Source of the DNA: a virus
Lineage: Duplodnaviria > Caudoviricetes
DNA: 62,915 nt
Reading direction: 5' to 3' (one strand)
IMG/VR virus record: IMGVR_UViG_3300002920_000013
Span: 1-62,915 of that record
Position numbers and translations under genes: made by a program. Below, in pieces: positions 1 through 62,915 of the stretch (within the stretch, counting starts at the first letter, position 1; each line of letters starts with the position of its first letter). The notes beneath the pieces were generated by a model. The model was given only the letters and a program-made list of their open reading frames with translations, was not told the DNA's origin and did no database searches.

Positions 1-299
1 ATTCATTACGCATAAATAATTCTACTTGGATTTTAAAAAATTGTATTATTCATAACCCTTATGTATTAAATTTAGGATTTTTTAATTGCTCTGGAACTTG
101 CAATCTTTACCTTATAGATTGCAAATACGAAGTACCTGCAAGTTCTCCTTATGCAATATCAAATGATTATACAGGAGAATTACAACTTATCAATTGCCAA
201 TTGCCTACTGCTATTACAGACGGCAAAATTCCTACTGTATCAAACAATGTATTTACAGGAACATTACCAAACCTTAATGATGTATTAGATAATATATGA
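1..299 (+). CDS. 3' end of a hypothetical protein, truncated by the window start
   Basis: Frame 3 is open from position 3 (SLRINNSTWILKNCII...LNDVLDNI) to TGA at 297-299. Not in the ORF track. Confidence 0.6.
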   Translation, partial: SLRINNSTWILKNCIIHNPYVLNLGFFNCSGTCNLYLIDCKYEVPASSPYAISNDYTGELQLINCQLPTAITDGKIPTVSNNVFTGTLPNLNDVLDNI

Positions 300-337
300 T
301 AAAAATAAAAAATATAAATAAAATAAAATTTTAGATA

Positions 338-823
338 ATGTTAAAATATAATCAATGGCGAAAACTTTATGAGGAAGATGCAATGGACCAAGTGAATTCT
401 ATATTAGGAGGTGTTGGTGGTGATGATGCAGGCGCAGGCGGTGCTGGTGGTGGCGGTGAAGGAGGTGAAAAAAAAGATAAAAAAGAAGACCCAATAGAAA
501 AAATAAAAAAGGAACAGAAAAAGAAAGAGGAAAAAGAGGAGGAAAAACGTGAAGAATTTGTAGATGATAAAAAGGAAAAAATTTTTTCTATAATAGATAA
601 AAAATTAAAAGATTTAAAAGATGATGAAGAATTTAAGGAAATTATAGAAATTTTAAAAGATGGATTTGAAAAAGATGATAGCACATATTTTAGGGTTGCA
701 GTACAAAAAATACAAAGGTTTCAAATGAAAATGAATAGGAAACCCGATATAATTTCTAATTTAGCAAAAATAATTGATATATTAAATAAAGTAGACACAA
801 CTAATAAAAATGCAGAAGTTTAA
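338..823 (+). CDS. Hypothetical protein with Gly-rich linker and charged coiled coil; possible internal head protein
   Basis: N-terminus MLKYNQWRKLYEE, then GGVGGDDAGAGGAGGGGEGGE and a K/E-rich helix. TATAAATA upstream at 313-320. Confidence 0.6.
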   Translation: MLKYNQWRKLYEEDAMDQVNSILGGVGGDDAGAGGAGGGGEGGEKKDKKEDPIEKIKKEQKKKEEKEEEKREEFVDDKKEKIFSIIDKKLKDLKDDEEFKEIIEILKDGFEKDDSTYFRVAVQKIQRFQMKMNRKPDIISNLAKIIDILNKVDTTNKNAEV

Positions 824-844
824 ATACAAAATAAATTTTATTAA

Positions 845-1627
845 ATGAAATTTAAACAATATTTAGAATTGTGTGATAGAAATGAAAAATTATTAAAAAT
901 TTTAGAAAATAATATAAATGAATGGAGCAAAAATGATCCCATTCCTGAAGTTTCAAGGTCTAAAAATGGCGTATATTTAACAATGATTGGTCCTCCCGCA
1001 GCTGGGAAATCAACATTTATAAATAAATATGTTTCAGTTGTTAATTCTTGGAAAGTAATAGACCCTGATGAAATAAATTATATTTTATCAAGCAATAGAG
1101 CTGAGGACCGTGAATATGGGAAATGGAATAGTTCAAGTTCACGAATTTATTCTAAATATATCAAAAATATATTTAATAATGAAACAAAGCCAAATGTAAT
1201 TTTTGATAACACAGGAAATAATTTTGAAAGGAATATGGAATTTATAAATTATGCAAAAGCAATGGGATATACTACCGTGATGATATGTGTATTAAATACT
1301 ACAAATAAAATTTTACAAAACAATATAAAAAGGGCTGGTTCATATATTAAAAAAGATATTACAGGACAACTAAGGAAATCAAGAACCCTTATCCCAAATG
1401 ATTATCTGGAATCCATTCTTTCTAAAATAACAAATCTTATAAGTGAATATAAAAATCTTAAAAATCTTGATAAATTTTATATTGTTTTAAATACTGAAGC
1501 AGGATATAAATTTTTAAGATTTGATGAAGATAATAAACTGGAAATAAATGATAAAGGAATATGGATAAAAAATGAATCTTTAGATGATTTAGAGGAATTA
1601 AATAACTGGATTATGGGAACAAACTAA
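845..1627 (+). CDS. P-loop kinase, zeta-toxin/AAA_33-like
   Basis: Walker A GPPAAGKST, then IDPDEI, VIFDNTG and a lid arginine (NIKRA), the usual zeta-toxin-like order. Confidence 0.75.
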   Translation: MKFKQYLELCDRNEKLLKILENNINEWSKNDPIPEVSRSKNGVYLTMIGPPAAGKSTFINKYVSVVNSWKVIDPDEINYILSSNRAEDREYGKWNSSSSRIYSKYIKNIFNNETKPNVIFDNTGNNFERNMEFINYAKAMGYTTVMICVLNTTNKILQNNIKRAGSYIKKDITGQLRKSRTLIPNDYLESILSKITNLISEYKNLKNLDKFYIVLNTEAGYKFLRFDEDNKLEINDKGIWIKNESLDDLEELNNWIMGTN

Positions 1628-1628
1628 A

Positions 1629-2159
1629 CTAATTTTTTAATTTAATCGTTTTGTAAATCCTTTTAAAAGGATTGTCTAAATTAAGATATTCACAGGTCAT
1701 ATACATTTCAAAAAAATCCGTCCATATTTCATTATCAGGAATATTATGTTGTTTAGTTTTTGTTAAATAATGCCCAATCTCGTGAAATGCAATGCTTACA
1801 AATCTTTTTCTAATATCTGTTTCCCATTCATATGATATAGAATAATATTCACCCCACCTGTCCTTTTTCCTTTTTTTAACAAATCCTGTTGGCAAATCAA
1901 TATTTTTTCTTAAAATGGGTAATTTGTTTATTCTTTTTGTAGTAATTTCTTGTGCAAAATAATTTAATTTTATACAATAGGAACCCTCAGAATAAAACCA
2001 ATCAGGTGTATGACAAATACCCCAATAATTCATATCTAAATCATCTTTGTCAAGACTTGCTTTTATGTAAAATTTTAATGGAAATTTAAAATTATATCCC
2101 TTTCCTTTAAGGAAAAGAATGATTTGCCATAATTCATTCCAATGATTGTAATTTTGCAT
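1629..2159 (-). CDS. HEXXH zinc metallopeptidase-like protein
   Basis: AFHEIGHY followed by NEIWTD, an ImmA/IrrE-like spacing. Confidence 0.55.
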   Translation of the reverse strand: MQNYNHWNELWQIILFLKGKGYNFKFPLKFYIKASLDKDDLDMNYWGICHTPDWFYSEGSYCIKLNYFAQEITTKRINKLPILRKNIDLPTGFVKKRKKDRWGEYYSISYEWETDIRKRFVSIAFHEIGHYLTKTKQHNIPDNEIWTDFFEMYMTCEYLNLDNPFKRIYKTIKLKN

Positions 2160-2205
2160 AATAATAAAAATTTAATCTAAATATTTTTTTTATCCTAATC
2201 TGTTT

Positions 2206-2235
2206 AAAAAAAGAGACTTAAATTTTTAAGTCTCT
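2206..2235 (-). terminator. Intrinsic terminator
   Basis: AGAGACTTAAA/TTTAAGTCTCT inverted repeat at 2212-2235. The A-run at 2206-2212 gives a U-tract on the minus strand. Confidence 0.6.
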
Positions 2236-2363
2236 AAAATATTTAAAATTATAAAATATATTATAATATATTATAATCTAAAATATATTCTACCTCCAGG
2301 CAACCCCTGAGTATAAATATCAAATTTTTTTAAAAATGTTTATTTTTTACAAAAAAATTTTTT

Positions 2364-3317
2364 CTAAATTTTATCAATTTTTTTAACCTCTAAATCTTCT
2401 CTCATTTTACAGCTCTCCTCTATATCCCTTTTAACAATATCTTTTAATTTTGTATAACTAAATATGTCAAGGTCTTTACCATAAAAATCCCTAAATATTT
2501 CAATATAGACAGAGGCAAAAACAGAAAACAATAATCCCGGTTCACTATTCATTTCTATAATATATGATTCGCCTCCCTTTGTGTCCACCATATCTATTGC
2601 AAAAAAATCAAGGTCATTATGAAAATTTGAATAATATTCAACTATTTTTGAATGTTTAGGATTTATAGTGTGTTCATAATCCATTTCATAAAAGTTATGA
2701 TAGTGTAAAACATATTTAAAATTTATTTCCTCATTTTTACCCTTCTTTTCTATATTTTTTGTTTTTTCGTCCAAAGGTACCCTTTTAGAAATTGATAGAA
2801 TTTTTCCTCTCCAAATATAATACCTCCATTCATTTTCTATTTCTAATTTTTTTGAAAAAACGTCCCAATTATTTTTGTTTTGTGTTTCTTCCCATTCTTT
2901 TCTATTTTTTATTATTTTAATTCCCATACCGCTTCTTCCCTTTGCAGGTTTGCAAACTACTGGAAAAAAAGGATTTTTTTCAAAATCATTTATACTTGTA
3001 TATGTTTTAGGAATAAATGGTGAATTTTTATGATAATTGTGCCAAACCTTTTTAGATGAAACCCTATCTTTTGCATTTAATTTATTGTAAATTTGTTTTT
3101 CAGGTTCATAAAATTTATCTGAATGTTTTAAAAATGTAATTTTACTATAAATTAGTGTTGGAAGATATATTTTATTAGTAGGAATAGGTGTGTCTCTATA
3201 AACAGAAACCCAATATTGTGGTTCATCTAAAAAATGCCCATAAGGATAATTTTCTGGTGCATTGCCAAACATAACTTGAACCCTTTTAAAAGATTCATAA
3301 AATTTTATGTATGCCAT
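2364..3317 (-). CDS. ATP-grasp ligase, RimK-like
   Basis: FPVVCKPAKGRSGMGI, EWRYYI, FFAIDMV and YIIEMNSEPG are the typical ATP-grasp motifs. Confidence 0.85.
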   Translation of the reverse strand: MAYIKFYESFKRVQVMFGNAPENYPYGHFLDEPQYWVSVYRDTPIPTNKIYLPTLIYSKITFLKHSDKFYEPEKQIYNKLNAKDRVSSKKVWHNYHKNSPFIPKTYTSINDFEKNPFFPVVCKPAKGRSGMGIKIIKNRKEWEETQNKNNWDVFSKKLEIENEWRYYIWRGKILSISKRVPLDEKTKNIEKKGKNEEINFKYVLHYHNFYEMDYEHTINPKHSKIVEYYSNFHNDLDFFAIDMVDTKGGESYIIEMNSEPGLLFSVFASVYIEIFRDFYGKDLDIFSYTKLKDIVKRDIEESCKMREDLEVKKIDKI

Positions 3318-3335
3318 AAATTAAAAATTTTTAAA

Positions 3336-3358
3336 TATTTATCAAAAATTGATAAATA
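3336..3358. promoter_or_regulatory. Back-to-back putative late promoters (GATAAATA on both strands)
   Basis: TATTTATCAA-aaa-TTGATAAATA inverted repeat between the divergent genes starting at 3317(-) and 3385(+). Confidence 0.6.
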
Positions 3359-3384
3359 ATAAAATAGAATAAAAATATAGAAAA

Positions 3385-4227
3385 ATGTTTTTAAAATTTA
3401 AAGATTTTTTATTACTTGAAAATTCCGGGTCTTCCAGGTCAGTTCCTATAAATTCTTTAAAGGCAAAGGAATGGGTATTAAAAAATTCTAAGGAATGGTT
3501 ATCAATTTCAACACCTGAAAAATATCCAAGAATATTTAGAGGAATAGATAATGAAATGAAAAGGGTTGAATACTTATTCATAGACCCTAAAAAATCACAA
3601 AGATTAAACGAAGGAACAGATAGAATATATTTAGTTATTATGTCAGGTTCACCTAAATGGAAAAATTATGATCCTAGAGATAGGTCTTTAATATGTGCTA
3701 CCAGTACCTGGAATGCATCAAACTATGGGAGTATTTATGTAGTTATTCCAAGTGATGGCAAAAAACTATGTTATGCTTCTGAACCTGATATTTTTTATGC
3801 ATTTAAAGATTATTCAGAGGATATATCATTTTCTATAAATAGATTTATTGTATCATTATTTGAAATATTAGGAATTGATGAAAATGCAGAAGATTATTGT
3901 AATGATAAAATTAAAAATTATGAGGATATAAAAAATCTTAATCAATATTTACTACAAAATGGGTATAAGGAAAAATTTGTTCAAATAGAAAAAGTGATAT
4001 ATGAAAAATTTGATATAATTTCATCTGAAAAAAATAGAGTAATTTCTAATTTTAGAATTAGTTTTTTAGATGGATTAGAATATATTTTAAATCCAAAATA
4101 TTTTGGAAGAATAGAATTAAATGAACTTTTAGACGAATCCATAGATTATGAATTATGGACGGATAAAGAATGTTTAATGGTGAAATTTTACGAAATAGAA
4201 AATTTCATATCTTATTGCAAATCTTAA
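3385..4227 (+). CDS. Putative head-packaged protein with ADP-ribosyltransferase-like fold (paralogue 1)
   Basis: IFRG...ICATSTWNASNYGSIYVVIP...YELWTDKECL motifs are shared with 8087 and 8953. N-terminus MFLKFKDFLLLE. Confidence 0.5.
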   Translation: MFLKFKDFLLLENSGSSRSVPINSLKAKEWVLKNSKEWLSISTPEKYPRIFRGIDNEMKRVEYLFIDPKKSQRLNEGTDRIYLVIMSGSPKWKNYDPRDRSLICATSTWNASNYGSIYVVIPSDGKKLCYASEPDIFYAFKDYSEDISFSINRFIVSLFEILGIDENAEDYCNDKIKNYEDIKNLNQYLLQNGYKEKFVQIEKVIYEKFDIISSEKNRVISNFRISFLDGLEYILNPKYFGRIELNELLDESIDYELWTDKECLMVKFYEIENFISYCKS

Positions 4228-4246
4228 TTTTTTTAAAAAGAAAAAA

Positions 4247-4254
4247 GATAAATA
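4247..4254 (+). promoter_or_regulatory. Putative late promoter of the protease/capsid operon
   Basis: GATAAATA about 30 nt upstream of the 4286 start; the motif recurs before other structural operons. Confidence 0.6.
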
Positions 4255-4285
4255 AAATAAAATTAAAAAAATAAAATATTGATAA

Positions 4286-6103
4286 ATGAATAATGGTAAA
4301 GAATTATTGATTTTAGAAAAATCTTCGGTTTCTCTAAATGTTAATAAAAAAGGTTCAGATGAATATATTTTAGAAGGAATTTTTGCTGAATTTGGTGTTG
4401 AAAATAATAATAATAGAATATACGAAGAATCTGAATATTTGCCTCATTTTTCCTATCTGAAAAAGAAAGTTGAGTCCAAAAAATTGCTTGGTGAATTAGA
4501 CCACCCTGAACAATTTGATGTTTCACTCTCAAAAGTATCACACGTTGTTGAAGAATTAGAATATGATAAAAAAACAAGAACGGTACGAGGAAAAATTAGA
4601 TTGTTAGATACGCCAAGCGGAAAAATTGCAAAAACTCTTGTTGATAGTGGAATTCCTATTCATATTTCTTCAAGGGCAGCAGGAGAGGTTAAGGAAAACA
4701 AAAAAGTTGTAATAAAAAGGATATTCACTTATGATATAGTTGCAGAACCTGGTTTTGAAAGTGCAACACTTAAAAAAGTGAATGAATCCTATGGGTTTTC
4801 AAATAATGATGAATATATTTCTATTTATGAAATTGGTGATAAAAACAAACAAGAAGAAATAGAATATAAAAATAAAAAAAATATAATGGAAAAATACGTT
4901 TCTAATGAAAATTTGCAAAAATATAGCGAACACATTAAGAGAGAATTTGACTCTCTTAAAAGGTCGGTAGAAAAATCTTTGTCAAATTCATCTAATAATG
5001 ATAGAATTTTAAGAAAGATTGAAAAATTAGAAGAACGTTTAAATAGTTCTCTTAGATATTCTGATTATCTTGCAGAAAAATTATCAAAATCTATACAATA
5101 TTCTGAATATATTGCAGAAAATACAAATTCACCTAATATTGATTTGAATAAAAAAATAGAAAGACTTATTAAGTATTGCAATTACCTATCTGAAAAATTA
5201 GATAAATCTATTCTTTATAGTGAACATCTTGATGAACACAATTCTAAAAAAGTCAATAGAATTTCTAATGAAATAGATAAACTTATTAAATATGCTGAAT
5301 ATATTGCTGAAAATGCAAGTGAAAAGAAAGATGTTCAAAATTTAATAAAATATGCAGAATATATTGCTGAAAATGCAAGTGAAAAGAAAGATTTAGAAAA
5401 TTTAATTGAATATGCAGAATATATTGCTGAAAATGCAAGTGAAAAGAAAGATTTTAACAAATTAGTAGAATATACAGAAATGATGATGGAAAAATTACAA
5501 CCTGAATCATTTGTAAGTTTGAATAGTATTGTTGATAAATCTTTATATGAACAAGAAAAATATTATGAAAACCTGTCAGGAAAAATAGACAGGATATTAG
5601 AAAACGCAAATAAAGAAGGCGAAAAACAAATGGAAAATAAATATCCATTCCTAAGATTCTTAAGTGAATCAAAAATAAAAGAATTTAATTCTTTATCTGA
5701 AACTGAAAAAGAAAGAGTTTCAAAGGCTTTAACAAAAAATCCAAGATATAATGAACAAGATATCTTAAAAATTTGGGAAAGAGCCCTTAAGGAAGTTGAA
5801 ATAAATGAAAAATGGTTTGTAGAAATGCCAAAAGAATATGTAGAAATTTGGGAAAGTTTAGACCCGGCAAAGAAAGAACTTATTATAAAACAATCAAAAC
5901 TTTATAGTTTAGACACTCCATATAAAATTAAAAATTTCTGGGATACAAGAAATTTGATAAAAACATCAAAACTTAATGAAAATATGCAATCTGAAATTTC
6001 TAAAAATATGGAGAAACCTATTGATAACACAGTTTTTTCTTTGGGTTATTCTCAAGACTACATAAAAAATATACAAAACAAACTTAAAACATTTAAAAAA
6101 TAA
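4286..6103 (+). CDS. gp21: Prohead maturation protease (T4 gp21-like) fused to a scaffold/core domain
   Basis: LEGIFAE, NNNNRIY, LGELDHP, VSH, LDTPSGK, ISSRAAG and TYDIVAEPGF, followed by a long helical repeat region. Lies directly upstream of the capsid gene. Confidence 0.9.
   Translation: MNNGKELLILEKSSVSLNVNKKGSDEYILEGIFAEFGVENNNNRIYEESEYLPHFSYLKKKVESKKLLGELDHPEQFDVSLSKVSHVVEELEYDKKTRTVRGKIRLLDTPSGKIAKTLVDSGIPIHISSRAAGEVKENKKVVIKRIFTYDIVAEPGFESATLKKVNESYGFSNNDEYISIYEIGDKNKQEEIEYKNKKNIMEKYVSNENLQKYSEHIKREFDSLKRSVEKSLSNSSNNDRILRKIEKLEERLNSSLRYSDYLAEKLSKSIQYSEYIAENTNSPNIDLNKKIERLIKYCNYLSEKLDKSILYSEHLDEHNSKKVNRISNEIDKLIKYAEYIAENASEKKDVQNLIKYAEYIAENASEKKDLENLIEYAEYIAENASEKKDFNKLVEYTEMMMEKLQPESFVSLNSIVDKSLYEQEKYYENLSGKIDRILENANKEGEKQMENKYPFLRFLSESKIKEFNSLSETEKERVSKALTKNPRYNEQDILKIWERALKEVEINEKWFVEMPKEYVEIWESLDPAKKELIIKQSKLYSLDTPYKIKNFWDTRNLIKTSKLNENMQSEISKNMEKPIDNTVFSLGYSQDYIKNIQNKLKTFKK
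5281..5460 (+). repeat. Three 60-bp (20-aa) tandem coding repeats in the scaffold region
   Basis: GAATATATTGCTGAAAATGCAAGTGAAAAGAAAGAT recurs with an exact 60-nt period, encoding LI(K/E)YAEYIAENASEKKD. Confidence 0.95.
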
Positions 6104-6131
6104 ATTCCTTAATTAAAAAAAAATATAAAAA

Positions 6132-8009
6132 ATGCAACTATTAAATGAAGCTGAAATTTTAAATACGTGGTCACCTATTATAGAACAACAAGGAGTTACA
6201 GAACCTTCAAAAATTTCTTGGATGAGCAAATATTGTCATTATCATAGTTTAAATGAAAATTTTTCTTATCCAGCAGCATCATTACTTAATACCCCAGGTA
6301 TGGGTAATGTTCAACCTCCTTCATTGGTATCAGGTGGTTCACCAAATTTTTATGCTCCTGGTTCTAAAGGTTCTGGTGATAAATTCCCAAGCTTATTGCC
6401 TCTTGCAATTCAAGTAGCCGCAAGAACTGTGGGATTTGATATAGTACCTGTAATTCCTATGCAAGGTCCTTCTGGTGTCCTTACATATCTTGATTATGCT
6501 TATACAGGTGGTCGTGATGCTCAAGCACCTGGTATTCCTAATCAAGATGGTTCTCTATTTAAAGATAAAGCACTAATCTTTAAATTGAATACAAAAGGTT
6601 TTTCACCAGATGCTCTTAATGAATGGAAACAAGAAAATGTTGGAAAAGTATATGCTTTTTCAAAAGATAATGCTTTCACTGGAACTTTACCTGCTCTTAT
6701 TGTAGCTTATATAGGAAGGTCAAGAATTGATGGATTCCCAATTTTCAGAACTCTTGCTGAAGATAATAATTTAAGTTCAGGTGCAGGTTCTGCAAACGTT
6801 AATGTGGCAATGAATCAAACACAAGCAATAAGTTTCTCAACTATTTTTGATGGTAATGGTACTCCTACAAATCCTATTTATATTTTTTCTGTTTCTGGAT
6901 ATAATAAATTAAATGCTACTTATTCTGGTTCTTCAGTAATATCTAATGCAACATTTACAGGACAATATTATGTTGAACTTGTTAAAGCAATTGAAGACCA
7001 TATTTTTGGTTATGATGGTAGCGGACCTGAAGATAATAGTCCTTTTTCAGGAGATGCTGTTGATGGACGTGTTCTATATGAACCTATGAGAAGAGGAGTT
7101 GGTGAAACAACTTATTACAGAAATATGGGTTTAACTGCCTTTACAAAATTTGTTGAAGTTGAAACATTCCAAGCCTCAATCACAATAACAACTGAACAAA
7201 TGCAAGACCTTAACAGGCAATATGGTATAGATGTTGTAGGATTGGTTGAAACACAATTAGTAAATCAAATTTCTTTTGACATTAACAAACATATTCTTTC
7301 AAAAGCATTTGCTCTTGGTTGGCAAAATCACTATAATTTCTTCCAAGTTGAAGGAGTTAATCTGAATCTTACTCTTAATGTTAATATGGCTTCTCCTTCA
7401 ACAACAGGTGGTGCTGAATTTGTAGGTGCTGATGGTTCTTTGCTAACAATACCTTTGCCTGCATACCAACAATATGGTGTTGGCGGTGCAACATTTGAAA
7501 ATCAAGGTACATTCCAACGTAGAATTCAATCCAAAGTTTTAGCCGCTGGAAACGTAATTACACAAAGAGGTAGAAGAGGTCCTGCAAACTTTGTAGTAAC
7601 AAATTTACAAATTGCAACTGCTTTGCAAGATTCAGCTCAATTTACAATGTATCCTTTGGCAAACACTGTGAATCAAACAAATGGTTCTCTATATCCTCTT
7701 GGAACACTTGCTGGAATGACAATTTATGTAGACCCTAATATGGCTTATCACGATACAAGAATTCTTGTTGGAAGAAAAGGTGCTGATGAAGAACCTGGAT
7801 TGAAATTTATGCCATACCTAATGGCGGAAACAATTCAAACAATCGCTGAAGGTACAATGTCACCTAAAATTGCAGTTAAAACAAGATATAAACTTGTTGA
7901 AGCAGGACATCACCCTGAAACACAATATTTTACACTATTGGTAAATCTTAAACAACTTACTCCTACTCAAATGTGGCATACAGTTCCTTCAACATTTACC
8001 GTGGCATAA
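6132..8009 (+). CDS. gp23: Major capsid protein (T4 gp23-like, HK97 fold)
   Basis: VPVIPMQGPSG, TTEQMQDL...GID, INKHIL, RGRRGPANFVV, GTLAGMTIYVDP, FMPY and PKIAVKTRY. Follows the protease and ends at a strong terminator. Confidence 0.93.
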   Translation: MQLLNEAEILNTWSPIIEQQGVTEPSKISWMSKYCHYHSLNENFSYPAASLLNTPGMGNVQPPSLVSGGSPNFYAPGSKGSGDKFPSLLPLAIQVAARTVGFDIVPVIPMQGPSGVLTYLDYAYTGGRDAQAPGIPNQDGSLFKDKALIFKLNTKGFSPDALNEWKQENVGKVYAFSKDNAFTGTLPALIVAYIGRSRIDGFPIFRTLAEDNNLSSGAGSANVNVAMNQTQAISFSTIFDGNGTPTNPIYIFSVSGYNKLNATYSGSSVISNATFTGQYYVELVKAIEDHIFGYDGSGPEDNSPFSGDAVDGRVLYEPMRRGVGETTYYRNMGLTAFTKFVEVETFQASITITTEQMQDLNRQYGIDVVGLVETQLVNQISFDINKHILSKAFALGWQNHYNFFQVEGVNLNLTLNVNMASPSTTGGAEFVGADGSLLTIPLPAYQQYGVGGATFENQGTFQRRIQSKVLAAGNVITQRGRRGPANFVVTNLQIATALQDSAQFTMYPLANTVNQTNGSLYPLGTLAGMTIYVDPNMAYHDTRILVGRKGADEEPGLKFMPYLMAETIQTIAEGTMSPKIAVKTRYKLVEAGHHPETQYFTLLVNLKQLTPTQMWHTVPSTFTVA

Positions 8010-8024
8010 TTTTATACTGAATTG

Positions 8025-8057
8025 AAAAAAGCAGGAAATAAGATTCCTGCTTTTTTT
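8025..8057 (+). terminator. Intrinsic terminator after the capsid gene
   Basis: AAAAAAGCAGGAA-ataaga-TTCCTGCTTTTTTT. Confidence 0.9.
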
Positions 8058-8064
8058 ATTTTTT

Positions 8065-8072
8065 GATAAATA
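8065..8072 (+). promoter_or_regulatory. Putative late promoter
   Basis: GATAAATA just after the terminator and 14 nt before the ATG at 8087. Confidence 0.6.
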
Positions 8073-8086
8073 AAAAAACAATCAAA

Positions 8087-8944
8087 ATGAAATTCCTACA
8101 ATTTCTTAGATTGCAAGAATCACTTTTGTTAGAAGATTCACGAATACAAAATTTAAATATTAAAGATTTTAAAGTTTTTGCAGAATTTTGCAAAAAAAAT
8201 GATTTTAATGATTCACTAAAAAAAATGATTGAAAACGAAGTATTTTTTTTCAGAGGGCAAAATAGAACAAATAAAGATATTAAATTTTTTTTAATGGACC
8301 CATCAGGAATTGAAAGGAATTCATTAACTAAATTGCCATTTACTTATCTCTATAATTCAATGATAAACACAAAAAGTGATTGGAAAGATTATCCTAATAG
8401 GAATAAATCTGTTATATTTACAAATAATTTAGAATATGCAGAAACTTATGGTGAACCTTTTATAGTTGTGCCACAAAGGGGTAGAATAGGAATATGTCCA
8501 ACAGAAGATATGTTCACTTCTTTTAAAAATATAAAAATAGATGATATTTCAGACACAGCATATTATATTATGCCTAAAAATGAATTAGATAATAAATTAA
8601 ATAATAAAACAGATTGGGAAAGTTTAAAAAAAATATTGTTTGATATTTTTTTAGAAAAATTAAAATCAATATATGATAAAATGGCAAATAATTTATTTGT
8701 AAAAAATTTTTTGATTGAATTAGAAAATAGAGATTATGAAGGATTTTCAAAAGTTTTAGATAATTTATTCACACCAAGAAATTTAGGTTTTAATGTTATA
8801 AAATTCCCAGATGAAATAAATAAATTAAAATATAATTTTAATAATGAATTATGGACTGATGCTAAATGTTTGTTAATTGCTGTTGAAAAAGGCGAGGATT
8901 ATTTAGATTTTTTAAAAAATGAAATATACCCTATTTTAAAATAA
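8087..8944 (+). CDS. Putative head-packaged ART-like protein (paralogue 2)
   Basis: Start moved to ATG 8087 to match its tandem copy (MKFLQFLRLQESLLLE). Motifs FFRG, SVIFTN, YG and ELWTDAKCL. Confidence 0.55.
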   Translation: MKFLQFLRLQESLLLEDSRIQNLNIKDFKVFAEFCKKNDFNDSLKKMIENEVFFFRGQNRTNKDIKFFLMDPSGIERNSLTKLPFTYLYNSMINTKSDWKDYPNRNKSVIFTNNLEYAETYGEPFIVVPQRGRIGICPTEDMFTSFKNIKIDDISDTAYYIMPKNELDNKLNNKTDWESLKKILFDIFLEKLKSIYDKMANNLFVKNFLIELENRDYEGFSKVLDNLFTPRNLGFNVIKFPDEINKLKYNFNNELWTDAKCLLIAVEKGEDYLDFLKNEIYPILK

Positions 8945-8952
8945 TTAAAAAA

Positions 8953-9807
8953 ATGAAATTCCCACAATTTCTTAGATTACAAGAATCACTTTTGTTAGAA
9001 GATTCAAGAATACAAAATTTAAATATCAAATATTATGAAGATTTTGCAGAATTTTGCAAAAAAAATGGTTTTAGTGAATCATTAAAAAAAATGATTGAAA
9101 ATAAAGTATTTTTTTTCAGAGGACAAGCAAGAACAAGTATTGATATTAGATTTTCCTTAATGGACCCTTCAGGAATTGAGAGAGAATCAAGAACTAAATT
9201 GCCATTTACTTATCTCTATAATTCAATGGTGAATACAAAAAGTGATTGGAAAGATTATCCTAATAGAAACAAGTCTGTTATATTTACAAATAGTTTAGAT
9301 TATGCAGAACATTATGGTGATCCTTTTATAGTTGTACCGCAAAGGGGTAGGATAGGAATATGCCCGTCAAGAGATATGTTCACTTCTTTTAAAAATATAG
9401 GAATAAAAAATGTGTCAGACACAGCATATTTTATTATGCCTAAAAGACAAATAGGTGATATGTTAGATAATAGAACAGATTGGGAAAGTTTAAAAAAAAT
9501 ATTGTTTGATTTTTTCTTTTCAAAAATAATGGTATCTTATGATGAAATGAAAGATGACCCTTTTATATCAAATTTTTTTATTCAAATTCGGGAAGAAGAT
9601 TATGAAGGATTTTCACAAATTTTAGATGATTTATTTTCACCAGAAACCTTAGATTTTAATGTTGTAAATTTCCCAGATGAAATAAACAAATTGAAAATAA
9701 ATTCTGAAAATGAATTATGGACTGATGCTAAATGTTTGCTAATTGCTATTGAAGAAGACGAGGATTATTTAGATTTTTTAGAAGATGAAATTTATCCTCT
9801 TTTGTAA
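8953..9807 (+). CDS. Putative head-packaged ART-like protein (paralogue 3, tandem duplicate)
   Basis: Colinear with 8087..8944 over its full length, with long identical DNA stretches. Confidence 0.55.
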   Translation: MKFPQFLRLQESLLLEDSRIQNLNIKYYEDFAEFCKKNGFSESLKKMIENKVFFFRGQARTSIDIRFSLMDPSGIERESRTKLPFTYLYNSMVNTKSDWKDYPNRNKSVIFTNSLDYAEHYGDPFIVVPQRGRIGICPSRDMFTSFKNIGIKNVSDTAYFIMPKRQIGDMLDNRTDWESLKKILFDFFFSKIMVSYDEMKDDPFISNFFIQIREEDYEGFSQILDDLFSPETLDFNVVNFPDEINKLKINSENELWTDAKCLLIAIEEDEDYLDFLEDEIYPLL

Positions 9808-9854
9808 AAAAAATAAGATAAATAAAAATAATATGTAAATAAAAAAACTTAATA

Positions 9855-11318
9855 ATGAAAGTAATGAAAAAATTATTTGAAGAAACTGCCGCAAGTAAAG
9901 GTGGTGAAATAGACAAAGTTTTAGAAGAGATAGGAAAAGCAATGAAAGATGCTTTGAAACTTTCTACATATAGGAGTGAAAAATTAAAAGCAATAACTAA
10001 TCTAAAAGAAGCTGAATATAAAGAAGAAATAGAACCCAAAAAAATAGAAGCTGCGGCAAAAGAAAAGATTGCAAAAATTATGCAGCAAAAAAAAGAAAAA
10101 ATAAGAAATGACTTAAAAGCAAATACAAAATTAACAGCCGACCAAAAAGCTGAAAGAAGAAAAATGTTATATGATAAATTAGATGAAGAAGAAGAAAAAA
10201 TGAAAGCTAAAATAAGTGATGTTGTTGATATACAAAAAGTTAAATTTGAAAATGAAAAAACTAAGGCACAAAATGAACTTAATAAAATAAATGGATTACA
10301 ATTGGAAACAGAAGCAGGAAAAATACAGAAACAAGATATAGATGATAATTTAAAAGAAGTAGCAAAATCAATGGATATAAATCTTAAAAAGAAGAAAGCA
10401 CAAGAATATGAAAAAATGGGATTGGGCGTTGAAAGAATATTAAAACAAGTACAAGCAGCAGAAAAAGAATTTGAAGAATTAGTTGGTATCAATAAAGAAA
10501 AAGCAAAAGATGCACAAGAAGCTTTGGAAGATTTACAAAAAGAACAAGATGAACAACTTAGAAAAGCAGGAGAAGAAGATCCTGAATTAAAGAAAGTTCT
10601 TGATAAACAAACTGAATTTCTTGCTAAGAAAAATGAAATAGAAGGTTTAATTCAAGATTTAGAAAATAAAGAATCTGAATTACAACAATTAAAAGATTTT
10701 AATTCAATAAATTATAATCAAAATAATATAGATTTTAATCTTGATTTAGAATTAGAAGTCAAAAAATTGTATAATCCAAGAATTTTTAAAATTATCACTG
10801 AAGAAGAATTTATTAGTATTTTTTCACAACAAAATGAAGTAAATGAACAAGGAAATCCAGGAGACCCAGGAAACCCAGGAGGCGGTGGCGGCGGTGGAGG
10901 CGGAGGCGGAGGCGGCGACCAACAACAAAAACAACAAAAAATAACACAATTAGAAAATGAAATATCAAATTTAAAACAAAAAATAAAAGATGCATTAAAA
11001 GAATTAAATGGTTTTAAACTTACAAAGACTGAAGCTGAAAAAATTACCAAAGGTGAAGATGGTGCAAATACTTTTATTGCCAATCAAGATTCTTTAATAA
11101 ATAAACTAAAATCCAGAATTAAAGAAGAATCCCAAAATCAAACACAAACACAAAATAGTTCAAAAAGTTATCAAGAATTTAAAAAAGAAATGATGTTAGA
11201 ATCACAAAAATATGAAAAAAATCTGAAAAAAATAGATATGATACTAAATGAAAATAAATCATATTCATATAGAGATGATTTTATGACTTTTGAAAAATTT
11301 TTAAAAATTAAAAAATAA
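9855..11318 (+). CDS. Long coiled-coil protein with poly-Gly linker; possible head core protein
   Basis: K/E/Q-rich helices and GNPGDPGNPG followed by a poly-Gly run. GATAAATA upstream at 9817-9824. Confidence 0.6.
   Translation: MKVMKKLFEETAASKGGEIDKVLEEIGKAMKDALKLSTYRSEKLKAITNLKEAEYKEEIEPKKIEAAAKEKIAKIMQQKKEKIRNDLKANTKLTADQKAERRKMLYDKLDEEEEKMKAKISDVVDIQKVKFENEKTKAQNELNKINGLQLETEAGKIQKQDIDDNLKEVAKSMDINLKKKKAQEYEKMGLGVERILKQVQAAEKEFEELVGINKEKAKDAQEALEDLQKEQDEQLRKAGEEDPELKKVLDKQTEFLAKKNEIEGLIQDLENKESELQQLKDFNSINYNQNNIDFNLDLELEVKKLYNPRIFKIITEEEFISIFSQQNEVNEQGNPGDPGNPGGGGGGGGGGGGGDQQQKQQKITQLENEISNLKQKIKDALKELNGFKLTKTEAEKITKGEDGANTFIANQDSLINKLKSRIKEESQNQTQTQNSSKSYQEFKKEMMLESQKYEKNLKKIDMILNENKSYSYRDDFMTFEKFLKIKK
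10851..10917 (+). repeat. GC-rich low-complexity coding repeat (GNP/GDP triplets and poly-Gly)
   Basis: GGAAATCCAGGAGACCCAGGAAACCCAGGA followed by a GGN codon run. Confidence 0.85.
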
Positions 11319-11743
11319 TGAATTTTAAAAATTTTTTAATTAAAGAAACACAATCTTTAAATGGAATATATGGAGGAGTTATTGTTAAAAAAATTCCATT
11401 AAAAGCTATTGAGAATTTTAAGATAGACCCTAATAATAATTTATATGCAAATAAAGATTTTAACAAAGGAGACATATTAGAAGAGGCACCATACATTATT
11501 TTAGAATTTTCACAAATAAATGATTTTAATATTTCAGATAGAATTTTCAAGATAAATGAAAATATGTATGCTTTACCTCTTGGTTGGGCTTCCTTTATTA
11601 AAACCTCAGAAAAGAAACAAAATGTTTCTTGGGAATGGGATTATGATAGAAAAAAAATAGTTTTTTTTGCAATGAAGAATATAAAATATGAAGAACAATT
11701 ATTTATTTCTTATTTAAGAAAATTTAAAAAAAATATAGAATAA
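11318..11743 (+). CDS. SET-domain protein, degenerate
   Basis: LYANKDFNKGDILEEAP, LPLGWASFI, NVSW and FFAMKNIKYEEQLFISY match small bacterial SET proteins. The NHS motif is replaced by KTS. Confidence 0.7.
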   Translation: MNFKNFLIKETQSLNGIYGGVIVKKIPLKAIENFKIDPNNNLYANKDFNKGDILEEAPYIILEFSQINDFNISDRIFKINENMYALPLGWASFIKTSEKKQNVSWEWDYDRKKIVFFAMKNIKYEEQLFISYLRKFKKNIE

Positions 11744-11744
11744 T

Positions 11745-12134
11745 ATGTCATCAATGCTTAAAACTTCAATCAAATTAGAATCTTCAACACTATATCCTAA
11801 TAATGTGTTACAAACACAAGTTTATAATCTTCACATAAATGGTACATTTGCAGGATTTAATAAAATGATTGTAGAAACTACGCCTGTAAAATTAAATAAT
11901 TCAGATATAGACGGGGCAAGTCTTTCTGCTTATTTGTATATTTCAGCACCCTCTACAAATTTGCAAACTGTGTTCATTAAACAAGTAGGTGCTACTGAAT
12001 CTTTTGCAAGATTGGCACCTGGAGAATTTGCATTTCTTTCTTATGGGGGACAAACAACTACTCCTGATATTGTTGCATATACAGTAGGCGCAGGACACGC
12101 AGAAATTCATTATTTTATTGGTGAAAAAGACTAA
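11745..12134 (+). CDS. Hypothetical beta-rich virion protein
   Basis: Rich in small residues (ARLAPGEFAF); last gene before a terminator in a late unit. Confidence 0.5.
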   Translation: MSSMLKTSIKLESSTLYPNNVLQTQVYNLHINGTFAGFNKMIVETTPVKLNNSDIDGASLSAYLYISAPSTNLQTVFIKQVGATESFARLAPGEFAFLSYGGQTTTPDIVAYTVGAGHAEIHYFIGEKD

Positions 12135-12157
12135 AATAAAAAATTTAACAATTTTTT

Positions 12158-12191
12158 AACACCTAAAAATAAATATTTTAGGTGTTTTTTT
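12158..12191 (+). terminator. Intrinsic terminator
   Basis: AACACCTAAAA-ataaata-TTTTAGGTGTT followed by a T-run. Confidence 0.8.
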
Positions 12192-12214
12192 ATTTTATAA
12201 TAAAATCTATTTTT

Positions 12215-12781
12215 ATGAAAAATTTAATAATAATAGAAGGAATGGATAGGACCGGCAAGGATACTATACAGAAATATATTACAAATAAATTAGAAGCTGA
12301 AAATAATGAAATATTAAATTTTCATAGAACAGGACCAAAAAACAAGGGCCTCCTTGGTTATCTTGAACAAAAAAATATTTTTTTAAATGATTTTTTTAAT
12401 ATAAAAAATTACAAAGAAGAAAAAGAAAATACATATTTTATTTTTAATAGGTCCTATATTGGTGAATACGTTTATTCACCCCTATACAGAGGATTCCCTG
12501 CTGAATGGATATTAGACCTTGACAAATGTGTTTCAGAAGATACAGATTTTAATACATATCTTATTTTGTTATATGGTGAACCGGAATTCCTATTTAAAAA
12601 TGATGACAATAAATCCCTTTCTAAGGGGATAGAAACACATATTATAGAGGATAAATTATTTAAAGAAATTTTTAATAAATCCTTAATAAAGAATAAATTA
12701 TTATTAAAAGTATGTGATGATAAACAATATTTTGATTTTTTTATAGTTAAATTAGAAATTGATAAATTTTTAAATCTTTAA
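12215..12781 (+). CDS. Thymidylate-kinase-like dNMP kinase
   Basis: IIIEGMDRTGKDT P-loop and FNRSYIGEYVYSPLYRG. ATG 12215 preferred because the ORF-track GTG start lies inside the terminator. Confidence 0.8.
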   Translation: MKNLIIIEGMDRTGKDTIQKYITNKLEAENNEILNFHRTGPKNKGLLGYLEQKNIFLNDFFNIKNYKEEKENTYFIFNRSYIGEYVYSPLYRGFPAEWILDLDKCVSEDTDFNTYLILLYGEPEFLFKNDDNKSLSKGIETHIIEDKLFKEIFNKSLIKNKLLLKVCDDKQYFDFFIVKLEIDKFLNL

Positions 12782-12784
12782 AAA

Positions 12785-13642
12785 ATGGTTCCTAATCTGA
12801 ATGTACAAATTATTGATTTGTTAAAAGAAATCTATAATGAGGAATGCCAATCCTCACCAAGAGGACTAAAATGTTATGAAAAATTCAATCATACCTTTGT
12901 TGTGGATTCAACAAGACCAATCATAAGTTTCCCAAAAAGAAAATTCAATTGGAAATATTTTTTAGGTGAATTAACTTTTTATCTTAAAAAAGATTTAAAC
13001 ATAAATTGGATAAATAATTTTTCAACTTTTTGGCAAAAAATAGCAAACAATAATTTCATAAATTCAAATTATGGTTCCCGATTGTTTGGCAAAAATAGCA
13101 ATCAAATTTTTTGGATTGTTAATGAACTTAAAAAAGATCCCTTTTCAAGAAGAGCAATTGGTTTTATTTCAGGACCAGAAAATCAATATGAACTTAATAA
13201 AGACTTTATATGCACAAATTATATCCTTTTCTGGATAAGAAATAACAAACTATATCTAAAAGTTCAAATGAGGTCAAATGATATATTTTATGGCACAACT
13301 TATGATATACCTTTTTTTGCAATCCTTCATCAAGCAGTCAGGTTACTACTTTTAGACAAATATCCAAATCTTGCACTTGGTGAATATTATCATAGTGCAG
13401 ATAACATACATTTTTATGATAAACATAAAGAACTTGTAGAAAATATCTTGCAAGAAAATGATTATGAAGATAATTTTATTTTTCTAAAAATAAAAATGTT
13501 AGAAATGTATGAAAATTATATTGATACATCTTCACAATTTGAAATTTTAATATATGAAACACAAGAACTGCTAAATAATAAAGATATGATAAATATAGAA
13601 AATAGCAAAGAATTATTAAAAAAATATTTTTGGATAGAGTGA
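12785..13642 (+). CDS. Thymidylate-synthase-family protein, dCMP hydroxymethylase (T4 gp42)-like
   Basis: GELTFY, WQKIA, INSNYG, SRRAI, DFICTN, MRSNDIFYGTTYD and NIHFY. Asp, not Asn, occupies the base-specificity position. Confidence 0.85.
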   Translation: MVPNLNVQIIDLLKEIYNEECQSSPRGLKCYEKFNHTFVVDSTRPIISFPKRKFNWKYFLGELTFYLKKDLNINWINNFSTFWQKIANNNFINSNYGSRLFGKNSNQIFWIVNELKKDPFSRRAIGFISGPENQYELNKDFICTNYILFWIRNNKLYLKVQMRSNDIFYGTTYDIPFFAILHQAVRLLLLDKYPNLALGEYYHSADNIHFYDKHKELVENILQENDYEDNFIFLKIKMLEMYENYIDTSSQFEILIYETQELLNNKDMINIENSKELLKKYFWIE

Positions 13643-13866
13643 AAACACTTAAAGATTGGGAAAAATATAAAATTTTAGCAACTCTTAGAAAATATAAAGG
13701 CAAACACAAAATATTATTTTTAGAAGATCCTGAAGACCCTTGGTTTGTAATATGTGCACAAATTTCATTAAAAAATAATAAACTTGAATATTTTACTTTT
13801 TTGATTAAAAAAGATTTAAATATTTGGATTGAATATAAAAAAACAGAAAAATACACACTGCAATGA
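13630..13866 (+). CDS. Hypothetical protein
   Basis: Fills the gap with overlaps to both neighbours; start codon uncertain. Confidence 0.5.
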   Translation: MDRVKTLKDWEKYKILATLRKYKGKHKILFLEDPEDPWFVICAQISLKNNKLEYFTFLIKKDLNIWIEYKKTEKYTLQ

Positions 13867-14315
13867 TACCAATAGTAGAAATGAATGAAATTTTAGATAA
13901 AAGGGATAAAATAATGGAACGTTTAGCAATAGGAGATTATTCATCAGAGGAAGAGTGCAAACAACTTTTAGAAACAGCAGATAGGTATTTTATACTTATA
14001 GAAGATGAAATAAAACAAAATTTTAACAATTATCCTGTTGATTTTATTATTCAAACATTTCACAGACTTGGTGATACATTTATGCCAATATATGATCCTG
14101 AAAAAGGTTATGCTTATTATACATTTTTAAATCAAATAGACACATTGGAAAAAAATCAAGTATTAGATGAAAAATCAGGAATTAAAATTCCTTTTGATGC
14201 CTCTGCATATGCATTTGTAGTAAATGAAGATGATTGGTCACCAACAATACGAGAAGCAGTTTGGAAATGGATTAAATATGTAGAAGATTCCAGTATAAAC
14301 AATTTAATTTCTTAA
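13863..14315 (+). CDS. Hypothetical protein
   Basis: ATGA-coupled ORF in operon orientation. Confidence 0.6.
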   Translation: MIPIVEMNEILDKRDKIMERLAIGDYSSEEECKQLLETADRYFILIEDEIKQNFNNYPVDFIIQTFHRLGDTFMPIYDPEKGYAYYTFLNQIDTLEKNQVLDEKSGIKIPFDASAYAFVVNEDDWSPTIREAVWKWIKYVEDSSINNLIS

Positions 14316-14320
14316 AATAA

Positions 14321-14827
14321 ATGAATTTTTTTAAAAAAATTTTAAATATTATAGGTTGGGTTCCAATCATTTGGGAAGATAGAAATGATGATTTTTCAAG
14401 TATTGATATTATTCTGTATCATAAATTGAAAAATATGTATAACTATTCTAAAAATAATGATGTAAATTATCCAAAATTAAGATGGGCATTAAATCTTTTT
14501 CATAATTTAATAAATAATTATTACTATAAAGAACGAAACAAATATTTTAAATATAAAACTAAAATTTCTTTTGGGAAAAATAATAAGCATCTTCTTTTAA
14601 ATAGTTTTAAACATATAATTAAAAAAGATAAATTAGAAGAATACGTAAAAAATAATAAATCCTATTGGAATAAAAATTTAAAGGAATATCACAATAAAAA
14701 TTTTAAAGATTTTGAATGTGAGGATAAAATTTATATTGCAATTAAAATAAACACTCTTAAAGAGAATAGGGCACGTGAACTTGCATATAGAATATTAAAA
14801 GAATACCATATTTATTGGTGGGACTAA
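14321..14827 (+). CDS. Hypothetical phage protein
   Basis: WVPIIWEDRNDD near the N-terminus and a C-terminal WWD. Confidence 0.6.
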   Translation: MNFFKKILNIIGWVPIIWEDRNDDFSSIDIILYHKLKNMYNYSKNNDVNYPKLRWALNLFHNLINNYYYKERNKYFKYKTKISFGKNNKHLLLNSFKHIIKKDKLEEYVKNNKSYWNKNLKEYHNKNFKDFECEDKIYIAIKINTLKENRARELAYRILKEYHIYWWD

Positions 14828-14841
14828 AAAATATTTATTTT

Positions 14842-15996
14842 ATGAGGATTTGTTTAAATATGATAGTTAAAAATGAGGAAAAAGTTATTAGAAGATGTTT
14901 AGAAAGCGTAAAACCTCATATAACAGATTGGGTCATACACGACACAGGTTCTAATGATAAAACAAAAGAAATTATTTTAGATTATCTAAAAGATATTCCA
15001 GGTGAATTGAAGGAATCTGAATGGGTAGATTTTGGACATAATAGAAATCTTGCACTTAATGATGCTAAAAATACAGGTGCAGATTTTATACTTTTCATAG
15101 ATGCAGATATGATACTAACAAGAACTTCTAATAAAAATTTATCCGAAATTTTAGACAAAAAAATAGCTTGTTATTCAATCCTTCAAAAATTACAAAATTT
15201 AGAATATTACAATATAAGAATAATAAATAATGATAATAAATACGAATGGAAATATATAGGAGTGACACACGAATATGTTGATGATGTAAAAAGAAATCGG
15301 GACGAAAGAAAAAATATTGATACTAATGATTTTTTTATTCTTGATGTAGGAGATGGTGGTTCAAAAACAAATAAATTTGTACGTGATGAACAATTACTTA
15401 CAGAAGGATTAAAAAATGAACCAAATAATGCAAGATATTATTTTTATCTTGCACAAACAAAAAAAGATTTGTACAAATTTTATGAAGCATATCAATTGTA
15501 TATGAAAAGATTTGAAATGGGTGGTTGGGACGAAGAATGTTGGTATTCATATTATATGGCAGGAAGGACTATGATATGGTGCAAAAAATTTTCAGACGAA
15601 GAAATAAAAAAACATTTATTGCAATCTTGGGCTCTTAGACCTTGGCGTAATGAACCACTTGTAATTCTTGGTTATCATTTTAAAGATATAGACCCATTAT
15701 TTTCTGAAAGTATTTTAAAATGTGCAATTGCAATAGATAAACCTCAAAATGATATACTTTTTATAAATTCAGATTTTTATCATAAATATCCTAAATTATA
15801 TTTAGCAGAGTGTTTTTTTACAAACAAAAAATTAGAAAAATCAATGGAATTGTTTGCAAGTATTTATGAAGAAACAAATGATAAAAATATAAAAAATATT
15901 TGTTTAAAAAATTTAATAACTATAAACAAAAATATGGGAAAATGGTCACAGGAAGAAATGTATAATGAACTTCTTAATGTTAAAAATGAAAAATGA
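14842..15996 (+). CDS. GT2-family glycosyltransferase with C-terminal TPR-like helices
   Basis: ICLNMIVKNEE, DTGSNDKT, FGHNRN, IDADM, GVTHEY and NARYYFYLAQT. ATG 14842 preferred. Confidence 0.88.
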   Translation: MRICLNMIVKNEEKVIRRCLESVKPHITDWVIHDTGSNDKTKEIILDYLKDIPGELKESEWVDFGHNRNLALNDAKNTGADFILFIDADMILTRTSNKNLSEILDKKIACYSILQKLQNLEYYNIRIINNDNKYEWKYIGVTHEYVDDVKRNRDERKNIDTNDFFILDVGDGGSKTNKFVRDEQLLTEGLKNEPNNARYYFYLAQTKKDLYKFYEAYQLYMKRFEMGGWDEECWYSYYMAGRTMIWCKKFSDEEIKKHLLQSWALRPWRNEPLVILGYHFKDIDPLFSESILKCAIAIDKPQNDILFINSDFYHKYPKLYLAECFFTNKKLEKSMELFASIYEETNDKNIKNICLKNLITINKNMGKWSQEEMYNELLNVKNEK

Positions 15997-16928
15997 AAAA
16001 AGATAACATACAAAAAATTGGTTTAGTTACTACTATAAAAGGTTATGATTTTTCTACTATTGAACCTTTTTTATCCTCTTATTTTAAGAATTATGCAGGA
16101 TATTCTGAATTGTTTTTAATATTTTATGATTATAGTGAAAAATATTTAGAAAAATTAACAGAAGATATAAAAAAAATATCAAACGGGATTGAATTTAAAA
16201 TATTTCTTGCGGAATCTTCACCATATTATATTTGTGTAGATAGATATGTTTCTATAAAATCAATCATAGAAAAATATAAAGAAATACAATATTGGTGTCA
16301 CGTAGATGCAAGAGATGTTATTTTTCAAGGTGACCCTGGTGAATGGATAAATCTTAATAATGAAAATTATGATATTATTTGTACAACAGAGGGTGTAACA
16401 CATTGGAATGAAGATTGGAATGGTGGAAATTTGCAATTCTTTTTTGGTGATAAATTTTTTGAATTCCTAAAAGATTGTGAATGTATTTGTGCAGGAGTTT
16501 TTGTTGCTAAAAGTGATACTTTTATAAAAATATGTGATGATATTATTAAATATAGGAATTATAGTACAAATCCATTTGAAAATATTGACCAACAACTTTT
16601 AAATATTCTTGTCTATACAAAATATAAAGAGCTAACAAAATTTGCAACACCAATAATGAATTTTGCAATAAATCTTGGAACAATGAAGGCAATTCCTCTC
16701 TATTCAAAAAAGTGGTCTTGTTTAAATATTACAGAAAATTACAAACAAATTAGGAATAGACGAACAAATGGCAGTTTTTCAGAAAAATTATTATATCCTG
16801 AACCTATAATAAGTAATGGAATTGTTCAAACAAGTAATAATGAAAAATTTTATATTGTGCATCAATATGATAGAATTCGTCCTTGGCGTGAAGATATTTT
16901 AAAAAAATTAAATATTTATGACAAATAA
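15993..16928 (+). CDS. GT-A-fold glycosyltransferase-like protein
   Basis: VDARDVIFQGDP, ICAGV, DQQLLN and C-terminal HQYDR. Coupled to the GT2 gene. Confidence 0.7.
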   Translation: MKKDNIQKIGLVTTIKGYDFSTIEPFLSSYFKNYAGYSELFLIFYDYSEKYLEKLTEDIKKISNGIEFKIFLAESSPYYICVDRYVSIKSIIEKYKEIQYWCHVDARDVIFQGDPGEWINLNNENYDIICTTEGVTHWNEDWNGGNLQFFFGDKFFEFLKDCECICAGVFVAKSDTFIKICDDIIKYRNYSTNPFENIDQQLLNILVYTKYKELTKFATPIMNFAINLGTMKAIPLYSKKWSCLNITENYKQIRNRRTNGSFSEKLLYPEPIISNGIVQTSNNEKFYIVHQYDRIRPWREDILKKLNIYDK

Positions 16929-17136
16929 AAATTTCTACAAAATTACAATTTCTACACAAATTGAAACTGAAAATAAAAAAGGGCTTGTAACCTTTAAAAA
17001 TGTAAAAGAATCATATTTAGTTTGCGCATCTTCACCACAAGATGCAGAACAAATTTTAAAAAATAATCTTTCAAGTTTATATGAATATGAAATAATTTCT
17101 ATTACAAAAACAAATTTCATTGATGTTTTTATGTGA
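16918..17136 (+). CDS. DUF4494-like small protein
   Basis: KESYLVCASSPQDAE...YEIISITKTNFIDVF resembles the Bacteroidota DUF4494 pattern (E.YLVDA.S..EAE). Confidence 0.6.
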   Translation: MTNKNFYKITISTQIETENKKGLVTFKNVKESYLVCASSPQDAEQILKNNLSSLYEYEIISITKTNFIDVFM

Positions 17137-17151
17137 TAAATAAATCAAAAA

Positions 17152-17454
17152 ATGAAAAAATTTTCTGAATTATTAGATATTACAAAATTTTCCTTTCAGG
17201 AAATGTTTAATAATGATTCTGGAAGGACATCAATAACAAAATTTTGTGGGTTTTATATCATAATTATTGGTGGTATTGCATTTATTCTTGGGTGCATTGA
17301 CAAGATGTTTCTTGATAAGAGTATTGATATTCTTTCAGAAAGTATAATTTTTACATCAATTGGTGCTTCTCTAATAGGAATTAAAAATGTTGCAAAGAGC
17401 AAAAATGTTGTATATGATTCTAATAAAGAAACAAATACAGACAAAACAATATAA
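17152..17454 (+). CDS. Small two-TM membrane protein, holin candidate
   Basis: Two hydrophobic segments (FCGFYIIIIGGIAFILGCI; IIFTSIGASLIGI), a charged C-terminus and GATAAATA at 17135-17142. Confidence 0.5.
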   Translation: MKKFSELLDITKFSFQEMFNNDSGRTSITKFCGFYIIIIGGIAFILGCIDKMFLDKSIDILSESIIFTSIGASLIGIKNVAKSKNVVYDSNKETNTDKTI

Positions 17455-17459
17455 TTAAA

Positions 17460-17639
17460 ATGGTTTTTGATAAGATAATTATACAACTTAATAGAGGAAT
17501 GCAAGGCCTTTGCAATCTTGTAATAGATGCAAATGATATGAAAATAATTGAAGAATCACGTGGGGAATTCCTTTTAGAAATTCTACAACAGATGATAAAA
17601 GAATTAGAAAAAAAAGAAAATACAGAAAATCTAAAATAA
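17460..17639 (+). CDS. Hypothetical 59-aa protein (below the ORF-track cutoff)
   Basis: ATG 17460 to TAA 17639 (MVFDKIIIQLNRGMQG...) fills the gap between neighbours. Confidence 0.55.
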   Translation: MVFDKIIIQLNRGMQGLCNLVIDANDMKIIEESRGEFLLEILQQMIKELEKKENTENLK

Positions 17640-17646
17640 GATAGCA

Positions 17647-18003
17647 ATGCCATACATTTATGATATGAATGATTGCTATGAAAGGGGAGAAATAGAATTA
17701 GAAGTGCCAGGTTGGAAAGGTGAAAATTCTAAAAATCTTATTATTGAATATGGATTTTCTAATATAAATGGTCACATATATTTAATATGGCACTTAAAAG
17801 GAATAGAACATTATTTTCGTATAAGTAAATATGAAATGGAATACTATAAAATAAGTGATTTAAAAAAGCATTTTATAGAAACTTTAACATTTTTTAGGGA
17901 AGATTTTTTAGAATGGCTAACTGATATATCTTTTGATAATAATAATCCATCTTGGAAATATGAATATATTGAATTATTTAAGAAATATGTCGTTATCTCT
18001 TAA
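17647..18003 (+). CDS. Hypothetical protein
   Basis: ORF in operon orientation. Confidence 0.6.
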   Translation: MPYIYDMNDCYERGEIELEVPGWKGENSKNLIIEYGFSNINGHIYLIWHLKGIEHYFRISKYEMEYYKISDLKKHFIETLTFFREDFLEWLTDISFDNNNPSWKYEYIELFKKYVVIS

Positions 18004-18568
18004 AAAAGAACACGAGAATAAAATGCAAAATAATATGTATGAAAAATCTAATACCTTAAAGGAGATTGAAAAAGAACAAAAAAAATATTCTAAATATTAT
18101 GAATGGAGGACTGGTGATAAAATGGGAGAAATTGTAGAATTTTCACATACAGAAATAGGAGATGATGGAAATGAATATTTAGTGTTTAAAAATAATGAAA
18201 GGGCTAATTCCTCTGTTGTTGGACAATTTATAATTGAAGTAGATGAATTTTATGCAATGGATATATTATCTATGAATAGGGAAAAAGAACTTTTAAAGGA
18301 AAAAAATAAAATAGAAAATCAAAAATCAATAGATAATTCAGAAAAAATAAATCCATTATACAATAGTATTTTTAGTCTTTTAAAATGTGAAGAACAATTA
18401 TTTAATATTGATGTTAAATTGTTACTCCCATCGTTAGGCGCTCTACAATTTATTTTACAAAATTTTAATATAACAGAGGAAGATACAAAAAATTTTATAA
18501 AATCTAAGATTGAAAATCAATTAAAAAATATTGTTGATATTTTATATGATAAATATATGAATTTATAA
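17987..18568 (+). CDS. Hypothetical protein
   Basis: ORF-track 17933..18568; ATG 17987 or a later ATG is more plausible. Confidence 0.55.
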   Translation: MSLSLKKEHENKMQNNMYEKSNTLKEIEKEQKKYSKYYEWRTGDKMGEIVEFSHTEIGDDGNEYLVFKNNERANSSVVGQFIIEVDEFYAMDILSMNREKELLKEKNKIENQKSIDNSEKINPLYNSIFSLLKCEEQLFNIDVKLLLPSLGALQFILQNFNITEEDTKNFIKSKIENQLKNIVDILYDKYMNL

Positions 18569-18581
18569 AAAATATTTTCAA

Positions 18582-19106
18582 ATGAATAATTTTATTTATG
18601 AAAATGAAAATTTTTCGCTCTCTCTTGAAGAAGATTTTCCAAGAATTTTTCTAAAAAAATTAAATGTAATGGTATTGCCATATACAAAAGAAGAAAATTC
18701 TGAAAATATTAAAAATTTTTTATTTATTAAAGAACGAAATATTACAAGAAATGATAAATTTTCTATAAATTTAATAACAGGAATAATAGAATATGAAGAA
18801 AATGTAATACAAACTATTTGTAGAAAATTACAAGAAGATGGTGGTATTCTATTACCCGAAAACCTTTCTGAAATTAAAATAAATTATTTAGGTTTTCATT
18901 ATACAAACAAATGGAGTAATGAAAAATATCCACTTTTTTGTGTAGATATAACAGGTTTTAAACAAATTAGTTCAGAAGTTAATGAACAAAAAGAAAGTGA
19001 AAAAGAAGTTATTTTTTTAGAACCTTCAAAAGTTCCTTTAAATGAATCTCTTGTAAATTCTGCTATTTATCTTTTTATTAAAAAATCATTTATGAAATTT
19101 AATTAA
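18582..19106 (+). CDS. Nudix-fold protein with degenerate Nudix box
   Basis: VMVLPY, then G-IIEYE-E-NVIQTIC-RKLQEDGG against the canonical GX5EX7REUXEEXGU. Confidence 0.65.
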   Translation: MNNFIYENENFSLSLEEDFPRIFLKKLNVMVLPYTKEENSENIKNFLFIKERNITRNDKFSINLITGIIEYEENVIQTICRKLQEDGGILLPENLSEIKINYLGFHYTNKWSNEKYPLFCVDITGFKQISSEVNEQKESEKEVIFLEPSKVPLNESLVNSAIYLFIKKSFMKFN

Positions 19107-19110
19107 AATT

Positions 19111-19350
19111 ATGGAAAATTTTTTATTAAAAAAAATGAAAAAGAATCAAGAAAAAATTTTGTCTGGAAAAAAGATACAAAAATACAGATATGATTTATTG
19201 CAAAACGAACAGATAGAAAGAGATAATCAATGGTACATAAAAAGATTACAATTTTATGAAAATTTATATGGTGAAGAACAAGCAAAAGAAATAGTAAATA
19301 GGGAATATGAAAAAGATTTAAAAAGAAGATTGAAAAAAAATAAAAAATAA
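19111..19350 (+). CDS. Hypothetical basic protein
   Basis: Last ORF before a terminator. Confidence 0.55.
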   Translation: MENFLLKKMKKNQEKILSGKKIQKYRYDLLQNEQIERDNQWYIKRLQFYENLYGEEQAKEIVNREYEKDLKRRLKKNKK

Positions 19351-19368
19351 AATAAATTTTATTTGTAT

Positions 19369-19395
19369 AAAAGGGATAAATTCTATCCCTTTTTT
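19369..19395 (+). terminator. Intrinsic terminator
   Basis: AAAAGGGATA-aattc-TATCCCTTTTTT. Confidence 0.85.
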
Positions 19396-19403
19396 ATTTT
19401 TTT

Positions 19404-19411
19404 GATAAATA
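19404..19411 (+). promoter_or_regulatory. Putative late promoter of the baseplate operon
   Basis: GATAAATA directly after the terminator. Confidence 0.6.
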
Positions 19412-19435
19412 ATAATAATTTAAAATAAATTATGA

Positions 19436-19828
19436 ATGAATTTTTACGTTTCTTTTAAACCTATAGATGAATTAAAAAAATATATTTTTAACGTAAAAAA
19501 ACAATTTACAATAGATGTTATAAATATTTTTAAAGAATATAGGTATAACATTAAAGAAAATAATAATAAATTTAAAGAAATTTTAATAAATAGAAAAATA
19601 GAAAATTTATTAGATTATTCTATATCAAGAAAATTTGATAATATTATTTATTCAAATCCATATTTAGGAGAAGAAACATTATTTAATTTATTAAGCCGTA
19701 TTCAATCTAAATCTATTCAATATGAATTTATATTTTTAACAGAATACGAAAAAAATAAAGAATTTTACAAATATTTTGACAAAATTATTTTTTATTTAGA
19801 AATTAAAAAAATGAGGATTTTTAATTAA
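19436..19828 (+). CDS. Hypothetical protein
   Basis: First ORF after a late-promoter motif. Confidence 0.55.
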   Translation: MNFYVSFKPIDELKKYIFNVKKQFTIDVINIFKEYRYNIKENNNKFKEILINRKIENLLDYSISRKFDNIIYSNPYLGEETLFNLLSRIQSKSIQYEFIFLTEYEKNKEFYKYFDKIIFYLEIKKMRIFN

Positions 19829-19852
19829 ATATAGAATAAAAATAAAAATATA

Positions 19853-21922
19853 ATGTCTTCTGTTAGGCCACCAAAAACTGAAAAAGGAATTAGTGCAATT
19901 TCTACAAGAGCTAAAAACCCTCCTGCGGATTTATATGAAGAACAAACTGGAATGAGTATGCTTACTAATTCTTTAAGTAGTTTAACAAAAAAAAATGAAG
20001 AAGAAAATCAAACTGAATATACTGGCAAAGTTTTAAGTATTCTTAGTGGTTCTTTGAGTAGTCTAAGAAAAAAAGAAGATATAAATCAACTAAAAACTAC
20101 AACAAATTCTCCCGAAGATTTAAAAATTCCAAAAGCACAAACTTTTGACCAAAGATTGCTATTTGCATTTGATGCTGAAACAGGAAAAATTTCTACATCT
20201 CTCAATTCTGCATTAGAAGAACCCTTAACAGATGGTATGATGTTAAAAGAAAGAGATGAAGAGGGTGAATATTTAGTTTCTTGGAAAGATTTTACAAAAG
20301 ATAATCTTTTAAATGAATTTTATGGTGTTCCATCTATTATGAACGAAAATGCTTATGTAAATCTTCAAGCGTGCGGTGGGAAATTAAATAATAGATATTT
20401 ATTTGATAGTAAAGATGGAAAAAGATGGTATAATTCAACAGAAAAAACAAAAAATGATGGTAAGGGTGTTCAGCCTTCTGCAACTCCTACCGTAAGTGAA
20501 ATTGTTGAATGGAGCAAACAAGAGGAAAATATAAACAAATTCCCATATAAATTTCAAGATTTTGCCTTTTGTAAATATTGGCAAAAAATACCAAATAATT
20601 ATTTGATAACTCTTAGAAGATACCCATATCCTGTAAATGATGCTGTTGATTTAGGAAAAGATACACTTCAATTTAAATCTGCATTAAGACCTGTTTCAAC
20701 TATGGTTACTTGGCTTGGGGAAGCAACAGGAAATCCTATAACAAATATTTTGGGTCCTATTGAAACAAGTCTTAGATGGGGAGAAGCCAAAGCAGATGTT
20801 TGGCAAGTAACTACAACAAAAGAACCTGGAGGCGTGAATAACCCAGCTCCTCAAGCGGCAAAAGTATTAGCTGCTTTACAAGGTGGATTGCAATCTTTAC
20901 GTAAAAAGCCAGCACCAATGATGCCTCCAGACCCATATTCTAATGGACCTTATGCAAATAAAGTTTATGGACCCGTGAATGTTATAGATAAAGTTAAAAA
21001 GAGAGAAAGGGGTATGGATTTTAAACATAGTATAAATCTTGTTTTTGAATATGTTGCAAGACCTTATGGTGGAATAAATACAAAGGCAGCTGCACTTGAT
21101 ATATTAGGAAATATTCTTTTAACTTGTAGTGCAACGGCTCCATTTTGGGGAGGCGTGAACAGATTTATGCCAACTGCTGGACAAGGAACTGGTGATCCTT
21201 TTTTAGGAGGACCTGCAGGAAGAAAAGCTTGGATTCAAGCAAATCCTGAAAAATTTTTATCTGCATTACAGAAACAATTTACTGATATTTATGACAATAT
21301 AAAAGGAATTTTTGAACAACTTATGGGAAATCCCATAGAAGGACTTAGACAACTTGCAAAAGATGGCGCAAAAGATTTTATGAAATATTCTACAACTGAT
21401 GCAAGGTCAATGGTGCAAGGTATTCGTTCCCTTCTTACAGGTGAACCTGTTGGTGAATGGCACGTAATGGTAGGAGCCCCGCACAATCCTATTATGATGA
21501 TTGGGAATTTAATTTGTACAAATTGTAAAATAGAATTTGGAAATGAATTAGGTCCTGATGATTTTCCTCTTGAAATAAAAGCAACAATTACATTAGAACA
21601 CGGAATGCCAAGGGACCGTGCAGCAATTGAGTCTATGTTTAATAAAGGAAGAGGACGTATTTATGCACTTCCTAAAGGTTATGAAGAATCATTTAGTAGT
21701 GTAAATGAAACAAAAGTTGATAAAGCAACAGGTAAAAAACTTGGAGAAAGATTAAAACAAATTGAAAAAGCACTTGTTGGTTCCAGAAAAACTGCTCTAT
21801 ATGGATTAGGTTTTGATAATCCAGAAAAAGAAAATAAAAGTCAAAGTTCATTAAATAGTCCTGCACCAACAATAAAACAAACAAATAAAAATAATGCCGC
21901 AGTACCCAAGCCAAAAAAATAA
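19853..21922 (+). CDS. Putative baseplate/tail-tube initiator protein
   Basis: IPNNYLITLRRYPYP and PVGEWHVMVGAPHNPIMMIGNLIC...FPLEIKATITLEHG. Sits directly before gp53- and gp27-like genes. Confidence 0.55.
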   Translation: MSSVRPPKTEKGISAISTRAKNPPADLYEEQTGMSMLTNSLSSLTKKNEEENQTEYTGKVLSILSGSLSSLRKKEDINQLKTTTNSPEDLKIPKAQTFDQRLLFAFDAETGKISTSLNSALEEPLTDGMMLKERDEEGEYLVSWKDFTKDNLLNEFYGVPSIMNENAYVNLQACGGKLNNRYLFDSKDGKRWYNSTEKTKNDGKGVQPSATPTVSEIVEWSKQEENINKFPYKFQDFAFCKYWQKIPNNYLITLRRYPYPVNDAVDLGKDTLQFKSALRPVSTMVTWLGEATGNPITNILGPIETSLRWGEAKADVWQVTTTKEPGGVNNPAPQAAKVLAALQGGLQSLRKKPAPMMPPDPYSNGPYANKVYGPVNVIDKVKKRERGMDFKHSINLVFEYVARPYGGINTKAAALDILGNILLTCSATAPFWGGVNRFMPTAGQGTGDPFLGGPAGRKAWIQANPEKFLSALQKQFTDIYDNIKGIFEQLMGNPIEGLRQLAKDGAKDFMKYSTTDARSMVQGIRSLLTGEPVGEWHVMVGAPHNPIMMIGNLICTNCKIEFGNELGPDDFPLEIKATITLEHGMPRDRAAIESMFNKGRGRIYALPKGYEESFSSVNETKVDKATGKKLGERLKQIEKALVGSRKTALYGLGFDNPEKENKSQSSLNSPAPTIKQTNKNNAAVPKPKK

Positions 21923-21927
21923 TTTTT

Positions 21928-22521
21928 ATGATAGAATATAGAATTACACAAGATGATAAACCTATTATTAAAGATAAAAATGGTGAGGAATATGTAGACC
22001 TTATACAAAGAGATTTTAAAAGGGAAAAAAAGGAAAAAATTATAAATTTTTATGTAGTTAAAGAAGAGGATATTTGTAGACCTGATATTATTGCTATTAA
22101 AATGTATGTTTCACAAGATGATACTGAATTATTTTTAAAAAGTAATGAAATAAGTAATCCTTTTTCTATTGAGCCTGGAGAAATTTTTTATCATTTTGAT
22201 AAAATTACAATAGAGGAATCCGCAAATAATTTTTCAGAATTAGAAATTAAAAAAGATATAAGAAATCAATATATTAAACCTGAAAAGGCTTCTAAAATAG
22301 ACCCTAAATTAAAAGAATTTGTAAATAGAGAAGATGTTTCAAAATTAGAAAATAAAAATCTTAATCTTCCACCAAATTTTGCAAAATTTGGTGATTTAGA
22401 GGTTAAAATAGAGAGCGGTAAAATTGTTTTTGGTGATGATGTTACAAGAAACAATAAAGATTGTGGGAAACCTCTTAGCAAGAGTGAATTACTTGCTAAA
22501 ATAATTAAAAATAGGATATAA
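21928..22521 (+). CDS. Baseplate wedge protein, gp53/LysM-like
   Basis: YVVKEEDICRPDIIAIKMY...NEISNPFSIEPGE. Confidence 0.65.
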   Translation: MIEYRITQDDKPIIKDKNGEEYVDLIQRDFKREKKEKIINFYVVKEEDICRPDIIAIKMYVSQDDTELFLKSNEISNPFSIEPGEIFYHFDKITIEESANNFSELEIKKDIRNQYIKPEKASKIDPKLKEFVNREDVSKLENKNLNLPPNFAKFGDLEVKIESGKIVFGDDVTRNNKDCGKPLSKSELLAKIIKNRI

Positions 22522-23360
22522 TGAAACTTGATGAAAAATCAATAATAAGGTCTATTTTTGAACCTACAATTCCCATAGACAAAATGGAAATTAGGGATAC
22601 ATCTACAAAAACAGGTGATGAATATAATCCAAAACAAAAAGGGGAGGAGAGCGGTGAAAGAATAGAAAATATGTTAGGTATAGATTATCCTTTTATAATG
22701 ATAAATAATTATCATTTTGATGAAAAAGAAATCATTTTTTTTGAAATAATTGAAGAAGGATTTTTACCTACTTGTACATTCATATTTAAACTTGTTAAAA
22801 CAGACCTTTTTTCTGGAAAGGCATTCCCAAAAGATGGTGATATTCTTAATGTTTTTATACGTGCAAAAAATGACCAATTTAAACCTATTCGTAATGATTT
22901 TTTAATACTTTCTTGTGATGCAGGTGAAGGTGGTACAGAAAATCTTGGTAGAGAAATTGTTATTACAGGAGAATTATTTATACCAAGAATTAAAGACCAA
23001 ATACTTAAATCATATAAAGGAACAAGTTTTAAAGTTTTGCAAGAAATAGCTAAGGAATTAGGTCTTGGATTTGCAACAAATGAAACAAATACAGACGATG
23101 AACAAACTTGGTTATGTGCAAATGAAAATTACATAAATATTATTAAAAATATTGCAAAACATTCTTGGAAAAATGTAGAAAGTTTTTACAAAGTGTTTAT
23201 AGATTGTTATTATCATCTTAATTTTGTAAATGTAAATAATCAATTAACAGCAGAAGAAATTGTGGCTGAGCAACTTATAGATATACCAGGTGTTAAAAAT
23301 TATTATTCAGGCCATAAAAATGATACTAAAAATACACAATATGTTGATAGAAAATTTTAA
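22521..23360 (+). CDS. Baseplate hub protein (gp27/GpD-like), N-terminal part
   Basis: SYKGTSFKVLQEIAKELGLGF, DEQTW and FIDCYYHLNFVNV. Appears to continue in the -1 frame. Confidence 0.6.
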   Translation: MKLDEKSIIRSIFEPTIPIDKMEIRDTSTKTGDEYNPKQKGEESGERIENMLGIDYPFIMINNYHFDEKEIIFFEIIEEGFLPTCTFIFKLVKTDLFSGKAFPKDGDILNVFIRAKNDQFKPIRNDFLILSCDAGEGGTENLGREIVITGELFIPRIKDQILKSYKGTSFKVLQEIAKELGLGFATNETNTDDEQTWLCANENYINIIKNIAKHSWKNVESFYKVFIDCYYHLNFVNVNNQLTAEEIVAEQLIDIPGVKNYYSGHKNDTKNTQYVDRKF

Positions 23361-23389
23361 TAAATCTTGATAGTTATAAAACTACTAAT

Positions 23390-24103
23390 ATGTTTATTAC
23401 AGGTCATAAAACAATAAATGAAAGTTCAAGAATAAATGAAAAATGGGGCTATAAAAGATACATACAATTTTTTGATTTAAAATCAAAAAAATATTGGGAA
23501 TTATTTATAGAACCTATAACAACTCCTGGTTCAGAAAAAGAAAAAATCATATTAAAAGGAAGAATAAATCCTAATAATACACCTTTTGATTCTTTAAATA
23601 AACTTGCAAAAAAACCTGATGAAAAAGATAGGAATCAAGAATCAAGAAATTATGCAGAAGATTTGTGGAAAACACAAAATAGATATGTTTGGAAAGGAAT
23701 ACAGAGTAAGAATGTTCATTCAAATTGGTTTTTTTCAGAGGAATATAATTTAAGAAATCTTGCTGAATTAGAAAAAATGTATTTAGAAGTAAAAATACAC
23801 AGATGGAATCCTAATATTTTTATGTTTGAAAAGCTTCCTGTAATCTTTTTTTCAACAAATACAGATTACACAAAAAATAGAGCAGTTACAAATAAAGAAG
23901 AGGAGGAAGTTATACAAAATAAAGATTTTAGGCCACCTCTTATTGACCATTTTAATTCTGGATTTTATGTAGTAACTGGGAAACGTATAATATATGAAAA
24001 AAATAATACAGATACAAGTAATTATCCTGATGCTGATGAATATGTAGGACCTTCAATGAAAGAAGTGATAAAATTAAGTAGGAGGGAATGGCCCGTTCCT
24101 TAA
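23390..24103 (+). CDS. Baseplate hub protein, C-terminal part (probable frameshifted continuation)
   Basis: Frame is open from 23351. SGFYVVTG...IKLSRRE is a typical hub C-terminus. Confidence 0.55.
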   Translation: MFITGHKTINESSRINEKWGYKRYIQFFDLKSKKYWELFIEPITTPGSEKEKIILKGRINPNNTPFDSLNKLAKKPDEKDRNQESRNYAEDLWKTQNRYVWKGIQSKNVHSNWFFSEEYNLRNLAELEKMYLEVKIHRWNPNIFMFEKLPVIFFSTNTDYTKNRAVTNKEEEEVIQNKDFRPPLIDHFNSGFYVVTGKRIIYEKNNTDTSNYPDADEYVGPSMKEVIKLSRREWPVP

Positions 24104-24122
24104 TGATAAATAAAATAAAAAT

Positions 24123-25688
24123 TTGATTTACACTGACTCCATAAGAAAAAAATTTTTATCAAGCGGTGGTTTTTTAAATCCCAATGATAAAATGAGCAAT
24201 TATCAAGATCCTACATATCTTGGATTTACAATAAAAATTGTGGATTCTCTAAATGATATAAATGACCTTGATAGTTTGCCTCACGGCCTTTTTTGTGTAA
24301 ATGGTGAAAAAAATGATTATAGTGCAATAAAATATTTAGAAACAAGAGGAGAAACCCTAAGAGCAAATTATTTAAGAGAATTTGAATATCTTTTTAAAAA
24401 AATATTGATAGAAAATCCCTGGTATTTTACAAAAATATCAGGGATTGGTGAATTATGGAAATTAGACCCCAAACAAAATTTTAGGGCAAAAGAAAAAAAG
24501 ATTACAATTGAAACAATGGAATCCTTAGATTTAAGGATAACAATGTTATTAGACCTTTATAGAAAAGCAGTTTTTGATAGTCAATGGATGCGCTGGGCAG
24601 TTCCAGAAAATCTTAGGTTTTTTAAAATGAATATTATTATTTCTGAAACAAGACTTTTAAAGATACAAGAAAAAACAAGAGAATCTATTTATGGAAAAGG
24701 ATATATTATTGATGAAACATTTTCAAGTGAAGGTTTAGATTATCCTGGTGCTTCTTCTCTACCCTGGACGACTGGAACATTTATTAAATTATCACTTGAA
24801 CAATGTGAAATTGATATAACTGATGCAGTTCCTCCTTTTTTAGAAGGATTAGGTACAGGTCCTGAAAATATGGCTGTAAATAAATTTTCAATAAAATTTG
24901 GAAAGGTGAGTGAAAAAAATGTTTATGGTTTATTGGGCGCAATTGTGGAAGAGACTAAAAATTGGTTAGACTATACTAAAAATAATATGTTTTTCCCGTC
25001 TGAGGTTGCAACAAAAACAGATAAGCCAAATACACAAATTCCAAGAGAGATTGTAGAAGAAAGTTTTTATCCTACTGATTATGTTTCAGGTGAAAAAGCA
25101 AGAAAAAATAAATATAAAGAATTTTTTCCTGAAAATCCTCAAGAATCCTCTGAAAAAATAATGAATTTTAATTTTAATAATATTTTTAAAAATCAAATGT
25201 CTTTAAAAGATTTTCCTAATTTTTTAGAAAAAATAAGTTTAAGTCCTCAAGATAAAATAAATCTTAATATTCTAAAAAGTGAATTTAATAATCTTAATGT
25301 AAATAGACTATTAAATGATAGCGGTTCAATAGACCTTTTGTTAAAAAATACCGCAAAATCTTTTGAAAATTATGCAAAAGGATTGACTAAACTTGACAAA
25401 AAAAAATTTGAAGCAGTTTTAAGTAAAAATCTTGGAACAAATATAAATGTAGGTGATTCTAATAGTATATTAAAAGGTTTGCAAAAATTTGCACCAAATA
25501 ATATTTTTAAAAATAATCCTGAAAAACCTGAAAAAACTTCAATAAATTTAGAAAAAAATGACAAAAATGTTGCAAAAGATTTTAAAAAAAATATATTAGA
25601 ATTAAAAAGCGGGATACAAAAAAATTTAAAAATAAATACTTTGTTAAAAACAGGAAGTAAAATAGAATTTAAAAAACCTAAAATATAA
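24123..25688 (+). CDS. Putative tail-tube/baseplate-associated structural protein
   Basis: DPTYLGF, PWYFTKISG, ETMESLDLRI and VPENLRFF; TTG start after GATAAATA at 24105-24112. Confidence 0.5.
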   Translation: MIYTDSIRKKFLSSGGFLNPNDKMSNYQDPTYLGFTIKIVDSLNDINDLDSLPHGLFCVNGEKNDYSAIKYLETRGETLRANYLREFEYLFKKILIENPWYFTKISGIGELWKLDPKQNFRAKEKKITIETMESLDLRITMLLDLYRKAVFDSQWMRWAVPENLRFFKMNIIISETRLLKIQEKTRESIYGKGYIIDETFSSEGLDYPGASSLPWTTGTFIKLSLEQCEIDITDAVPPFLEGLGTGPENMAVNKFSIKFGKVSEKNVYGLLGAIVEETKNWLDYTKNNMFFPSEVATKTDKPNTQIPREIVEESFYPTDYVSGEKARKNKYKEFFPENPQESSEKIMNFNFNNIFKNQMSLKDFPNFLEKISLSPQDKINLNILKSEFNNLNVNRLLNDSGSIDLLLKNTAKSFENYAKGLTKLDKKKFEAVLSKNLGTNINVGDSNSILKGLQKFAPNNIFKNNPEKPEKTSINLEKNDKNVAKDFKKNILELKSGIQKNLKINTLLKTGSKIEFKKPKI

Positions 25689-25689
25689 A

Positions 25690-26517
25690 ATGGAAAATCT
25701 TACAAAAGAAGAAATACAGAATAGAATTTTTTATGGGGAAGTAGTAGATGCAAATGATCCTGAATATGATGGGCGTTGCAAAATAAGAGTATTTGGTGCA
25801 TTTGATAAATTAAAAGATGAAGAATTGCCTTGGGCAGTTCCAGGAAACGGGAATATTTTTTCAGGAGATGGCGGAGGAGATATTTCAATTCCAAAAAAAG
25901 GTTCTATTGTTAGAGTAAGATTCCCAAGTGGTGAAATTTATTCACCAGAATGGGTATCAATGCCATATCTAAATGAATCTTTAAAATCTTTAATAAAAAA
26001 TAGTTATCTTGGTTCACAAGTTTTATTGTATGATGAAGAGGAACAACTTAAAATATTTTACACACCAAAAATATTTTAAGTTGTTCCTCTTCATCATACA
26101 ATAAAACTTAAAATATTTTACACACCAAAAATAGGTCTTGAAATAAATTTTGGTGATAGCAAATTTTTAATAAATCCAGACAAATCAATCACAATAGAAC
26201 ATAAAGATACACAAAGTATAATAGAACTACAAGGAAATGATATAAATATTACCTCTCAGGCTAATATAAATATTACGTGTCCTGATAAAATAGAAGAAAC
26301 AAGTACAAATTTAATTTTAAATGGGAAAAAATTAACACAACTTGGTCCTACAGGAAATATGAGTGGTGTTGGTTCAGAAGCATTGTTTTCCTTCTTAAAA
26401 GCACTTGCAAACACAGTGGATTCCAAATGGCCTGCAACACCTGGTTTAATGTCAAGTCTTGCAGAGGCAGCAGAAGCTGCATCTACATCAAAAGTTGTTA
26501 AAATAAGTGTTCCATAA
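25690..26517 (+). pseudogene. Baseplate central spike (gp5/VgrG-like OB-fold plus beta region), interrupted by an in-frame 60-bp insertion carrying TAA
   Basis: GEVVDANDPEYDGRCKIRVFG, LPWA and PKKGSIVRVRF mark the OB-fold. The same frame resumes after TAA 26077-26079 and runs to TAA 26515-26517. Confidence 0.75.
26018..26133. repeat. Perfect 42-bp inverted repeat overlapping a 29-bp direct repeat
   Basis: Inverted arms at 26018-26059 and 26068-26109; direct copies at 26045-26073 and 26105-26133. Confidence 0.95.
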
Positions 26518-26580
26518 ATAAACAATTTTAACATAAAATTTATATTTTTTTTAAAATCATTTTAATTTTTATTATGTTTT

Positions 26581-27915
26581 ATGAAATATTTTAATATAAT
26601 ACCTCTTGTTGGAGGAATGACTATTGCAAACATTAAAGCCACAAATACATTGCCTACTGCTATTTTTTCTTTCACAAATTTTGAAAGAAATGAAAAATAT
26701 TTAAAAAAATATTTTTCAGATAAAAATTATGATATTCCTTATTATATTATTCCAGCAAAGAAAGAAGAATACGATAATTTTTTTAAAGAATTTTTGGATA
26801 AGAATCCTAAATTTTTTGAAAATACAGATTTTGTTTCAACCGTGTGTCCGTGTTCAGGATTATCTATGTTAAATGTTTCATCAGGTGATTATTCACGTGG
26901 TAGTAATGCACCACAAAATGAATGGATTTACAAAACAATAGATATTGCTCTTAATTATATTAGACCCAAAGTTCTTTGGGGTGAAAATGCTCCCCTGTTA
27001 TTTAACATAAAAAAAGAAAATATAGGTTTAAAATTAAATGAATTAGCGGAAAAATATGGTTATAGATTTTTAATAATTAAAACAAATACAGAATTACACG
27101 GAATACCACAAAGAAGAGTTAGAACATTTTATTTTTTCTTTAAGGATTATATTCCTTTGTATAATATTCCTCATTCAACTAACAAACAAAATTTAAGAGA
27201 ATTTTTATCAACTATTTCAAAAGATGCAACATTTAATGATATTTTATGTAATGGAATGAAACTTAATGAATATGAAAATTTTTTTAAAAATTTACCTTTC
27301 TGGAAATATTTTATAGAAGAAAATGGTGATAAATATTCTCATATATTAGAAAGAATTAAAGATAGAAAAAAAATATATTCTCCTTTAAATGAAGATATTA
27401 TAATAGATGAAGATACTATTTTAAATTATAGGGAATATGTTCTAAATAATATTGAAAAACAAGAAAATCCTGACATTAAAATACAATGGAAAAGAGTTTT
27501 AAAATTTTTAGATAGACTTATAAAAAAATCAAATGCAGGTACAGGAAATTTTAAAATAGTAGGTATTTTTACTATACATCACCCTATGTATTCAAAAGAT
27601 TTAATTTATCCTGCAGTTATAACTAAAAATTTACTTCTTACACATATTTATCCAGAAAACAGATTATTAACAATAAGAGAAGGAGCTAAACTTATGGGAC
27701 TGCCTGATGATTATGATTTTGGTGATAAATTTAAAGTAGAAATTTTACACGCAATTTCACAAAATGTTCCTGTAAATACAGCACAAGATATGACAAAATT
27801 TGTTATTGATTATTGTGAAAATAAATTAGAGAGATTAAATTCACAATTTGTTCTTTATGATAATATTTTTAATAAATTAGAAGAAGTGAAAAAAAGATGT
27901 CGTGTTCTTTTTTAA
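26581..27915 (+). CDS. C5-cytosine DNA methyltransferase
   Basis: Motif IV PCSGLS, VI GENAP, VIII PQRRVR, IX RLLTIREGAKLMGLPDDY and X QNVPV. Motif I is atypical (IPLVGGM). Confidence 0.88.
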   Translation: MKYFNIIPLVGGMTIANIKATNTLPTAIFSFTNFERNEKYLKKYFSDKNYDIPYYIIPAKKEEYDNFFKEFLDKNPKFFENTDFVSTVCPCSGLSMLNVSSGDYSRGSNAPQNEWIYKTIDIALNYIRPKVLWGENAPLLFNIKKENIGLKLNELAEKYGYRFLIIKTNTELHGIPQRRVRTFYFFFKDYIPLYNIPHSTNKQNLREFLSTISKDATFNDILCNGMKLNEYENFFKNLPFWKYFIEENGDKYSHILERIKDRKKIYSPLNEDIIIDEDTILNYREYVLNNIEKQENPDIKIQWKRVLKFLDRLIKKSNAGTGNFKIVGIFTIHHPMYSKDLIYPAVITKNLLLTHIYPENRLLTIREGAKLMGLPDDYDFGDKFKVEILHAISQNVPVNTAQDMTKFVIDYCENKLERLNSQFVLYDNIFNKLEEVKKRCRVLF

Positions 27916-27918
27916 AAA

Positions 27919-30201
27919 ATGTTTAATCCATTAGAAATATTTTCAAAATTAAATGAACTTTTAAGTTTTAAAAAAAGATTAGAAGAGGAAAAGGAAAAAT
28001 TAAATCCTAATGAACCTTCTAATCTTGATTTTTTTGAAGAACTTAAAAAAATAGATAAGGATTTTGTTATTCCACAAATCAAGCCTGCTGAGCCATTCTT
28101 AAATGATAAAAATATATTTAATAATTTTTCTATAAATGATTTAGAAAAATTAGAAGAAAATACATTAAATCTGAAAAAACCTAATCAGGAAATTTTTAAA
28201 AATTTAAAAGATATTTGTGTATGTACGTGTGATGAAAACAAATCAAATTTAGATAATGATATACCCGAATTAGAATTAGATAATGAAAATATAAAAAATA
28301 ATGATAAAGAAAAAGAAAGATTTATTGCAATTTTTAATATAAAAACAAATAACATAAAAAATATAGATAACGAAATATACAATGGATATAAAATTCCTTT
28401 AAGGGGAAAAATAATATCAAAGTTAGGACAAAATCTTATGATAGAATTAGAGGAAAAAATAAAAGAATATGATAATGAAATAATTTTAAATGAAATAAGT
28501 GGTGAAATAGAAAAACAAAAAAATAGGGCAGAAACATATTTAAAAGCAAAAGAAAATTTTTACAATTATTATCATAAATTCTTATATTATAAATTGATAA
28601 AAAAATTTTATGATTCACTATACTTTTCCCTTTTAAATTATTATGAAAATTCAAGAAAAATAATAGAGGAAAGACAAGAATTGATAAAACAATATGAAAA
28701 AAATATAAGTATTTTCAAAAGATTAAATGATGATAAGAAAAGGGAAGAAATAATAAATTTACAAATAAATTTATCATTAAGAATAAATTTTTTAAGTAAT
28801 CAATTAGAAACTATAAAAAATAATAATGGTTTCTACAATTATTTAGGTTTTAATGAAGCAAAAATATTACCTGATAAAATTTTATCTAATACAAAATTTA
28901 TAAATTTTTCACCTAAAAATTATAGTATAGATTTAATTCAATTATCAAAAAAGATAAAGGATTTATACACAGAATTTTCAGATTATTTGTTTATAGATTT
29001 TGAAAGAATAAACAATTTAACATATTTTAATATAGAAAAGGTTCTTGACCCAATAAATTTTAAAATAGAATCATTAGATAAGTATCAAAATGAAAATAAG
29101 AATGGAAAATTTTTTATCTATATTGAAAATTTAAAAAATGAAATAAATGAATTTGTTAAAAATACAAAAGATTTTTACAATGAAAAAAATTTAAATAATA
29201 TTAAAAATATTGAAAATTTTTGGAATAAAAAAATAGAAGATTTAGTAGAAGATATTTGTCAAAAAATTGATATTCAAACAAAAGATTATGCTTTTTTTAT
29301 TCTTTCAAAAGAAAAAATTTTAGATGAACTAAATCAAAATAATACTATACAAGGAATAAGGATTAAAAGAGAACAATTTTTAAAAGATGAATTTGTTCCT
29401 CTTGAAAATAAGATTTCAGAATGGAAAAATATTATAGAAAATTTTGAGAATAATCAAAATTTTGAAATATCAAATAATAACAGATTTTATGATTTTGATG
29501 AGCCAAGCATAATCAAAATAAACAATATCACATATTACAATTTTTTAATAAAAGGTACACAAAAGAATGAAACAATAAATGATAATAATTATACAGATGA
29601 AATAAAGATTCCTAAGATAGAAGATACAGAAATTACAAAAAAAGAATATTGGGTTCAATGGTGTAAAATAGCAACTATTGTAAATCTATTCCCAGAATAC
29701 TGGCCTATTGGTATAATTATTCCCTCTTCAAATGGTTTAATAAAAATTCCGTGTCCTATAATTTGGAAATTTTTAATATCTATTCCTAATCCTTTTTGTG
29801 TGATTGTTATAGGATTAACAATATGCGGATTTTGTGTTTTTCCTTTTGTTTATATTTTTAATCCTAATTGGGATTTTCCTATAAATATTGTTAGAAAAAA
29901 TGAATCCTATTTTGTTGTAGGATTAAGAGGACCTTCTAAAATTTCCTCAAATGTATCAAATCAAACTTTTAAAAATTTGATACCTGAAATAGATAAAAAC
30001 TATTTGTTAAGGATAAATAATATAACAAAAAATATAAAATTTAAAAATCAAATAAATCTTGATTTTATTAAAAAATTGCCATTAGAAAAAGAAGATCACC
30101 CTCCTTTTTCTAAACTTTCAATAAAAAATTTTAGATGGGTGAATTATTTAATAGAATGGTGTAAAGCAGGTAAAAAAACTTATGGATTTTTTGAAAAATA
30201 A
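27919..30201 (+). CDS. Hypothetical protein, probably structural
   Basis: Coiled-coil N-terminal half and a hydrophobic Trp/Pro-rich C-terminal domain (YWPIGIIIP...IPCPIIWK). Confidence 0.55.
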   Translation: MFNPLEIFSKLNELLSFKKRLEEEKEKLNPNEPSNLDFFEELKKIDKDFVIPQIKPAEPFLNDKNIFNNFSINDLEKLEENTLNLKKPNQEIFKNLKDICVCTCDENKSNLDNDIPELELDNENIKNNDKEKERFIAIFNIKTNNIKNIDNEIYNGYKIPLRGKIISKLGQNLMIELEEKIKEYDNEIILNEISGEIEKQKNRAETYLKAKENFYNYYHKFLYYKLIKKFYDSLYFSLLNYYENSRKIIEERQELIKQYEKNISIFKRLNDDKKREEIINLQINLSLRINFLSNQLETIKNNNGFYNYLGFNEAKILPDKILSNTKFINFSPKNYSIDLIQLSKKIKDLYTEFSDYLFIDFERINNLTYFNIEKVLDPINFKIESLDKYQNENKNGKFFIYIENLKNEINEFVKNTKDFYNEKNLNNIKNIENFWNKKIEDLVEDICQKIDIQTKDYAFFILSKEKILDELNQNNTIQGIRIKREQFLKDEFVPLENKISEWKNIIENFENNQNFEISNNNRFYDFDEPSIIKINNITYYNFLIKGTQKNETINDNNYTDEIKIPKIEDTEITKKEYWVQWCKIATIVNLFPEYWPIGIIIPSSNGLIKIPCPIIWKFLISIPNPFCVIVIGLTICGFCVFPFVYIFNPNWDFPINIVRKNESYFVVGLRGPSKISSNVSNQTFKNLIPEIDKNYLLRINNITKNIKFKNQINLDFIKKLPLEKEDHPPFSKLSIKNFRWVNYLIEWCKAGKKTYGFFEK

Positions 30202-30234
30202 AATTTATTGTTTCACATTAAAACTTTTTAATAA

Positions 30235-31407
30235 ATGAAATCAAGCAGATTAAACAAAAAATTATCAAATCCAAAAAATGGTTTAAGGGTTTATTCACAA
30301 GAACCTTATGCAGAAGAACTTTTAAAAATTTATGAATCATTTAATTTAGAAACTTCAACACAAAGTTCTTTTACAAATTCTAACAAAGATTTTGAGATTG
30401 GGAAAAGATATTATTTAAAAGATATTATCCCAATAAATAATTATTCAATTTTATGTAGAGTTGGAAATGGCGATGTAATAATAGACATTAAAAATGAAAA
30501 AAAATTTTTAAAATCTTTTGAAAAAACAGATGAAGAATTTATAGAAAATCTAAAAAATAATAATGATTTTAAAGAATTCATTATTAAAAATTGCCCAATT
30601 AACATAATATCAATAAAACCAAGATTAAAAGCAACATTTGTTGAAGATGCTACAATCTGTATAAAAGAAGAAATGTTAAAAGAGATTAAAAATCCAACAA
30701 GAGTTTGGAAAGCTAAAATAATAAAGAAAAATGCAGGTGGCTATATGGTAAAAGTTGGAAATATAGAAGGATTTCTCCCAGGTTCACTTGCATCTGCAAA
30801 TATTGTAAAAGATTTTGATGAATTAGTAGGTAAAGAGGTAAATGTAATGATAGATGATTATTTGCATAGTTCTAAAATGTTTGTTTTTAGTGTTAAAAAA
30901 TATTTGTCTTATATTTTGCCACAAAAAATAAAAGAACTTGATTTAACTAAAAAATATACAGGATATGTAACAGGAACATCTAAATTTGGTATTTTTATTG
31001 AATTTGATGAAATTTTTACAGGACTTATGCACATAAGTAAAATGAGTCCAGCAATGATAGATAAATTTAACAATAAAGAATATAAGGCAGGAGATAGTAT
31101 TGAATTTTATATTTTAGATAATACAGAAAAACTAATTTTAACAGATTTAGATGTAAATGAATTAAGAAAAGAGCACGAAGAAAAAATTGAAGAATTAAAA
31201 GAATTTAAATATGTCATAGGAAAAGTTGTTTCTTCAAAAGAACACGGTGTCCTTTTAAAATTAGGTGAAAGTAGAATGGGAGATATTTTAGGATTTGCAC
31301 CTATGACAAAAAATAATAATCAAAAATATGAAATAGGAAAAAATTTAAAATGTAAAATTGTAAATGTTAATAACAAATATAAAATAACACTGAAAATTGA
31401 AAAATAA
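30235..31407 (+). CDS. Ribosomal protein bS1-like protein with tandem S1 domains
   Basis: KNAGGYMVKVGNIEGFLPGS; GYVTGTSKFGIFIEFDEIFTGLMHIS; GKVVSSKEHGVLLKL. Confidence 0.85.
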   Translation: MKSSRLNKKLSNPKNGLRVYSQEPYAEELLKIYESFNLETSTQSSFTNSNKDFEIGKRYYLKDIIPINNYSILCRVGNGDVIIDIKNEKKFLKSFEKTDEEFIENLKNNNDFKEFIIKNCPINIISIKPRLKATFVEDATICIKEEMLKEIKNPTRVWKAKIIKKNAGGYMVKVGNIEGFLPGSLASANIVKDFDELVGKEVNVMIDDYLHSSKMFVFSVKKYLSYILPQKIKELDLTKKYTGYVTGTSKFGIFIEFDEIFTGLMHISKMSPAMIDKFNNKEYKAGDSIEFYILDNTEKLILTDLDVNELRKEHEEKIEELKEFKYVIGKVVSSKEHGVLLKLGESRMGDILGFAPMTKNNNQKYEIGKNLKCKIVNVNNKYKITLKIEK

Positions 31408-31419
31408 AATAAAAAAAAA

Positions 31420-31935
31420 ATGAAAAGTTTTCAAAATTTTATTATTGAAAATCTTAATGAAAATTTACAAGATTACACATTTTATCACGTATCTCCAGGA
31501 CCATTTCCAAAACTAATGCTTTATAGATATAGCAGACAAGAAGGTGGTGTTGTACTTTTTTTCTCTTTAAATATAGAAGATTCATATGCTTGGTATAAAA
31601 ATTCTTTAAATAAAGGTAATAGTAATTCTCAAATAATTAAATGTGTTTTGTCAAAATCTTGTAAATTAACCCATATAGATGATGTAAATGAATTAACACC
31701 AAGTGAAAAAAAATCTTGGGTTGAAATGGCAGTTAGTAATCCAAATTATAAAGAATTTTCAAAACACCCAGCTACTAAAAAATTAAAGAAAATGGGTATA
31801 AATGGTGTTCAAATTAAAGATTATGACCCAAGAGATTTTTCAAAAGACCTTGATTCATTTGTTTTATTTAATTTTTCACCTGAAGAACACATAGAATATT
31901 GGGAATCAATTAAAATAGACCCTAAAAAACTTTAA
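31420..31935 (+). CDS. ART-like small protein with capsid-targeting-like N-terminus
   Basis: FYHVS, LFFS...SYAWY and GINGVQIKD...FVLFN; N-terminus MKSFQNFIIENLNE. Confidence 0.45.
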   Translation: MKSFQNFIIENLNENLQDYTFYHVSPGPFPKLMLYRYSRQEGGVVLFFSLNIEDSYAWYKNSLNKGNSNSQIIKCVLSKSCKLTHIDDVNELTPSEKKSWVEMAVSNPNYKEFSKHPATKKLKKMGINGVQIKDYDPRDFSKDLDSFVLFNFSPEEHIEYWESIKIDPKKL

Positions 31936-31939
31936 AATT

Positions 31940-33259
31940 ATGAAAAATAATTTTGACAAAGAAAAATTACAAACTGCAACGATTGGAATAGAATTTGAAT
32001 TTTATTCCAATTTATCTCTTGAAAAGACTGCGGAAAGTCTTTCAAAAAAATTAAATAAAAGAATTGTAGTACCATATTCTCTAAATGATATAAGAAATCC
32101 AAAACCTTTATATCATTCTCCTATAACACCCACAGAGGATATTTTTAAAATAGAACCTGATTATTCAGGAGGTCCTGATATGCGGGAAATGATAACAGGA
32201 CCTTTAAAATATAAAGAAGCAAAAGATATTATTATTAAAGTTTTTGAATGGATTAGAGATAATGGTTACACAAATGAAAGGTGTTCCATACATATAAATA
32301 TGAGTTTGCCTGAGGGAAAAACAACAATAGATAAAATGAATATTCTGTATTTTATACTTACTTTTGATGAGGATAAAGTATATGAAAGATTCCCAAACAG
32401 GAAAGATAGTGTATATGCAAGGAGCATAAAAAAAATATTCCCAAATAATATAATTTATTATTCTACTTTTAATGGTTTATCCAAAGAAAAATTTGTTGTT
32501 CCTTCTGAAAAATATTTTGGTGTTAATTTTACAAAAGCAGAAAAAGGTTATCTTGAATATAGATATTTGGGTGGATTAAATTATCATAAAAAGAGAAAAG
32601 AAATTCTTGAACTTATAGATTATTTTATAGAACATTTGTATAAAGTTTTAAACTGGAACGGTGTTTTATCAAGAGTTGAAGAAACAAAATGGGAAAAATA
32701 TGTTGAAAAATATGAAAAAGTAGTGAACTCCATAAAAAATTATGAAAATTTTAGTGAAATTTATCCTGAAATAAAATTAACAATAGACCTACAAAAAAAT
32801 CCACAAATAATAAAAACTTATTGGCATATATTAGACAAATTTATTTACAAATTATTAACATCATTTGGAATGAAGTCCGGCAAGATAAATTATGATAGTG
32901 ATAAAGGACAAATTGAAGTTAAAGATGCAACTTTATCAGGTGGAAGTCTTAATTATTATCATTTTTATGATTGTGAATTAGAGGGAGTGTTTGATAATTG
33001 TTATTTTACAAATTGCACAATAAAAAATTCAAGAATTGTTAATTGTAATATGGTAAGAGGAAATGAAATAATTTTTTCTAAAATTGCGGAAACAGCATTA
33101 ACTAATAAAAATAAATTTGTAGAAAATTGTTTTATAGAAAATAAAAAAGAAATTATAGATTGTGAAGTGATTAAAGGTGTAATAAGATATGGAATTATTG
33201 GGAAAAAAGCCAAAATTTCAAAAGAAACACTTATTATAGAAGAAATAAAACAAAATTAA
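31940..33259 (+). CDS. Putative amidoligase (COOH-NH2 ligase) with C-terminal beta-helix repeats
   Basis: IGIEFEF, EPDYSGG, EMITGP, CSIHIN, KYFGVN and EYRYLGG, then (F/I)xxC repeats. Confidence 0.8.
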   Translation: MKNNFDKEKLQTATIGIEFEFYSNLSLEKTAESLSKKLNKRIVVPYSLNDIRNPKPLYHSPITPTEDIFKIEPDYSGGPDMREMITGPLKYKEAKDIIIKVFEWIRDNGYTNERCSIHINMSLPEGKTTIDKMNILYFILTFDEDKVYERFPNRKDSVYARSIKKIFPNNIIYYSTFNGLSKEKFVVPSEKYFGVNFTKAEKGYLEYRYLGGLNYHKKRKEILELIDYFIEHLYKVLNWNGVLSRVEETKWEKYVEKYEKVVNSIKNYENFSEIYPEIKLTIDLQKNPQIIKTYWHILDKFIYKLLTSFGMKSGKINYDSDKGQIEVKDATLSGGSLNYYHFYDCELEGVFDNCYFTNCTIKNSRIVNCNMVRGNEIIFSKIAETALTNKNKFVENCFIENKKEIIDCEVIKGVIRYGIIGKKAKISKETLIIEEIKQN

Positions 33260-33261
33260 AA

Positions 33262-33993
33262 ATGTCCAAAGAAGAATTTATTCAAATGATTCAAGCTGAA
33301 ATCACAGTTTCGGGACAATTACCACACGATTTGCCAAATGATGAATATGAAAGAGTCATAAAACAAGCTTTAAATTGGTTTTACATAAATTATAGACACG
33401 CAGTAGAAGTTCAATATTATGTTATACAAAATCATTGGTTTTCAAACCCATTATTTCAAAAATCAAGAAGTGTCCTCCTTCCTGATTGTGTTGTTTCTGT
33501 GTATGAATGTAAAGAAATAAAAGGAGGAAGTATAATTGGTATAATGGGAGGAGAATTTTCAATAAACAGAATGGTTGCATCTGAATTATTCTTTTCGTCT
33601 TTTGTAACAGATGACCTTGTTTTAAGAACAGCACAATATGCTTTTTGGGATTTGTCAAAAGCATTTATGTTAGACCACGTAGGATTTGAATTTAATACAA
33701 ATACAAAAAGATTAAAAATAACAGGCAGAACACCCAAAGCAAATCTTTTTCTGGAAACTTATGTTAAAATTGAGGAGAATAAACTTTTTGAAGATTGGTA
33801 TTTTCAAAGGTATTGTGTTTGTCAATGTAAAAAATCTCTTTCAAGAATGTTATCTGCATTTACATATAGTTTGCCTGGAGGTATAACAATAAATACTGAT
33901 TTATGGGCAAGTGAAGCAGATAGTGAATTAGAAAAAATATTGACTAAAATAGATGAAGAAAATTCACCTGATTGGTTATTTATTGTAAATTAA
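33262..33993 (+). CDS. Neck/head-completion protein (T4 gp13-like)
   Basis: LPDCVVSV, FEFNTNTKRL and YSLPGGITIN...EADSELEKI. Confidence 0.7.
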   Translation: MSKEEFIQMIQAEITVSGQLPHDLPNDEYERVIKQALNWFYINYRHAVEVQYYVIQNHWFSNPLFQKSRSVLLPDCVVSVYECKEIKGGSIIGIMGGEFSINRMVASELFFSSFVTDDLVLRTAQYAFWDLSKAFMLDHVGFEFNTNTKRLKITGRTPKANLFLETYVKIEENKLFEDWYFQRYCVCQCKKSLSRMLSAFTYSLPGGITINTDLWASEADSELEKILTKIDEENSPDWLFIVN

Positions 33994-33997
33994 AAAT

Positions 33998-34357
33998 ATG
34001 GAAGAAATTTATTGTAGAAATCCCGATGAATTTGGATATAATCCTAATTCATTAGTAACAAAGGATAGAATAGAATGGTTGCTAACAAAAATTAGAATGA
34101 TTCTTTTCACTAAACCGGGTGAAGTTCTTGGTCACCCTGATTTAGGAATAGATTTAGAAAAATATGTATTTGAAACTTATGTAAATTCTAATTATATTGA
34201 AAAAGAAATTTATGGGCAACTTTTATTGTTTGTGCCTGAAATTAAAGATTTTAATGTAAATGTGAAAGTTTCATTTCAAAAGGGAGAATATAGGGACCAG
34301 TGTTTTATAGATATTATTATAGATGGCACAAAATATTTAGGAATATTAGTAAAATAA
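33998..34357 (+). CDS. Baseplate wedge protein, gp25-like
   Basis: IRMILFTKPGEVLGHPDLGIDLEKYVFE. Confidence 0.8.
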   Translation: MEEIYCRNPDEFGYNPNSLVTKDRIEWLLTKIRMILFTKPGEVLGHPDLGIDLEKYVFETYVNSNYIEKEIYGQLLLFVPEIKDFNVNVKVSFQKGEYRDQCFIDIIIDGTKYLGILVK

Positions 34358-34366
34358 ATTAAATCA

Positions 34367-36055
34367 TTGGAAATTTTTAAAAAATCAAGAATATTATTTC
34401 AAGAACTTTTAGAAGATGCAAAATCATATTTAAGTTTTAAATTTTCACAAGCAGATGAATTATTTTCGCCCGCATCTCCTTTTGGGCAACTTTTGTCTGT
34501 AATAATAAATCTTGGAAAACTTATTCTATATTATATTGAGGATTCCATTACTGAATTAAATATTTATACTGCTTCAAGGAATAGTTCTATTAAAACTCTT
34601 TCAATTATTAGCGGGCACAATCCTTCAAGAGCAATTTCAAGTCAAGGATTGATTAGTCTTAAATGGAAAGAAAAAGATATTGATATAAATGGGAATACAA
34701 TCCTTATTCCTAATTATACAAAAATAATAAATCAATCTAATTCTTTAACTTATACAATTTATCTTGAAAGTGATTTTATTTCTGTACCACTTTTAAAAAA
34801 TTCATTAACAAAAGTTAAAATATATCAAGGTGAAATAGAAACACAACAAGTAACAGGAACTGGTGAACAATTACAATCTTACAATATAAGAACTAAAAGG
34901 GGTGCACAAATTGAAAATAATCTTGTTAAAGTTTTTGTAAATAATGAAGAATGGAAGCCATATTGTTCCCTTTATGATATTCCTTATGATGCTCCTGGTT
35001 ATGTGATAAGAACAGGATTATACAATGGAATTGATATATTTTTTGGAAATGGATACAATGGCAAAATTCCTCCTCTTGGTGAAACAATAAGAATAGAATA
35101 TATTGTAACAGATGGCGCATTAGGAAATGTATTTAAGAAAGATGAAGCACAATTTGTTTTTGATGATTTTGGAATTGATTTGCAAGGAAATGAAATTGAC
35201 CTCAATGAAGTTTTTGATATTCGTTTAGAAACACCGCTTCTTTTTGGTTCAAATGAAGAACCTATAGAATTAACAAGACTTTTAACTGCAAATGTTTCAC
35301 GTTCTTTTGTTCTTGCAAATGAAAAAAATTACTTATATTTTTTACAAAAATTTAATCAATTTTCTACAATAGAAGTTTTTAATAATTATGATGATAATGA
35401 TCCTTCAAATGATAATATCATTTATTTATTTCTTATACCTGATATAACAAAAAGAGTTCAATCAAATACAAATTATTTTGAAGTAAGTAAAGATAGATTT
35501 TTATTAACAGAAGATGAAAAAAATAGAATTTTAGAATTGATAAAGGAATCAGGACAACAAATTTTAACATCTGAAATTATAATAATCAATCCTATTTTAA
35601 AAGAATATGTAATGAATGTAAATATTAGAGCATATCAAGGTTATTCCAAAGATAATATTCGTAAAGAAGTTATAGATAAGATTTCAAATTATTTGCTTCA
35701 TAATAAAAGAAGAGATAAAATTCCAAAAAGTGATATTATTTCTTTATTAGAAAATATAAAAGGGATTGATTCGGTGAATGTTTGGTTTATATCAAAAGAA
35801 AATGAAATTGCAAGACTTAATGGTTATATTGGTGAAGATATAGGATTAGATGAATTTGGTGATATTAGTATAAATAAAAATGAATATCCTATAATAAGAG
35901 GTGGTTGGTATGATAGGAATAATATAGAATACATAGATGGCATAAGTTCTGAAAAACTTAGTTCATTAAATATTTTCTTTTCTAAAAAAGATAGTATTGA
36001 AACAACAATGAATGAATTAAATCAAAATATAAAAACAAAAATAAAAAATGCCTAA
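34367..36055 (+). CDS. Baseplate wedge protein, gp6/baseplate J-like
   Basis: IFFGNGYNGKIP, IEYIVTDGALGN, GSNEEPIE and SDIISLLENIKGIDSV. Confidence 0.85.
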   Translation: MEIFKKSRILFQELLEDAKSYLSFKFSQADELFSPASPFGQLLSVIINLGKLILYYIEDSITELNIYTASRNSSIKTLSIISGHNPSRAISSQGLISLKWKEKDIDINGNTILIPNYTKIINQSNSLTYTIYLESDFISVPLLKNSLTKVKIYQGEIETQQVTGTGEQLQSYNIRTKRGAQIENNLVKVFVNNEEWKPYCSLYDIPYDAPGYVIRTGLYNGIDIFFGNGYNGKIPPLGETIRIEYIVTDGALGNVFKKDEAQFVFDDFGIDLQGNEIDLNEVFDIRLETPLLFGSNEEPIELTRLLTANVSRSFVLANEKNYLYFLQKFNQFSTIEVFNNYDDNDPSNDNIIYLFLIPDITKRVQSNTNYFEVSKDRFLLTEDEKNRILELIKESGQQILTSEIIIINPILKEYVMNVNIRAYQGYSKDNIRKEVIDKISNYLLHNKRRDKIPKSDIISLLENIKGIDSVNVWFISKENEIARLNGYIGEDIGLDEFGDISINKNEYPIIRGGWYDRNNIEYIDGISSEKLSSLNIFFSKKDSIETTMNELNQNIKTKIKNA

Positions 36056-36296
36056 GATAAGAGAATCTTATTATGATTTTATGTTACATTTACAAGATAA
36101 AAAATTGTATAAAAATGATTCTTGGAAAAATGGTATTTTAAAAAGAAGCATATCAACATATTTGTATAATGAACCAAAAAGAAAAGAAATTATAAATAAT
36201 TTTGATAGGTTTTTTATCTTTTTAGTTAAAGAAACTTCAAAAATTAAGAATTTCTTTAACTTTGCAAATGATAAAAATAACACAGATGCAGACTAA
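36048..36296 (+). CDS. Hypothetical small baseplate-associated protein
   Basis: Overlaps both the gp6-like and gp7-like genes. Confidence 0.55.
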   Translation: MPKIRESYYDFMLHLQDKKLYKNDSWKNGILKRSISTYLYNEPKRKEIINNFDRFFIFLVKETSKIKNFFNFANDKNNTDAD

Positions 36297-39200
36297 TATA
36301 AAAATATTTAATAAGAAAGGTGATAATATCAATCCTCAATTATTTGAAAATATTTCATATAGAGTTGAAGACACTACTGGTTCAGGTCTTCAATTGAAAA
36401 TATGGACTAATTATCTTGGAACAATAATTCACGTCTGGATTATTGATGGAGGTTCTAATTATACAAGTCCTACTATTATTTTTGAAGACCTTGAAAATAA
36501 AGAAATTTTTTTAACAATTCCTCCTGATAAAATTACTCTTGGTTCAAATGATGAAATAACAAGTATAGATTTAAATGATCCTGATAACTTTGATTTTAAT
36601 TCACAATCTTTTTTCTTATTTACAAATTATTACCTTAATAAAGTTTCAACGGGCCTTATAGAAAATGAAACATTCTATATTATAGAAGAAGTTTGGAATC
36701 AAACATTAAATAAAATTGACTATACAAAATGGAGTGTAGAACTCCTTGGACCTTTTGATTATACATATTATTCTGTAAAAAATGGTAGAGGAATAATAGA
36801 AATAGAAAATATAACACTTTCTTGTGATGGTGATAAAAATGATACTATTTTAAAAGTTTCCTCAATACCTCCTTCTATAACAATAGGAAAAAAATTAAAA
36901 GGTCCTGGAATACAAGAAAATACTTATGTTCTTGGTATAAATACAATCTTAAACGAAATTATTTTAAATCAACCTTTAACAAAAAATTTAAACAATACAA
37001 ATATAAAATTTTGGACACCTCACGGATTAAAACAAAATACAAAAGTTTATCTGAATAATCCTTTTTTTAGTGGGACTTATGAAATTGATTATGTTGAGGA
37101 TTTTATATTTTCATTCCCAATAGAACATAAAGATATTCCTAAAACAAATTACAATGGAACATATTTTGTATATCCAGAATTTGAATGTAAATTAACAGGA
37201 GATGAAGGATTTGATTTATTTAAAATAAATTATGGTGAAGAATATCCTGAAATAATAAAATATAAAAGTTTAAAATTAGTTCCAGATTATCATTTCCCAG
37301 GTGATTATTCTTATCGTCCTAATGGTACTAATAGACTTCGTATAATATCTGAATCACAAAAAAAGAGTGAATTATTACCTATACATATTTCATTTCAAAG
37401 TTTTGATGAAAATATATTTGTTTCTTCTTTTACACTTACAGATACCACATTTTCTTGGAGTAATGATTTGATTTTTAGAGCAATTCTTGAAATAGAAACA
37501 GAAGAAGAGGAACACAGATTTGGAATAAATCTTGATAATTTAGGTTATTCAATAGATTTAGAAGAAGAAAAACTTTTTAGGGATAGTGATATAAATGAAG
37601 ATTTAGTAGATTATAGACTTTTAAATAGAAAAAGAAAAGAAATGCTTCTTGAGGGCAAAAATATTTGGCCCTATATAGGAACATATAAATCACTTTTTAA
37701 CATTTTAGATTTTTTTGGCTACAAAGATATTGGGGTAAAAGAATATTTCCTAAATATAAATGAAAATTCAGAGGATTTTAATAAACTTAAACAAATTACA
37801 ATACGAGGGGAAGACAAATATCTGAATAAAATTTCTATAAACAATAAAATTTATAAAAAAACAAACCTTCTTGGTCTTACATTTCCTATTGTTAAAATAG
37901 GTGATAATGTAGATGAATATGGAATTCCAGAAACAAAAGATTCATTTGAGTTCTCAATTGAAGAAATTTTAATAAAACTTTTTGGACTTAAAAAATTCTT
38001 AAAAGAAAAATTTCTCCCTCTTAATACAAAAATAATTGATATAACAGGTGAAGGTGTATATTTTACAAGATTTGGAATAAACAACTGGAACAATTGGAAT
38101 GAAAATTATGATATTTCAATTTCAGAAAGGATAGAATTTAATGCGCCTGAATTATTGTATATTGATTTTTTAAATAATCCTGAAAGAAGTACCAAAAGTC
38201 CTAATCCTTTTAAAAAATTATCTAATTATACAGATAGATGGGAAGTTGAAAGTTTCACGGTATTAAATCCTGGAGGACCTTTTTATTCTATTCCAAAACT
38301 TCTTTTAAAATCAATAGATTCCTCAGAATTTGATTTTAAACCTTTTATGCGAGGACGTGCAACAAGTTCCTTTTCTGTAACTCATTCAGGAATTGGGTAT
38401 CAAGTAGGTGATAAAATAACTCTTGGTGGTGGAATATATGAAAATCCTATTGTTCTTATTGTTGAAGAATTAGATTTAGATGGGTTCATTTCAAAAGTTT
38501 CAATTAAACCTGGAATATATCAAGGTAGTAAATATAGGAGTATTCCAGATATTTATTGGGATAATTATACACAAAGACCTATTGGTGGAAAATATAAAAC
38601 AATAAATGTAACACAAAAATTTACAATAAGTAAAAATGAAATTCCTCTTGAAATAGAAGATATAATATGGAAAAAAAATTCTGAAAAATATGCGCAAATA
38701 CCACAAGTAGAAATAATTAACAATGTTGGTGGCGCAAATATTGTTCCAAATGTTAAAAAAATAGATTCCTATAAAACAGGACAATTATCTAATTTTGTAG
38801 ATTATTCTATTTTAGATGATCCTGAACAACCTGTTGGGGCCCGTTTAAATCTTTCAACTGAATTTAATATTTTGTTAAAAGATTTAACAATGACTTGGGA
38901 ACAACTCTCAAATAAACAAGATGCAATATTAAAACCTTGGTATTTACCTGCACCAGCAGGAGTTGGTGAACTTATAGCGATAGAAATATTAAATCCTGGA
39001 AATGGTTATACATATAATCCTGAAGGTATAGTAGATGGTGATGGATATGGTGCAGAATTTAATATTAGTATTTTTGAAGGAAAAGTTGAGATTAAAAAAG
39101 TTGTAGTTAGCACAGTTTCAGATAGTTCAGGAATAAAGGATTTAATCACTCTTACCGTTCCTCCACAAACAATTGGTTTTGACAAAATTACAGCAGGAAA

Positions 39201-42200
39201 AATAGTAAAAGGTTCTGGAATTCCTGATGGAACAATTATTTCTTCAATAAATTATTCATCGGGTCAAATATTTTTACAAAATTATGATGGAGCCTCTGTT
39301 ACAACAAACATAATGCCAAATGATATTATAGAAATTCACGAAGGTGTAGATGTTGTTACAGGTGGTTCTGGATATACAAATATTTCTCTCTCTACAAATG
39401 GTGGTCATACACAAACTCTTCATACTATTGAAAAAATAGGAAGAAGAGATTTTTATCAAATGCAATGGATTGTAAAATTAACAACACCTTATAGTAGTAA
39501 CACTGAATTTTTTTATGATAGTGGAATAGGAGATATAGATGATTTAATTAGACACCAAGTAATCCTTCCATATACAGGAAAATATACAATAGAATTACGT
39601 TTATTTGATTTAATGAATAATGTTTCAAATTTAATTAAGAAAGACCATACAGAAGTGAAACAATATCTTCCTAACATTATTAGTCTTTCTAAATGGCTTA
39701 CAATGCCCAATTTAACATTGGAATCAAAAGTTAGACTAAACAATATAGAAGGAGATTTTCTTAATCCTGAATTAAACACACAAAAAATAAATGTATTAAA
39801 TTTTCCTTGGAATGTAATAGATTATGTGGATAATGAATATAAATTTTTGCCTGCTCCTGAATATAAAATTATAGAAGTGAATCAAGATGAATATTTAGAG
39901 GGTGAAGTTTCAGAATATTTAAGTGCAACAAAAACTGTGAAAATAAATGGACAAAAAAAATTTCAAAAATTAAACCTTTCATTTGACCCATTAGATTGGG
40001 TTTATATTGTTTTTAATGATAACATTTTTCATTTACAGATAACAAATATAGATTATTCAATATCTGGAAAAACAAAATTTGATTTTGTGGAAGAACCTCC
40101 TGCAATATTTAAAAATTCTCCTAAAAAATGGAAAATTTATAGGAAACTTTCAAATACAATAGTCATTGATGATCCTAAAGATGAAATAAGATTAGACTGG
40201 ATAACACTTGAACAAAATGAAGATGAAATAATATACAGAATAAAGAATAAAAATGATTCTCAAGGAACAATAGGATTACCATCACAGCCATCAAATCCTA
40301 TAAAAAATGGAGAGATAGGTTATATTTACAGAAAAAGAGATTTTAATCCAAGTAATGGAAATTTATTGTGGAATCCTAATGAAAGTTTATCATCTTGGGT
40401 ATTTAGTGAAAATATAGATAATCCTACAAATAGTGGAAGATTCATAATAAGAACTACTATTGGGATAGATTTACTTAATGAAATTAGGCCAGGATTCACT
40501 ATAATCTCTCTATTCATAAGTTATTTTGATAATTTAGAAGAAAGATATGATTTTAGGATTGTTTCTGCACAATTATTTACAGGAAATACGGGACCATATA
40601 ATATTTGGAATGAAAGTGTTTGGATATTAGATGTAGTATCTTTAAATACAGGACCATTATTTTCATTAAATAATTATTTATTGAATAAAACAAGCAATCA
40701 TAAAATTTGGTTAGAATATGAATATGATATTTTTCTCTCAAAGGTTAGGTATAATAATAACAATAATACAGAAATGTATATGGAATGGGATTTTTATCCT
40801 CCAAGTGAAAATTTTGTAAATTTTACTATTAACCCATCTGATGAACTTGAAAATAAAAATTATTTTTACAAATCAAAATATTTTTTTGGTGAGTATTCTT
40901 TTAAAATATTGAATAAAGGAATATGGAAAGGAGGTCAAGGAACTATTTTAAGACTTGATGACCCACATTCTTTATTATTAAATTGTGATACAAATTTTAT
41001 AGTAAAACAACATAAATTTGATAAAAATTGGGCATTAGAAAGACTTGGGAATAGCACTCCTGAATTAAAAAATCTTGGACATCTTAGAATAGATGAAAAC
41101 CCACATATTTCACTACAATCTAATATGTTTAGGAACAGGGTTGGAAGCTATGGATTTGATATAGTAAATATTTTAAATCCTACAATAAAATTAAAATTTA
41201 ATGGTGAAAGTACGACTATAAATGTTGGTGTGTCTAATATAGGTTATCAATTTTGCAAATTATTTAAAGAATTAAATAATAAATTTAAGAATAGTTGGTT
41301 TTATCTTTTTGAATATTTTTTAGAATATAAGCCAGCACATAGTAATATTTTTAGAATTGATACAAATGAATCCAAAAAGCATTTATATGTTATTACAAAT
41401 AATACATTTTCAATAGATGATACTATTTATATTCCATTCTTAAATGATGTATTTCATATAATAGATGTAATTACTATATCATCAGGTTCACCATTTCATT
41501 ACAAAATAGAATTAGACCACGAAATAGAATTAGATTGGTTTTTAGGAACTTTTGAATCTGGGAGTAGAATTATAAAAAATATTAAATTTTTAAGTACAGA
41601 TTTAGAATTTGGTGATAGTGTAAGTAGTCCTAATCTCCTTCCTCACCCAACACAAAATTTAATAGACCAAATAATAATACAAAATAATAAAATTGTTAAT
41701 ATTATTGTGAGTAATAATGCAACAATTTCTGGTGAAAATTACATATACAAAAATTATTCTGGTGAAACAAGTAATATTATTTGGATACCTGCAAATGCAA
41801 CTGCAAATCAAATTAAGATAAAAGCAAGAAGTATAGATAATTCTGTATCAAGTTTAGGAATTGTTTCATCTGAAGGTCTTGAAATTGATTTTAATGGGAC
41901 AATAAAAGAAGAAGAATTAAATTTTCATCTTGGAAAATTTTTAAATTGGGTTGGACACGGAAGGGGACAATTAGGTGGTTATGAAAATGATATTTATGAA
42001 TTGTTATCTGAATATCCTGACTTATTAACATATTTTTCAACAAATCCAAATATAAAAAATGGTTTTCAAAAAAGAGAATATAATTTTGTAGAATATAAAA
42101 ATATTTCAGATAATAATATTCATAAAAATTATAGAGAATCTTATTATGAACAAAAATGGCTTCCCTATATTGTTAGAAATGAACAATGGAGAATTTCAAT

Positions 42201-42576
42201 GACTAAAATACAAGAAAATAAATTCTTTTCACCCATTGGTATAAAACATTTATTTACTGCAATGGGTTCAAGAACAACAGGAAAATCAAGATATATTTGG
42301 AGATTGTATAAGGATAATATATTAAAATTAGAAGTAGAAAGTAAAGTATTAGTATTCACTTTTGATGAATGGGGTGATTGGGAAATAGAGGTTGAAGTCT
42401 TTGATAATAGAGGAAATAATATAAAAAATAGGTGTTCTATTAGCCTATTTAGAGACTATAAGATAAATATTGAAAATTTATTAGAAAATTCAGAATATAC
42501 TACAATTAGAGATGAAAAAAATATTGGACCTTATAATTATAGTTTTGATGAAAGTTTTGTTAATGATGAAGAATAA
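36262..42576 (+). CDS. Large baseplate wedge protein (gp7-like) with PKD/Ig-like domains
   Basis: YIGTYKSLFNILDFFGY, LKEKFLPLNTKIIDITGE, repeated NPGxGY motifs and PKD-like GKYTIELRLFD. True start is probably ATG 36268 or 36286. Confidence 0.7.
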   Translation: MQMIKITQMQTNIKIFNKKGDNINPQLFENISYRVEDTTGSGLQLKIWTNYLGTIIHVWIIDGGSNYTSPTIIFEDLENKEIFLTIPPDKITLGSNDEITSIDLNDPDNFDFNSQSFFLFTNYYLNKVSTGLIENETFYIIEEVWNQTLNKIDYTKWSVELLGPFDYTYYSVKNGRGIIEIENITLSCDGDKNDTILKVSSIPPSITIGKKLKGPGIQENTYVLGINTILNEIILNQPLTKNLNNTNIKFWTPHGLKQNTKVYLNNPFFSGTYEIDYVEDFIFSFPIEHKDIPKTNYNGTYFVYPEFECKLTGDEGFDLFKINYGEEYPEIIKYKSLKLVPDYHFPGDYSYRPNGTNRLRIISESQKKSELLPIHISFQSFDENIFVSSFTLTDTTFSWSNDLIFRAILEIETEEEEHRFGINLDNLGYSIDLEEEKLFRDSDINEDLVDYRLLNRKRKEMLLEGKNIWPYIGTYKSLFNILDFFGYKDIGVKEYFLNINENSEDFNKLKQITIRGEDKYLNKISINNKIYKKTNLLGLTFPIVKIGDNVDEYGIPETKDSFEFSIEEILIKLFGLKKFLKEKFLPLNTKIIDITGEGVYFTRFGINNWNNWNENYDISISERIEFNAPELLYIDFLNNPERSTKSPNPFKKLSNYTDRWEVESFTVLNPGGPFYSIPKLLLKSIDSSEFDFKPFMRGRATSSFSVTHSGIGYQVGDKITLGGGIYENPIVLIVEELDLDGFISKVSIKPGIYQGSKYRSIPDIYWDNYTQRPIGGKYKTINVTQKFTISKNEIPLEIEDIIWKKNSEKYAQIPQVEIINNVGGANIVPNVKKIDSYKTGQLSNFVDYSILDDPEQPVGARLNLSTEFNILLKDLTMTWEQLSNKQDAILKPWYLPAPAGVGELIAIEILNPGNGYTYNPEGIVDGDGYGAEFNISIFEGKVEIKKVVVSTVSDSSGIKDLITLTVPPQTIGFDKITAGKIVKGSGIPDGTIISSINYSSGQIFLQNYDGASVTTNIMPNDIIEIHEGVDVVTGGSGYTNISLSTNGGHTQTLHTIEKIGRRDFYQMQWIVKLTTPYSSNTEFFYDSGIGDIDDLIRHQVILPYTGKYTIELRLFDLMNNVSNLIKKDHTEVKQYLPNIISLSKWLTMPNLTLESKVRLNNIEGDFLNPELNTQKINVLNFPWNVIDYVDNEYKFLPAPEYKIIEVNQDEYLEGEVSEYLSATKTVKINGQKKFQKLNLSFDPLDWVYIVFNDNIFHLQITNIDYSISGKTKFDFVEEPPAIFKNSPKKWKIYRKLSNTIVIDDPKDEIRLDWITLEQNEDEIIYRIKNKNDSQGTIGLPSQPSNPIKNGEIGYIYRKRDFNPSNGNLLWNPNESLSSWVFSENIDNPTNSGRFIIRTTIGIDLLNEIRPGFTIISLFISYFDNLEERYDFRIVSAQLFTGNTGPYNIWNESVWILDVVSLNTGPLFSLNNYLLNKTSNHKIWLEYEYDIFLSKVRYNNNNNTEMYMEWDFYPPSENFVNFTINPSDELENKNYFYKSKYFFGEYSFKILNKGIWKGGQGTILRLDDPHSLLLNCDTNFIVKQHKFDKNWALERLGNSTPELKNLGHLRIDENPHISLQSNMFRNRVGSYGFDIVNILNPTIKLKFNGESTTINVGVSNIGYQFCKLFKELNNKFKNSWFYLFEYFLEYKPAHSNIFRIDTNESKKHLYVITNNTFSIDDTIYIPFLNDVFHIIDVITISSGSPFHYKIELDHEIELDWFLGTFESGSRIIKNIKFLSTDLEFGDSVSSPNLLPHPTQNLIDQIIIQNNKIVNIIVSNNATISGENYIYKNYSGETSNIIWIPANATANQIKIKARSIDNSVSSLGIVSSEGLEIDFNGTIKEEELNFHLGKFLNWVGHGRGQLGGYENDIYELLSEYPDLLTYFSTNPNIKNGFQKREYNFVEYKNISDNNIHKNYRESYYEQKWLPYIVRNEQWRISMTKIQENKFFSPIGIKHLFTAMGSRTTGKSRYIWRLYKDNILKLEVESKVLVFTFDEWGDWEIEVEVFDNRGNNIKNRCSISLFRDYKINIENLLENSEYTTIRDEKNIGPYNYSFDESFVNDEE

Positions 42577-42633
42577 AAAAATTAAATCTAAATTAGTTTA
42601 ATAAATTTTTTAATTAAAATTAAAATAATATAA

Positions 42634-43350
42634 ATGGCAACAAAAAGACAAAAATTGCAAGAAGACAAATTGTTATCACCTGAAAAAAAATTATTAAAAA
42701 ATTTAACATTAACTTTTAAATCAAAAACACAAAGACAAGAAGAACTACTAAATACAATCAAAAATAATACAATAGTATTTGTTTCTGGACCTCCTGGCAC
42801 CGGGAAAACCTTTCTTGCTTGTGGTGAATCACTTAGAGAAATGATTTTAGAGCCCGATAAATATAAAAAAATAATAATAGTCAAATCTGTTACAACAACA
42901 GAGGGAGAGGATATAGGGTATCTTCCAGGTGATATAGAAGAAAAAATGGACCCCTTTATGTATTCTTTTATGTATAATTTTTATGAACTTGTTGGTGAAG
43001 AGAATGCAAAAGAAATGAAAAAATTAAAAATGATTGAAATCCTGCCACTTGCTTACATTAGGGGTGTTACATTAAAAAATTCTATTATTATTATAGACGA
43101 GGCACAAAATATAACAAAATCAAATATGAGAAGTATCTTAACACGTTTAGGTACTAATTCAAAAATGATTATTCTTGGTGATACTAAACAAATAGACCTT
43201 AAAAATAAAAATTTAAGTTCTCTTGAATATGTGATAGAACTTTTTAAATCTAAAAATATTGAAGATATAGGTTTTGTTTCATTTAAAAAAGAAGATATAA
43301 TTAGACACAAATTGATAATTGATATAGAAGAAGCTTTTGATAATTTTTAA
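42634..43350 (+). CDS. phoH: PhoH-family ATPase
   Basis: GPPGTGKT, IGYLPGDIEEK, PLAYIRGVT, IIDEAQN, LTRLG and GDTKQID. Confidence 0.95.
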   Translation: MATKRQKLQEDKLLSPEKKLLKNLTLTFKSKTQRQEELLNTIKNNTIVFVSGPPGTGKTFLACGESLREMILEPDKYKKIIIVKSVTTTEGEDIGYLPGDIEEKMDPFMYSFMYNFYELVGEENAKEMKKLKMIEILPLAYIRGVTLKNSIIIIDEAQNITKSNMRSILTRLGTNSKMIILGDTKQIDLKNKNLSSLEYVIELFKSKNIEDIGFVSFKKEDIIRHKLIIDIEEAFDNF

Positions 43351-43363
43351 AACTAAATAGATT

Positions 43364-44785
43364 ATGTTTAAAATATTAAATGAAAATCTTAAAGAAGAAA
43401 AGAAAGAAACTATTTTATTGATAGGTTCTTCCATATTTAATAGGTATTATCTTTTTGGTTTTACTATTGAATTTTTAAAATATTTAAAAGAATTTTATAA
43501 TATTCATATTCTAACATTAGAATCCAAGAATTTAATTGAAAAAAATTTAAATAGTAAAAGTCTTGAATATGTTAAAGAATTTAAAATAATGTATTTAGAC
43601 GTTGAAGAATTTTTTTCTTATACAAGTATAGATAAAAGAAAAACAAATGATTCAGAAGAGATTTGTAGTATTGTTTTTAACAAAATTTATGATTTTTTAA
43701 GTAACAAAAATAACTTATCAAATAATTATAAAAAAATTATCATAATACCTGAACATTTTCTTTGGCTGTCAGAAGGAAGTGTTAAAATAAACAATAAAAG
43801 AAAAAGTTTATCAAATTTTCACGATTATTTAGATGATATTTCAGAGGAAGATAAAAGAGAAATTGATAGATTAGTTGTAGAATATGCAAATAAAGATAAA
43901 CAATGGAACAATCCACCAATGATTAAATCTTTTTTTAGATTTAAATGTATAGTTATACATAGAACACTTGCAAAGATAATATCATTACAAGAAAATAGGG
44001 ATAGTGTTCAATGTATTGTTCCTATAAATGATCCTACTATTTTTTATAAATTATTAAAATATAATAATAAATTTTTATTAAAGAATTTAAAATTTATGTA
44101 TTTTAGAAATGATTTTAGAGGTTCAAGAGAACTTACAGGTTTCAAAAATAAGTCTCAATTACAATGTATTTTTGAAAAAAATAATAATTTTTATTCAGGA
44201 AATGTAATTCCATTTAAGAAAAAACCTTTTGAAAGTTTTTTTGTAGGAAATATATTTCAAAATAATGAATGGGGAAGATTAAAATTTTTAGAAAATATTT
44301 TGTTTAAAATTTCCCCACATTTAGACAAGAATAAAAATTCATTTTTTATACCTATGACTAAAAAACATTATGAAGATAAAAATTTTAAAAAATATTGTGA
44401 AGAATTAGAAAAAAATAGTTTATGGAAAGGAGCAGTTGATGTCTTTCATATGGATATAATTAACAATTATAAATATGGGATAATTTCAACACCAAGAACA
44501 GAGAATGATAGTTTAAGTTTTAAGCCTGAAAAATATGTATATCTAAATATTTTGCCACTTTTAGAAGAAAAATATGACCCCGCTAATTTAATGCTTCCTG
44601 CTTGGACAAAAGAATGTATTTATTTCAAAGATGCAGATGAACTATTAGAGAGAATAAATTATTTTAACAATAATCCAGATAAGGCGCAGGAAATTATAGA
44701 TAGATTAAAAGAAGAATTTAATTTTTATGATTTTGAACAAAATATAAGAAAATATGTAATTGATTTTTTTGAGATAAAAGAATAA
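43364..44785 (+). CDS. GT-B-fold glycosyltransferase-like protein; possible DNA glucosyltransferase
   Basis: C-terminal FFVGN...R, WKGAV, LSFKPEKY and YFKDADELLERINYFNNNPD resemble a GT-B donor domain such as the T4 BGT C-terminus. Confidence 0.5.
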   Translation: MFKILNENLKEEKKETILLIGSSIFNRYYLFGFTIEFLKYLKEFYNIHILTLESKNLIEKNLNSKSLEYVKEFKIMYLDVEEFFSYTSIDKRKTNDSEEICSIVFNKIYDFLSNKNNLSNNYKKIIIIPEHFLWLSEGSVKINNKRKSLSNFHDYLDDISEEDKREIDRLVVEYANKDKQWNNPPMIKSFFRFKCIVIHRTLAKIISLQENRDSVQCIVPINDPTIFYKLLKYNNKFLLKNLKFMYFRNDFRGSRELTGFKNKSQLQCIFEKNNNFYSGNVIPFKKKPFESFFVGNIFQNNEWGRLKFLENILFKISPHLDKNKNSFFIPMTKKHYEDKNFKKYCEELEKNSLWKGAVDVFHMDIINNYKYGIISTPRTENDSLSFKPEKYVYLNILPLLEEKYDPANLMLPAWTKECIYFKDADELLERINYFNNNPDKAQEIIDRLKEEFNFYDFEQNIRKYVIDFFEIKE

Positions 44786-44822
44786 ACATTTTAATTATTA
44801 TTTAAATAAAAATATAAAAAAA

Positions 44823-45101
44823 ATGGATTTGCAAAAAGTAAAAATTAACCCAGACGATTTAAAATGGATAGATTGTGGGTGTCCTGAAAAAAATAAAGTT
44901 TTTGAACCTTCAATTATGTTCAAAAAGATGCCTTCTTTTATGTCAAGTACAGGAAAAGATGAATTCCTCCCGGTTGATGTTGTTGTTTGTAAAAAATGCG
45001 GAAAAATTCCAGAATTTATGACTAAAATGATGGATTTTCCTGATGAATTAAAAAATTCTAATAATTCTTCTTTTGATAATGCAACTATTTTATTTGATTA
45101 A
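44823..45101 (+). CDS. Small zinc-ribbon protein
   Basis: CGC and CKKCG cysteine pairs. Confidence 0.65.
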   Translation: MDLQKVKINPDDLKWIDCGCPEKNKVFEPSIMFKKMPSFMSSTGKDEFLPVDVVVCKKCGKIPEFMTKMMDFPDELKNSNNSSFDNATILFD

Positions 45102-45104
45102 ATT

Positions 45105-45986
45105 ATGATAAATAGTCTTGAATATCCAGAAGTAAAAACAACAAAAGATTTTTTAAAAGATATTTTTTCAAGTGAAGAAAACCTTTTATGGGGATTTGAG
45201 AATCATTCTGATGATAAAAAATTAGAAGAACTTTTTGAAAATTATACTTGGAAATGTTCAAATATTATTAGTAGAGGTTTGCAATTAAAAATTTTTTTTA
45301 ATAAAATACTCTCTCAAAATGGTGAAAATGCTACAATTTTATTTAATATGAAAGGGAATAGTAATTTTATTTGTATAAATAAAAAATTCCTTGGAAATGA
45401 ATATAATAAAATTGATAAAAGAATAGAAAATTTATTAAAAGATACTAAATTTTCTTTTAATGTTGGCAGTGAATTAAAACTTTTTTATATTCATAATAAA
45501 TCAAAACCTAATTGGAAAATTCTTAATGAATATAATATTCTAAACTGGAATTCTGCAGGCTATGACCCTTGTGATGATTATAATCAATTTTTACTTACTC
45601 TTTTAGAAGAATATAGAAATTATGATGGATATGTTTTTGAAGAATTAACAAATAAAAAATTATTTAATGGTGTTGGTGAATATTTAAGATGTGAAATTCT
45701 TGATAGAATAAATATAAATCCTTTTAAAAGATTAAAAGATTTAACAGAAACCGAAATTATAAAATTAGCAAAAGAGGTTAAAAATTGTTGTTTAACATCA
45801 TACGGATTATTAAGACTACATTCATTTAAAGATTATGAATATAATCCTACTAATCTTTTAAATTGGTTACAATGTTATGATAAAAAAGATAAAAAAAGAA
45901 TTAAATATAAAAATTCATATTTTTGGTTTGACGAAGAAAAATGGAAACTCCCAGATGAATTAAATGAAAATATAGAAAGAGAGTAA
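45105..45986 (+). CDS. Fpg/Nei (NEIL1-like) DNA glycosylase homologue, catalytically degenerate
   Basis: LEYPEV, RGLQL, H2TH FNGVGEYLRCEIL..INPF and WLQCY...YFWF. Confidence 0.75.
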   Translation: MINSLEYPEVKTTKDFLKDIFSSEENLLWGFENHSDDKKLEELFENYTWKCSNIISRGLQLKIFFNKILSQNGENATILFNMKGNSNFICINKKFLGNEYNKIDKRIENLLKDTKFSFNVGSELKLFYIHNKSKPNWKILNEYNILNWNSAGYDPCDDYNQFLLTLLEEYRNYDGYVFEELTNKKLFNGVGEYLRCEILDRININPFKRLKDLTETEIIKLAKEVKNCCLTSYGLLRLHSFKDYEYNPTNLLNWLQCYDKKDKKRIKYKNSYFWFDEEKWKLPDELNENIERE

Positions 45987-46001
45987 TTACTCTCTTTTTT
46001 T
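45976..46001 (+). terminator. Intrinsic terminator overlapping the stop codon
   Basis: 22-bp palindrome AAAGAGAGTAATTACTCTCTTT plus a T-run. Confidence 0.8.
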
Positions 46002-46011
46002 AATTTAGAAT

Positions 46012-46019
46012 GATAAATA
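46012..46019 (+). promoter_or_regulatory. Putative late promoter
   Basis: GATAAATA after the terminator and before the large structural operon. Confidence 0.6.
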
Positions 46020-46035
46020 TAAAAAAAATAAAATA

Positions 46036-46872
46036 ATGGCAAATATTACAATAAAAGAAATATTAGCAAGTGAAAATCTCTTTAATTTAAGAGTGATTGT
46101 AAATCAAAATTTTTATAATATAGCAAGTTCTGTAAATAACATATTAAAATATGTAGATACAAGTGCGACAGGAAGTGCTATAAATACAGGCTCTATTTTA
46201 ATTAAAAAATATTCAAATCCTACAACAACAATATTATTTACAAATGAAGGAAGTGGTGTTGTAAATGGCAATCAAACTATTGGCGGGAATCTTTCTGTAA
46301 CAGGAACTTCACTTTTTAGTGGTGATTCAAGATTTACAGCGGGAATTTTAGTAGATGGAACTTCACCTGGAAATCATATTTTTGATATAAAAATCCCACA
46401 AAAATATGAAAAGGGAGAGGTTATTACACAATTTGATAGTTCTTCAACACCAATTTATAATAAAATAAAGCCAAACACTTTGTCAGCAAGTCCTTCAAGT
46501 ACTAAAAGATATCTTTTTAATCCAAGTTTAATAAGTAGTAGTGATTTTCTTAAACATAGGGTGATTCGTTTAGATTTTTCAGATTACACTGGTTCAGCAC
46601 CCACAGATTGCACAGAAATTGTTTTACCAAGTGTTAGTGCTATAACTAAGGGACAAATATTAACTTTTTTAATAGATAATCATCCAACGTCAATTTCAAC
46701 TGCTAAATTTAAAATTTCAAATGATAATCTTGACCCCTCAATCACTGCTCCAATAATTCTTAATAATACAATTGCAAGCAATTCTAATGATATGAAAAAA
46801 ATATATGTTACACTTTTTGCGGATACAAATGGCTGGAGAGTTTTAATTTCACATAAAGATGTATCTTATTAA
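46036..46872 (+). CDS. Virion fibre/baseplate protein
   Basis: N-terminal IKEILASE...IVNQNF resembles that of the 59659 protein; S/T/G-rich beta region. Confidence 0.55.
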   Translation: MANITIKEILASENLFNLRVIVNQNFYNIASSVNNILKYVDTSATGSAINTGSILIKKYSNPTTTILFTNEGSGVVNGNQTIGGNLSVTGTSLFSGDSRFTAGILVDGTSPGNHIFDIKIPQKYEKGEVITQFDSSSTPIYNKIKPNTLSASPSSTKRYLFNPSLISSSDFLKHRVIRLDFSDYTGSAPTDCTEIVLPSVSAITKGQILTFLIDNHPTSISTAKFKISNDNLDPSITAPIILNNTIASNSNDMKKIYVTLFADTNGWRVLISHKDVSY

Positions 46873-46886
46873 AAATAATTTTTCAA

Positions 46887-49028
46887 ATGATAGCTCCTTT
46901 AATAAAACCTATTTCTTTGGAAGGTGGAACTTTTTATACATTTTCAAGTGCTTCTGAGGATTTAGGATTAAGTTTTTCGGATTCTTCTAATAAATTTAGA
47001 TTTTCAAAATATGTTCTTTTAAATATACCAAATATAGGAAATCCAGGAGAAAAATATAAAAATTTAATAAATTTTTCAAATCCTTCAGGAGCATTTGGAC
47101 AAATAAATGGTTCAAAAACACAAAATGATTATCTTGCGGAATCATTTCAAAATTATTGTTTAAATCTTGAAGCTCTAATCACTTCAAGCAATGAATATGA
47201 TTCAAATCTCCCAAGCAATGTTTCAGAAAGGGTTTTCTGGAAATGGTTAAAAGAAATTGGTGCAATTAGATATAGAGAGGCTCTTATAGGCTCAGAATCC
47301 ATAAATACAGGTTTTTTTGTAGAAGAAAACGAAACGGATTCTTATCAAAGAGTAGTTCAACAAATAGGTGATATAAACATCATAAATAATGTAAAAAGAA
47401 ATTTAAATAATTTTACAGAAGTTTATATTTACATAAGTTCTAAAAGTGGGAGTACACCTGATATTTTATTTAAGACAAGAGAAGATGCAAATTATTCACC
47501 AAATAAATTTTGGACAAATACTCCTGCTAATCCTCTTGAAAATGAATTACTTTTTGGAAGAAAAACAACAACAATTCACCCTGCTGGATTAAGTATTCAC
47601 GCTCATTATGATAGTGATAATATTACTTTTTCAGTTCAGGACCCATTTGGAGACAATAGTGATTTTTATATTTTTAATAATTATACAAATTCATTCATTC
47701 CTGTCACAGACCCTGAATTTACTTGGTGGTTTGATACCCCACTTGCAAATACTTATTATACAGATAGAACTTTTGGTGATGTTAATAATGATATTCTAAA
47801 AATAGAAAGTCCTAATAAAGAAATACAATTTAAAAGGTCACGTCTTGATGGTGTAGAATTATGTTTTAATCCTGCTGAATATAAAAAAATGAATGACCTT
47901 GATATAAAAGAATTTGGTGAATTTAATGAATCTGTGTTTTCAAAAAATTTTAAATTTAATGCAGTTCTTATCTATTATGATTTATACAATCCTTTCACAA
48001 ATTCTGTACAGGCTACTAATCTTTTTGGTATATTATTTTTAGATAATGTTGACCCACATTCAAGCGGTGGTGGAGAGATTAAGAGACTTGACAAATATAA
48101 ATCTGATGAAAAAAATAATATAAATGGGAATAGTTATAGTTTTAAATTAAATCTTAAATTTGATATAAACACACAAGATTCTGCGATTGAAACAATAATA
48201 AATGAATACAATCCATATTCTTTGGAATTGTATATGGAATCACTTAATCGTCTTTTTCAATCCGCAGATATAATGCAATCATCTATTGTACAAATAAACA
48301 ATCTTAAAATAGAGGTAGATAAATTAAGAAGTGCAATACATTCAATAGAAAATGTAAATGAAATTAGTGAAAAAATAAATAAAATAGAAAAAATATTAAA
48401 AGAAAATCAAAATATTATAAAAAATGAAAATAATATAATAAGAACAATAAATTTATTAAGAGATGAAATAAATCTTATCTATAATAACAAGACTTCCGTA
48501 AATATTCAATATAATACAGATGTTCTTGAAGCAGGAGATAACATAAAAATTTATAAAAATCTTAGCAATAATAAAATAGTAATAGAAAATTCTTTACAAA
48601 ACTATAACATAAAAAAACCGCTTTTAGATTTAAGTCTTGATTTTGTTCTTGAGCCAACAGAATATAAAAAAACTATTGAATTAAATAGTAGTTCTAATTA
48701 TTACAAAATAATAAATAATACAAACAATGGACCTTTTGAACTTGATAGAGATATTATTATTTACATAGATGATAAAAATGTATTTTGGAAAAAGGGACAA
48801 ACATTTAAAATTACATTCACAAAAGGTCTTAGATTGAAAAATGAAAATGGTGTATTTTTTATCTATTTTTTCACGGATTCAAAGGATAATCTTAAAACAG
48901 GTACACCATTTTCAAAAGAAATAGGAAGTATTTCATTTGTTGAATTTGAAGAAAATAATAATAAACCTATAATAGAAATTATTTGTATAGATGATGAAAA
49001 GATGGAATTTTTAATAGATGTATTCTAA
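46887..49028 (+). CDS. Putative virion structural protein
   Basis: GGTFYTFSSASED, ERVFWKWLKEIGAI and FNAVLIYYD...NLFGILFLD plus a coiled coil, in a late operon. Confidence 0.6.
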   Translation: MIAPLIKPISLEGGTFYTFSSASEDLGLSFSDSSNKFRFSKYVLLNIPNIGNPGEKYKNLINFSNPSGAFGQINGSKTQNDYLAESFQNYCLNLEALITSSNEYDSNLPSNVSERVFWKWLKEIGAIRYREALIGSESINTGFFVEENETDSYQRVVQQIGDINIINNVKRNLNNFTEVYIYISSKSGSTPDILFKTREDANYSPNKFWTNTPANPLENELLFGRKTTTIHPAGLSIHAHYDSDNITFSVQDPFGDNSDFYIFNNYTNSFIPVTDPEFTWWFDTPLANTYYTDRTFGDVNNDILKIESPNKEIQFKRSRLDGVELCFNPAEYKKMNDLDIKEFGEFNESVFSKNFKFNAVLIYYDLYNPFTNSVQATNLFGILFLDNVDPHSSGGGEIKRLDKYKSDEKNNINGNSYSFKLNLKFDINTQDSAIETIINEYNPYSLELYMESLNRLFQSADIMQSSIVQINNLKIEVDKLRSAIHSIENVNEISEKINKIEKILKENQNIIKNENNIIRTINLLRDEINLIYNNKTSVNIQYNTDVLEAGDNIKIYKNLSNNKIVIENSLQNYNIKKPLLDLSLDFVLEPTEYKKTIELNSSSNYYKIINNTNNGPFELDRDIIIYIDDKNVFWKKGQTFKITFTKGLRLKNENGVFFIYFFTDSKDNLKTGTPFSKEIGSISFVEFEENNNKPIIEIICIDDEKMEFLIDVF

Positions 49029-49044
49029 AAAAAACAATTAAAAA

Positions 49045-52000
49045 ATGAATTTATCCACAATTGTAGAAAAATTTATAAAATTACAAAATGATTCGCTAAC
49101 TCTTTTACAAGGATTAAGTAATTCAGTAATAAGTAATAATGATTCGGTTTCAGTTGATTTAGAAATAGATGGGGAGCTTCAAAAATTTCAAATACCATCA
49201 ATAGGTTATTTAAAGAGACAAATAGATGGAATTTTAAATAAAATTGATAATTTAACAGGAAAAAATGGACAAATAATGGGTCCAGATGGGAAATTCCTTC
49301 CTATTTTAAGAGAAAAAAATTTAGATGAACCTGAACCCATAAAAGAAGTATTAGTTCCTAAATATTTTTTTGTAGAAACAAATTGGTTTCTTGAAGATTT
49401 AATGATTCCTAAACTTAATGTTAAATTTGATATTTCAAATTATGTTCCACAAGAAGAATCAAAAATTTTTTACAAAAGAATAATAATTCCTGATGGAAAT
49501 GAACTTATAGAGAATAATTATCTAAATAAAAATCAAATAGATTATGAAGAATTTATAAAATTTTTAGAATTAAATAATATTAAACACGTTGTAGATGATA
49601 ATTACAAAGACCTCCCCTATTCTATTGTAAGATATAGTGGTGAATTCACAATTTTAAAAATAGAAATAAGAGGTGATAAATCTTGGTACAGATTAAATAC
49701 AAACAAATATAATGATAATGTTTCAAATATTAAAAATGGTGAAACTCTAAAAATAGGTGATGAACTAAAATTTAATGGTTCTATATTTAAAATTGATGAA
49801 ATAGATGAAGATTTTTATAGATTAACAATTATAAGAGGTACAGAATTCCCATATATTGGTGATAATCTTTCATTTAATAGTAAAATATCCTCTGTAAAAA
49901 CTTGCAATATAGCAATTCAACCTAATGAATATAATGTTATATTTTTTAAATCTATAAATGATGAAAGTAATATTATTTCAACTAAATTTTCAAAAGGTGT
50001 ATGTTTTAGAACAAATTCTTTAATAAATAGAGACACAAATGACACCCTTGAATTATTCTATAAAAATAATGTATTAGACCTTGGAAAATACCTTTTAGGT
50101 CTTTCAAAAGAAAAACCTGTTGCAAAATTAGATGCAATAAAGCCACTTCCTCCTATTTTAAATAAAGATAATTTTAAAATTGTTTTATTAAATGAACATA
50201 AATTAAATCAAGATGAAATCTTATCAATAGAAACAAAACAGAGAGATAAAATAAGATTGGAATCTGAAATAAAACAATTAAATATTGCAATAAAACAAAA
50301 AACCTTAGAATTAAATTCTACAAATTTTTCATCTGATACTGAAAAAAAATCAATAAAAAATCAATTAGATGAATTAGTAAGAGAATACAACATAAAAAGT
50401 TCACAATATTCTACAATAATAGAAGAATTAAATGTTTTAGCAACACAAAAACCTAAAGGACTTGATACACCTAAATATAGAATAAGAGGATTTTTTGAAA
50501 TTCCTAAACCTGTTCTTGGTGACACAGGAAATCAAAATGTTATACAATTTAAAATAGTTTATAGATATGTTTCACCCGCAGGAGAGAGCAAAAAAATAAA
50601 TCAATTAGAATTTATTGACAGCAACGGAAATAAAAGACAAGCAAATTTTAGTAACTGGAATGAAATTTTTACAAAAATAAGAAAAAAAGTTTATTCAAAT
50701 GAACTTGGTGTCTATATTTGGGAAAATGAAAATATAGAAGATGCAAATATAGTAAATATAAATCAAATTGATATTCCAATATCAAAAGGTGAAAAGGTTG
50801 AATTTTATGTAGTTGCAATAAGTGAAGCAGGGTGGCCCTTAAATCCTATGGAGAGCGACCCAAGTGAAATAATTAGTATAGAATTTCCTGACAATTTAAA
50901 TACAGAAAACGTTGCAGAGAATGCACTGGAACAATCAAAAGAAGAAAAATTGCTCTTAAAATTACAAAGAGATTTATCTTCAAGAGGACTTGATGAACAT
51001 TTAAGTGATTCTTTTAATACAAAAGAAAAATATTTTGCACACACATCTGAAAATATATCAAGTGGATTTTTTACACCTGAAGGAAATGTAATAAGTCTTT
51101 ATGAAAAACTTAAAGAATTGCAATTAAAAATAATAGATTTAGAAAATAGATTAAATAAAACATTTACACCTATTAAAGTCTTTATTATAGATGAAAAAAA
51201 TAATTCTAAAATAGAAGTAAAAAATGGGGACACAATAAATCTTTTTGCAGGTTACTATAAAGATTTAGTACAATTATTGCCTCCTTCTGCAAGAAGAGGT
51301 GCAATAATAAACTCTATTTGGAAAATACAACTATTAAATGACCAATCTACACCTTTACAACTAATTGCAAGATTGCCAGGAGGAATACAAGAAAGACTCC
51401 CAGATTCAGATAGTCTTTCTGTTAATGATGCTGATTATAAAAATTATAGAAAATATGATAAAACACCAATTGTAAATACAAGCATTTCTAAAAAAGATAC
51501 AAATAATTCTAATCCTATTTGTTCATCTTTTTATCAATCAGGACAACTTAGGGGACAATTTTTATATTCAAGATATACAGATATTGGTCTTGTAAATAAC
51601 TTATATCAAGATGCTCCCTCAATTCCAGGAAGAAAATTATTACCTATACAAAAAAATATTGGGCAACAAGAACCTTGGGTTTGGAATTTTCTTAACATAA
51701 GTGCTGGTGATAGTCCTCAAGGAAACGGGTATCTTTCAAATTTTTGTATTCATATTCAACACCCTCTCCTAAATGAAATTGATAAACCCAGGAGTTTAGA
51801 TTCTCTACAAAAACCTAAAATTCAATTAGATAATTCAAGTAAACCTATAAGTGATGAATCAACAAGTGCTTTTATACATTCTTATGGTTTTAATGAACAA
51901 GGAAATATAAACAAACCTGCAAAACAATTAAGTTACAGAAATAATTGGGATAGTAGTTCTTATACATCAGGATCATTAATAATGCCAAATATAGAACATT

Positions 52001-52485
52001 TACCTGATAAATTTGGTTTTGTAGATAATGATAGATATTTAATAGGGAAGAACACTTGTGGCGCATATTTATATTTGGCACCAACACAAATAGATACAAT
52101 TATGGTAGACGGTGTTGACGCAAGAGCAAAAAGAGAAGTCTTCCCAGGTGAAAATAATTCTATAATAATTCCAGTAATTTTTCAATTTAGAATGACAGAT
52201 TATTTTGGGCCATCTATTATAGATGAAAATACACTTGGTGGGAATGGTATAATAGGAGGATATGATGAAAATGCAGTTTCAGAACCTAAAAATTTAACTT
52301 ATGTAAGAAGAATAGGTATTGATTTGTATCAATTAGATGCATCTGCATTCTCTTTTGATATACAAGTATCCGCTACATATCAAAAAGAATCAAGTGTTCA
52401 AATATTAGATGCCGCTATTCCGCCAAGAATAAAAAAATTAAATAATATTACTATTAAAAAATTAGATATTAAAAAAATATTTTAA
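49045..52485 (+). CDS. Large putative virion structural protein
   Basis: 1146 aa with two coiled coils and an Fn3/Ig-like segment (PKYRIRGFF...ISEAGWP). Confidence 0.6.
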   Translation: MNLSTIVEKFIKLQNDSLTLLQGLSNSVISNNDSVSVDLEIDGELQKFQIPSIGYLKRQIDGILNKIDNLTGKNGQIMGPDGKFLPILREKNLDEPEPIKEVLVPKYFFVETNWFLEDLMIPKLNVKFDISNYVPQEESKIFYKRIIIPDGNELIENNYLNKNQIDYEEFIKFLELNNIKHVVDDNYKDLPYSIVRYSGEFTILKIEIRGDKSWYRLNTNKYNDNVSNIKNGETLKIGDELKFNGSIFKIDEIDEDFYRLTIIRGTEFPYIGDNLSFNSKISSVKTCNIAIQPNEYNVIFFKSINDESNIISTKFSKGVCFRTNSLINRDTNDTLELFYKNNVLDLGKYLLGLSKEKPVAKLDAIKPLPPILNKDNFKIVLLNEHKLNQDEILSIETKQRDKIRLESEIKQLNIAIKQKTLELNSTNFSSDTEKKSIKNQLDELVREYNIKSSQYSTIIEELNVLATQKPKGLDTPKYRIRGFFEIPKPVLGDTGNQNVIQFKIVYRYVSPAGESKKINQLEFIDSNGNKRQANFSNWNEIFTKIRKKVYSNELGVYIWENENIEDANIVNINQIDIPISKGEKVEFYVVAISEAGWPLNPMESDPSEIISIEFPDNLNTENVAENALEQSKEEKLLLKLQRDLSSRGLDEHLSDSFNTKEKYFAHTSENISSGFFTPEGNVISLYEKLKELQLKIIDLENRLNKTFTPIKVFIIDEKNNSKIEVKNGDTINLFAGYYKDLVQLLPPSARRGAIINSIWKIQLLNDQSTPLQLIARLPGGIQERLPDSDSLSVNDADYKNYRKYDKTPIVNTSISKKDTNNSNPICSSFYQSGQLRGQFLYSRYTDIGLVNNLYQDAPSIPGRKLLPIQKNIGQQEPWVWNFLNISAGDSPQGNGYLSNFCIHIQHPLLNEIDKPRSLDSLQKPKIQLDNSSKPISDESTSAFIHSYGFNEQGNINKPAKQLSYRNNWDSSSYTSGSLIMPNIEHLPDKFGFVDNDRYLIGKNTCGAYLYLAPTQIDTIMVDGVDARAKREVFPGENNSIIIPVIFQFRMTDYFGPSIIDENTLGGNGIIGGYDENAVSEPKNLTYVRRIGIDLYQLDASAFSFDIQVSATYQKESSVQILDAAIPPRIKKLNNITIKKLDIKKIF

Positions 52486-52488
52486 AGA

Positions 52489-55400
52489 ATGTCTTTTTAT
52501 AAAATTGATTTTACAAGAGAACTTGTTCTTTATGGAAAAACTACAACTTGGATAAATCTTGGAAGAAATCCTGAGCACGATAATATTGATGTAGTTGGTG
52601 AAATAAAAAATCAAAAATTTGATATTTATGCAATAATTTATCCAAGCACAAGAACATTTAATCATTGGGGAACTTTTAAATTAGTAGATAAATTTCCTTC
52701 ACCTATAAGTAGTGAAACAAATAAATTTATATTAAAATTTGATAATACAAATAAATCTTGCTTAAATTCATTAAAAAGCGGTTTAATTATTAAAAATGCA
52801 TATAGATTATTTAATGATTCAGATAAAGATTTTATACCCATAGAACTTGAAATAAAAGATTATTATTATGAAGGAGATTATATTTATGTAAAAATAGAAA
52901 CAAATAGCAGTTATTTTGATGTTAATTCTTTAAATGGAATAGATGAGTATTTTCAAATAGGAGAATGGGATAATAATGATATTTTAAACTGGAAAATAAA
53001 TGGAAGAGATGTAAAAGATATTATAGATACCTTTTATTTATTAACAAATACATATAAAATAAACATTAAAAATTTATTTGATGGTAGAGAACATAATACT
53101 ACTACAACAATTGATTTGTTAAAAACAGGATTTTTTTCAAGAAAGCCAAAACCTGGTTGGATTAAAATCCCTTATGATTCTTTACAGAAGAATAAAGTTG
53201 TTCCAATAAGAATAGATTATGATGGTGAAAAAGATTCCCATTTATGTTTAAAATTTTTAATATTTAGAGTTCCAAAAGATAACTATGATAATCCGTATTT
53301 CCCAAATTCTTCAATTACACCTGTAAAATTATTAAATATAAGTTCATCATCTCCTCAACCTCCTGAATCTGGGAAACTTTTTGGTTTAAATACTCCTACA
53401 AATGGTGAAAAAAATCCTTTTATAGATTTTCAAGTTGTAGATTTTTTTGGATATAAAAATGAACAAAAAAATGTAGAATTAAAAACAAATAATTATCTAA
53501 ATAGAGAACAGCCATTATACGGGAATCTTTTAAGCAAATCTCTTTATAGAACAAATCCTAAATTAACAGGAAATGTAAAAATAACAATTGACAGTGATGA
53601 AAAAATTTGGTTAAATTCTTTTGATGCAAATAATGAACTATCTAAATCAAGATACAAAAAATTTAAAATAAAAGAGAATAGTTCTTATGCTCTTGATTTA
53701 ATGAATTTTTTTAAAAATACTCCTAAGGAAATAATTTTTAATCTTTATGAATTAGATAACAATTTTTCTTCAACAAAAAGAGAATTGTATAAAAAATATG
53801 ATAATTTTTATGTAATGGGTGCTGAACAACTAAAAAGTAAATATTATCCTGAACAATATAGTTATTTAGCACCACTTTGGGTTAATAAAATTTTACCTGA
53901 TTATTTTATTATTTTTAAAATAAATTCTACTAAAATATATGAAAATAGTCAAGAAAATTTTAATGATTTAATAAAAAATGGGAAAATATTAAAAGTTTTT
54001 AATTTAACAAAAGATTCAGAAATAGGAAAATATTTAAGAAATATACAAAAAAATGTTAAAAAGCCATTAGAAGTAAATTTTGAAGAAAATTCACCAACAT
54101 ATTGGTATGGTGCTGATATTATTCAAGGAACATATACAAAAAAAGCTGAATTTTTACACGATTACTATAAAAATGACCAAGCAATAATAGAATTTGAAAA
54201 ATATATGACTCTTGGATTTGAAAGAAATTCTATTATTTGCCCAAATATTTTAAATTTAGAATTCCTATTTGATGATAAAGAAGCAGAAGATTTTACAATT
54301 TCACAATACATAGGATTATATGTACTTGAAAATGAATTATGTAATTTTAATATTTCTATTGATAGTGAAAATATTGATAATAACCCAATAAAGAATAATT
54401 CTCAAATTTTAAATAATGATTACTATATTACAAACGAAAATGGAATAAGATTAAAAATTGAAAATTCTAATGAATATATTAGAAAAATTGAGGGAGAACT
54501 CCCACCCTCAAATATTCTATTAGATAATAGATTTTTTTATTTAAAAGATAAAGAATCTTTTTCAAGATTGATAGGAATTGAAAATGATACTTTAATAATT
54601 GATAAGAAAAAAATAAATCTAAAAAATTTCCTATCAATAGGAGACTTATCTTTTCAATCTTTTATAGATTACCGTGATGGGTTTGCAGTTCTTGAACTTC
54701 TTTTAGATGACATAGAAGAGGATAACGAAAATATCATAAAAGAAGGTGAAGAATTGGTTTTTTATGATTCAAGATTTATTGATGATAATAAAAATAATAC
54801 TTATACTCTTATTTTTAGTAAATTAGTTAGTTCAGACATAGAAATTCAAGTTTTTACAGGTCACACTGAATTATTAACAAGTATTTTTGTACAGCCAAAT
54901 GAAAATTTAAGTTTTCAAATAAATGTTCAAGATGCTAAAAAATATTCATTAAATTCATATATTTGGATAACAAATGGTGGTGAATACAAAATAATAGGTA
55001 TAGATTATGTTCATAATAAATTAGAGATTGAAAATACAGGAAATGCAATGGATGCTACTCCTGGAACTCTTGTAAATAATTTAAATCTAATATGTGTAAA
55101 TAAGCCATTTTTAAGAAAAACATTTTCATTAAGTTCTACAAATAATTATTTTTTAATAGACAATAGGTTTAAAATTTTATATGATACAATTCCTAACGTG
55201 TTGGACTCTTATATTATAGATGTTAAAGAAAATTATTACAATTTAACAAAATTAAATACTGCTTCATTAAATATTGATTTAGAATTAGAAAAAACTGAAA
55301 AAAATGCAAAATGGAAAATAATAGCAAATTCAAATGGCTTGCAACCTGGAGATTGGTGGGATTTTCCTGTTTATGACCCACAAGAAAATTCATACATAAA

Positions 55401-58400
55401 TGTTTTTTCACCTGAAGGTTCACCTGAACAAGTGGCACAAGCAATTGCAGGTTGCATAAATAGTTTTGAAAATATTCCTATTATTGCAAAAAATGAAAAT
55501 AGAAAAGTAAAATTAAGAACAAAAGAAGTTGGTGAAAAAGCAAATGCCATACAATTTGAAAGGATACCTGTAAAAAATAGTATAGCAAGGAATATTTCTA
55601 TTTTTGATTGGTGCAATGTTTCTATAAAAAAAGATTTAGAAATAAGTAATAATATAGAGAATACTATTCTGAATATAAAAATAAATGATAAATATGAATT
55701 CATAAATGATACAACCTATTATGTAAAATTTATTAAAACACCTACAAATGCTATTTTTTACATAAGAAAAAATGCAGATATTTCAAATCTTACTAATGCT
55801 GAAAATTCAGGAGAATTATTTATTGAATATACAAATTTTTTAAATTTAGAAAATTATCCATTTGTAATAGACACAAAAGATTATAGTCCTGGAACATATA
55901 GATGTGCATTTGTTTTTTCTTCAAAATTAAATAAACAAAATTTTATAGGTGGAAGCGACCATAAAAATAATTCATTTCTTATAGAAGAAGAAAAGGCAAA
56001 ACAAATATTTAATCTTAATTTTGTAAATAAAAAAATACTTAATATAAATAATAAATTATTAACACTTGAAAATACAGATGGGATAAGATTAGGAATGAAA
56101 CTTTATAGAAATGGTGTATATTTAAATTCTTGGGTGCAAAAAATATTAGGAAATACTATAAAAATATCAAATCCTATAAATGAATATGATAATGTAGATT
56201 TTTCAAAAAGTAATTTTATAGGTGAAGAAAAATATAATTTATGGGCAAAAACAAAAAAAGATTCATTTCATCATATAAAAAAATGGAATATTCAAGATTC
56301 ATTTTGTTATGTGTTTCCTGATTATGATTCAAATTCTTATATTTTGAATATTTCTGAATCCAAAGAATTAAATACAAATTATGATGATATTCTCTCTCTA
56401 TATGATATTTTTAGATTGAAACTTGGGATTTTTTCTATTTTTCCTATATCATATATTGATTTTGACCACTTTTCAAGTAATTATTCATATATTCCTGATA
56501 TTGAAATAAATAATTTTTATAGAAAAATATTTCTTAAAAAAGATACTTGGGAAGAAATAGAATTAAATGAAGATTATATTTTAGAAATTTCAGAAGAAAT
56601 AGATAACATAGAAGATATATTATTAAAATTTCAAATTTTTTCAGGAGAGGAATGGTTAGACCTTGACACAATACAATTGAAAAAATGTAAAAATAAAATT
56701 AGATTTAATACTTATTTTCCTCTATATTCTTATGACCCTCTTGAAAATCCTCATAGAAAAGAAAATCCTAATATAATATATGAAATTTTTGGTTTTGGAA
56801 ATTTTCAAAGAAATTTAACAACAAAAGATGAAAAAATTTTAAAAATTTATTCTATAAGAATAAAATATATTCCAAACTTAGTAAATATTGATAATGATAT
56901 AAAAGTTGTTTTATACAAAAATTATTTAGAAGATAAAGATATAAAAAATTTTACAGGTTTTAATTCTTTAAATGATATTATTACACAAGAAGATGAAATA
57001 GAAACTAAAAAACTTTTAGGTGAAGAAAAATTCATAGAAGCATTTAATTACAATAAAATAGACTCGGAATATTTTTATCTAAGGGAGCCATTTACAAAAG
57101 AATATTGTACATTATCTAAAACTACTCCTTGGATAACTAAATGGGTTTCAGATGGAACAGATGCAAGAGATAACAAATATAGATTGAATGTTTCAAAAGG
57201 ATTTGGCATAAATAATTTATCACCAAATTCAGAAATAAAAATACAATTGCCTGAATTATTTACGCACGAATTTTTCTATTTAGAAGGAATACCAAATTCT
57301 TCAAATGAGGAACTTATACTCTCTTCAAAAGGATATACATTTAGAAAATTGAATGAAAAAATAGGAGAAAAAACTTTTTATGAATATTTAAAAGAAGAGA
57401 ATTCGGAAATAGATTGGTTTTCAAAATTTTTTATAGTAGGAAGTCCTTTTTTAATTAAGAATAAAAATGTAATAAAATCAAGAGAGGAAAAATATACATT
57501 TTTAAATAAATTATATGATAATGCATATGAAACTATATTTAGAGGTGTAAAAATAAGATTTTTTTCTGAAAAAAATTTAGAAGATTATAGGTTCTCCTCA
57601 GTGATGAGATTTATTGAAGAAGAACCCTATAAAAGTGCAAACCCAATAAATTTAGAATTCATTGTTAATCATAAACATAAATTTATATTAGTTTTATGTT
57701 CCATTTCACTTAATGATTATAGATTTAATAAATATCTTAATTTTTTAAGTCTATATTGTGCAAAAGATAATCTTAAATCTTGTTATCAAAAACAAGAAGA
57801 ATATAATTATAATCCTTTATCATTTACAGGATTAGAATTACATAGTAAAAGTCAAAATATTAAAGGAATTTATCCTTATGATGATTATGAATGGGATAAT
57901 GTTACAAATCAAGGAGCACAACAAAAGAATTATATGATTTTAAGACCAAGACAAGGATTGATGGGCTCTTCTTTTGTAGATATAAATGATATTAAAATTC
58001 CTTCTAAAATATATTTTGATATTAAAGATTTGGGTACTATTGTAAATATAATGATTCCCGATGAAATAAGATTTGAATTTGATATTAAACCTATTGAAGG
58101 AATTTATAAATTCAATCCTAATAAAGATGTGGTTCCTATAAAAAATTTGTATAGGAATTTAAGAAATAATATTTATAAATCTTTTGAAATAAATACGCTA
58201 TCATATAGTAATGATATTAGTTCATCTATAAATATATCAAAATACAATAATGTAATAGACACAAATTTTGATAAAGACGGGATTATTTTTGGATTAGTTA
58301 ATGTTTATCAAAGAATAGATAGTTCCACATCTGAAATTATTGAAAGAATACATTTATTTAGGCAATATTCAAAAGGAAATATACAAATTCTTCCAAATAA

Positions 58401-59613
58401 AATAATATTTAATTCTACTTATGGAAAAAATTTTTCTGTTGTTTTTAGAACTATACTTAATAGTTTTATTCCTACACAAGTTTTATCTATATCAAATAAT
58501 TATGATCCTGATGAATATATTGATATAAATAATAATGATATTGTAGAAAGTTGGATTATGAAAGGAGGAACTGATTGGTGCAAAAATATTCTTGAAAATT
58601 TATCACTTGCAAGTATTTTTGATTTAATAAATGATAATCAATATAGTATAAATGACACTAATTTAAAAATTAAATTTATTAAAGAAGATAAAATCATAAA
58701 AAATGATACACTCTTTTATGTTGAAGATGAAAATAAGCCAAGTGAATACATAAATCACGAAATAATAGGATATGAATTAAAAGAAACAGGAAAACAAACT
58801 CTTTTATTAAGGCACCGTGGTTTTTATGAACCTCTTATAAATGATTTAATCTTATTTCAGAAGGAAGAAGATGAAGAAATAATAAAATTAAAAAATGATT
58901 CTTTATTATTAAGAAATACAAAAATTCTTAATACACTTGATATGCCATTGATGGTTCATAAAGTTGCGGATAGTGAAATATTAAAAATTGTTCAAAATGA
59001 TTCATATAAAAATTTATATCCATTTGTAGATGAAATTTCAATTGCAAGAGAAATAGGAGAGCCATTTTTAAATAATTTTGGAAAAAATTTTTATACAAAA
59101 TACATAAATACAAGAGAACATAATCTAATTGATGGATATTTTGAAGAAAAAGAAATAAAAGTCCCAATGTCAAAAATGTTAAAGGTTCCTGAAACAATAG
59201 TTATAGATATTTTTAAAAATATTTCTTACAAAATAGAAGGAAATAATATAGAATTTAATTTAAATTGGAGAGAAGAATTATTAGAAAAATTATTATTAGA
59301 AGATAATAATAAGAGTTTTCAGGAAATAAATGGTCTTGTAAATGATTTAAATCAATGGAGAAAAAATTATTATATTAAAAATATATTAGAATTATATGAA
59401 ATTTCTAAAATAGATATTTGGACTAAAAAATCTGAAATATTACAAGTGTTAAATAATTTAACATTAGAAGAAAGAGTTAAAAATGGATTTTTAAAAAATA
59501 GAGAAGGATTTAATACAGAAATAAATGTTGATGGTTCTGTGAAAATAACAAAAAAAATAGACCAAAAGAACACTCAAACATTTTTATTATTATTTACTAT
59601 TAAAAGAATTTAA
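52489..59613 (+). CDS. Very large putative virion structural protein
   Basis: Uninterrupted 2374-aa ORF in a late operon (RTNPKLTGNVK, PWITKWV..GTDARDN.YRLN). Confidence 0.6.
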   Translation: MSFYKIDFTRELVLYGKTTTWINLGRNPEHDNIDVVGEIKNQKFDIYAIIYPSTRTFNHWGTFKLVDKFPSPISSETNKFILKFDNTNKSCLNSLKSGLIIKNAYRLFNDSDKDFIPIELEIKDYYYEGDYIYVKIETNSSYFDVNSLNGIDEYFQIGEWDNNDILNWKINGRDVKDIIDTFYLLTNTYKINIKNLFDGREHNTTTTIDLLKTGFFSRKPKPGWIKIPYDSLQKNKVVPIRIDYDGEKDSHLCLKFLIFRVPKDNYDNPYFPNSSITPVKLLNISSSSPQPPESGKLFGLNTPTNGEKNPFIDFQVVDFFGYKNEQKNVELKTNNYLNREQPLYGNLLSKSLYRTNPKLTGNVKITIDSDEKIWLNSFDANNELSKSRYKKFKIKENSSYALDLMNFFKNTPKEIIFNLYELDNNFSSTKRELYKKYDNFYVMGAEQLKSKYYPEQYSYLAPLWVNKILPDYFIIFKINSTKIYENSQENFNDLIKNGKILKVFNLTKDSEIGKYLRNIQKNVKKPLEVNFEENSPTYWYGADIIQGTYTKKAEFLHDYYKNDQAIIEFEKYMTLGFERNSIICPNILNLEFLFDDKEAEDFTISQYIGLYVLENELCNFNISIDSENIDNNPIKNNSQILNNDYYITNENGIRLKIENSNEYIRKIEGELPPSNILLDNRFFYLKDKESFSRLIGIENDTLIIDKKKINLKNFLSIGDLSFQSFIDYRDGFAVLELLLDDIEEDNENIIKEGEELVFYDSRFIDDNKNNTYTLIFSKLVSSDIEIQVFTGHTELLTSIFVQPNENLSFQINVQDAKKYSLNSYIWITNGGEYKIIGIDYVHNKLEIENTGNAMDATPGTLVNNLNLICVNKPFLRKTFSLSSTNNYFLIDNRFKILYDTIPNVLDSYIIDVKENYYNLTKLNTASLNIDLELEKTEKNAKWKIIANSNGLQPGDWWDFPVYDPQENSYINVFSPEGSPEQVAQAIAGCINSFENIPIIAKNENRKVKLRTKEVGEKANAIQFERIPVKNSIARNISIFDWCNVSIKKDLEISNNIENTILNIKINDKYEFINDTTYYVKFIKTPTNAIFYIRKNADISNLTNAENSGELFIEYTNFLNLENYPFVIDTKDYSPGTYRCAFVFSSKLNKQNFIGGSDHKNNSFLIEEEKAKQIFNLNFVNKKILNINNKLLTLENTDGIRLGMKLYRNGVYLNSWVQKILGNTIKISNPINEYDNVDFSKSNFIGEEKYNLWAKTKKDSFHHIKKWNIQDSFCYVFPDYDSNSYILNISESKELNTNYDDILSLYDIFRLKLGIFSIFPISYIDFDHFSSNYSYIPDIEINNFYRKIFLKKDTWEEIELNEDYILEISEEIDNIEDILLKFQIFSGEEWLDLDTIQLKKCKNKIRFNTYFPLYSYDPLENPHRKENPNIIYEIFGFGNFQRNLTTKDEKILKIYSIRIKYIPNLVNIDNDIKVVLYKNYLEDKDIKNFTGFNSLNDIITQEDEIETKKLLGEEKFIEAFNYNKIDSEYFYLREPFTKEYCTLSKTTPWITKWVSDGTDARDNKYRLNVSKGFGINNLSPNSEIKIQLPELFTHEFFYLEGIPNSSNEELILSSKGYTFRKLNEKIGEKTFYEYLKEENSEIDWFSKFFIVGSPFLIKNKNVIKSREEKYTFLNKLYDNAYETIFRGVKIRFFSEKNLEDYRFSSVMRFIEEEPYKSANPINLEFIVNHKHKFILVLCSISLNDYRFNKYLNFLSLYCAKDNLKSCYQKQEEYNYNPLSFTGLELHSKSQNIKGIYPYDDYEWDNVTNQGAQQKNYMILRPRQGLMGSSFVDINDIKIPSKIYFDIKDLGTIVNIMIPDEIRFEFDIKPIEGIYKFNPNKDVVPIKNLYRNLRNNIYKSFEINTLSYSNDISSSINISKYNNVIDTNFDKDGIIFGLVNVYQRIDSSTSEIIERIHLFRQYSKGNIQILPNKIIFNSTYGKNFSVVFRTILNSFIPTQVLSISNNYDPDEYIDINNNDIVESWIMKGGTDWCKNILENLSLASIFDLINDNQYSINDTNLKIKFIKEDKIIKNDTLFYVEDENKPSEYINHEIIGYELKETGKQTLLLRHRGFYEPLINDLILFQKEEDEEIIKLKNDSLLLRNTKILNTLDMPLMVHKVADSEILKIVQNDSYKNLYPFVDEISIAREIGEPFLNNFGKNFYTKYINTREHNLIDGYFEEKEIKVPMSKMLKVPETIVIDIFKNISYKIEGNNIEFNLNWREELLEKLLLEDNNKSFQEINGLVNDLNQWRKNYYIKNILELYEISKIDIWTKKSEILQVLNNLTLEERVKNGFLKNREGFNTEINVDGSVKITKKIDQKNTQTFLLLFTIKRI

Positions 59614-59622
59614 TTTTTTAAT

Positions 59623-59630
59623 GATAAATA
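59623..59630 (+). promoter_or_regulatory. Putative late promoter
   Basis: GATAAATA 28 nt before the ATG at 59659. Confidence 0.6.
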
Positions 59631-59658
59631 AAATAAATAAAAAAAGAAAGAATTAGAG

Positions 59659-62600
59659 ATGTTAAACATCAAGAAAATATTAGAAAGCGATTCCATATCT
59701 ACACAAATTGAAAAAATAAATAGTAATTTAGAATTATTAGCAAGTGTTCTTGGACCAATGGGTCCTAGAGGCAAACAAGGAATCCCGGGGATTCCTGGAA
59801 AACCAGGTCCTATAGGTCCTACAGGTCCTACTGGTCCTACTGGTTCTTATGTAAATATAATTCCTTTTAGTATAAAATCAAATATTGATTTTGGACCTGG
59901 ATATGATGATAATCTAAATTGGCCTATAAATTCTTACAATTATTTAACAACTGAAATAGGAACCGATTTAAGTAATGCAGGACATATTTGGATAGACCAC
60001 AATAATTTTGGATACTGGAAATTTTTAACAAGTCCAGACCCCATTTATACAGGTTTAGATAGTGCATATAAAAATATGTCATCATTACCATACCCGCCAT
60101 CTGGAAAATATTTTTCAGGACCAGGTTGGTATTTTTATCCTCTTAATATTAAAGATGAAACTAATTCAACTGATGTATGGGTTAATGATATAACAAGTTA
60201 TTTAAAGCTTCCTGCTTGGCAAACAGGTCCAGGACCTTTTGATGAAACAAGTGCGCAACCTCTCACCGTTAAAAATGCAAGACTTATATCTAAATATGGC
60301 ACTGTTTGGATAACTTCGGGTTCATCAAAAAGTAGTGAAATTTCTAATTTAAATACACAAAAAATAAAAGATTGGGTAGATGACACATCAAGTTCAATAG
60401 CAAATAGTGCAAGATATGTTTCAGGTGTGGATAGAATATTTTTTAAACAATCTATTGATACTCTCCCACTTTTATCAAATATTACAGCAAGATTTTGGAC
60501 AGATTCATCTGGAACTTTATCTGCAAATCCAAGAGATGAAAATACAGACGAGCCATTTGCAGGATTAAGAGGAAAAAATTTTTGGACTGCTCCTATTTAT
60601 GGAATGAGTCTTGAAAATTATTCTCCTCTTCAATTTTGGTCTGAGGTGAGAGAAAGTAGTGCAACTAATACCATAGACAAAAAAATTCAATTTGGTTCTC
60701 TTGGATTATTTCAATATTCAAGTAAATCTTATTTAAGTCATACTAATTTAAGTTCTGGAAAAATAAGATATTTCACAAAATCAATTTTTAATTTTTCAAC
60801 AAGAACAATCACACCTATTGATGATTTTGCAATAGCACCAAATTATTTTAATTTAACTAATACTTGGAACTCAGGAGAAATTGTTTTTGATACAAAAAGG
60901 TTGCATACAACAAATCAATTCATTTGCCACGTACCTGAAGATATGTATAGGTCATCTGAATTGATATATTCTCCCTCTTCTTCTCCTTCTGAAAAACTTT
61001 GGAAAGATGATGATTCTCTTAAAAGAACCGTAACGCAAGGATTTATTTCTCTATTAAATTCAAAAAGTTTATTTAAAAATGAAGATGAATTAAATTTTGG
61101 TAATCATATAAATACCCCAGACCCAAATTATGGACAAAATGCACGTGGTAACTATTCAAGAAATATTTGGTATGGTTCAGCGGCAATGTATAAGCCAAAT
61201 AAATGGGACGAATTTTTAGACCAAGACAACAATACAGAAAGTGATTTTAAATATAATGATAAAATATTTAGATTTGCAGGAATGTTAGAGAGAGGTAAAA
61301 AAACAAAAGGACCTGCAACAAGTTCAAACACATTATATTTAAGTGAATTACTTTTTTATACCTCACATTTTGAAAGTACAGAAAATAATGTAAAAAGTGA
61401 TAGTAATGATTTTGATTTAACAAATAATGCTCAAAAATCACATCCAAGTATTTATTTTTCACCATTTAGGTCTTTTGGTGTTGGAACATTTACAAACAAT
61501 AATGAAGGAGTATTTGAACCTCTTGGACGTTCGCATATTCATACTAAAAAAATAACTTTTGATTTAGACCCTGCAGGAATTTTTAAAAATATTTCAGGCG
61601 CAACAGGAACGTTTTCAGATTATCCAAAAAATATATGGAAAGGAGGAGTATTTACAAAACCTTTTGATACAAATTCATTAGATATTTATTTAGGTGAATT
61701 AGATGTTCCAAATGCAGAAGATGCAGACCCACTAAAAAATGGTTTAGAAATTACAAAACCTAAAGGTTCTTTGGATTCAATAATTAGGAGAGATTCTGTT
61801 GTAAAATCTGGAACTAATAAATATGCTATTTTTAGATTTGGTGTAAGACCAACAATTTATGATAATTTAAATTTACAAGAATCAGGAATAAATGCAAATG
61901 AATTTTCAAACACATTTGGATTAAATATTTCACCACTTAATCCAGGAAATACTTTTTCTAAAACATTAACACCTATTGGTGTTGGTATTCATTCTCTCTA
62001 TCCAAAATCAAGAATTCATCTTTTTGGAAAAATAATAAATACACAACTAAATGAAGAAACAAACACACTTGGTGAAGCCCTAACTGCGGGTCAAACAAAA
62101 TTATCTTCAAGCTTTTATCCAAAAAATCAACCTTCAGGAGGACAAATTTCAATTGATTATTTAGAAGATGAAGGATTATACAATACTAAAATAAATGAAT
62201 ATAGTTATGAAATTTGGGAACCTTCTGGAACAGGAGAATCAATAACAGGTAGTTCTTCTTCAAACTCTGCTAATTATCCTTTTAATGAAATTTTAAAACC
62301 TACAAGAGAACATCTTCCTTGGACTTATTCTACAAAAAATAGTCATTTTTCAAGCACAAATTTACCTCACGGATTAGGAAAAACAATAAATTATATTGAT
62401 TCTTATATAGGATTTAATGTTTATAGAAATCTTACAAAAGAAGGAGATACAAAAGGAGCATTTTGGAGAACAGGAATAAATGTAAAAGATGATTCACAAA
62501 ATGGTGGTAGTTTAATCTATTCTACAAATGATGGCAATCTTTTTATATCAAATATAAAAAATGATTGGAATAGAGGAATAAATTATGCTTGGGAACAAGA

Positions 62601-62915
62601 ATTAACAATAAGAGATATTCTGAATCTTACAAATTTTGTATTTGAAAAAAATGCAAATTTTGGTATAAACACAATGCCTGGATATGATAAAAATGCATAT
62701 CCAAGTCTTGAAAGAGATATTGCATCAGGAAAAATTTTATATCTTCCAACAGGAGTTGAACCATTAGAAAGTGTAAAAAATCATTCTCCTGCAAATTATG
62801 ATAGTAGTACAAGTTTATTAAACAAATCAAATTTATTACCTTATGGGTATGTAAATTATTCAGCTTTAAATAGTAGTAGTATCACTGCTTTTTCTGAAAC
62901 TCCTACTGATTCTCC
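59659..62915 (+). CDS. Tail-fibre-like protein with collagen segment, truncated by the window end
   Basis: MLNIKKILESDSISTQIEKINSNLELL, 11 Gly-X-Y triplets, and later FGVGT, VGIHSLYPKSRIHL and NFGINT fibre motifs. The frame was open in every stretch I translated up to the window end. Not in the ORF track. Confidence 0.8.
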   Translation, partial: MLNIKKILESDSISTQIEKINSNLELLASVLGPMGPRGKQGIPGIPGKPGPIGPTGPTGPTGSYVNIIPFSIKSNIDFGPGYDDNLNWPINSYNYLTTEIGTDLSNAGHIWIDHNNFGYWKFLTSPDPIYTGLDSAYKNMSSLPYPPSGKYFSGPGWYFYPLNIKDETNSTDVWVNDITSYLKLPAWQTGPGPFDETSAQPLTVKNARLISKYGTVWITSGSSKSSEISNLNTQKIKDWVDDTSSSIANSARYVSGVDRIFFKQSIDTLPLLSNITARFWTDSSGTLSANPRDENTDEPFAGLRGKNFWTAPIYGMSLENYSPLQFWSEVRESSATNTIDKKIQFGSLGLFQYSSKSYLSHTNLSSGKIRYFTKSIFNFSTRTITPIDDFAIAPNYFNLTNTWNSGEIVFDTKRLHTTNQFICHVPEDMYRSSELIYSPSSSPSEKLWKDDDSLKRTVTQGFISLLNSKSLFKNEDELNFGNHINTPDPNYGQNARGNYSRNIWYGSAAMYKPNKWDEFLDQDNNTESDFKYNDKIFRFAGMLERGKKTKGPATSSNTLYLSELLFYTSHFESTENNVKSDSNDFDLTNNAQKSHPSIYFSPFRSFGVGTFTNNNEGVFEPLGRSHIHTKKITFDLDPAGIFKNISGATGTFSDYPKNIWKGGVFTKPFDTNSLDIYLGELDVPNAEDADPLKNGLEITKPKGSLDSIIRRDSVVKSGTNKYAIFRFGVRPTIYDNLNLQESGINANEFSNTFGLNISPLNPGNTFSKTLTPIGVGIHSLYPKSRIHLFGKIINTQLNEETNTLGEALTAGQTKLSSSFYPKNQPSGGQISIDYLEDEGLYNTKINEYSYEIWEPSGTGESITGSSSSNSANYPFNEILKPTREHLPWTYSTKNSHFSSTNLPHGLGKTINYIDSYIGFNVYRNLTKEGDTKGAFWRTGINVKDDSQNGGSLIYSTNDGNLFISNIKNDWNRGINYAWEQELTIRDILNLTNFVFEKNANFGINTMPGYDKNAYPSLERDIASGKILYLPTGVEPLESVKNHSPANYDSSTSLLNKSNLLPYGYVNYSALNSSSITAFSETPTDS
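59752..59850 (+). repeat. Collagen-like (Gly-X-Y)11 coding repeat
   Basis: GPM GPR GKQ GIP GIP GKP GPI GPT GPT GPT GSY. Confidence 0.9.

Follow-up and report, generated by a model that had tools for sequence, protein, structure and literature searches.

In bacteriophage T4, a capsid targeting sequence (CTS) is carried by IPI, IPII, IPIII and Alt and is cut off by gp21, and gp22, gp67 and gp68 are degraded and expelled at maturation. The proteases of SPN3US and phiKZ have a different cleavage motif. In the T4 record, ipII and ipIII begin with MKTYQEFIAE, and ipI begins with MKTFKEF...ITE. T4 gp23 contains FGSFLTE at residues 59–65 and is cut after E65, because its mature chain comprises 456 of the 521 residues. 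The tag is described as the sole common part of the T4 internal proteins, which are injected and have anti-restriction functions (PMC3012670; PMC12373910). The prohead protease is reported to take off propeptides of 10–20 residues, and in giant phages a T4-related prohead protease processes many head proteins, whose propeptides have been proposed to target the prohead (PMC5694885).

The window considered here is the whole stretch of DNA that was analysed, an entire assembly of 62.9 kb that represents a fragment of a phage genome with 25% GC. Its source is a huge, uncultured phage with a T4-type head module; the capsid protein is 43% identical to that of LR756500 and 36–37% identical to those of Lak phages. 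The locus resembles T4 in its protease and capsid families and in its short N-terminal tags ending in [LI]-x-Glu. The start of ORF 31420, MKSFQNFIIE, is close to MKTYQEFIAE, and the window starts MNFKNF and MKFKQY are close to MKTFKEF of ipI. As in T4, only the tag is common to otherwise unrelated proteins (PMC3012670; PMC12373910). Unlike the small, basic inhibitors of T4, the putative window cargo is mostly enzyme-sized and has recognisable folds (SET, P-loop kinase, a 280-aa family), the spacing ahead of the Glu differs by one or two positions, and the window is known from sequence alone. The tags of 10–16 residues are T4-like, whereas the propeptides of SPN3US and phiKZ (proteases gp245 and gp175, respectively) are described as mostly longer than 100 residues (PMC5694885). 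It is likely that the window leaders are head-targeting propeptides, cut by the protease, on packaged cargo, and the tagged enzymes are probably carried in the capsid. The features are collected in Table 1.

Table 1. Positions of the head genes, leader-bearing and weaker candidates, and promoter-like motifs in the window
Feature	Position	Strand	Length	Characteristics
Acidic Gly-run protein (ORF 338)	338..823	+	161 aa	Assigned from composition; TATAAATA 25 nt upstream
P-loop kinase, AAA_33 / zeta-toxin-like (ORF 845)	845..1627	+	260 aa	Start MKFKQYLELCDRNE
ATP-grasp ligase (ORF 3317(-))	2364..3317	-	317 aa	R2K_3 30.6 bits (cut-off 26.3); start MAYIKFYESF
GATAAATA, - strand	3336	-		ATP-grasp gene 3317(-)
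GATAAATA, example	3351..3358	+		Upstream of ORF 3385
GATAAATA, further + strand	4247, 8065, 9817, 17135, 18548, 19404, 24105, 46012, 59623	+
Paralog of 8087 (ORF 3385)	3385..4227	+	280 aa	26% identity; directly upstream of protease; leader MFLKFKDFLLLE (nt 3385-3420)
Prohead protease	4286..6103	+	605 aa	T4 gp21-type catalytic domain at about residues 10-245, then long C-terminal extension
Protease extension repeat region	5057..5668	+		Heptad same as leaders
gp23-like major capsid protein	6132..8009	+	625 aa	Pfam Gp23 3.6e-35
Candidate capsid maturation sites	6249-6257 (second site)	+		I16-I17-E18; L40-N41-E42 (conserved)
phrog_12810 member (ORF 8087)	8087..8944	+	285 aa	phrog_12810 4.4e-23; leader, residues 1-16, MKFLQFLRLQESLLLE (nt 8087-8134); candidate cuts after E11 and E16
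Paralog of 8087 (ORF 8953)	8953..9807	+	284 aa	74% identity; leader MKFPQFLRLQESLLLE
K/E-rich protein (ORF 9855)	9855..11318	+	487 aa	13-Gly run; start MKVMKKLFEE, end FMTFEKFLKIKK
SET-domain protein (ORF 11318)	11318..11743	+	141 aa	SET 34 bits (cut-off 22.4); leader MNFKNFLIKE (nt 11318-11347)
Orphan protein (ORF 31420)	31420..31935	+	171 aa	Leader, residues 1-10, MKSFQNFIIE (nt 31420-31449), then NLNE

The head module and its repeated heptad

The protease was assigned to Peptidase_S77 (1.7e-11, 44.5 bits, cut-off 27), with Peptidase_S80 ranking second in Pfam, and to phrog_207 (9.2e-36). Its N-terminal LLILE is kept in homologs and parallels MNEPQLLIE of T4 gp21. T4 gp21 has 212 aa and no extension, whereas the extension of the window protease bears repeats. 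Seven copies of the heptad aromatic-x-x-aromatic-[LIV]-x-E are found there, against a background rate of 2.0 per 1000 aa: YSDYLAE, YSEYIAE, YCNYLSE and three of YAEYIAE at residues 258–382, and FLRFLSE at residues 455–461. The same heptad is repeated 5–10 times in 46 of the 47 distinct protease homologs, with a spacing of mostly 14 residues. Its repetition inside the protease's own extension is new here. The excess of [LI]-x-E among the 55 called genes is largest in the protease (z 3.7), followed by the capsid protein (z 3.1).

The leader heptad also forms the end of the T4 internal-protein tag and matches the T4 gp23 cleavage site. The N-terminus of the window capsid protein aligns with the gp23 propeptide from gp23 residue 3 on and contains two candidate maturation sites. 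The second is found as Y-H-x-L-N-E in 27 of the 29 distinct homolog N-termini, the remaining two having M-N-E and L-Y-E, and this conserved L-N-E is the same ending as that of the leaders of the relatives.

Leaders at gene starts in the window and its relatives

All nine N-termini quoted in the sequence-only reading are present, with correct coordinates and strands. A short regular expression ([FY].[NQDE][FY][LI], beginning no later than residue 6), composed after the data had been seen, matches 6 of the 55 genes, compared with 0.37 predicted from the protein-interior rate and with 5 matches among 528 decoys (open frames that begin with ATG). A longer form ending in [LIVA]-x-E, likewise composed after the fact, matches 5/55 genes and 0/528 decoys. 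The motif is enriched at gene starts. ORFs 3385, 8087 and 8953 are paralogous, so the matches represent only four independent families, and the bearers are not all unrelated, as the sequence-only reading had described them. The leaders of the window other than that of ORF 31420 need one or two additional residues ahead of the Glu.

The leader is also conserved in relatives, where the pattern occurs in 32 of 500 distinct gene N-termini versus 60 of 5690 decoys. Grouped by mature part, the 63 proteins with leaders form 22 families (about 20 unrelated), including SET, LicD, DUF285 and 2H phosphoesterase/Acb1-like proteins. A 238-kb relative has 20 coding-strand matches to [FY]xx[FY][IL]NE and none on the opposite strand, and all ten of those checked are N-terminal. 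ORFs 3385, 8087, 8953, 845, 9855 and 31420 have a BLAST homolog in none of the 80 capsid-centred relative loci.

The leader of ORF 31420 is clearly the best T4-CTS-like leader of the window. It scores 28 against the T4 tag (ungapped BLOSUM62 versus MKTYQEFIAE); among the 583 ATG-open N-termini of the window the second-best score is 15, and of 5690 decoys in relatives a single one scores at least 28. It also ranks first (8.2 bits) among 489 window N-termini with a hidden Markov model (HMM) of the relatives' leaders. The homologs of this protein are near-identical ones only, and its single-sequence AF2 model has a pLDDT of 45.

An alternative is that the resemblance is mostly composition and paralogy, with a real signal only in ORF 31420 and in the inherited N-terminus of the paralog family, the SET protein and the kinase being lookalikes. 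Starts rich in K, F, N, I, L and E are common at 25% GC, and half of the six strong cases are paralogs of recent origin. The relatives' HMM separates ORF 31420 alone: ORFs 8087 (2.3 bits), 8953, 3385, 11318 and 845 are not separated from decoys among the 489 N-termini, and 11318 and 845 lie outside the top 40. A position-specific scoring matrix (PSSM) trained on non-window members of the 3385/8087/8953 family and tested against 434 decoys gave 7.5 for the SET protein (3/434 decoys equal or above), 4.9 for kinase 845 (10/434) and 4.4 for ORF 31420 (12/434). The unflagged ORFs 23390, 42634 and 11745 score at least as high as the SET protein, as does a collagen-like fibre ORF at its start, and therefore such starts are no rarity in this genome of 25% GC. 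Against this account, the decoys that gave 0/528 have the same composition, five SET orthologs from contigs of 32–35% GC all keep the leader M-[ND]-F-K-x-F while the following 15 residues vary, and a homolog of the kinase is fused behind a tag in an Atu_ph07 virion protein. We regard it as unlikely. The initial observation is confirmed in part: the peptides are present and, with the reservations above, more frequent than by chance, but their support differs between ORFs.

A paralogous family with homologs in virions

The family of ORFs 3385, 8087 and 8953 has 3134 representatives, the majority of which begin with M-[RK]-[LF]-x-x-[FY]-[LI]-x-E-G-R-S; ORF 3385 matches the family HMM at 3.3e-59. 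Among 149 non-window representatives, the motif lies within the first 16 residues in 91, and in 83 the earliest [LIVFM]xE has its last residue at position 9–11, with G, S or A next in 65. For ORF 8087, the ATG at 8087 is the likely start rather than the listed TTG at 8063, because the latter falls within the promoter-like motif GATAAATA. Its AF2 model has an overall pLDDT of 84.6, with values below 50 at residues 1–16 alone, which is exactly the leader. The family was not found in T4 or LR756500.

Phage polyvalent proteins with ART-PolyVal domains were reportedly described by Iyer et al. in 2017. They share with the present proteins the concept of phage-delivered enzymatic effectors, including ADP-ribosyltransferases, but are multidomain polyproteins, whereas the window proteins are single-domain with a predicted cleavable tag. 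The label ART-like of the sequence-only reading amounts to a weak fold hint (best Z 5.5), and Pfam is blank even at E 10. Weak Foldseek matches of the 8087 model to a PolyVal ADP-ribosyltransferase (E 0.03–0.6) and an Atlas lead from ORF 31420 to clusters with ART-PolyVal in 23% of their members would fit such a label, but this similarity lies below any threshold.

The closest virion data concern Agrobacterium phage Atu_ph07, a Rak2-like jumbo phage. All 11 proteins of its tandem array gp53–gp63, whose gp numbers were assigned from gene order together with exact molecular weights, belong to the 3385/8087/8953 family, at 27–29% identity to the window proteins, and each begins with an 8-residue M-[RK]-[WL]-x-[QD]-L-x-E. 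Virion presence is established for these homologs in this single cultured phage: all are in the list of virion proteins obtained by mass spectrometry, with 3–31 unique peptides (PMC6102473, Table S5). The accessible text of that study gives them as hypothetical virion proteins and mentions neither a leader nor processing. The virions were PEG-purified and the 131-protein list includes RNR, a RecA-like protein and SSB (PMC6102473), so some of the listed proteins may be carry-over. In mass spectrometry of RsoM2USA, the family was not among the 10 bands covered.

These data bear on the possibility that the leaders are genuine protease-cut propeptides of core, scaffold or minor head proteins that are degraded and expelled at maturation, like T4 gp22, gp67 and gp68, or kept as structural parts, with no host-directed arsenal. 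ORFs 9855 and 338 resemble scaffold or core proteins, and in about 20 distant relatives an Ala/Lys/Glu-rich scaffold-like gene after the capsid gene bears the best leader, M.KLKTY.EF[VI]NE. The heptad-bearing protease extension may just self-degrade, and the window SET copy lacks N-H..P-N. However, SET, P-loop kinase, LicD and 2H phosphoesterase/Acb1-like proteins are tagged enzyme folds with no obvious role in assembly. Atu_ph07 family members reach mature virions at about full gel size, with the 29–31 kDa proteins reported to peak in bands 7–8 (PMC6102473), and the T4 internal proteins are a precedent for tagged proteins that are ejected. A role in assembly or structure alone appears improbable.

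The interpretation given in the sequence-only reading finds partial support. Its central idea, that unrelated proteins bear a T4-type leader for capsid targeting or cleavage, has the backing of the T4-family head module, the leaders of the relatives, the heptad in the protease and at the gp23 site, and the Atu_ph07 virion homologs. We infer the following course for packaged cargo. The core of the propeptide would be aromatic-x-x-aromatic-[L/I/V]-x-Glu, at times with one or two residues inserted before the Glu, and the gp21-family prohead protease would recognise this heptad and cut at it. The marked set would comprise ORF 31420, the paralogs 3385, 8087 and 8953 and the SET protein 11318, with kinase 845 as a less certain member. 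The tagged proteins would join the prohead core (the scaffold-like ORF 9855 and the protease extension) during its assembly, ahead of shell closure, and the protease would then cut the tag off behind the Glu. The mature proteins would remain within the DNA-filled head and exit with the DNA at infection, where they might serve host takeover or anti-defence.

Enzymes, weaker candidates and a promoter-like motif

The leader of the SET protein is kept among orthologs. Five distinct orthologs (window, L002, L006, L088 and L089) all start with M-[ND]-F-K-x-F, have, within 7–13 residues, a Glu that precedes T, S or P, and are located after the capsid and scaffold-like genes. The window copy is missing the N-H..P-N motif that is present in its orthologs. 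Chlorovirus PBCV-1 encodes and packages a very small SET protein, vSET, described as acting early on the host (PMC7019647). ORF 11318 is also a very small viral SET-domain protein; PBCV-1, in contrast, is a eukaryotic virus, and vSET targets histone H3, has no protease-cut tag and differs from the window copy, which lacks N-H..P-N.

ORF 845 has a P-loop kinase fold (AAA_33, 34.6 bits, cut-off 27), while Zeta_toxin, at 20.3 bits, is under the cut-off of 22.3. It aligns (E 2e-6) with the zeta-toxin domain of Atu_ph07 gp53, in which this domain is fused to the family domain. Its first [LI]-x-E past the aromatic pair is at residues 19–21. The tag of this kinase is marginal.

Three weaker cases did not hold up as tagged proteins. 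ORF 9855 is not above chance (PSSM 5.4, 6/434 decoys). No Pfam family exceeds the cut-off for this protein, which is probably a coiled coil and shares its C-terminal motif with L002 12055–13887 (FMKFEEYMAFKK); from its composition and its position downstream of the capsid gene, it looks like a scaffold and not an effector. ORF 338, at 4.5 bits in the leader HMM, is inside the decoy range, and its composition suggests that it is possibly a small prohead-core protein. The ATP-grasp protein 3317(-) ranks third in the same HMM (7.1 bits); its start matches only the initial half of the leader in relatives and lacks an [LI]-x-E end, and its tag is not convincing. The clustering near head genes holds for 3385, 8087, 8953, 9855 and 11318, but ORF 31420 is 23 kb off, amid baseplate genes.

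The late-promoter motif of the sequence-only reading does exist as an enriched sequence: no other 8-mer is as enriched in front of genes as GATAAATA (9 genes versus 0.61 expected), with 19 occurrences on the + strand and 3 on the - strand. Copies immediately precede 3385, the protease, 8087, 9855, 3317(-) and a tail-fibre-like ORF. However, GATAAATA is not found within 100 nt of 845, 8953, 11318 or 31420, and ORF 338 has TATAAATA in its place. With several tagged genes behind GATAAATA and a leader peptide predicted to be helical and amphipathic, the shared N-terminus might be unrelated to the capsid; it could, for example, be a feature of late genes that acts in translation initiation or in the mRNA, or a signal for the membrane or for secretion. 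This is very unlikely: what is conserved is the peptide itself, whose fixed aromatic spacing and terminal Glu recur in contigs of 25–35% GC, the leader is too short and carries too much charge for a signal peptide, and the heptad also occurs inside the protease and at the capsid maturation sites.

T4-type head genes and a probable maturation heptad

The window is the entire assembly on record for this genome (62,915 bases). Its G+C content lies at 20–30% along the whole length, and the long ORFs are nearly all on the + strand. By tblastn, the gp23-type capsid protein shows 43% identity to LR756500.1, a 462-kb uncultured phage, 36–37% to the Prevotella Lak phages (~540 kb) and 31% to Tenacibaculum phage PTm1. 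From the T4-type head genes and this capsid identity to huge phages, it follows that the window is part of a huge-phage genome whose head module is of the T4 type. Within the 70 nt 5' of genes, no 8-mer is as enriched as GATAAATA (9 genes vs 0.61 expected); the window has 19 copies of it on the + strand and three on the - strand. Eleven sites lie directly 5' of starts, including those of the protease, 3385, 8087, 9855, 3317(-) and the collagen-like fibre ORF 59659. We take GATAAATA to resemble T4's TATAAATA; because of this resemblance and the identity of the genes 3' of the sites, it is a putative late-gene mark.

Features of the window and of related loci (window coordinates unless a locus is named)
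Feature	Position	Strand	Evidence and remarks
Prohead protease, 605 aa	4286-6103	+	Peptidase_S77 (PF03420, T4 gp21 family) 44.5 bits, cut-off 27; phrog_207 'head maturation protease' 9.2e-36
gp23-type major capsid protein	6132-8009	+	Pfam Gp23 3.6e-35; gene directly 3' of protease
ORF 9855	9855-11318		K/E-rich, 13-Gly run; C-terminal F-M-x-F-E-x-[FY] common to same-position protein of L002; C-terminal motif FMTFEKFLKIKK
Scaffold-like protein of L002	L002 12055-13887		C-terminal motif FMKFEEYMAFKK
Scaffold-like protein of L006	L006 976-2763		C-terminal motif DRYIAEIK
Scaffold-like protein of L012	L012 12005-13339		C-terminal motif FEYVAES
ORF 11745-12134, 129 aa	11745-12134	+	44% identity to L002/L003 ortholog; conserved N-terminal S-x-I-K-L-E-S; PSSM start score 6.4
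Thymidylate-kinase-like, thymidylate synthase, family-2 glycosyltransferase (phrog 'beta-1,4-glycosyltransferase'), C5-cytosine DNA methylase	12215-16928 and 26581-27915	+	
S1 RNA-binding-domain protein, 390 aa	30235-31407	+	S1 54 bits; faint phospholipase-A2-like match; directly 5' of ORF 31420
ORF with TTG start, 562 aa	34367-36055	+	Fills apparent gap 3' of gp25-like gene
Giant ORFs, 2102 / 1146 / 2374 aa	36268-42576 / 49045-52485 / 52489-59613	+	Tail/baseplate part of window
Open-ended ORF, >1085 aa	59659-62915	+	Runs past window end; collagen-like Gly-x-y run near N-terminus (GPMGPRGKQGIPGIPGKPGPIGPTGPTGPTG); GATAAATA at 59623
2H phosphoesterase of L002	L002 1779-2381	+	2_5_RNA_ligase2 30.3 bits (cut-off 27); anti-CBASS Acb1 26.6, just below cut-off 27
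Atu_ph07 gp53, 778 aa	L082 10383-12719	+	Leader MKWNDLNE; phrog_12810 domain residues 22-237; Zeta_toxin domain 261-387 (54.4 bits)

The C-terminal extension of the protease carries, within residues 258–461, a series of heptads of the form aromatic-x-x-aromatic-[LIV]-x-E: YSDYLAE, YSEYIAE, YCNYLSE, YAEYIAE three times and FLRFLSE. Between five and ten copies are present in 46 of 47 distinct homologous proteases, mostly at a spacing of 14 residues, and the protease of the related locus L001 has two; the background rate is 2.0 per 1000 residues. Compared with shuffled sequences, the tripeptide [LI]xE is found 26 times vs 13.9 in the protease (z 3.7) and nine times vs 3.6 in the capsid protein (z 3.1), the highest over-representation among the 55 genes. 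ORF 9855 and ORF 338 (z -0.6 each) are not marked by this density as heavily cut core proteins. ORF 9855 can be read from its composition and position as the scaffold, and the small acidic protein of ORF 338 is possibly a core component. The scaffold-like proteins of the window and of three relatives have aromatic-rich, heptad-related motifs at their C-termini (table).

The same heptad is found in T4. In the T4 record, ipII and ipIII start with MKTYQEFIAE and ipI with MKTFKEF...ITE, while gp21 starts with MNEPQLLIE, which may be compared with LLILE in the window protease. T4 gp23 contains FGSFLTE at residues 59–65, and its mature PDB chains comprise 456 of 521 residues, which places the cut after E65. 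The N-terminus of the window capsid protein aligns with the gp23 propeptide, and 27 of 29 distinct homologs retain its Y-H-x-L-N-E; L-N-E is also the ending of the relatives' leaders. From these parallels, the leader heptad would be the extended T4-type maturation motif, and the protease of this lineage is, judged by its sequence, studded with it. This link between heptad and protease is new and was absent from the sequence-only reading.

Leader peptides in the window and in relatives

The sequence-only reading had proposed that ART-like proteins, a zeta-like kinase, a SET-fold protein and perhaps an ATP-grasp ligase are loaded into the head and injected, all marked by a shared N-terminal tag. 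The nine N-termini that it quoted are all present as written. Its six strong cases, described as unrelated proteins, represent four independent families; 3385, 8087 and 8953 are paralogs that all match phrog_12810, with 74% identity between 8087 and 8953. A regular expression for the N-terminus, composed post hoc after the data had been seen, matches 6 of 55 genes vs 0.37 expected from the internal rate; among 528 decoy ATG frames, it matches five. With a terminal [LIVA]-x-E added, it matches 5 of 55 genes and none of the 528 decoys.

Three tests independent of the window's own motif, namely a score against the T4 tag, an HMM of relatives' leaders and a PSSM of the paralog family, gave an uneven picture. 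Against MKTYQEFIAE, the start of ORF 31420 (MKSFQNFIIE) scores 28, with a runner-up of 15 among 583 window N-termini, and a score of at least 28 is reached by 1 of 5690 decoys in relatives. ORF 31420 is also the top match (8.2 bits) of the HMM built solely on relatives' leaders, by which 8087, 3385, 11318 and 845 are not raised above decoys. With the PSSM, for which the paralogs outside the window were used, the SET protein scores 7.5 (3 of 434 decoys as high), 9855 5.4, 845 4.9 and 31420 4.4; scores that are at least comparable are reached by ORFs 23390, 42634, 11745 and by the N-terminus of the collagen-like fibre ORF.

When the form of the tag is considered, a 10–20-residue MKTYQEFIAE-like peptide ending in [L/I]-x-Glu, ORF 31420 fits as an outlier. 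The starts of 3385, 8087, 8953 and 11318 fit solely with one or two extra residues, that of 845 is marginal, and those of 338, 9855 and 3317(-) do not fit and are not above chance. The case for a tag on ORF 31420 is strong at the level of sequence, and the tags of the SET protein and of the kinase are suggestive; the leader of the trio is explained by family inheritance. The earlier observation is confirmed in part, and its interpretation is likewise supported in part. In Pfam at E <= 10, no family was found for 31420, 8087 or 3385, and word-based searches for homologs of ORF 31420, ORF 8087 and the SET protein returned solely near-identical copies. A single-sequence AF2 model of ORF 31420 (pLDDT 45) was unusable. 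ORF 11745-12134, with its conserved N-terminus, may be a further processed head protein.

The SET domain of 11318 scores above its Pfam cut-off (PF00856, 34 bits vs 22.4, residues 42–132). All five distinct orthologs are encoded 3' of capsid and scaffold-like genes and start with M-[ND]-F-K-x-F, followed 7–13 residues in by Glu and then T, S or P, with a variable linker after the Glu. The motif N-H-x-x-x-P-N is the cofactor/catalytic motif of SET methyltransferases. The orthologs have NHRNQPN, and the window copy, with KTSEKKQN in the same columns, has lost it; the C-terminal I-S-Y is kept. Chlorovirus PBCV-1 offers a precedent for a packaged viral SET protein (PMC7019647). In the open-access papers searched, none was found on a phage SET protein in the virion or beside a capsid gene.

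As for the kinase 845, AAA_33 (34.6 bits vs a cut-off of 27) and the Walker A sequence GPPAAGKST support the P-loop assignment, and Zeta_toxin remains below its cut-off (20.3 vs 22.3), which leaves the zeta family not established. GPPAAGKST aligns with the P-loop of gp53 of Agrobacterium phage Atu_ph07, and 845 aligns with the Zeta_toxin domain of gp53 at E 2e-6. This homology to a domain of a tagged virion protein is the best argument for the kinase as possible head cargo. The ATP-grasp identity of 2364-3317(-) holds (R2K_3 30.6 vs a cut-off of 26.3; Dala_Dala_lig_C 24.3 vs 24). Its membership in the tagged set is unsupported, and its N-terminus is leader-like in the first half only.

An IMG/VR scan with the capsid protein as a query returned 80 loci. 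In the closest ones (L002/L003, 62% capsid identity; L006), many small ORFs near the head genes start with M-K-x-[IL]-[KQP]-[TN]-F-[EQD]-x-F-[IL]-N-E-[SA]. Some 20 relatives at a greater distance have, next after the capsid gene, a gene that starts with M-x-K-L-K-T-Y-x-E-F-[VI]-N-E and encodes an Ala/Lys/Glu-rich, scaffold-like product. The pattern [FYW]xx[FYWL][ILVF]xE, composed post hoc after L002 had been seen, occurs within the first 18 residues of 32 of 500 distinct gene N-termini from all loci vs 60 of 5690 decoys (odds ratio 6.4). By BLAST of the mature parts, 22 families can be distinguished among the 63 proteins that have a leader in the window and its relatives; their Pfam folds differ, with SET, LicD, DUF285 and 2H-phosphoesterase/Acb1-like among the domains. 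For the 2H phosphoesterase of L002, a start at an internal Met gives the leader MQQKKFIKLFEEF; it is a possible packaged anti-CBASS enzyme of a relative.

In the 238-kb record behind L002 (84% complete), a degenerate DNA pattern has 54 matches on the coding strand vs 18 on the opposite one, with control counts of 34 and 25. At the protein level, [FY]xx[FY][IL]NE gives 20 coding-strand matches and none on the opposite strand. All ten of these 20 matches that were inspected (six in L002, four in L092) are N-terminal. The other ten are grouped at several places distant from the head genes; a position near the capsid genes is therefore no rule.

The phrog_12810 family and its virion members

With a profile of the three window paralogs and one homolog, 3134 representatives are found at a threshold of E <= 0.001, of which 2238 remain at E <= 1e-10. 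Within the first 16 residues, hydrophobic-xx-hydrophobic-[LIVFM]-x(0-1)-x-E is present in 91 of the 149 representatives listed from outside the window, and in 83 the first [LIVFM]xE ends at residue 9–11. It is followed by G in 32, S in 21 and A in 12, and the consensus start of the family PSSM is MRFKQFLTE/GRS, the stroke marking the position after the Glu. The AF2 model of ORF 8087 (77 sequences; pLDDT 84.6, pTM 0.84) has pLDDT <50 confined to residues 1–16, exactly to LLLE16.

Atu_ph07 has a tandem array of the family, in which 11 of 15 CDS tested match the family HMM (E 1.7e-64 to 9.2e-10), and all 11 members start with M-[RK]-[WL]-x-[QD]-L-x-E. Their calculated masses and order match gp53–gp63 of Table S5 exactly; the assignment is a mapping made in this analysis from mass and gene order. 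According to the text available from Attai et al. 2018 (PMC6102473), gp53–gp63 are all virion proteins, detected with 3–31 unique peptides, and gp53 is abundant (31 unique peptides, 45% coverage). As a caution, the virions were PEG-purified, and the list of 131 proteins also includes RNR, a RecA-like protein and SSB; the same text makes no mention of the leader (PMC6102473). RsoM2USA has three family members with similar leaders, and its proteome of 10 bands is uninformative on the family.

The fold of the family is of interest with regard to ADP-ribosyltransferases (ARTs). The family was sought in T4 and in LR756500 and is undetectable in both; for this reason, it has no sequence-level relative among T4 proteins, including Alt, ModA and ModB. 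Foldseek found no PDB match to the 8087 model at E <= 0.001. With VIA-align against 48,161 chains, the best match was 2aua, of unknown function (Z 5.5, rmsd 3.5, 113 aligned), and Arr followed at Z 5.4 (rmsd 3.5, 89 aligned). By entry title, 19 of the 50 matches listed are ART-fold chains (DarT, PARPs, cholix/PE-like, OspC3/CopC and others), at Z 3.0–5.4; the theme recurs consistently, and all of these scores are below the noise level of Z 7–8 stated by the tool. A second look with VIA gave Z <= 3.4. BFVD returned weak matches to 'PolyVal ADP-ribosyltransferase' (E 0.03–0.6), the paralog profile found no ART match and nothing relevant among PDB sequences, and an Atlas search with ORF 8087 named no family (best 'named' cluster 0.83). 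Across 77 family sequences, R56 (within Y/F-R-G), S108 and E254 are invariant and could form an R-S-E triad, an assignment made here from conservation. The odds that the paralog family consists of ARTs are considered to be about even.

Proposed head targeting and the remaining gene content

In T4, unrelated internal proteins share the N-terminal tag alone; they are loaded into the prohead core, trimmed by gp21 and injected as anti-restriction proteins (PMC3012670, PMC5694885, PMC12373910). The system considered here is similar in its gp21-family protease beside a Gp23 capsid gene and in a tag common to otherwise unrelated proteins. It differs in the host lineage, in a candidate cargo of enzymes and one very large family, and in the repeat-bearing protease. 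That the leader is a T4-type head-targeting propeptide, cut by the protease from packaged cargo, is the reading that we favour and hold to be fairly probable. In the open-access papers searched, the matches listed on capsid targeting concern T4, P1 and SPN3US, and none of those listed on Lak, mega- or huge phages mentions it.

If the tag is as it seems, sequence alone would be enough to list the proteins that enter the cell together with the DNA of an uncultivable huge phage. Such first-minute effectors are invisible to homology because they have nothing in common except the tag. The family phrog_12810 would move from 'hypothetical' to 'head-packaged, protease-trimmed protein', and it would become possible to test for a counterpart, in bacterial viruses, of the vSET protein that a chlorovirus packages. 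Through its connection with the protease repeats, the tag would also give a testable answer to the old question of the binding partner of the T4-type targeting sequence.

A more specific and rather doubtful reading is scaffold mimicry, in which the cargo heptad would copy the 14-residue Y-x-x-Y-[LIV]-x-E repeats of a helical C-terminal domain present on the protease of this whole huge-phage lineage. A single N-terminal heptad would then allow the cargo to co-assemble into the core and afterwards to be cut at the same site. In that event, every protein that uncultured huge phages package and eject could be recognised by one motif, with at least 20 tagged proteins in one 238-kb relative. The capsid-delivered enzymes new for phages would include a SET methyltransferase, a zeta-type kinase, an Acb1-like 2H phosphodiesterase and LicD, together with a family of 3134 representatives that may be ADP-ribosyltransferases.

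The list of 55 genes was made with a simple caller (first ATG, >=50 aa, closed ORFs only), which overlooked the TTG-start ORF and the open-ended ORF (table). An alternative genetic code as the cause of the gene gaps at 34.4–35.6 kb and 59.6–62.9 kb was rejected; both gaps are artefacts of an ATG-only, closed-ORF caller. Searches of the window found no tRNA and no Rfam family. The open-ended ORF 59659 is a probable tail-fibre gene. The high score of its N-terminus, MLNIKKILESDS, with the leader PSSM calls for caution over the specificity of that PSSM. Genes for nucleotide metabolism, a C5-cytosine methylase, baseplate proteins (gp5-OB-like, gp25-like) and giant ORFs lie 3' of the head genes. 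The thymidylate-kinase-like, thymidylate synthase, glycosyltransferase and C5-cytosine methylase genes are a hint of modified DNA.
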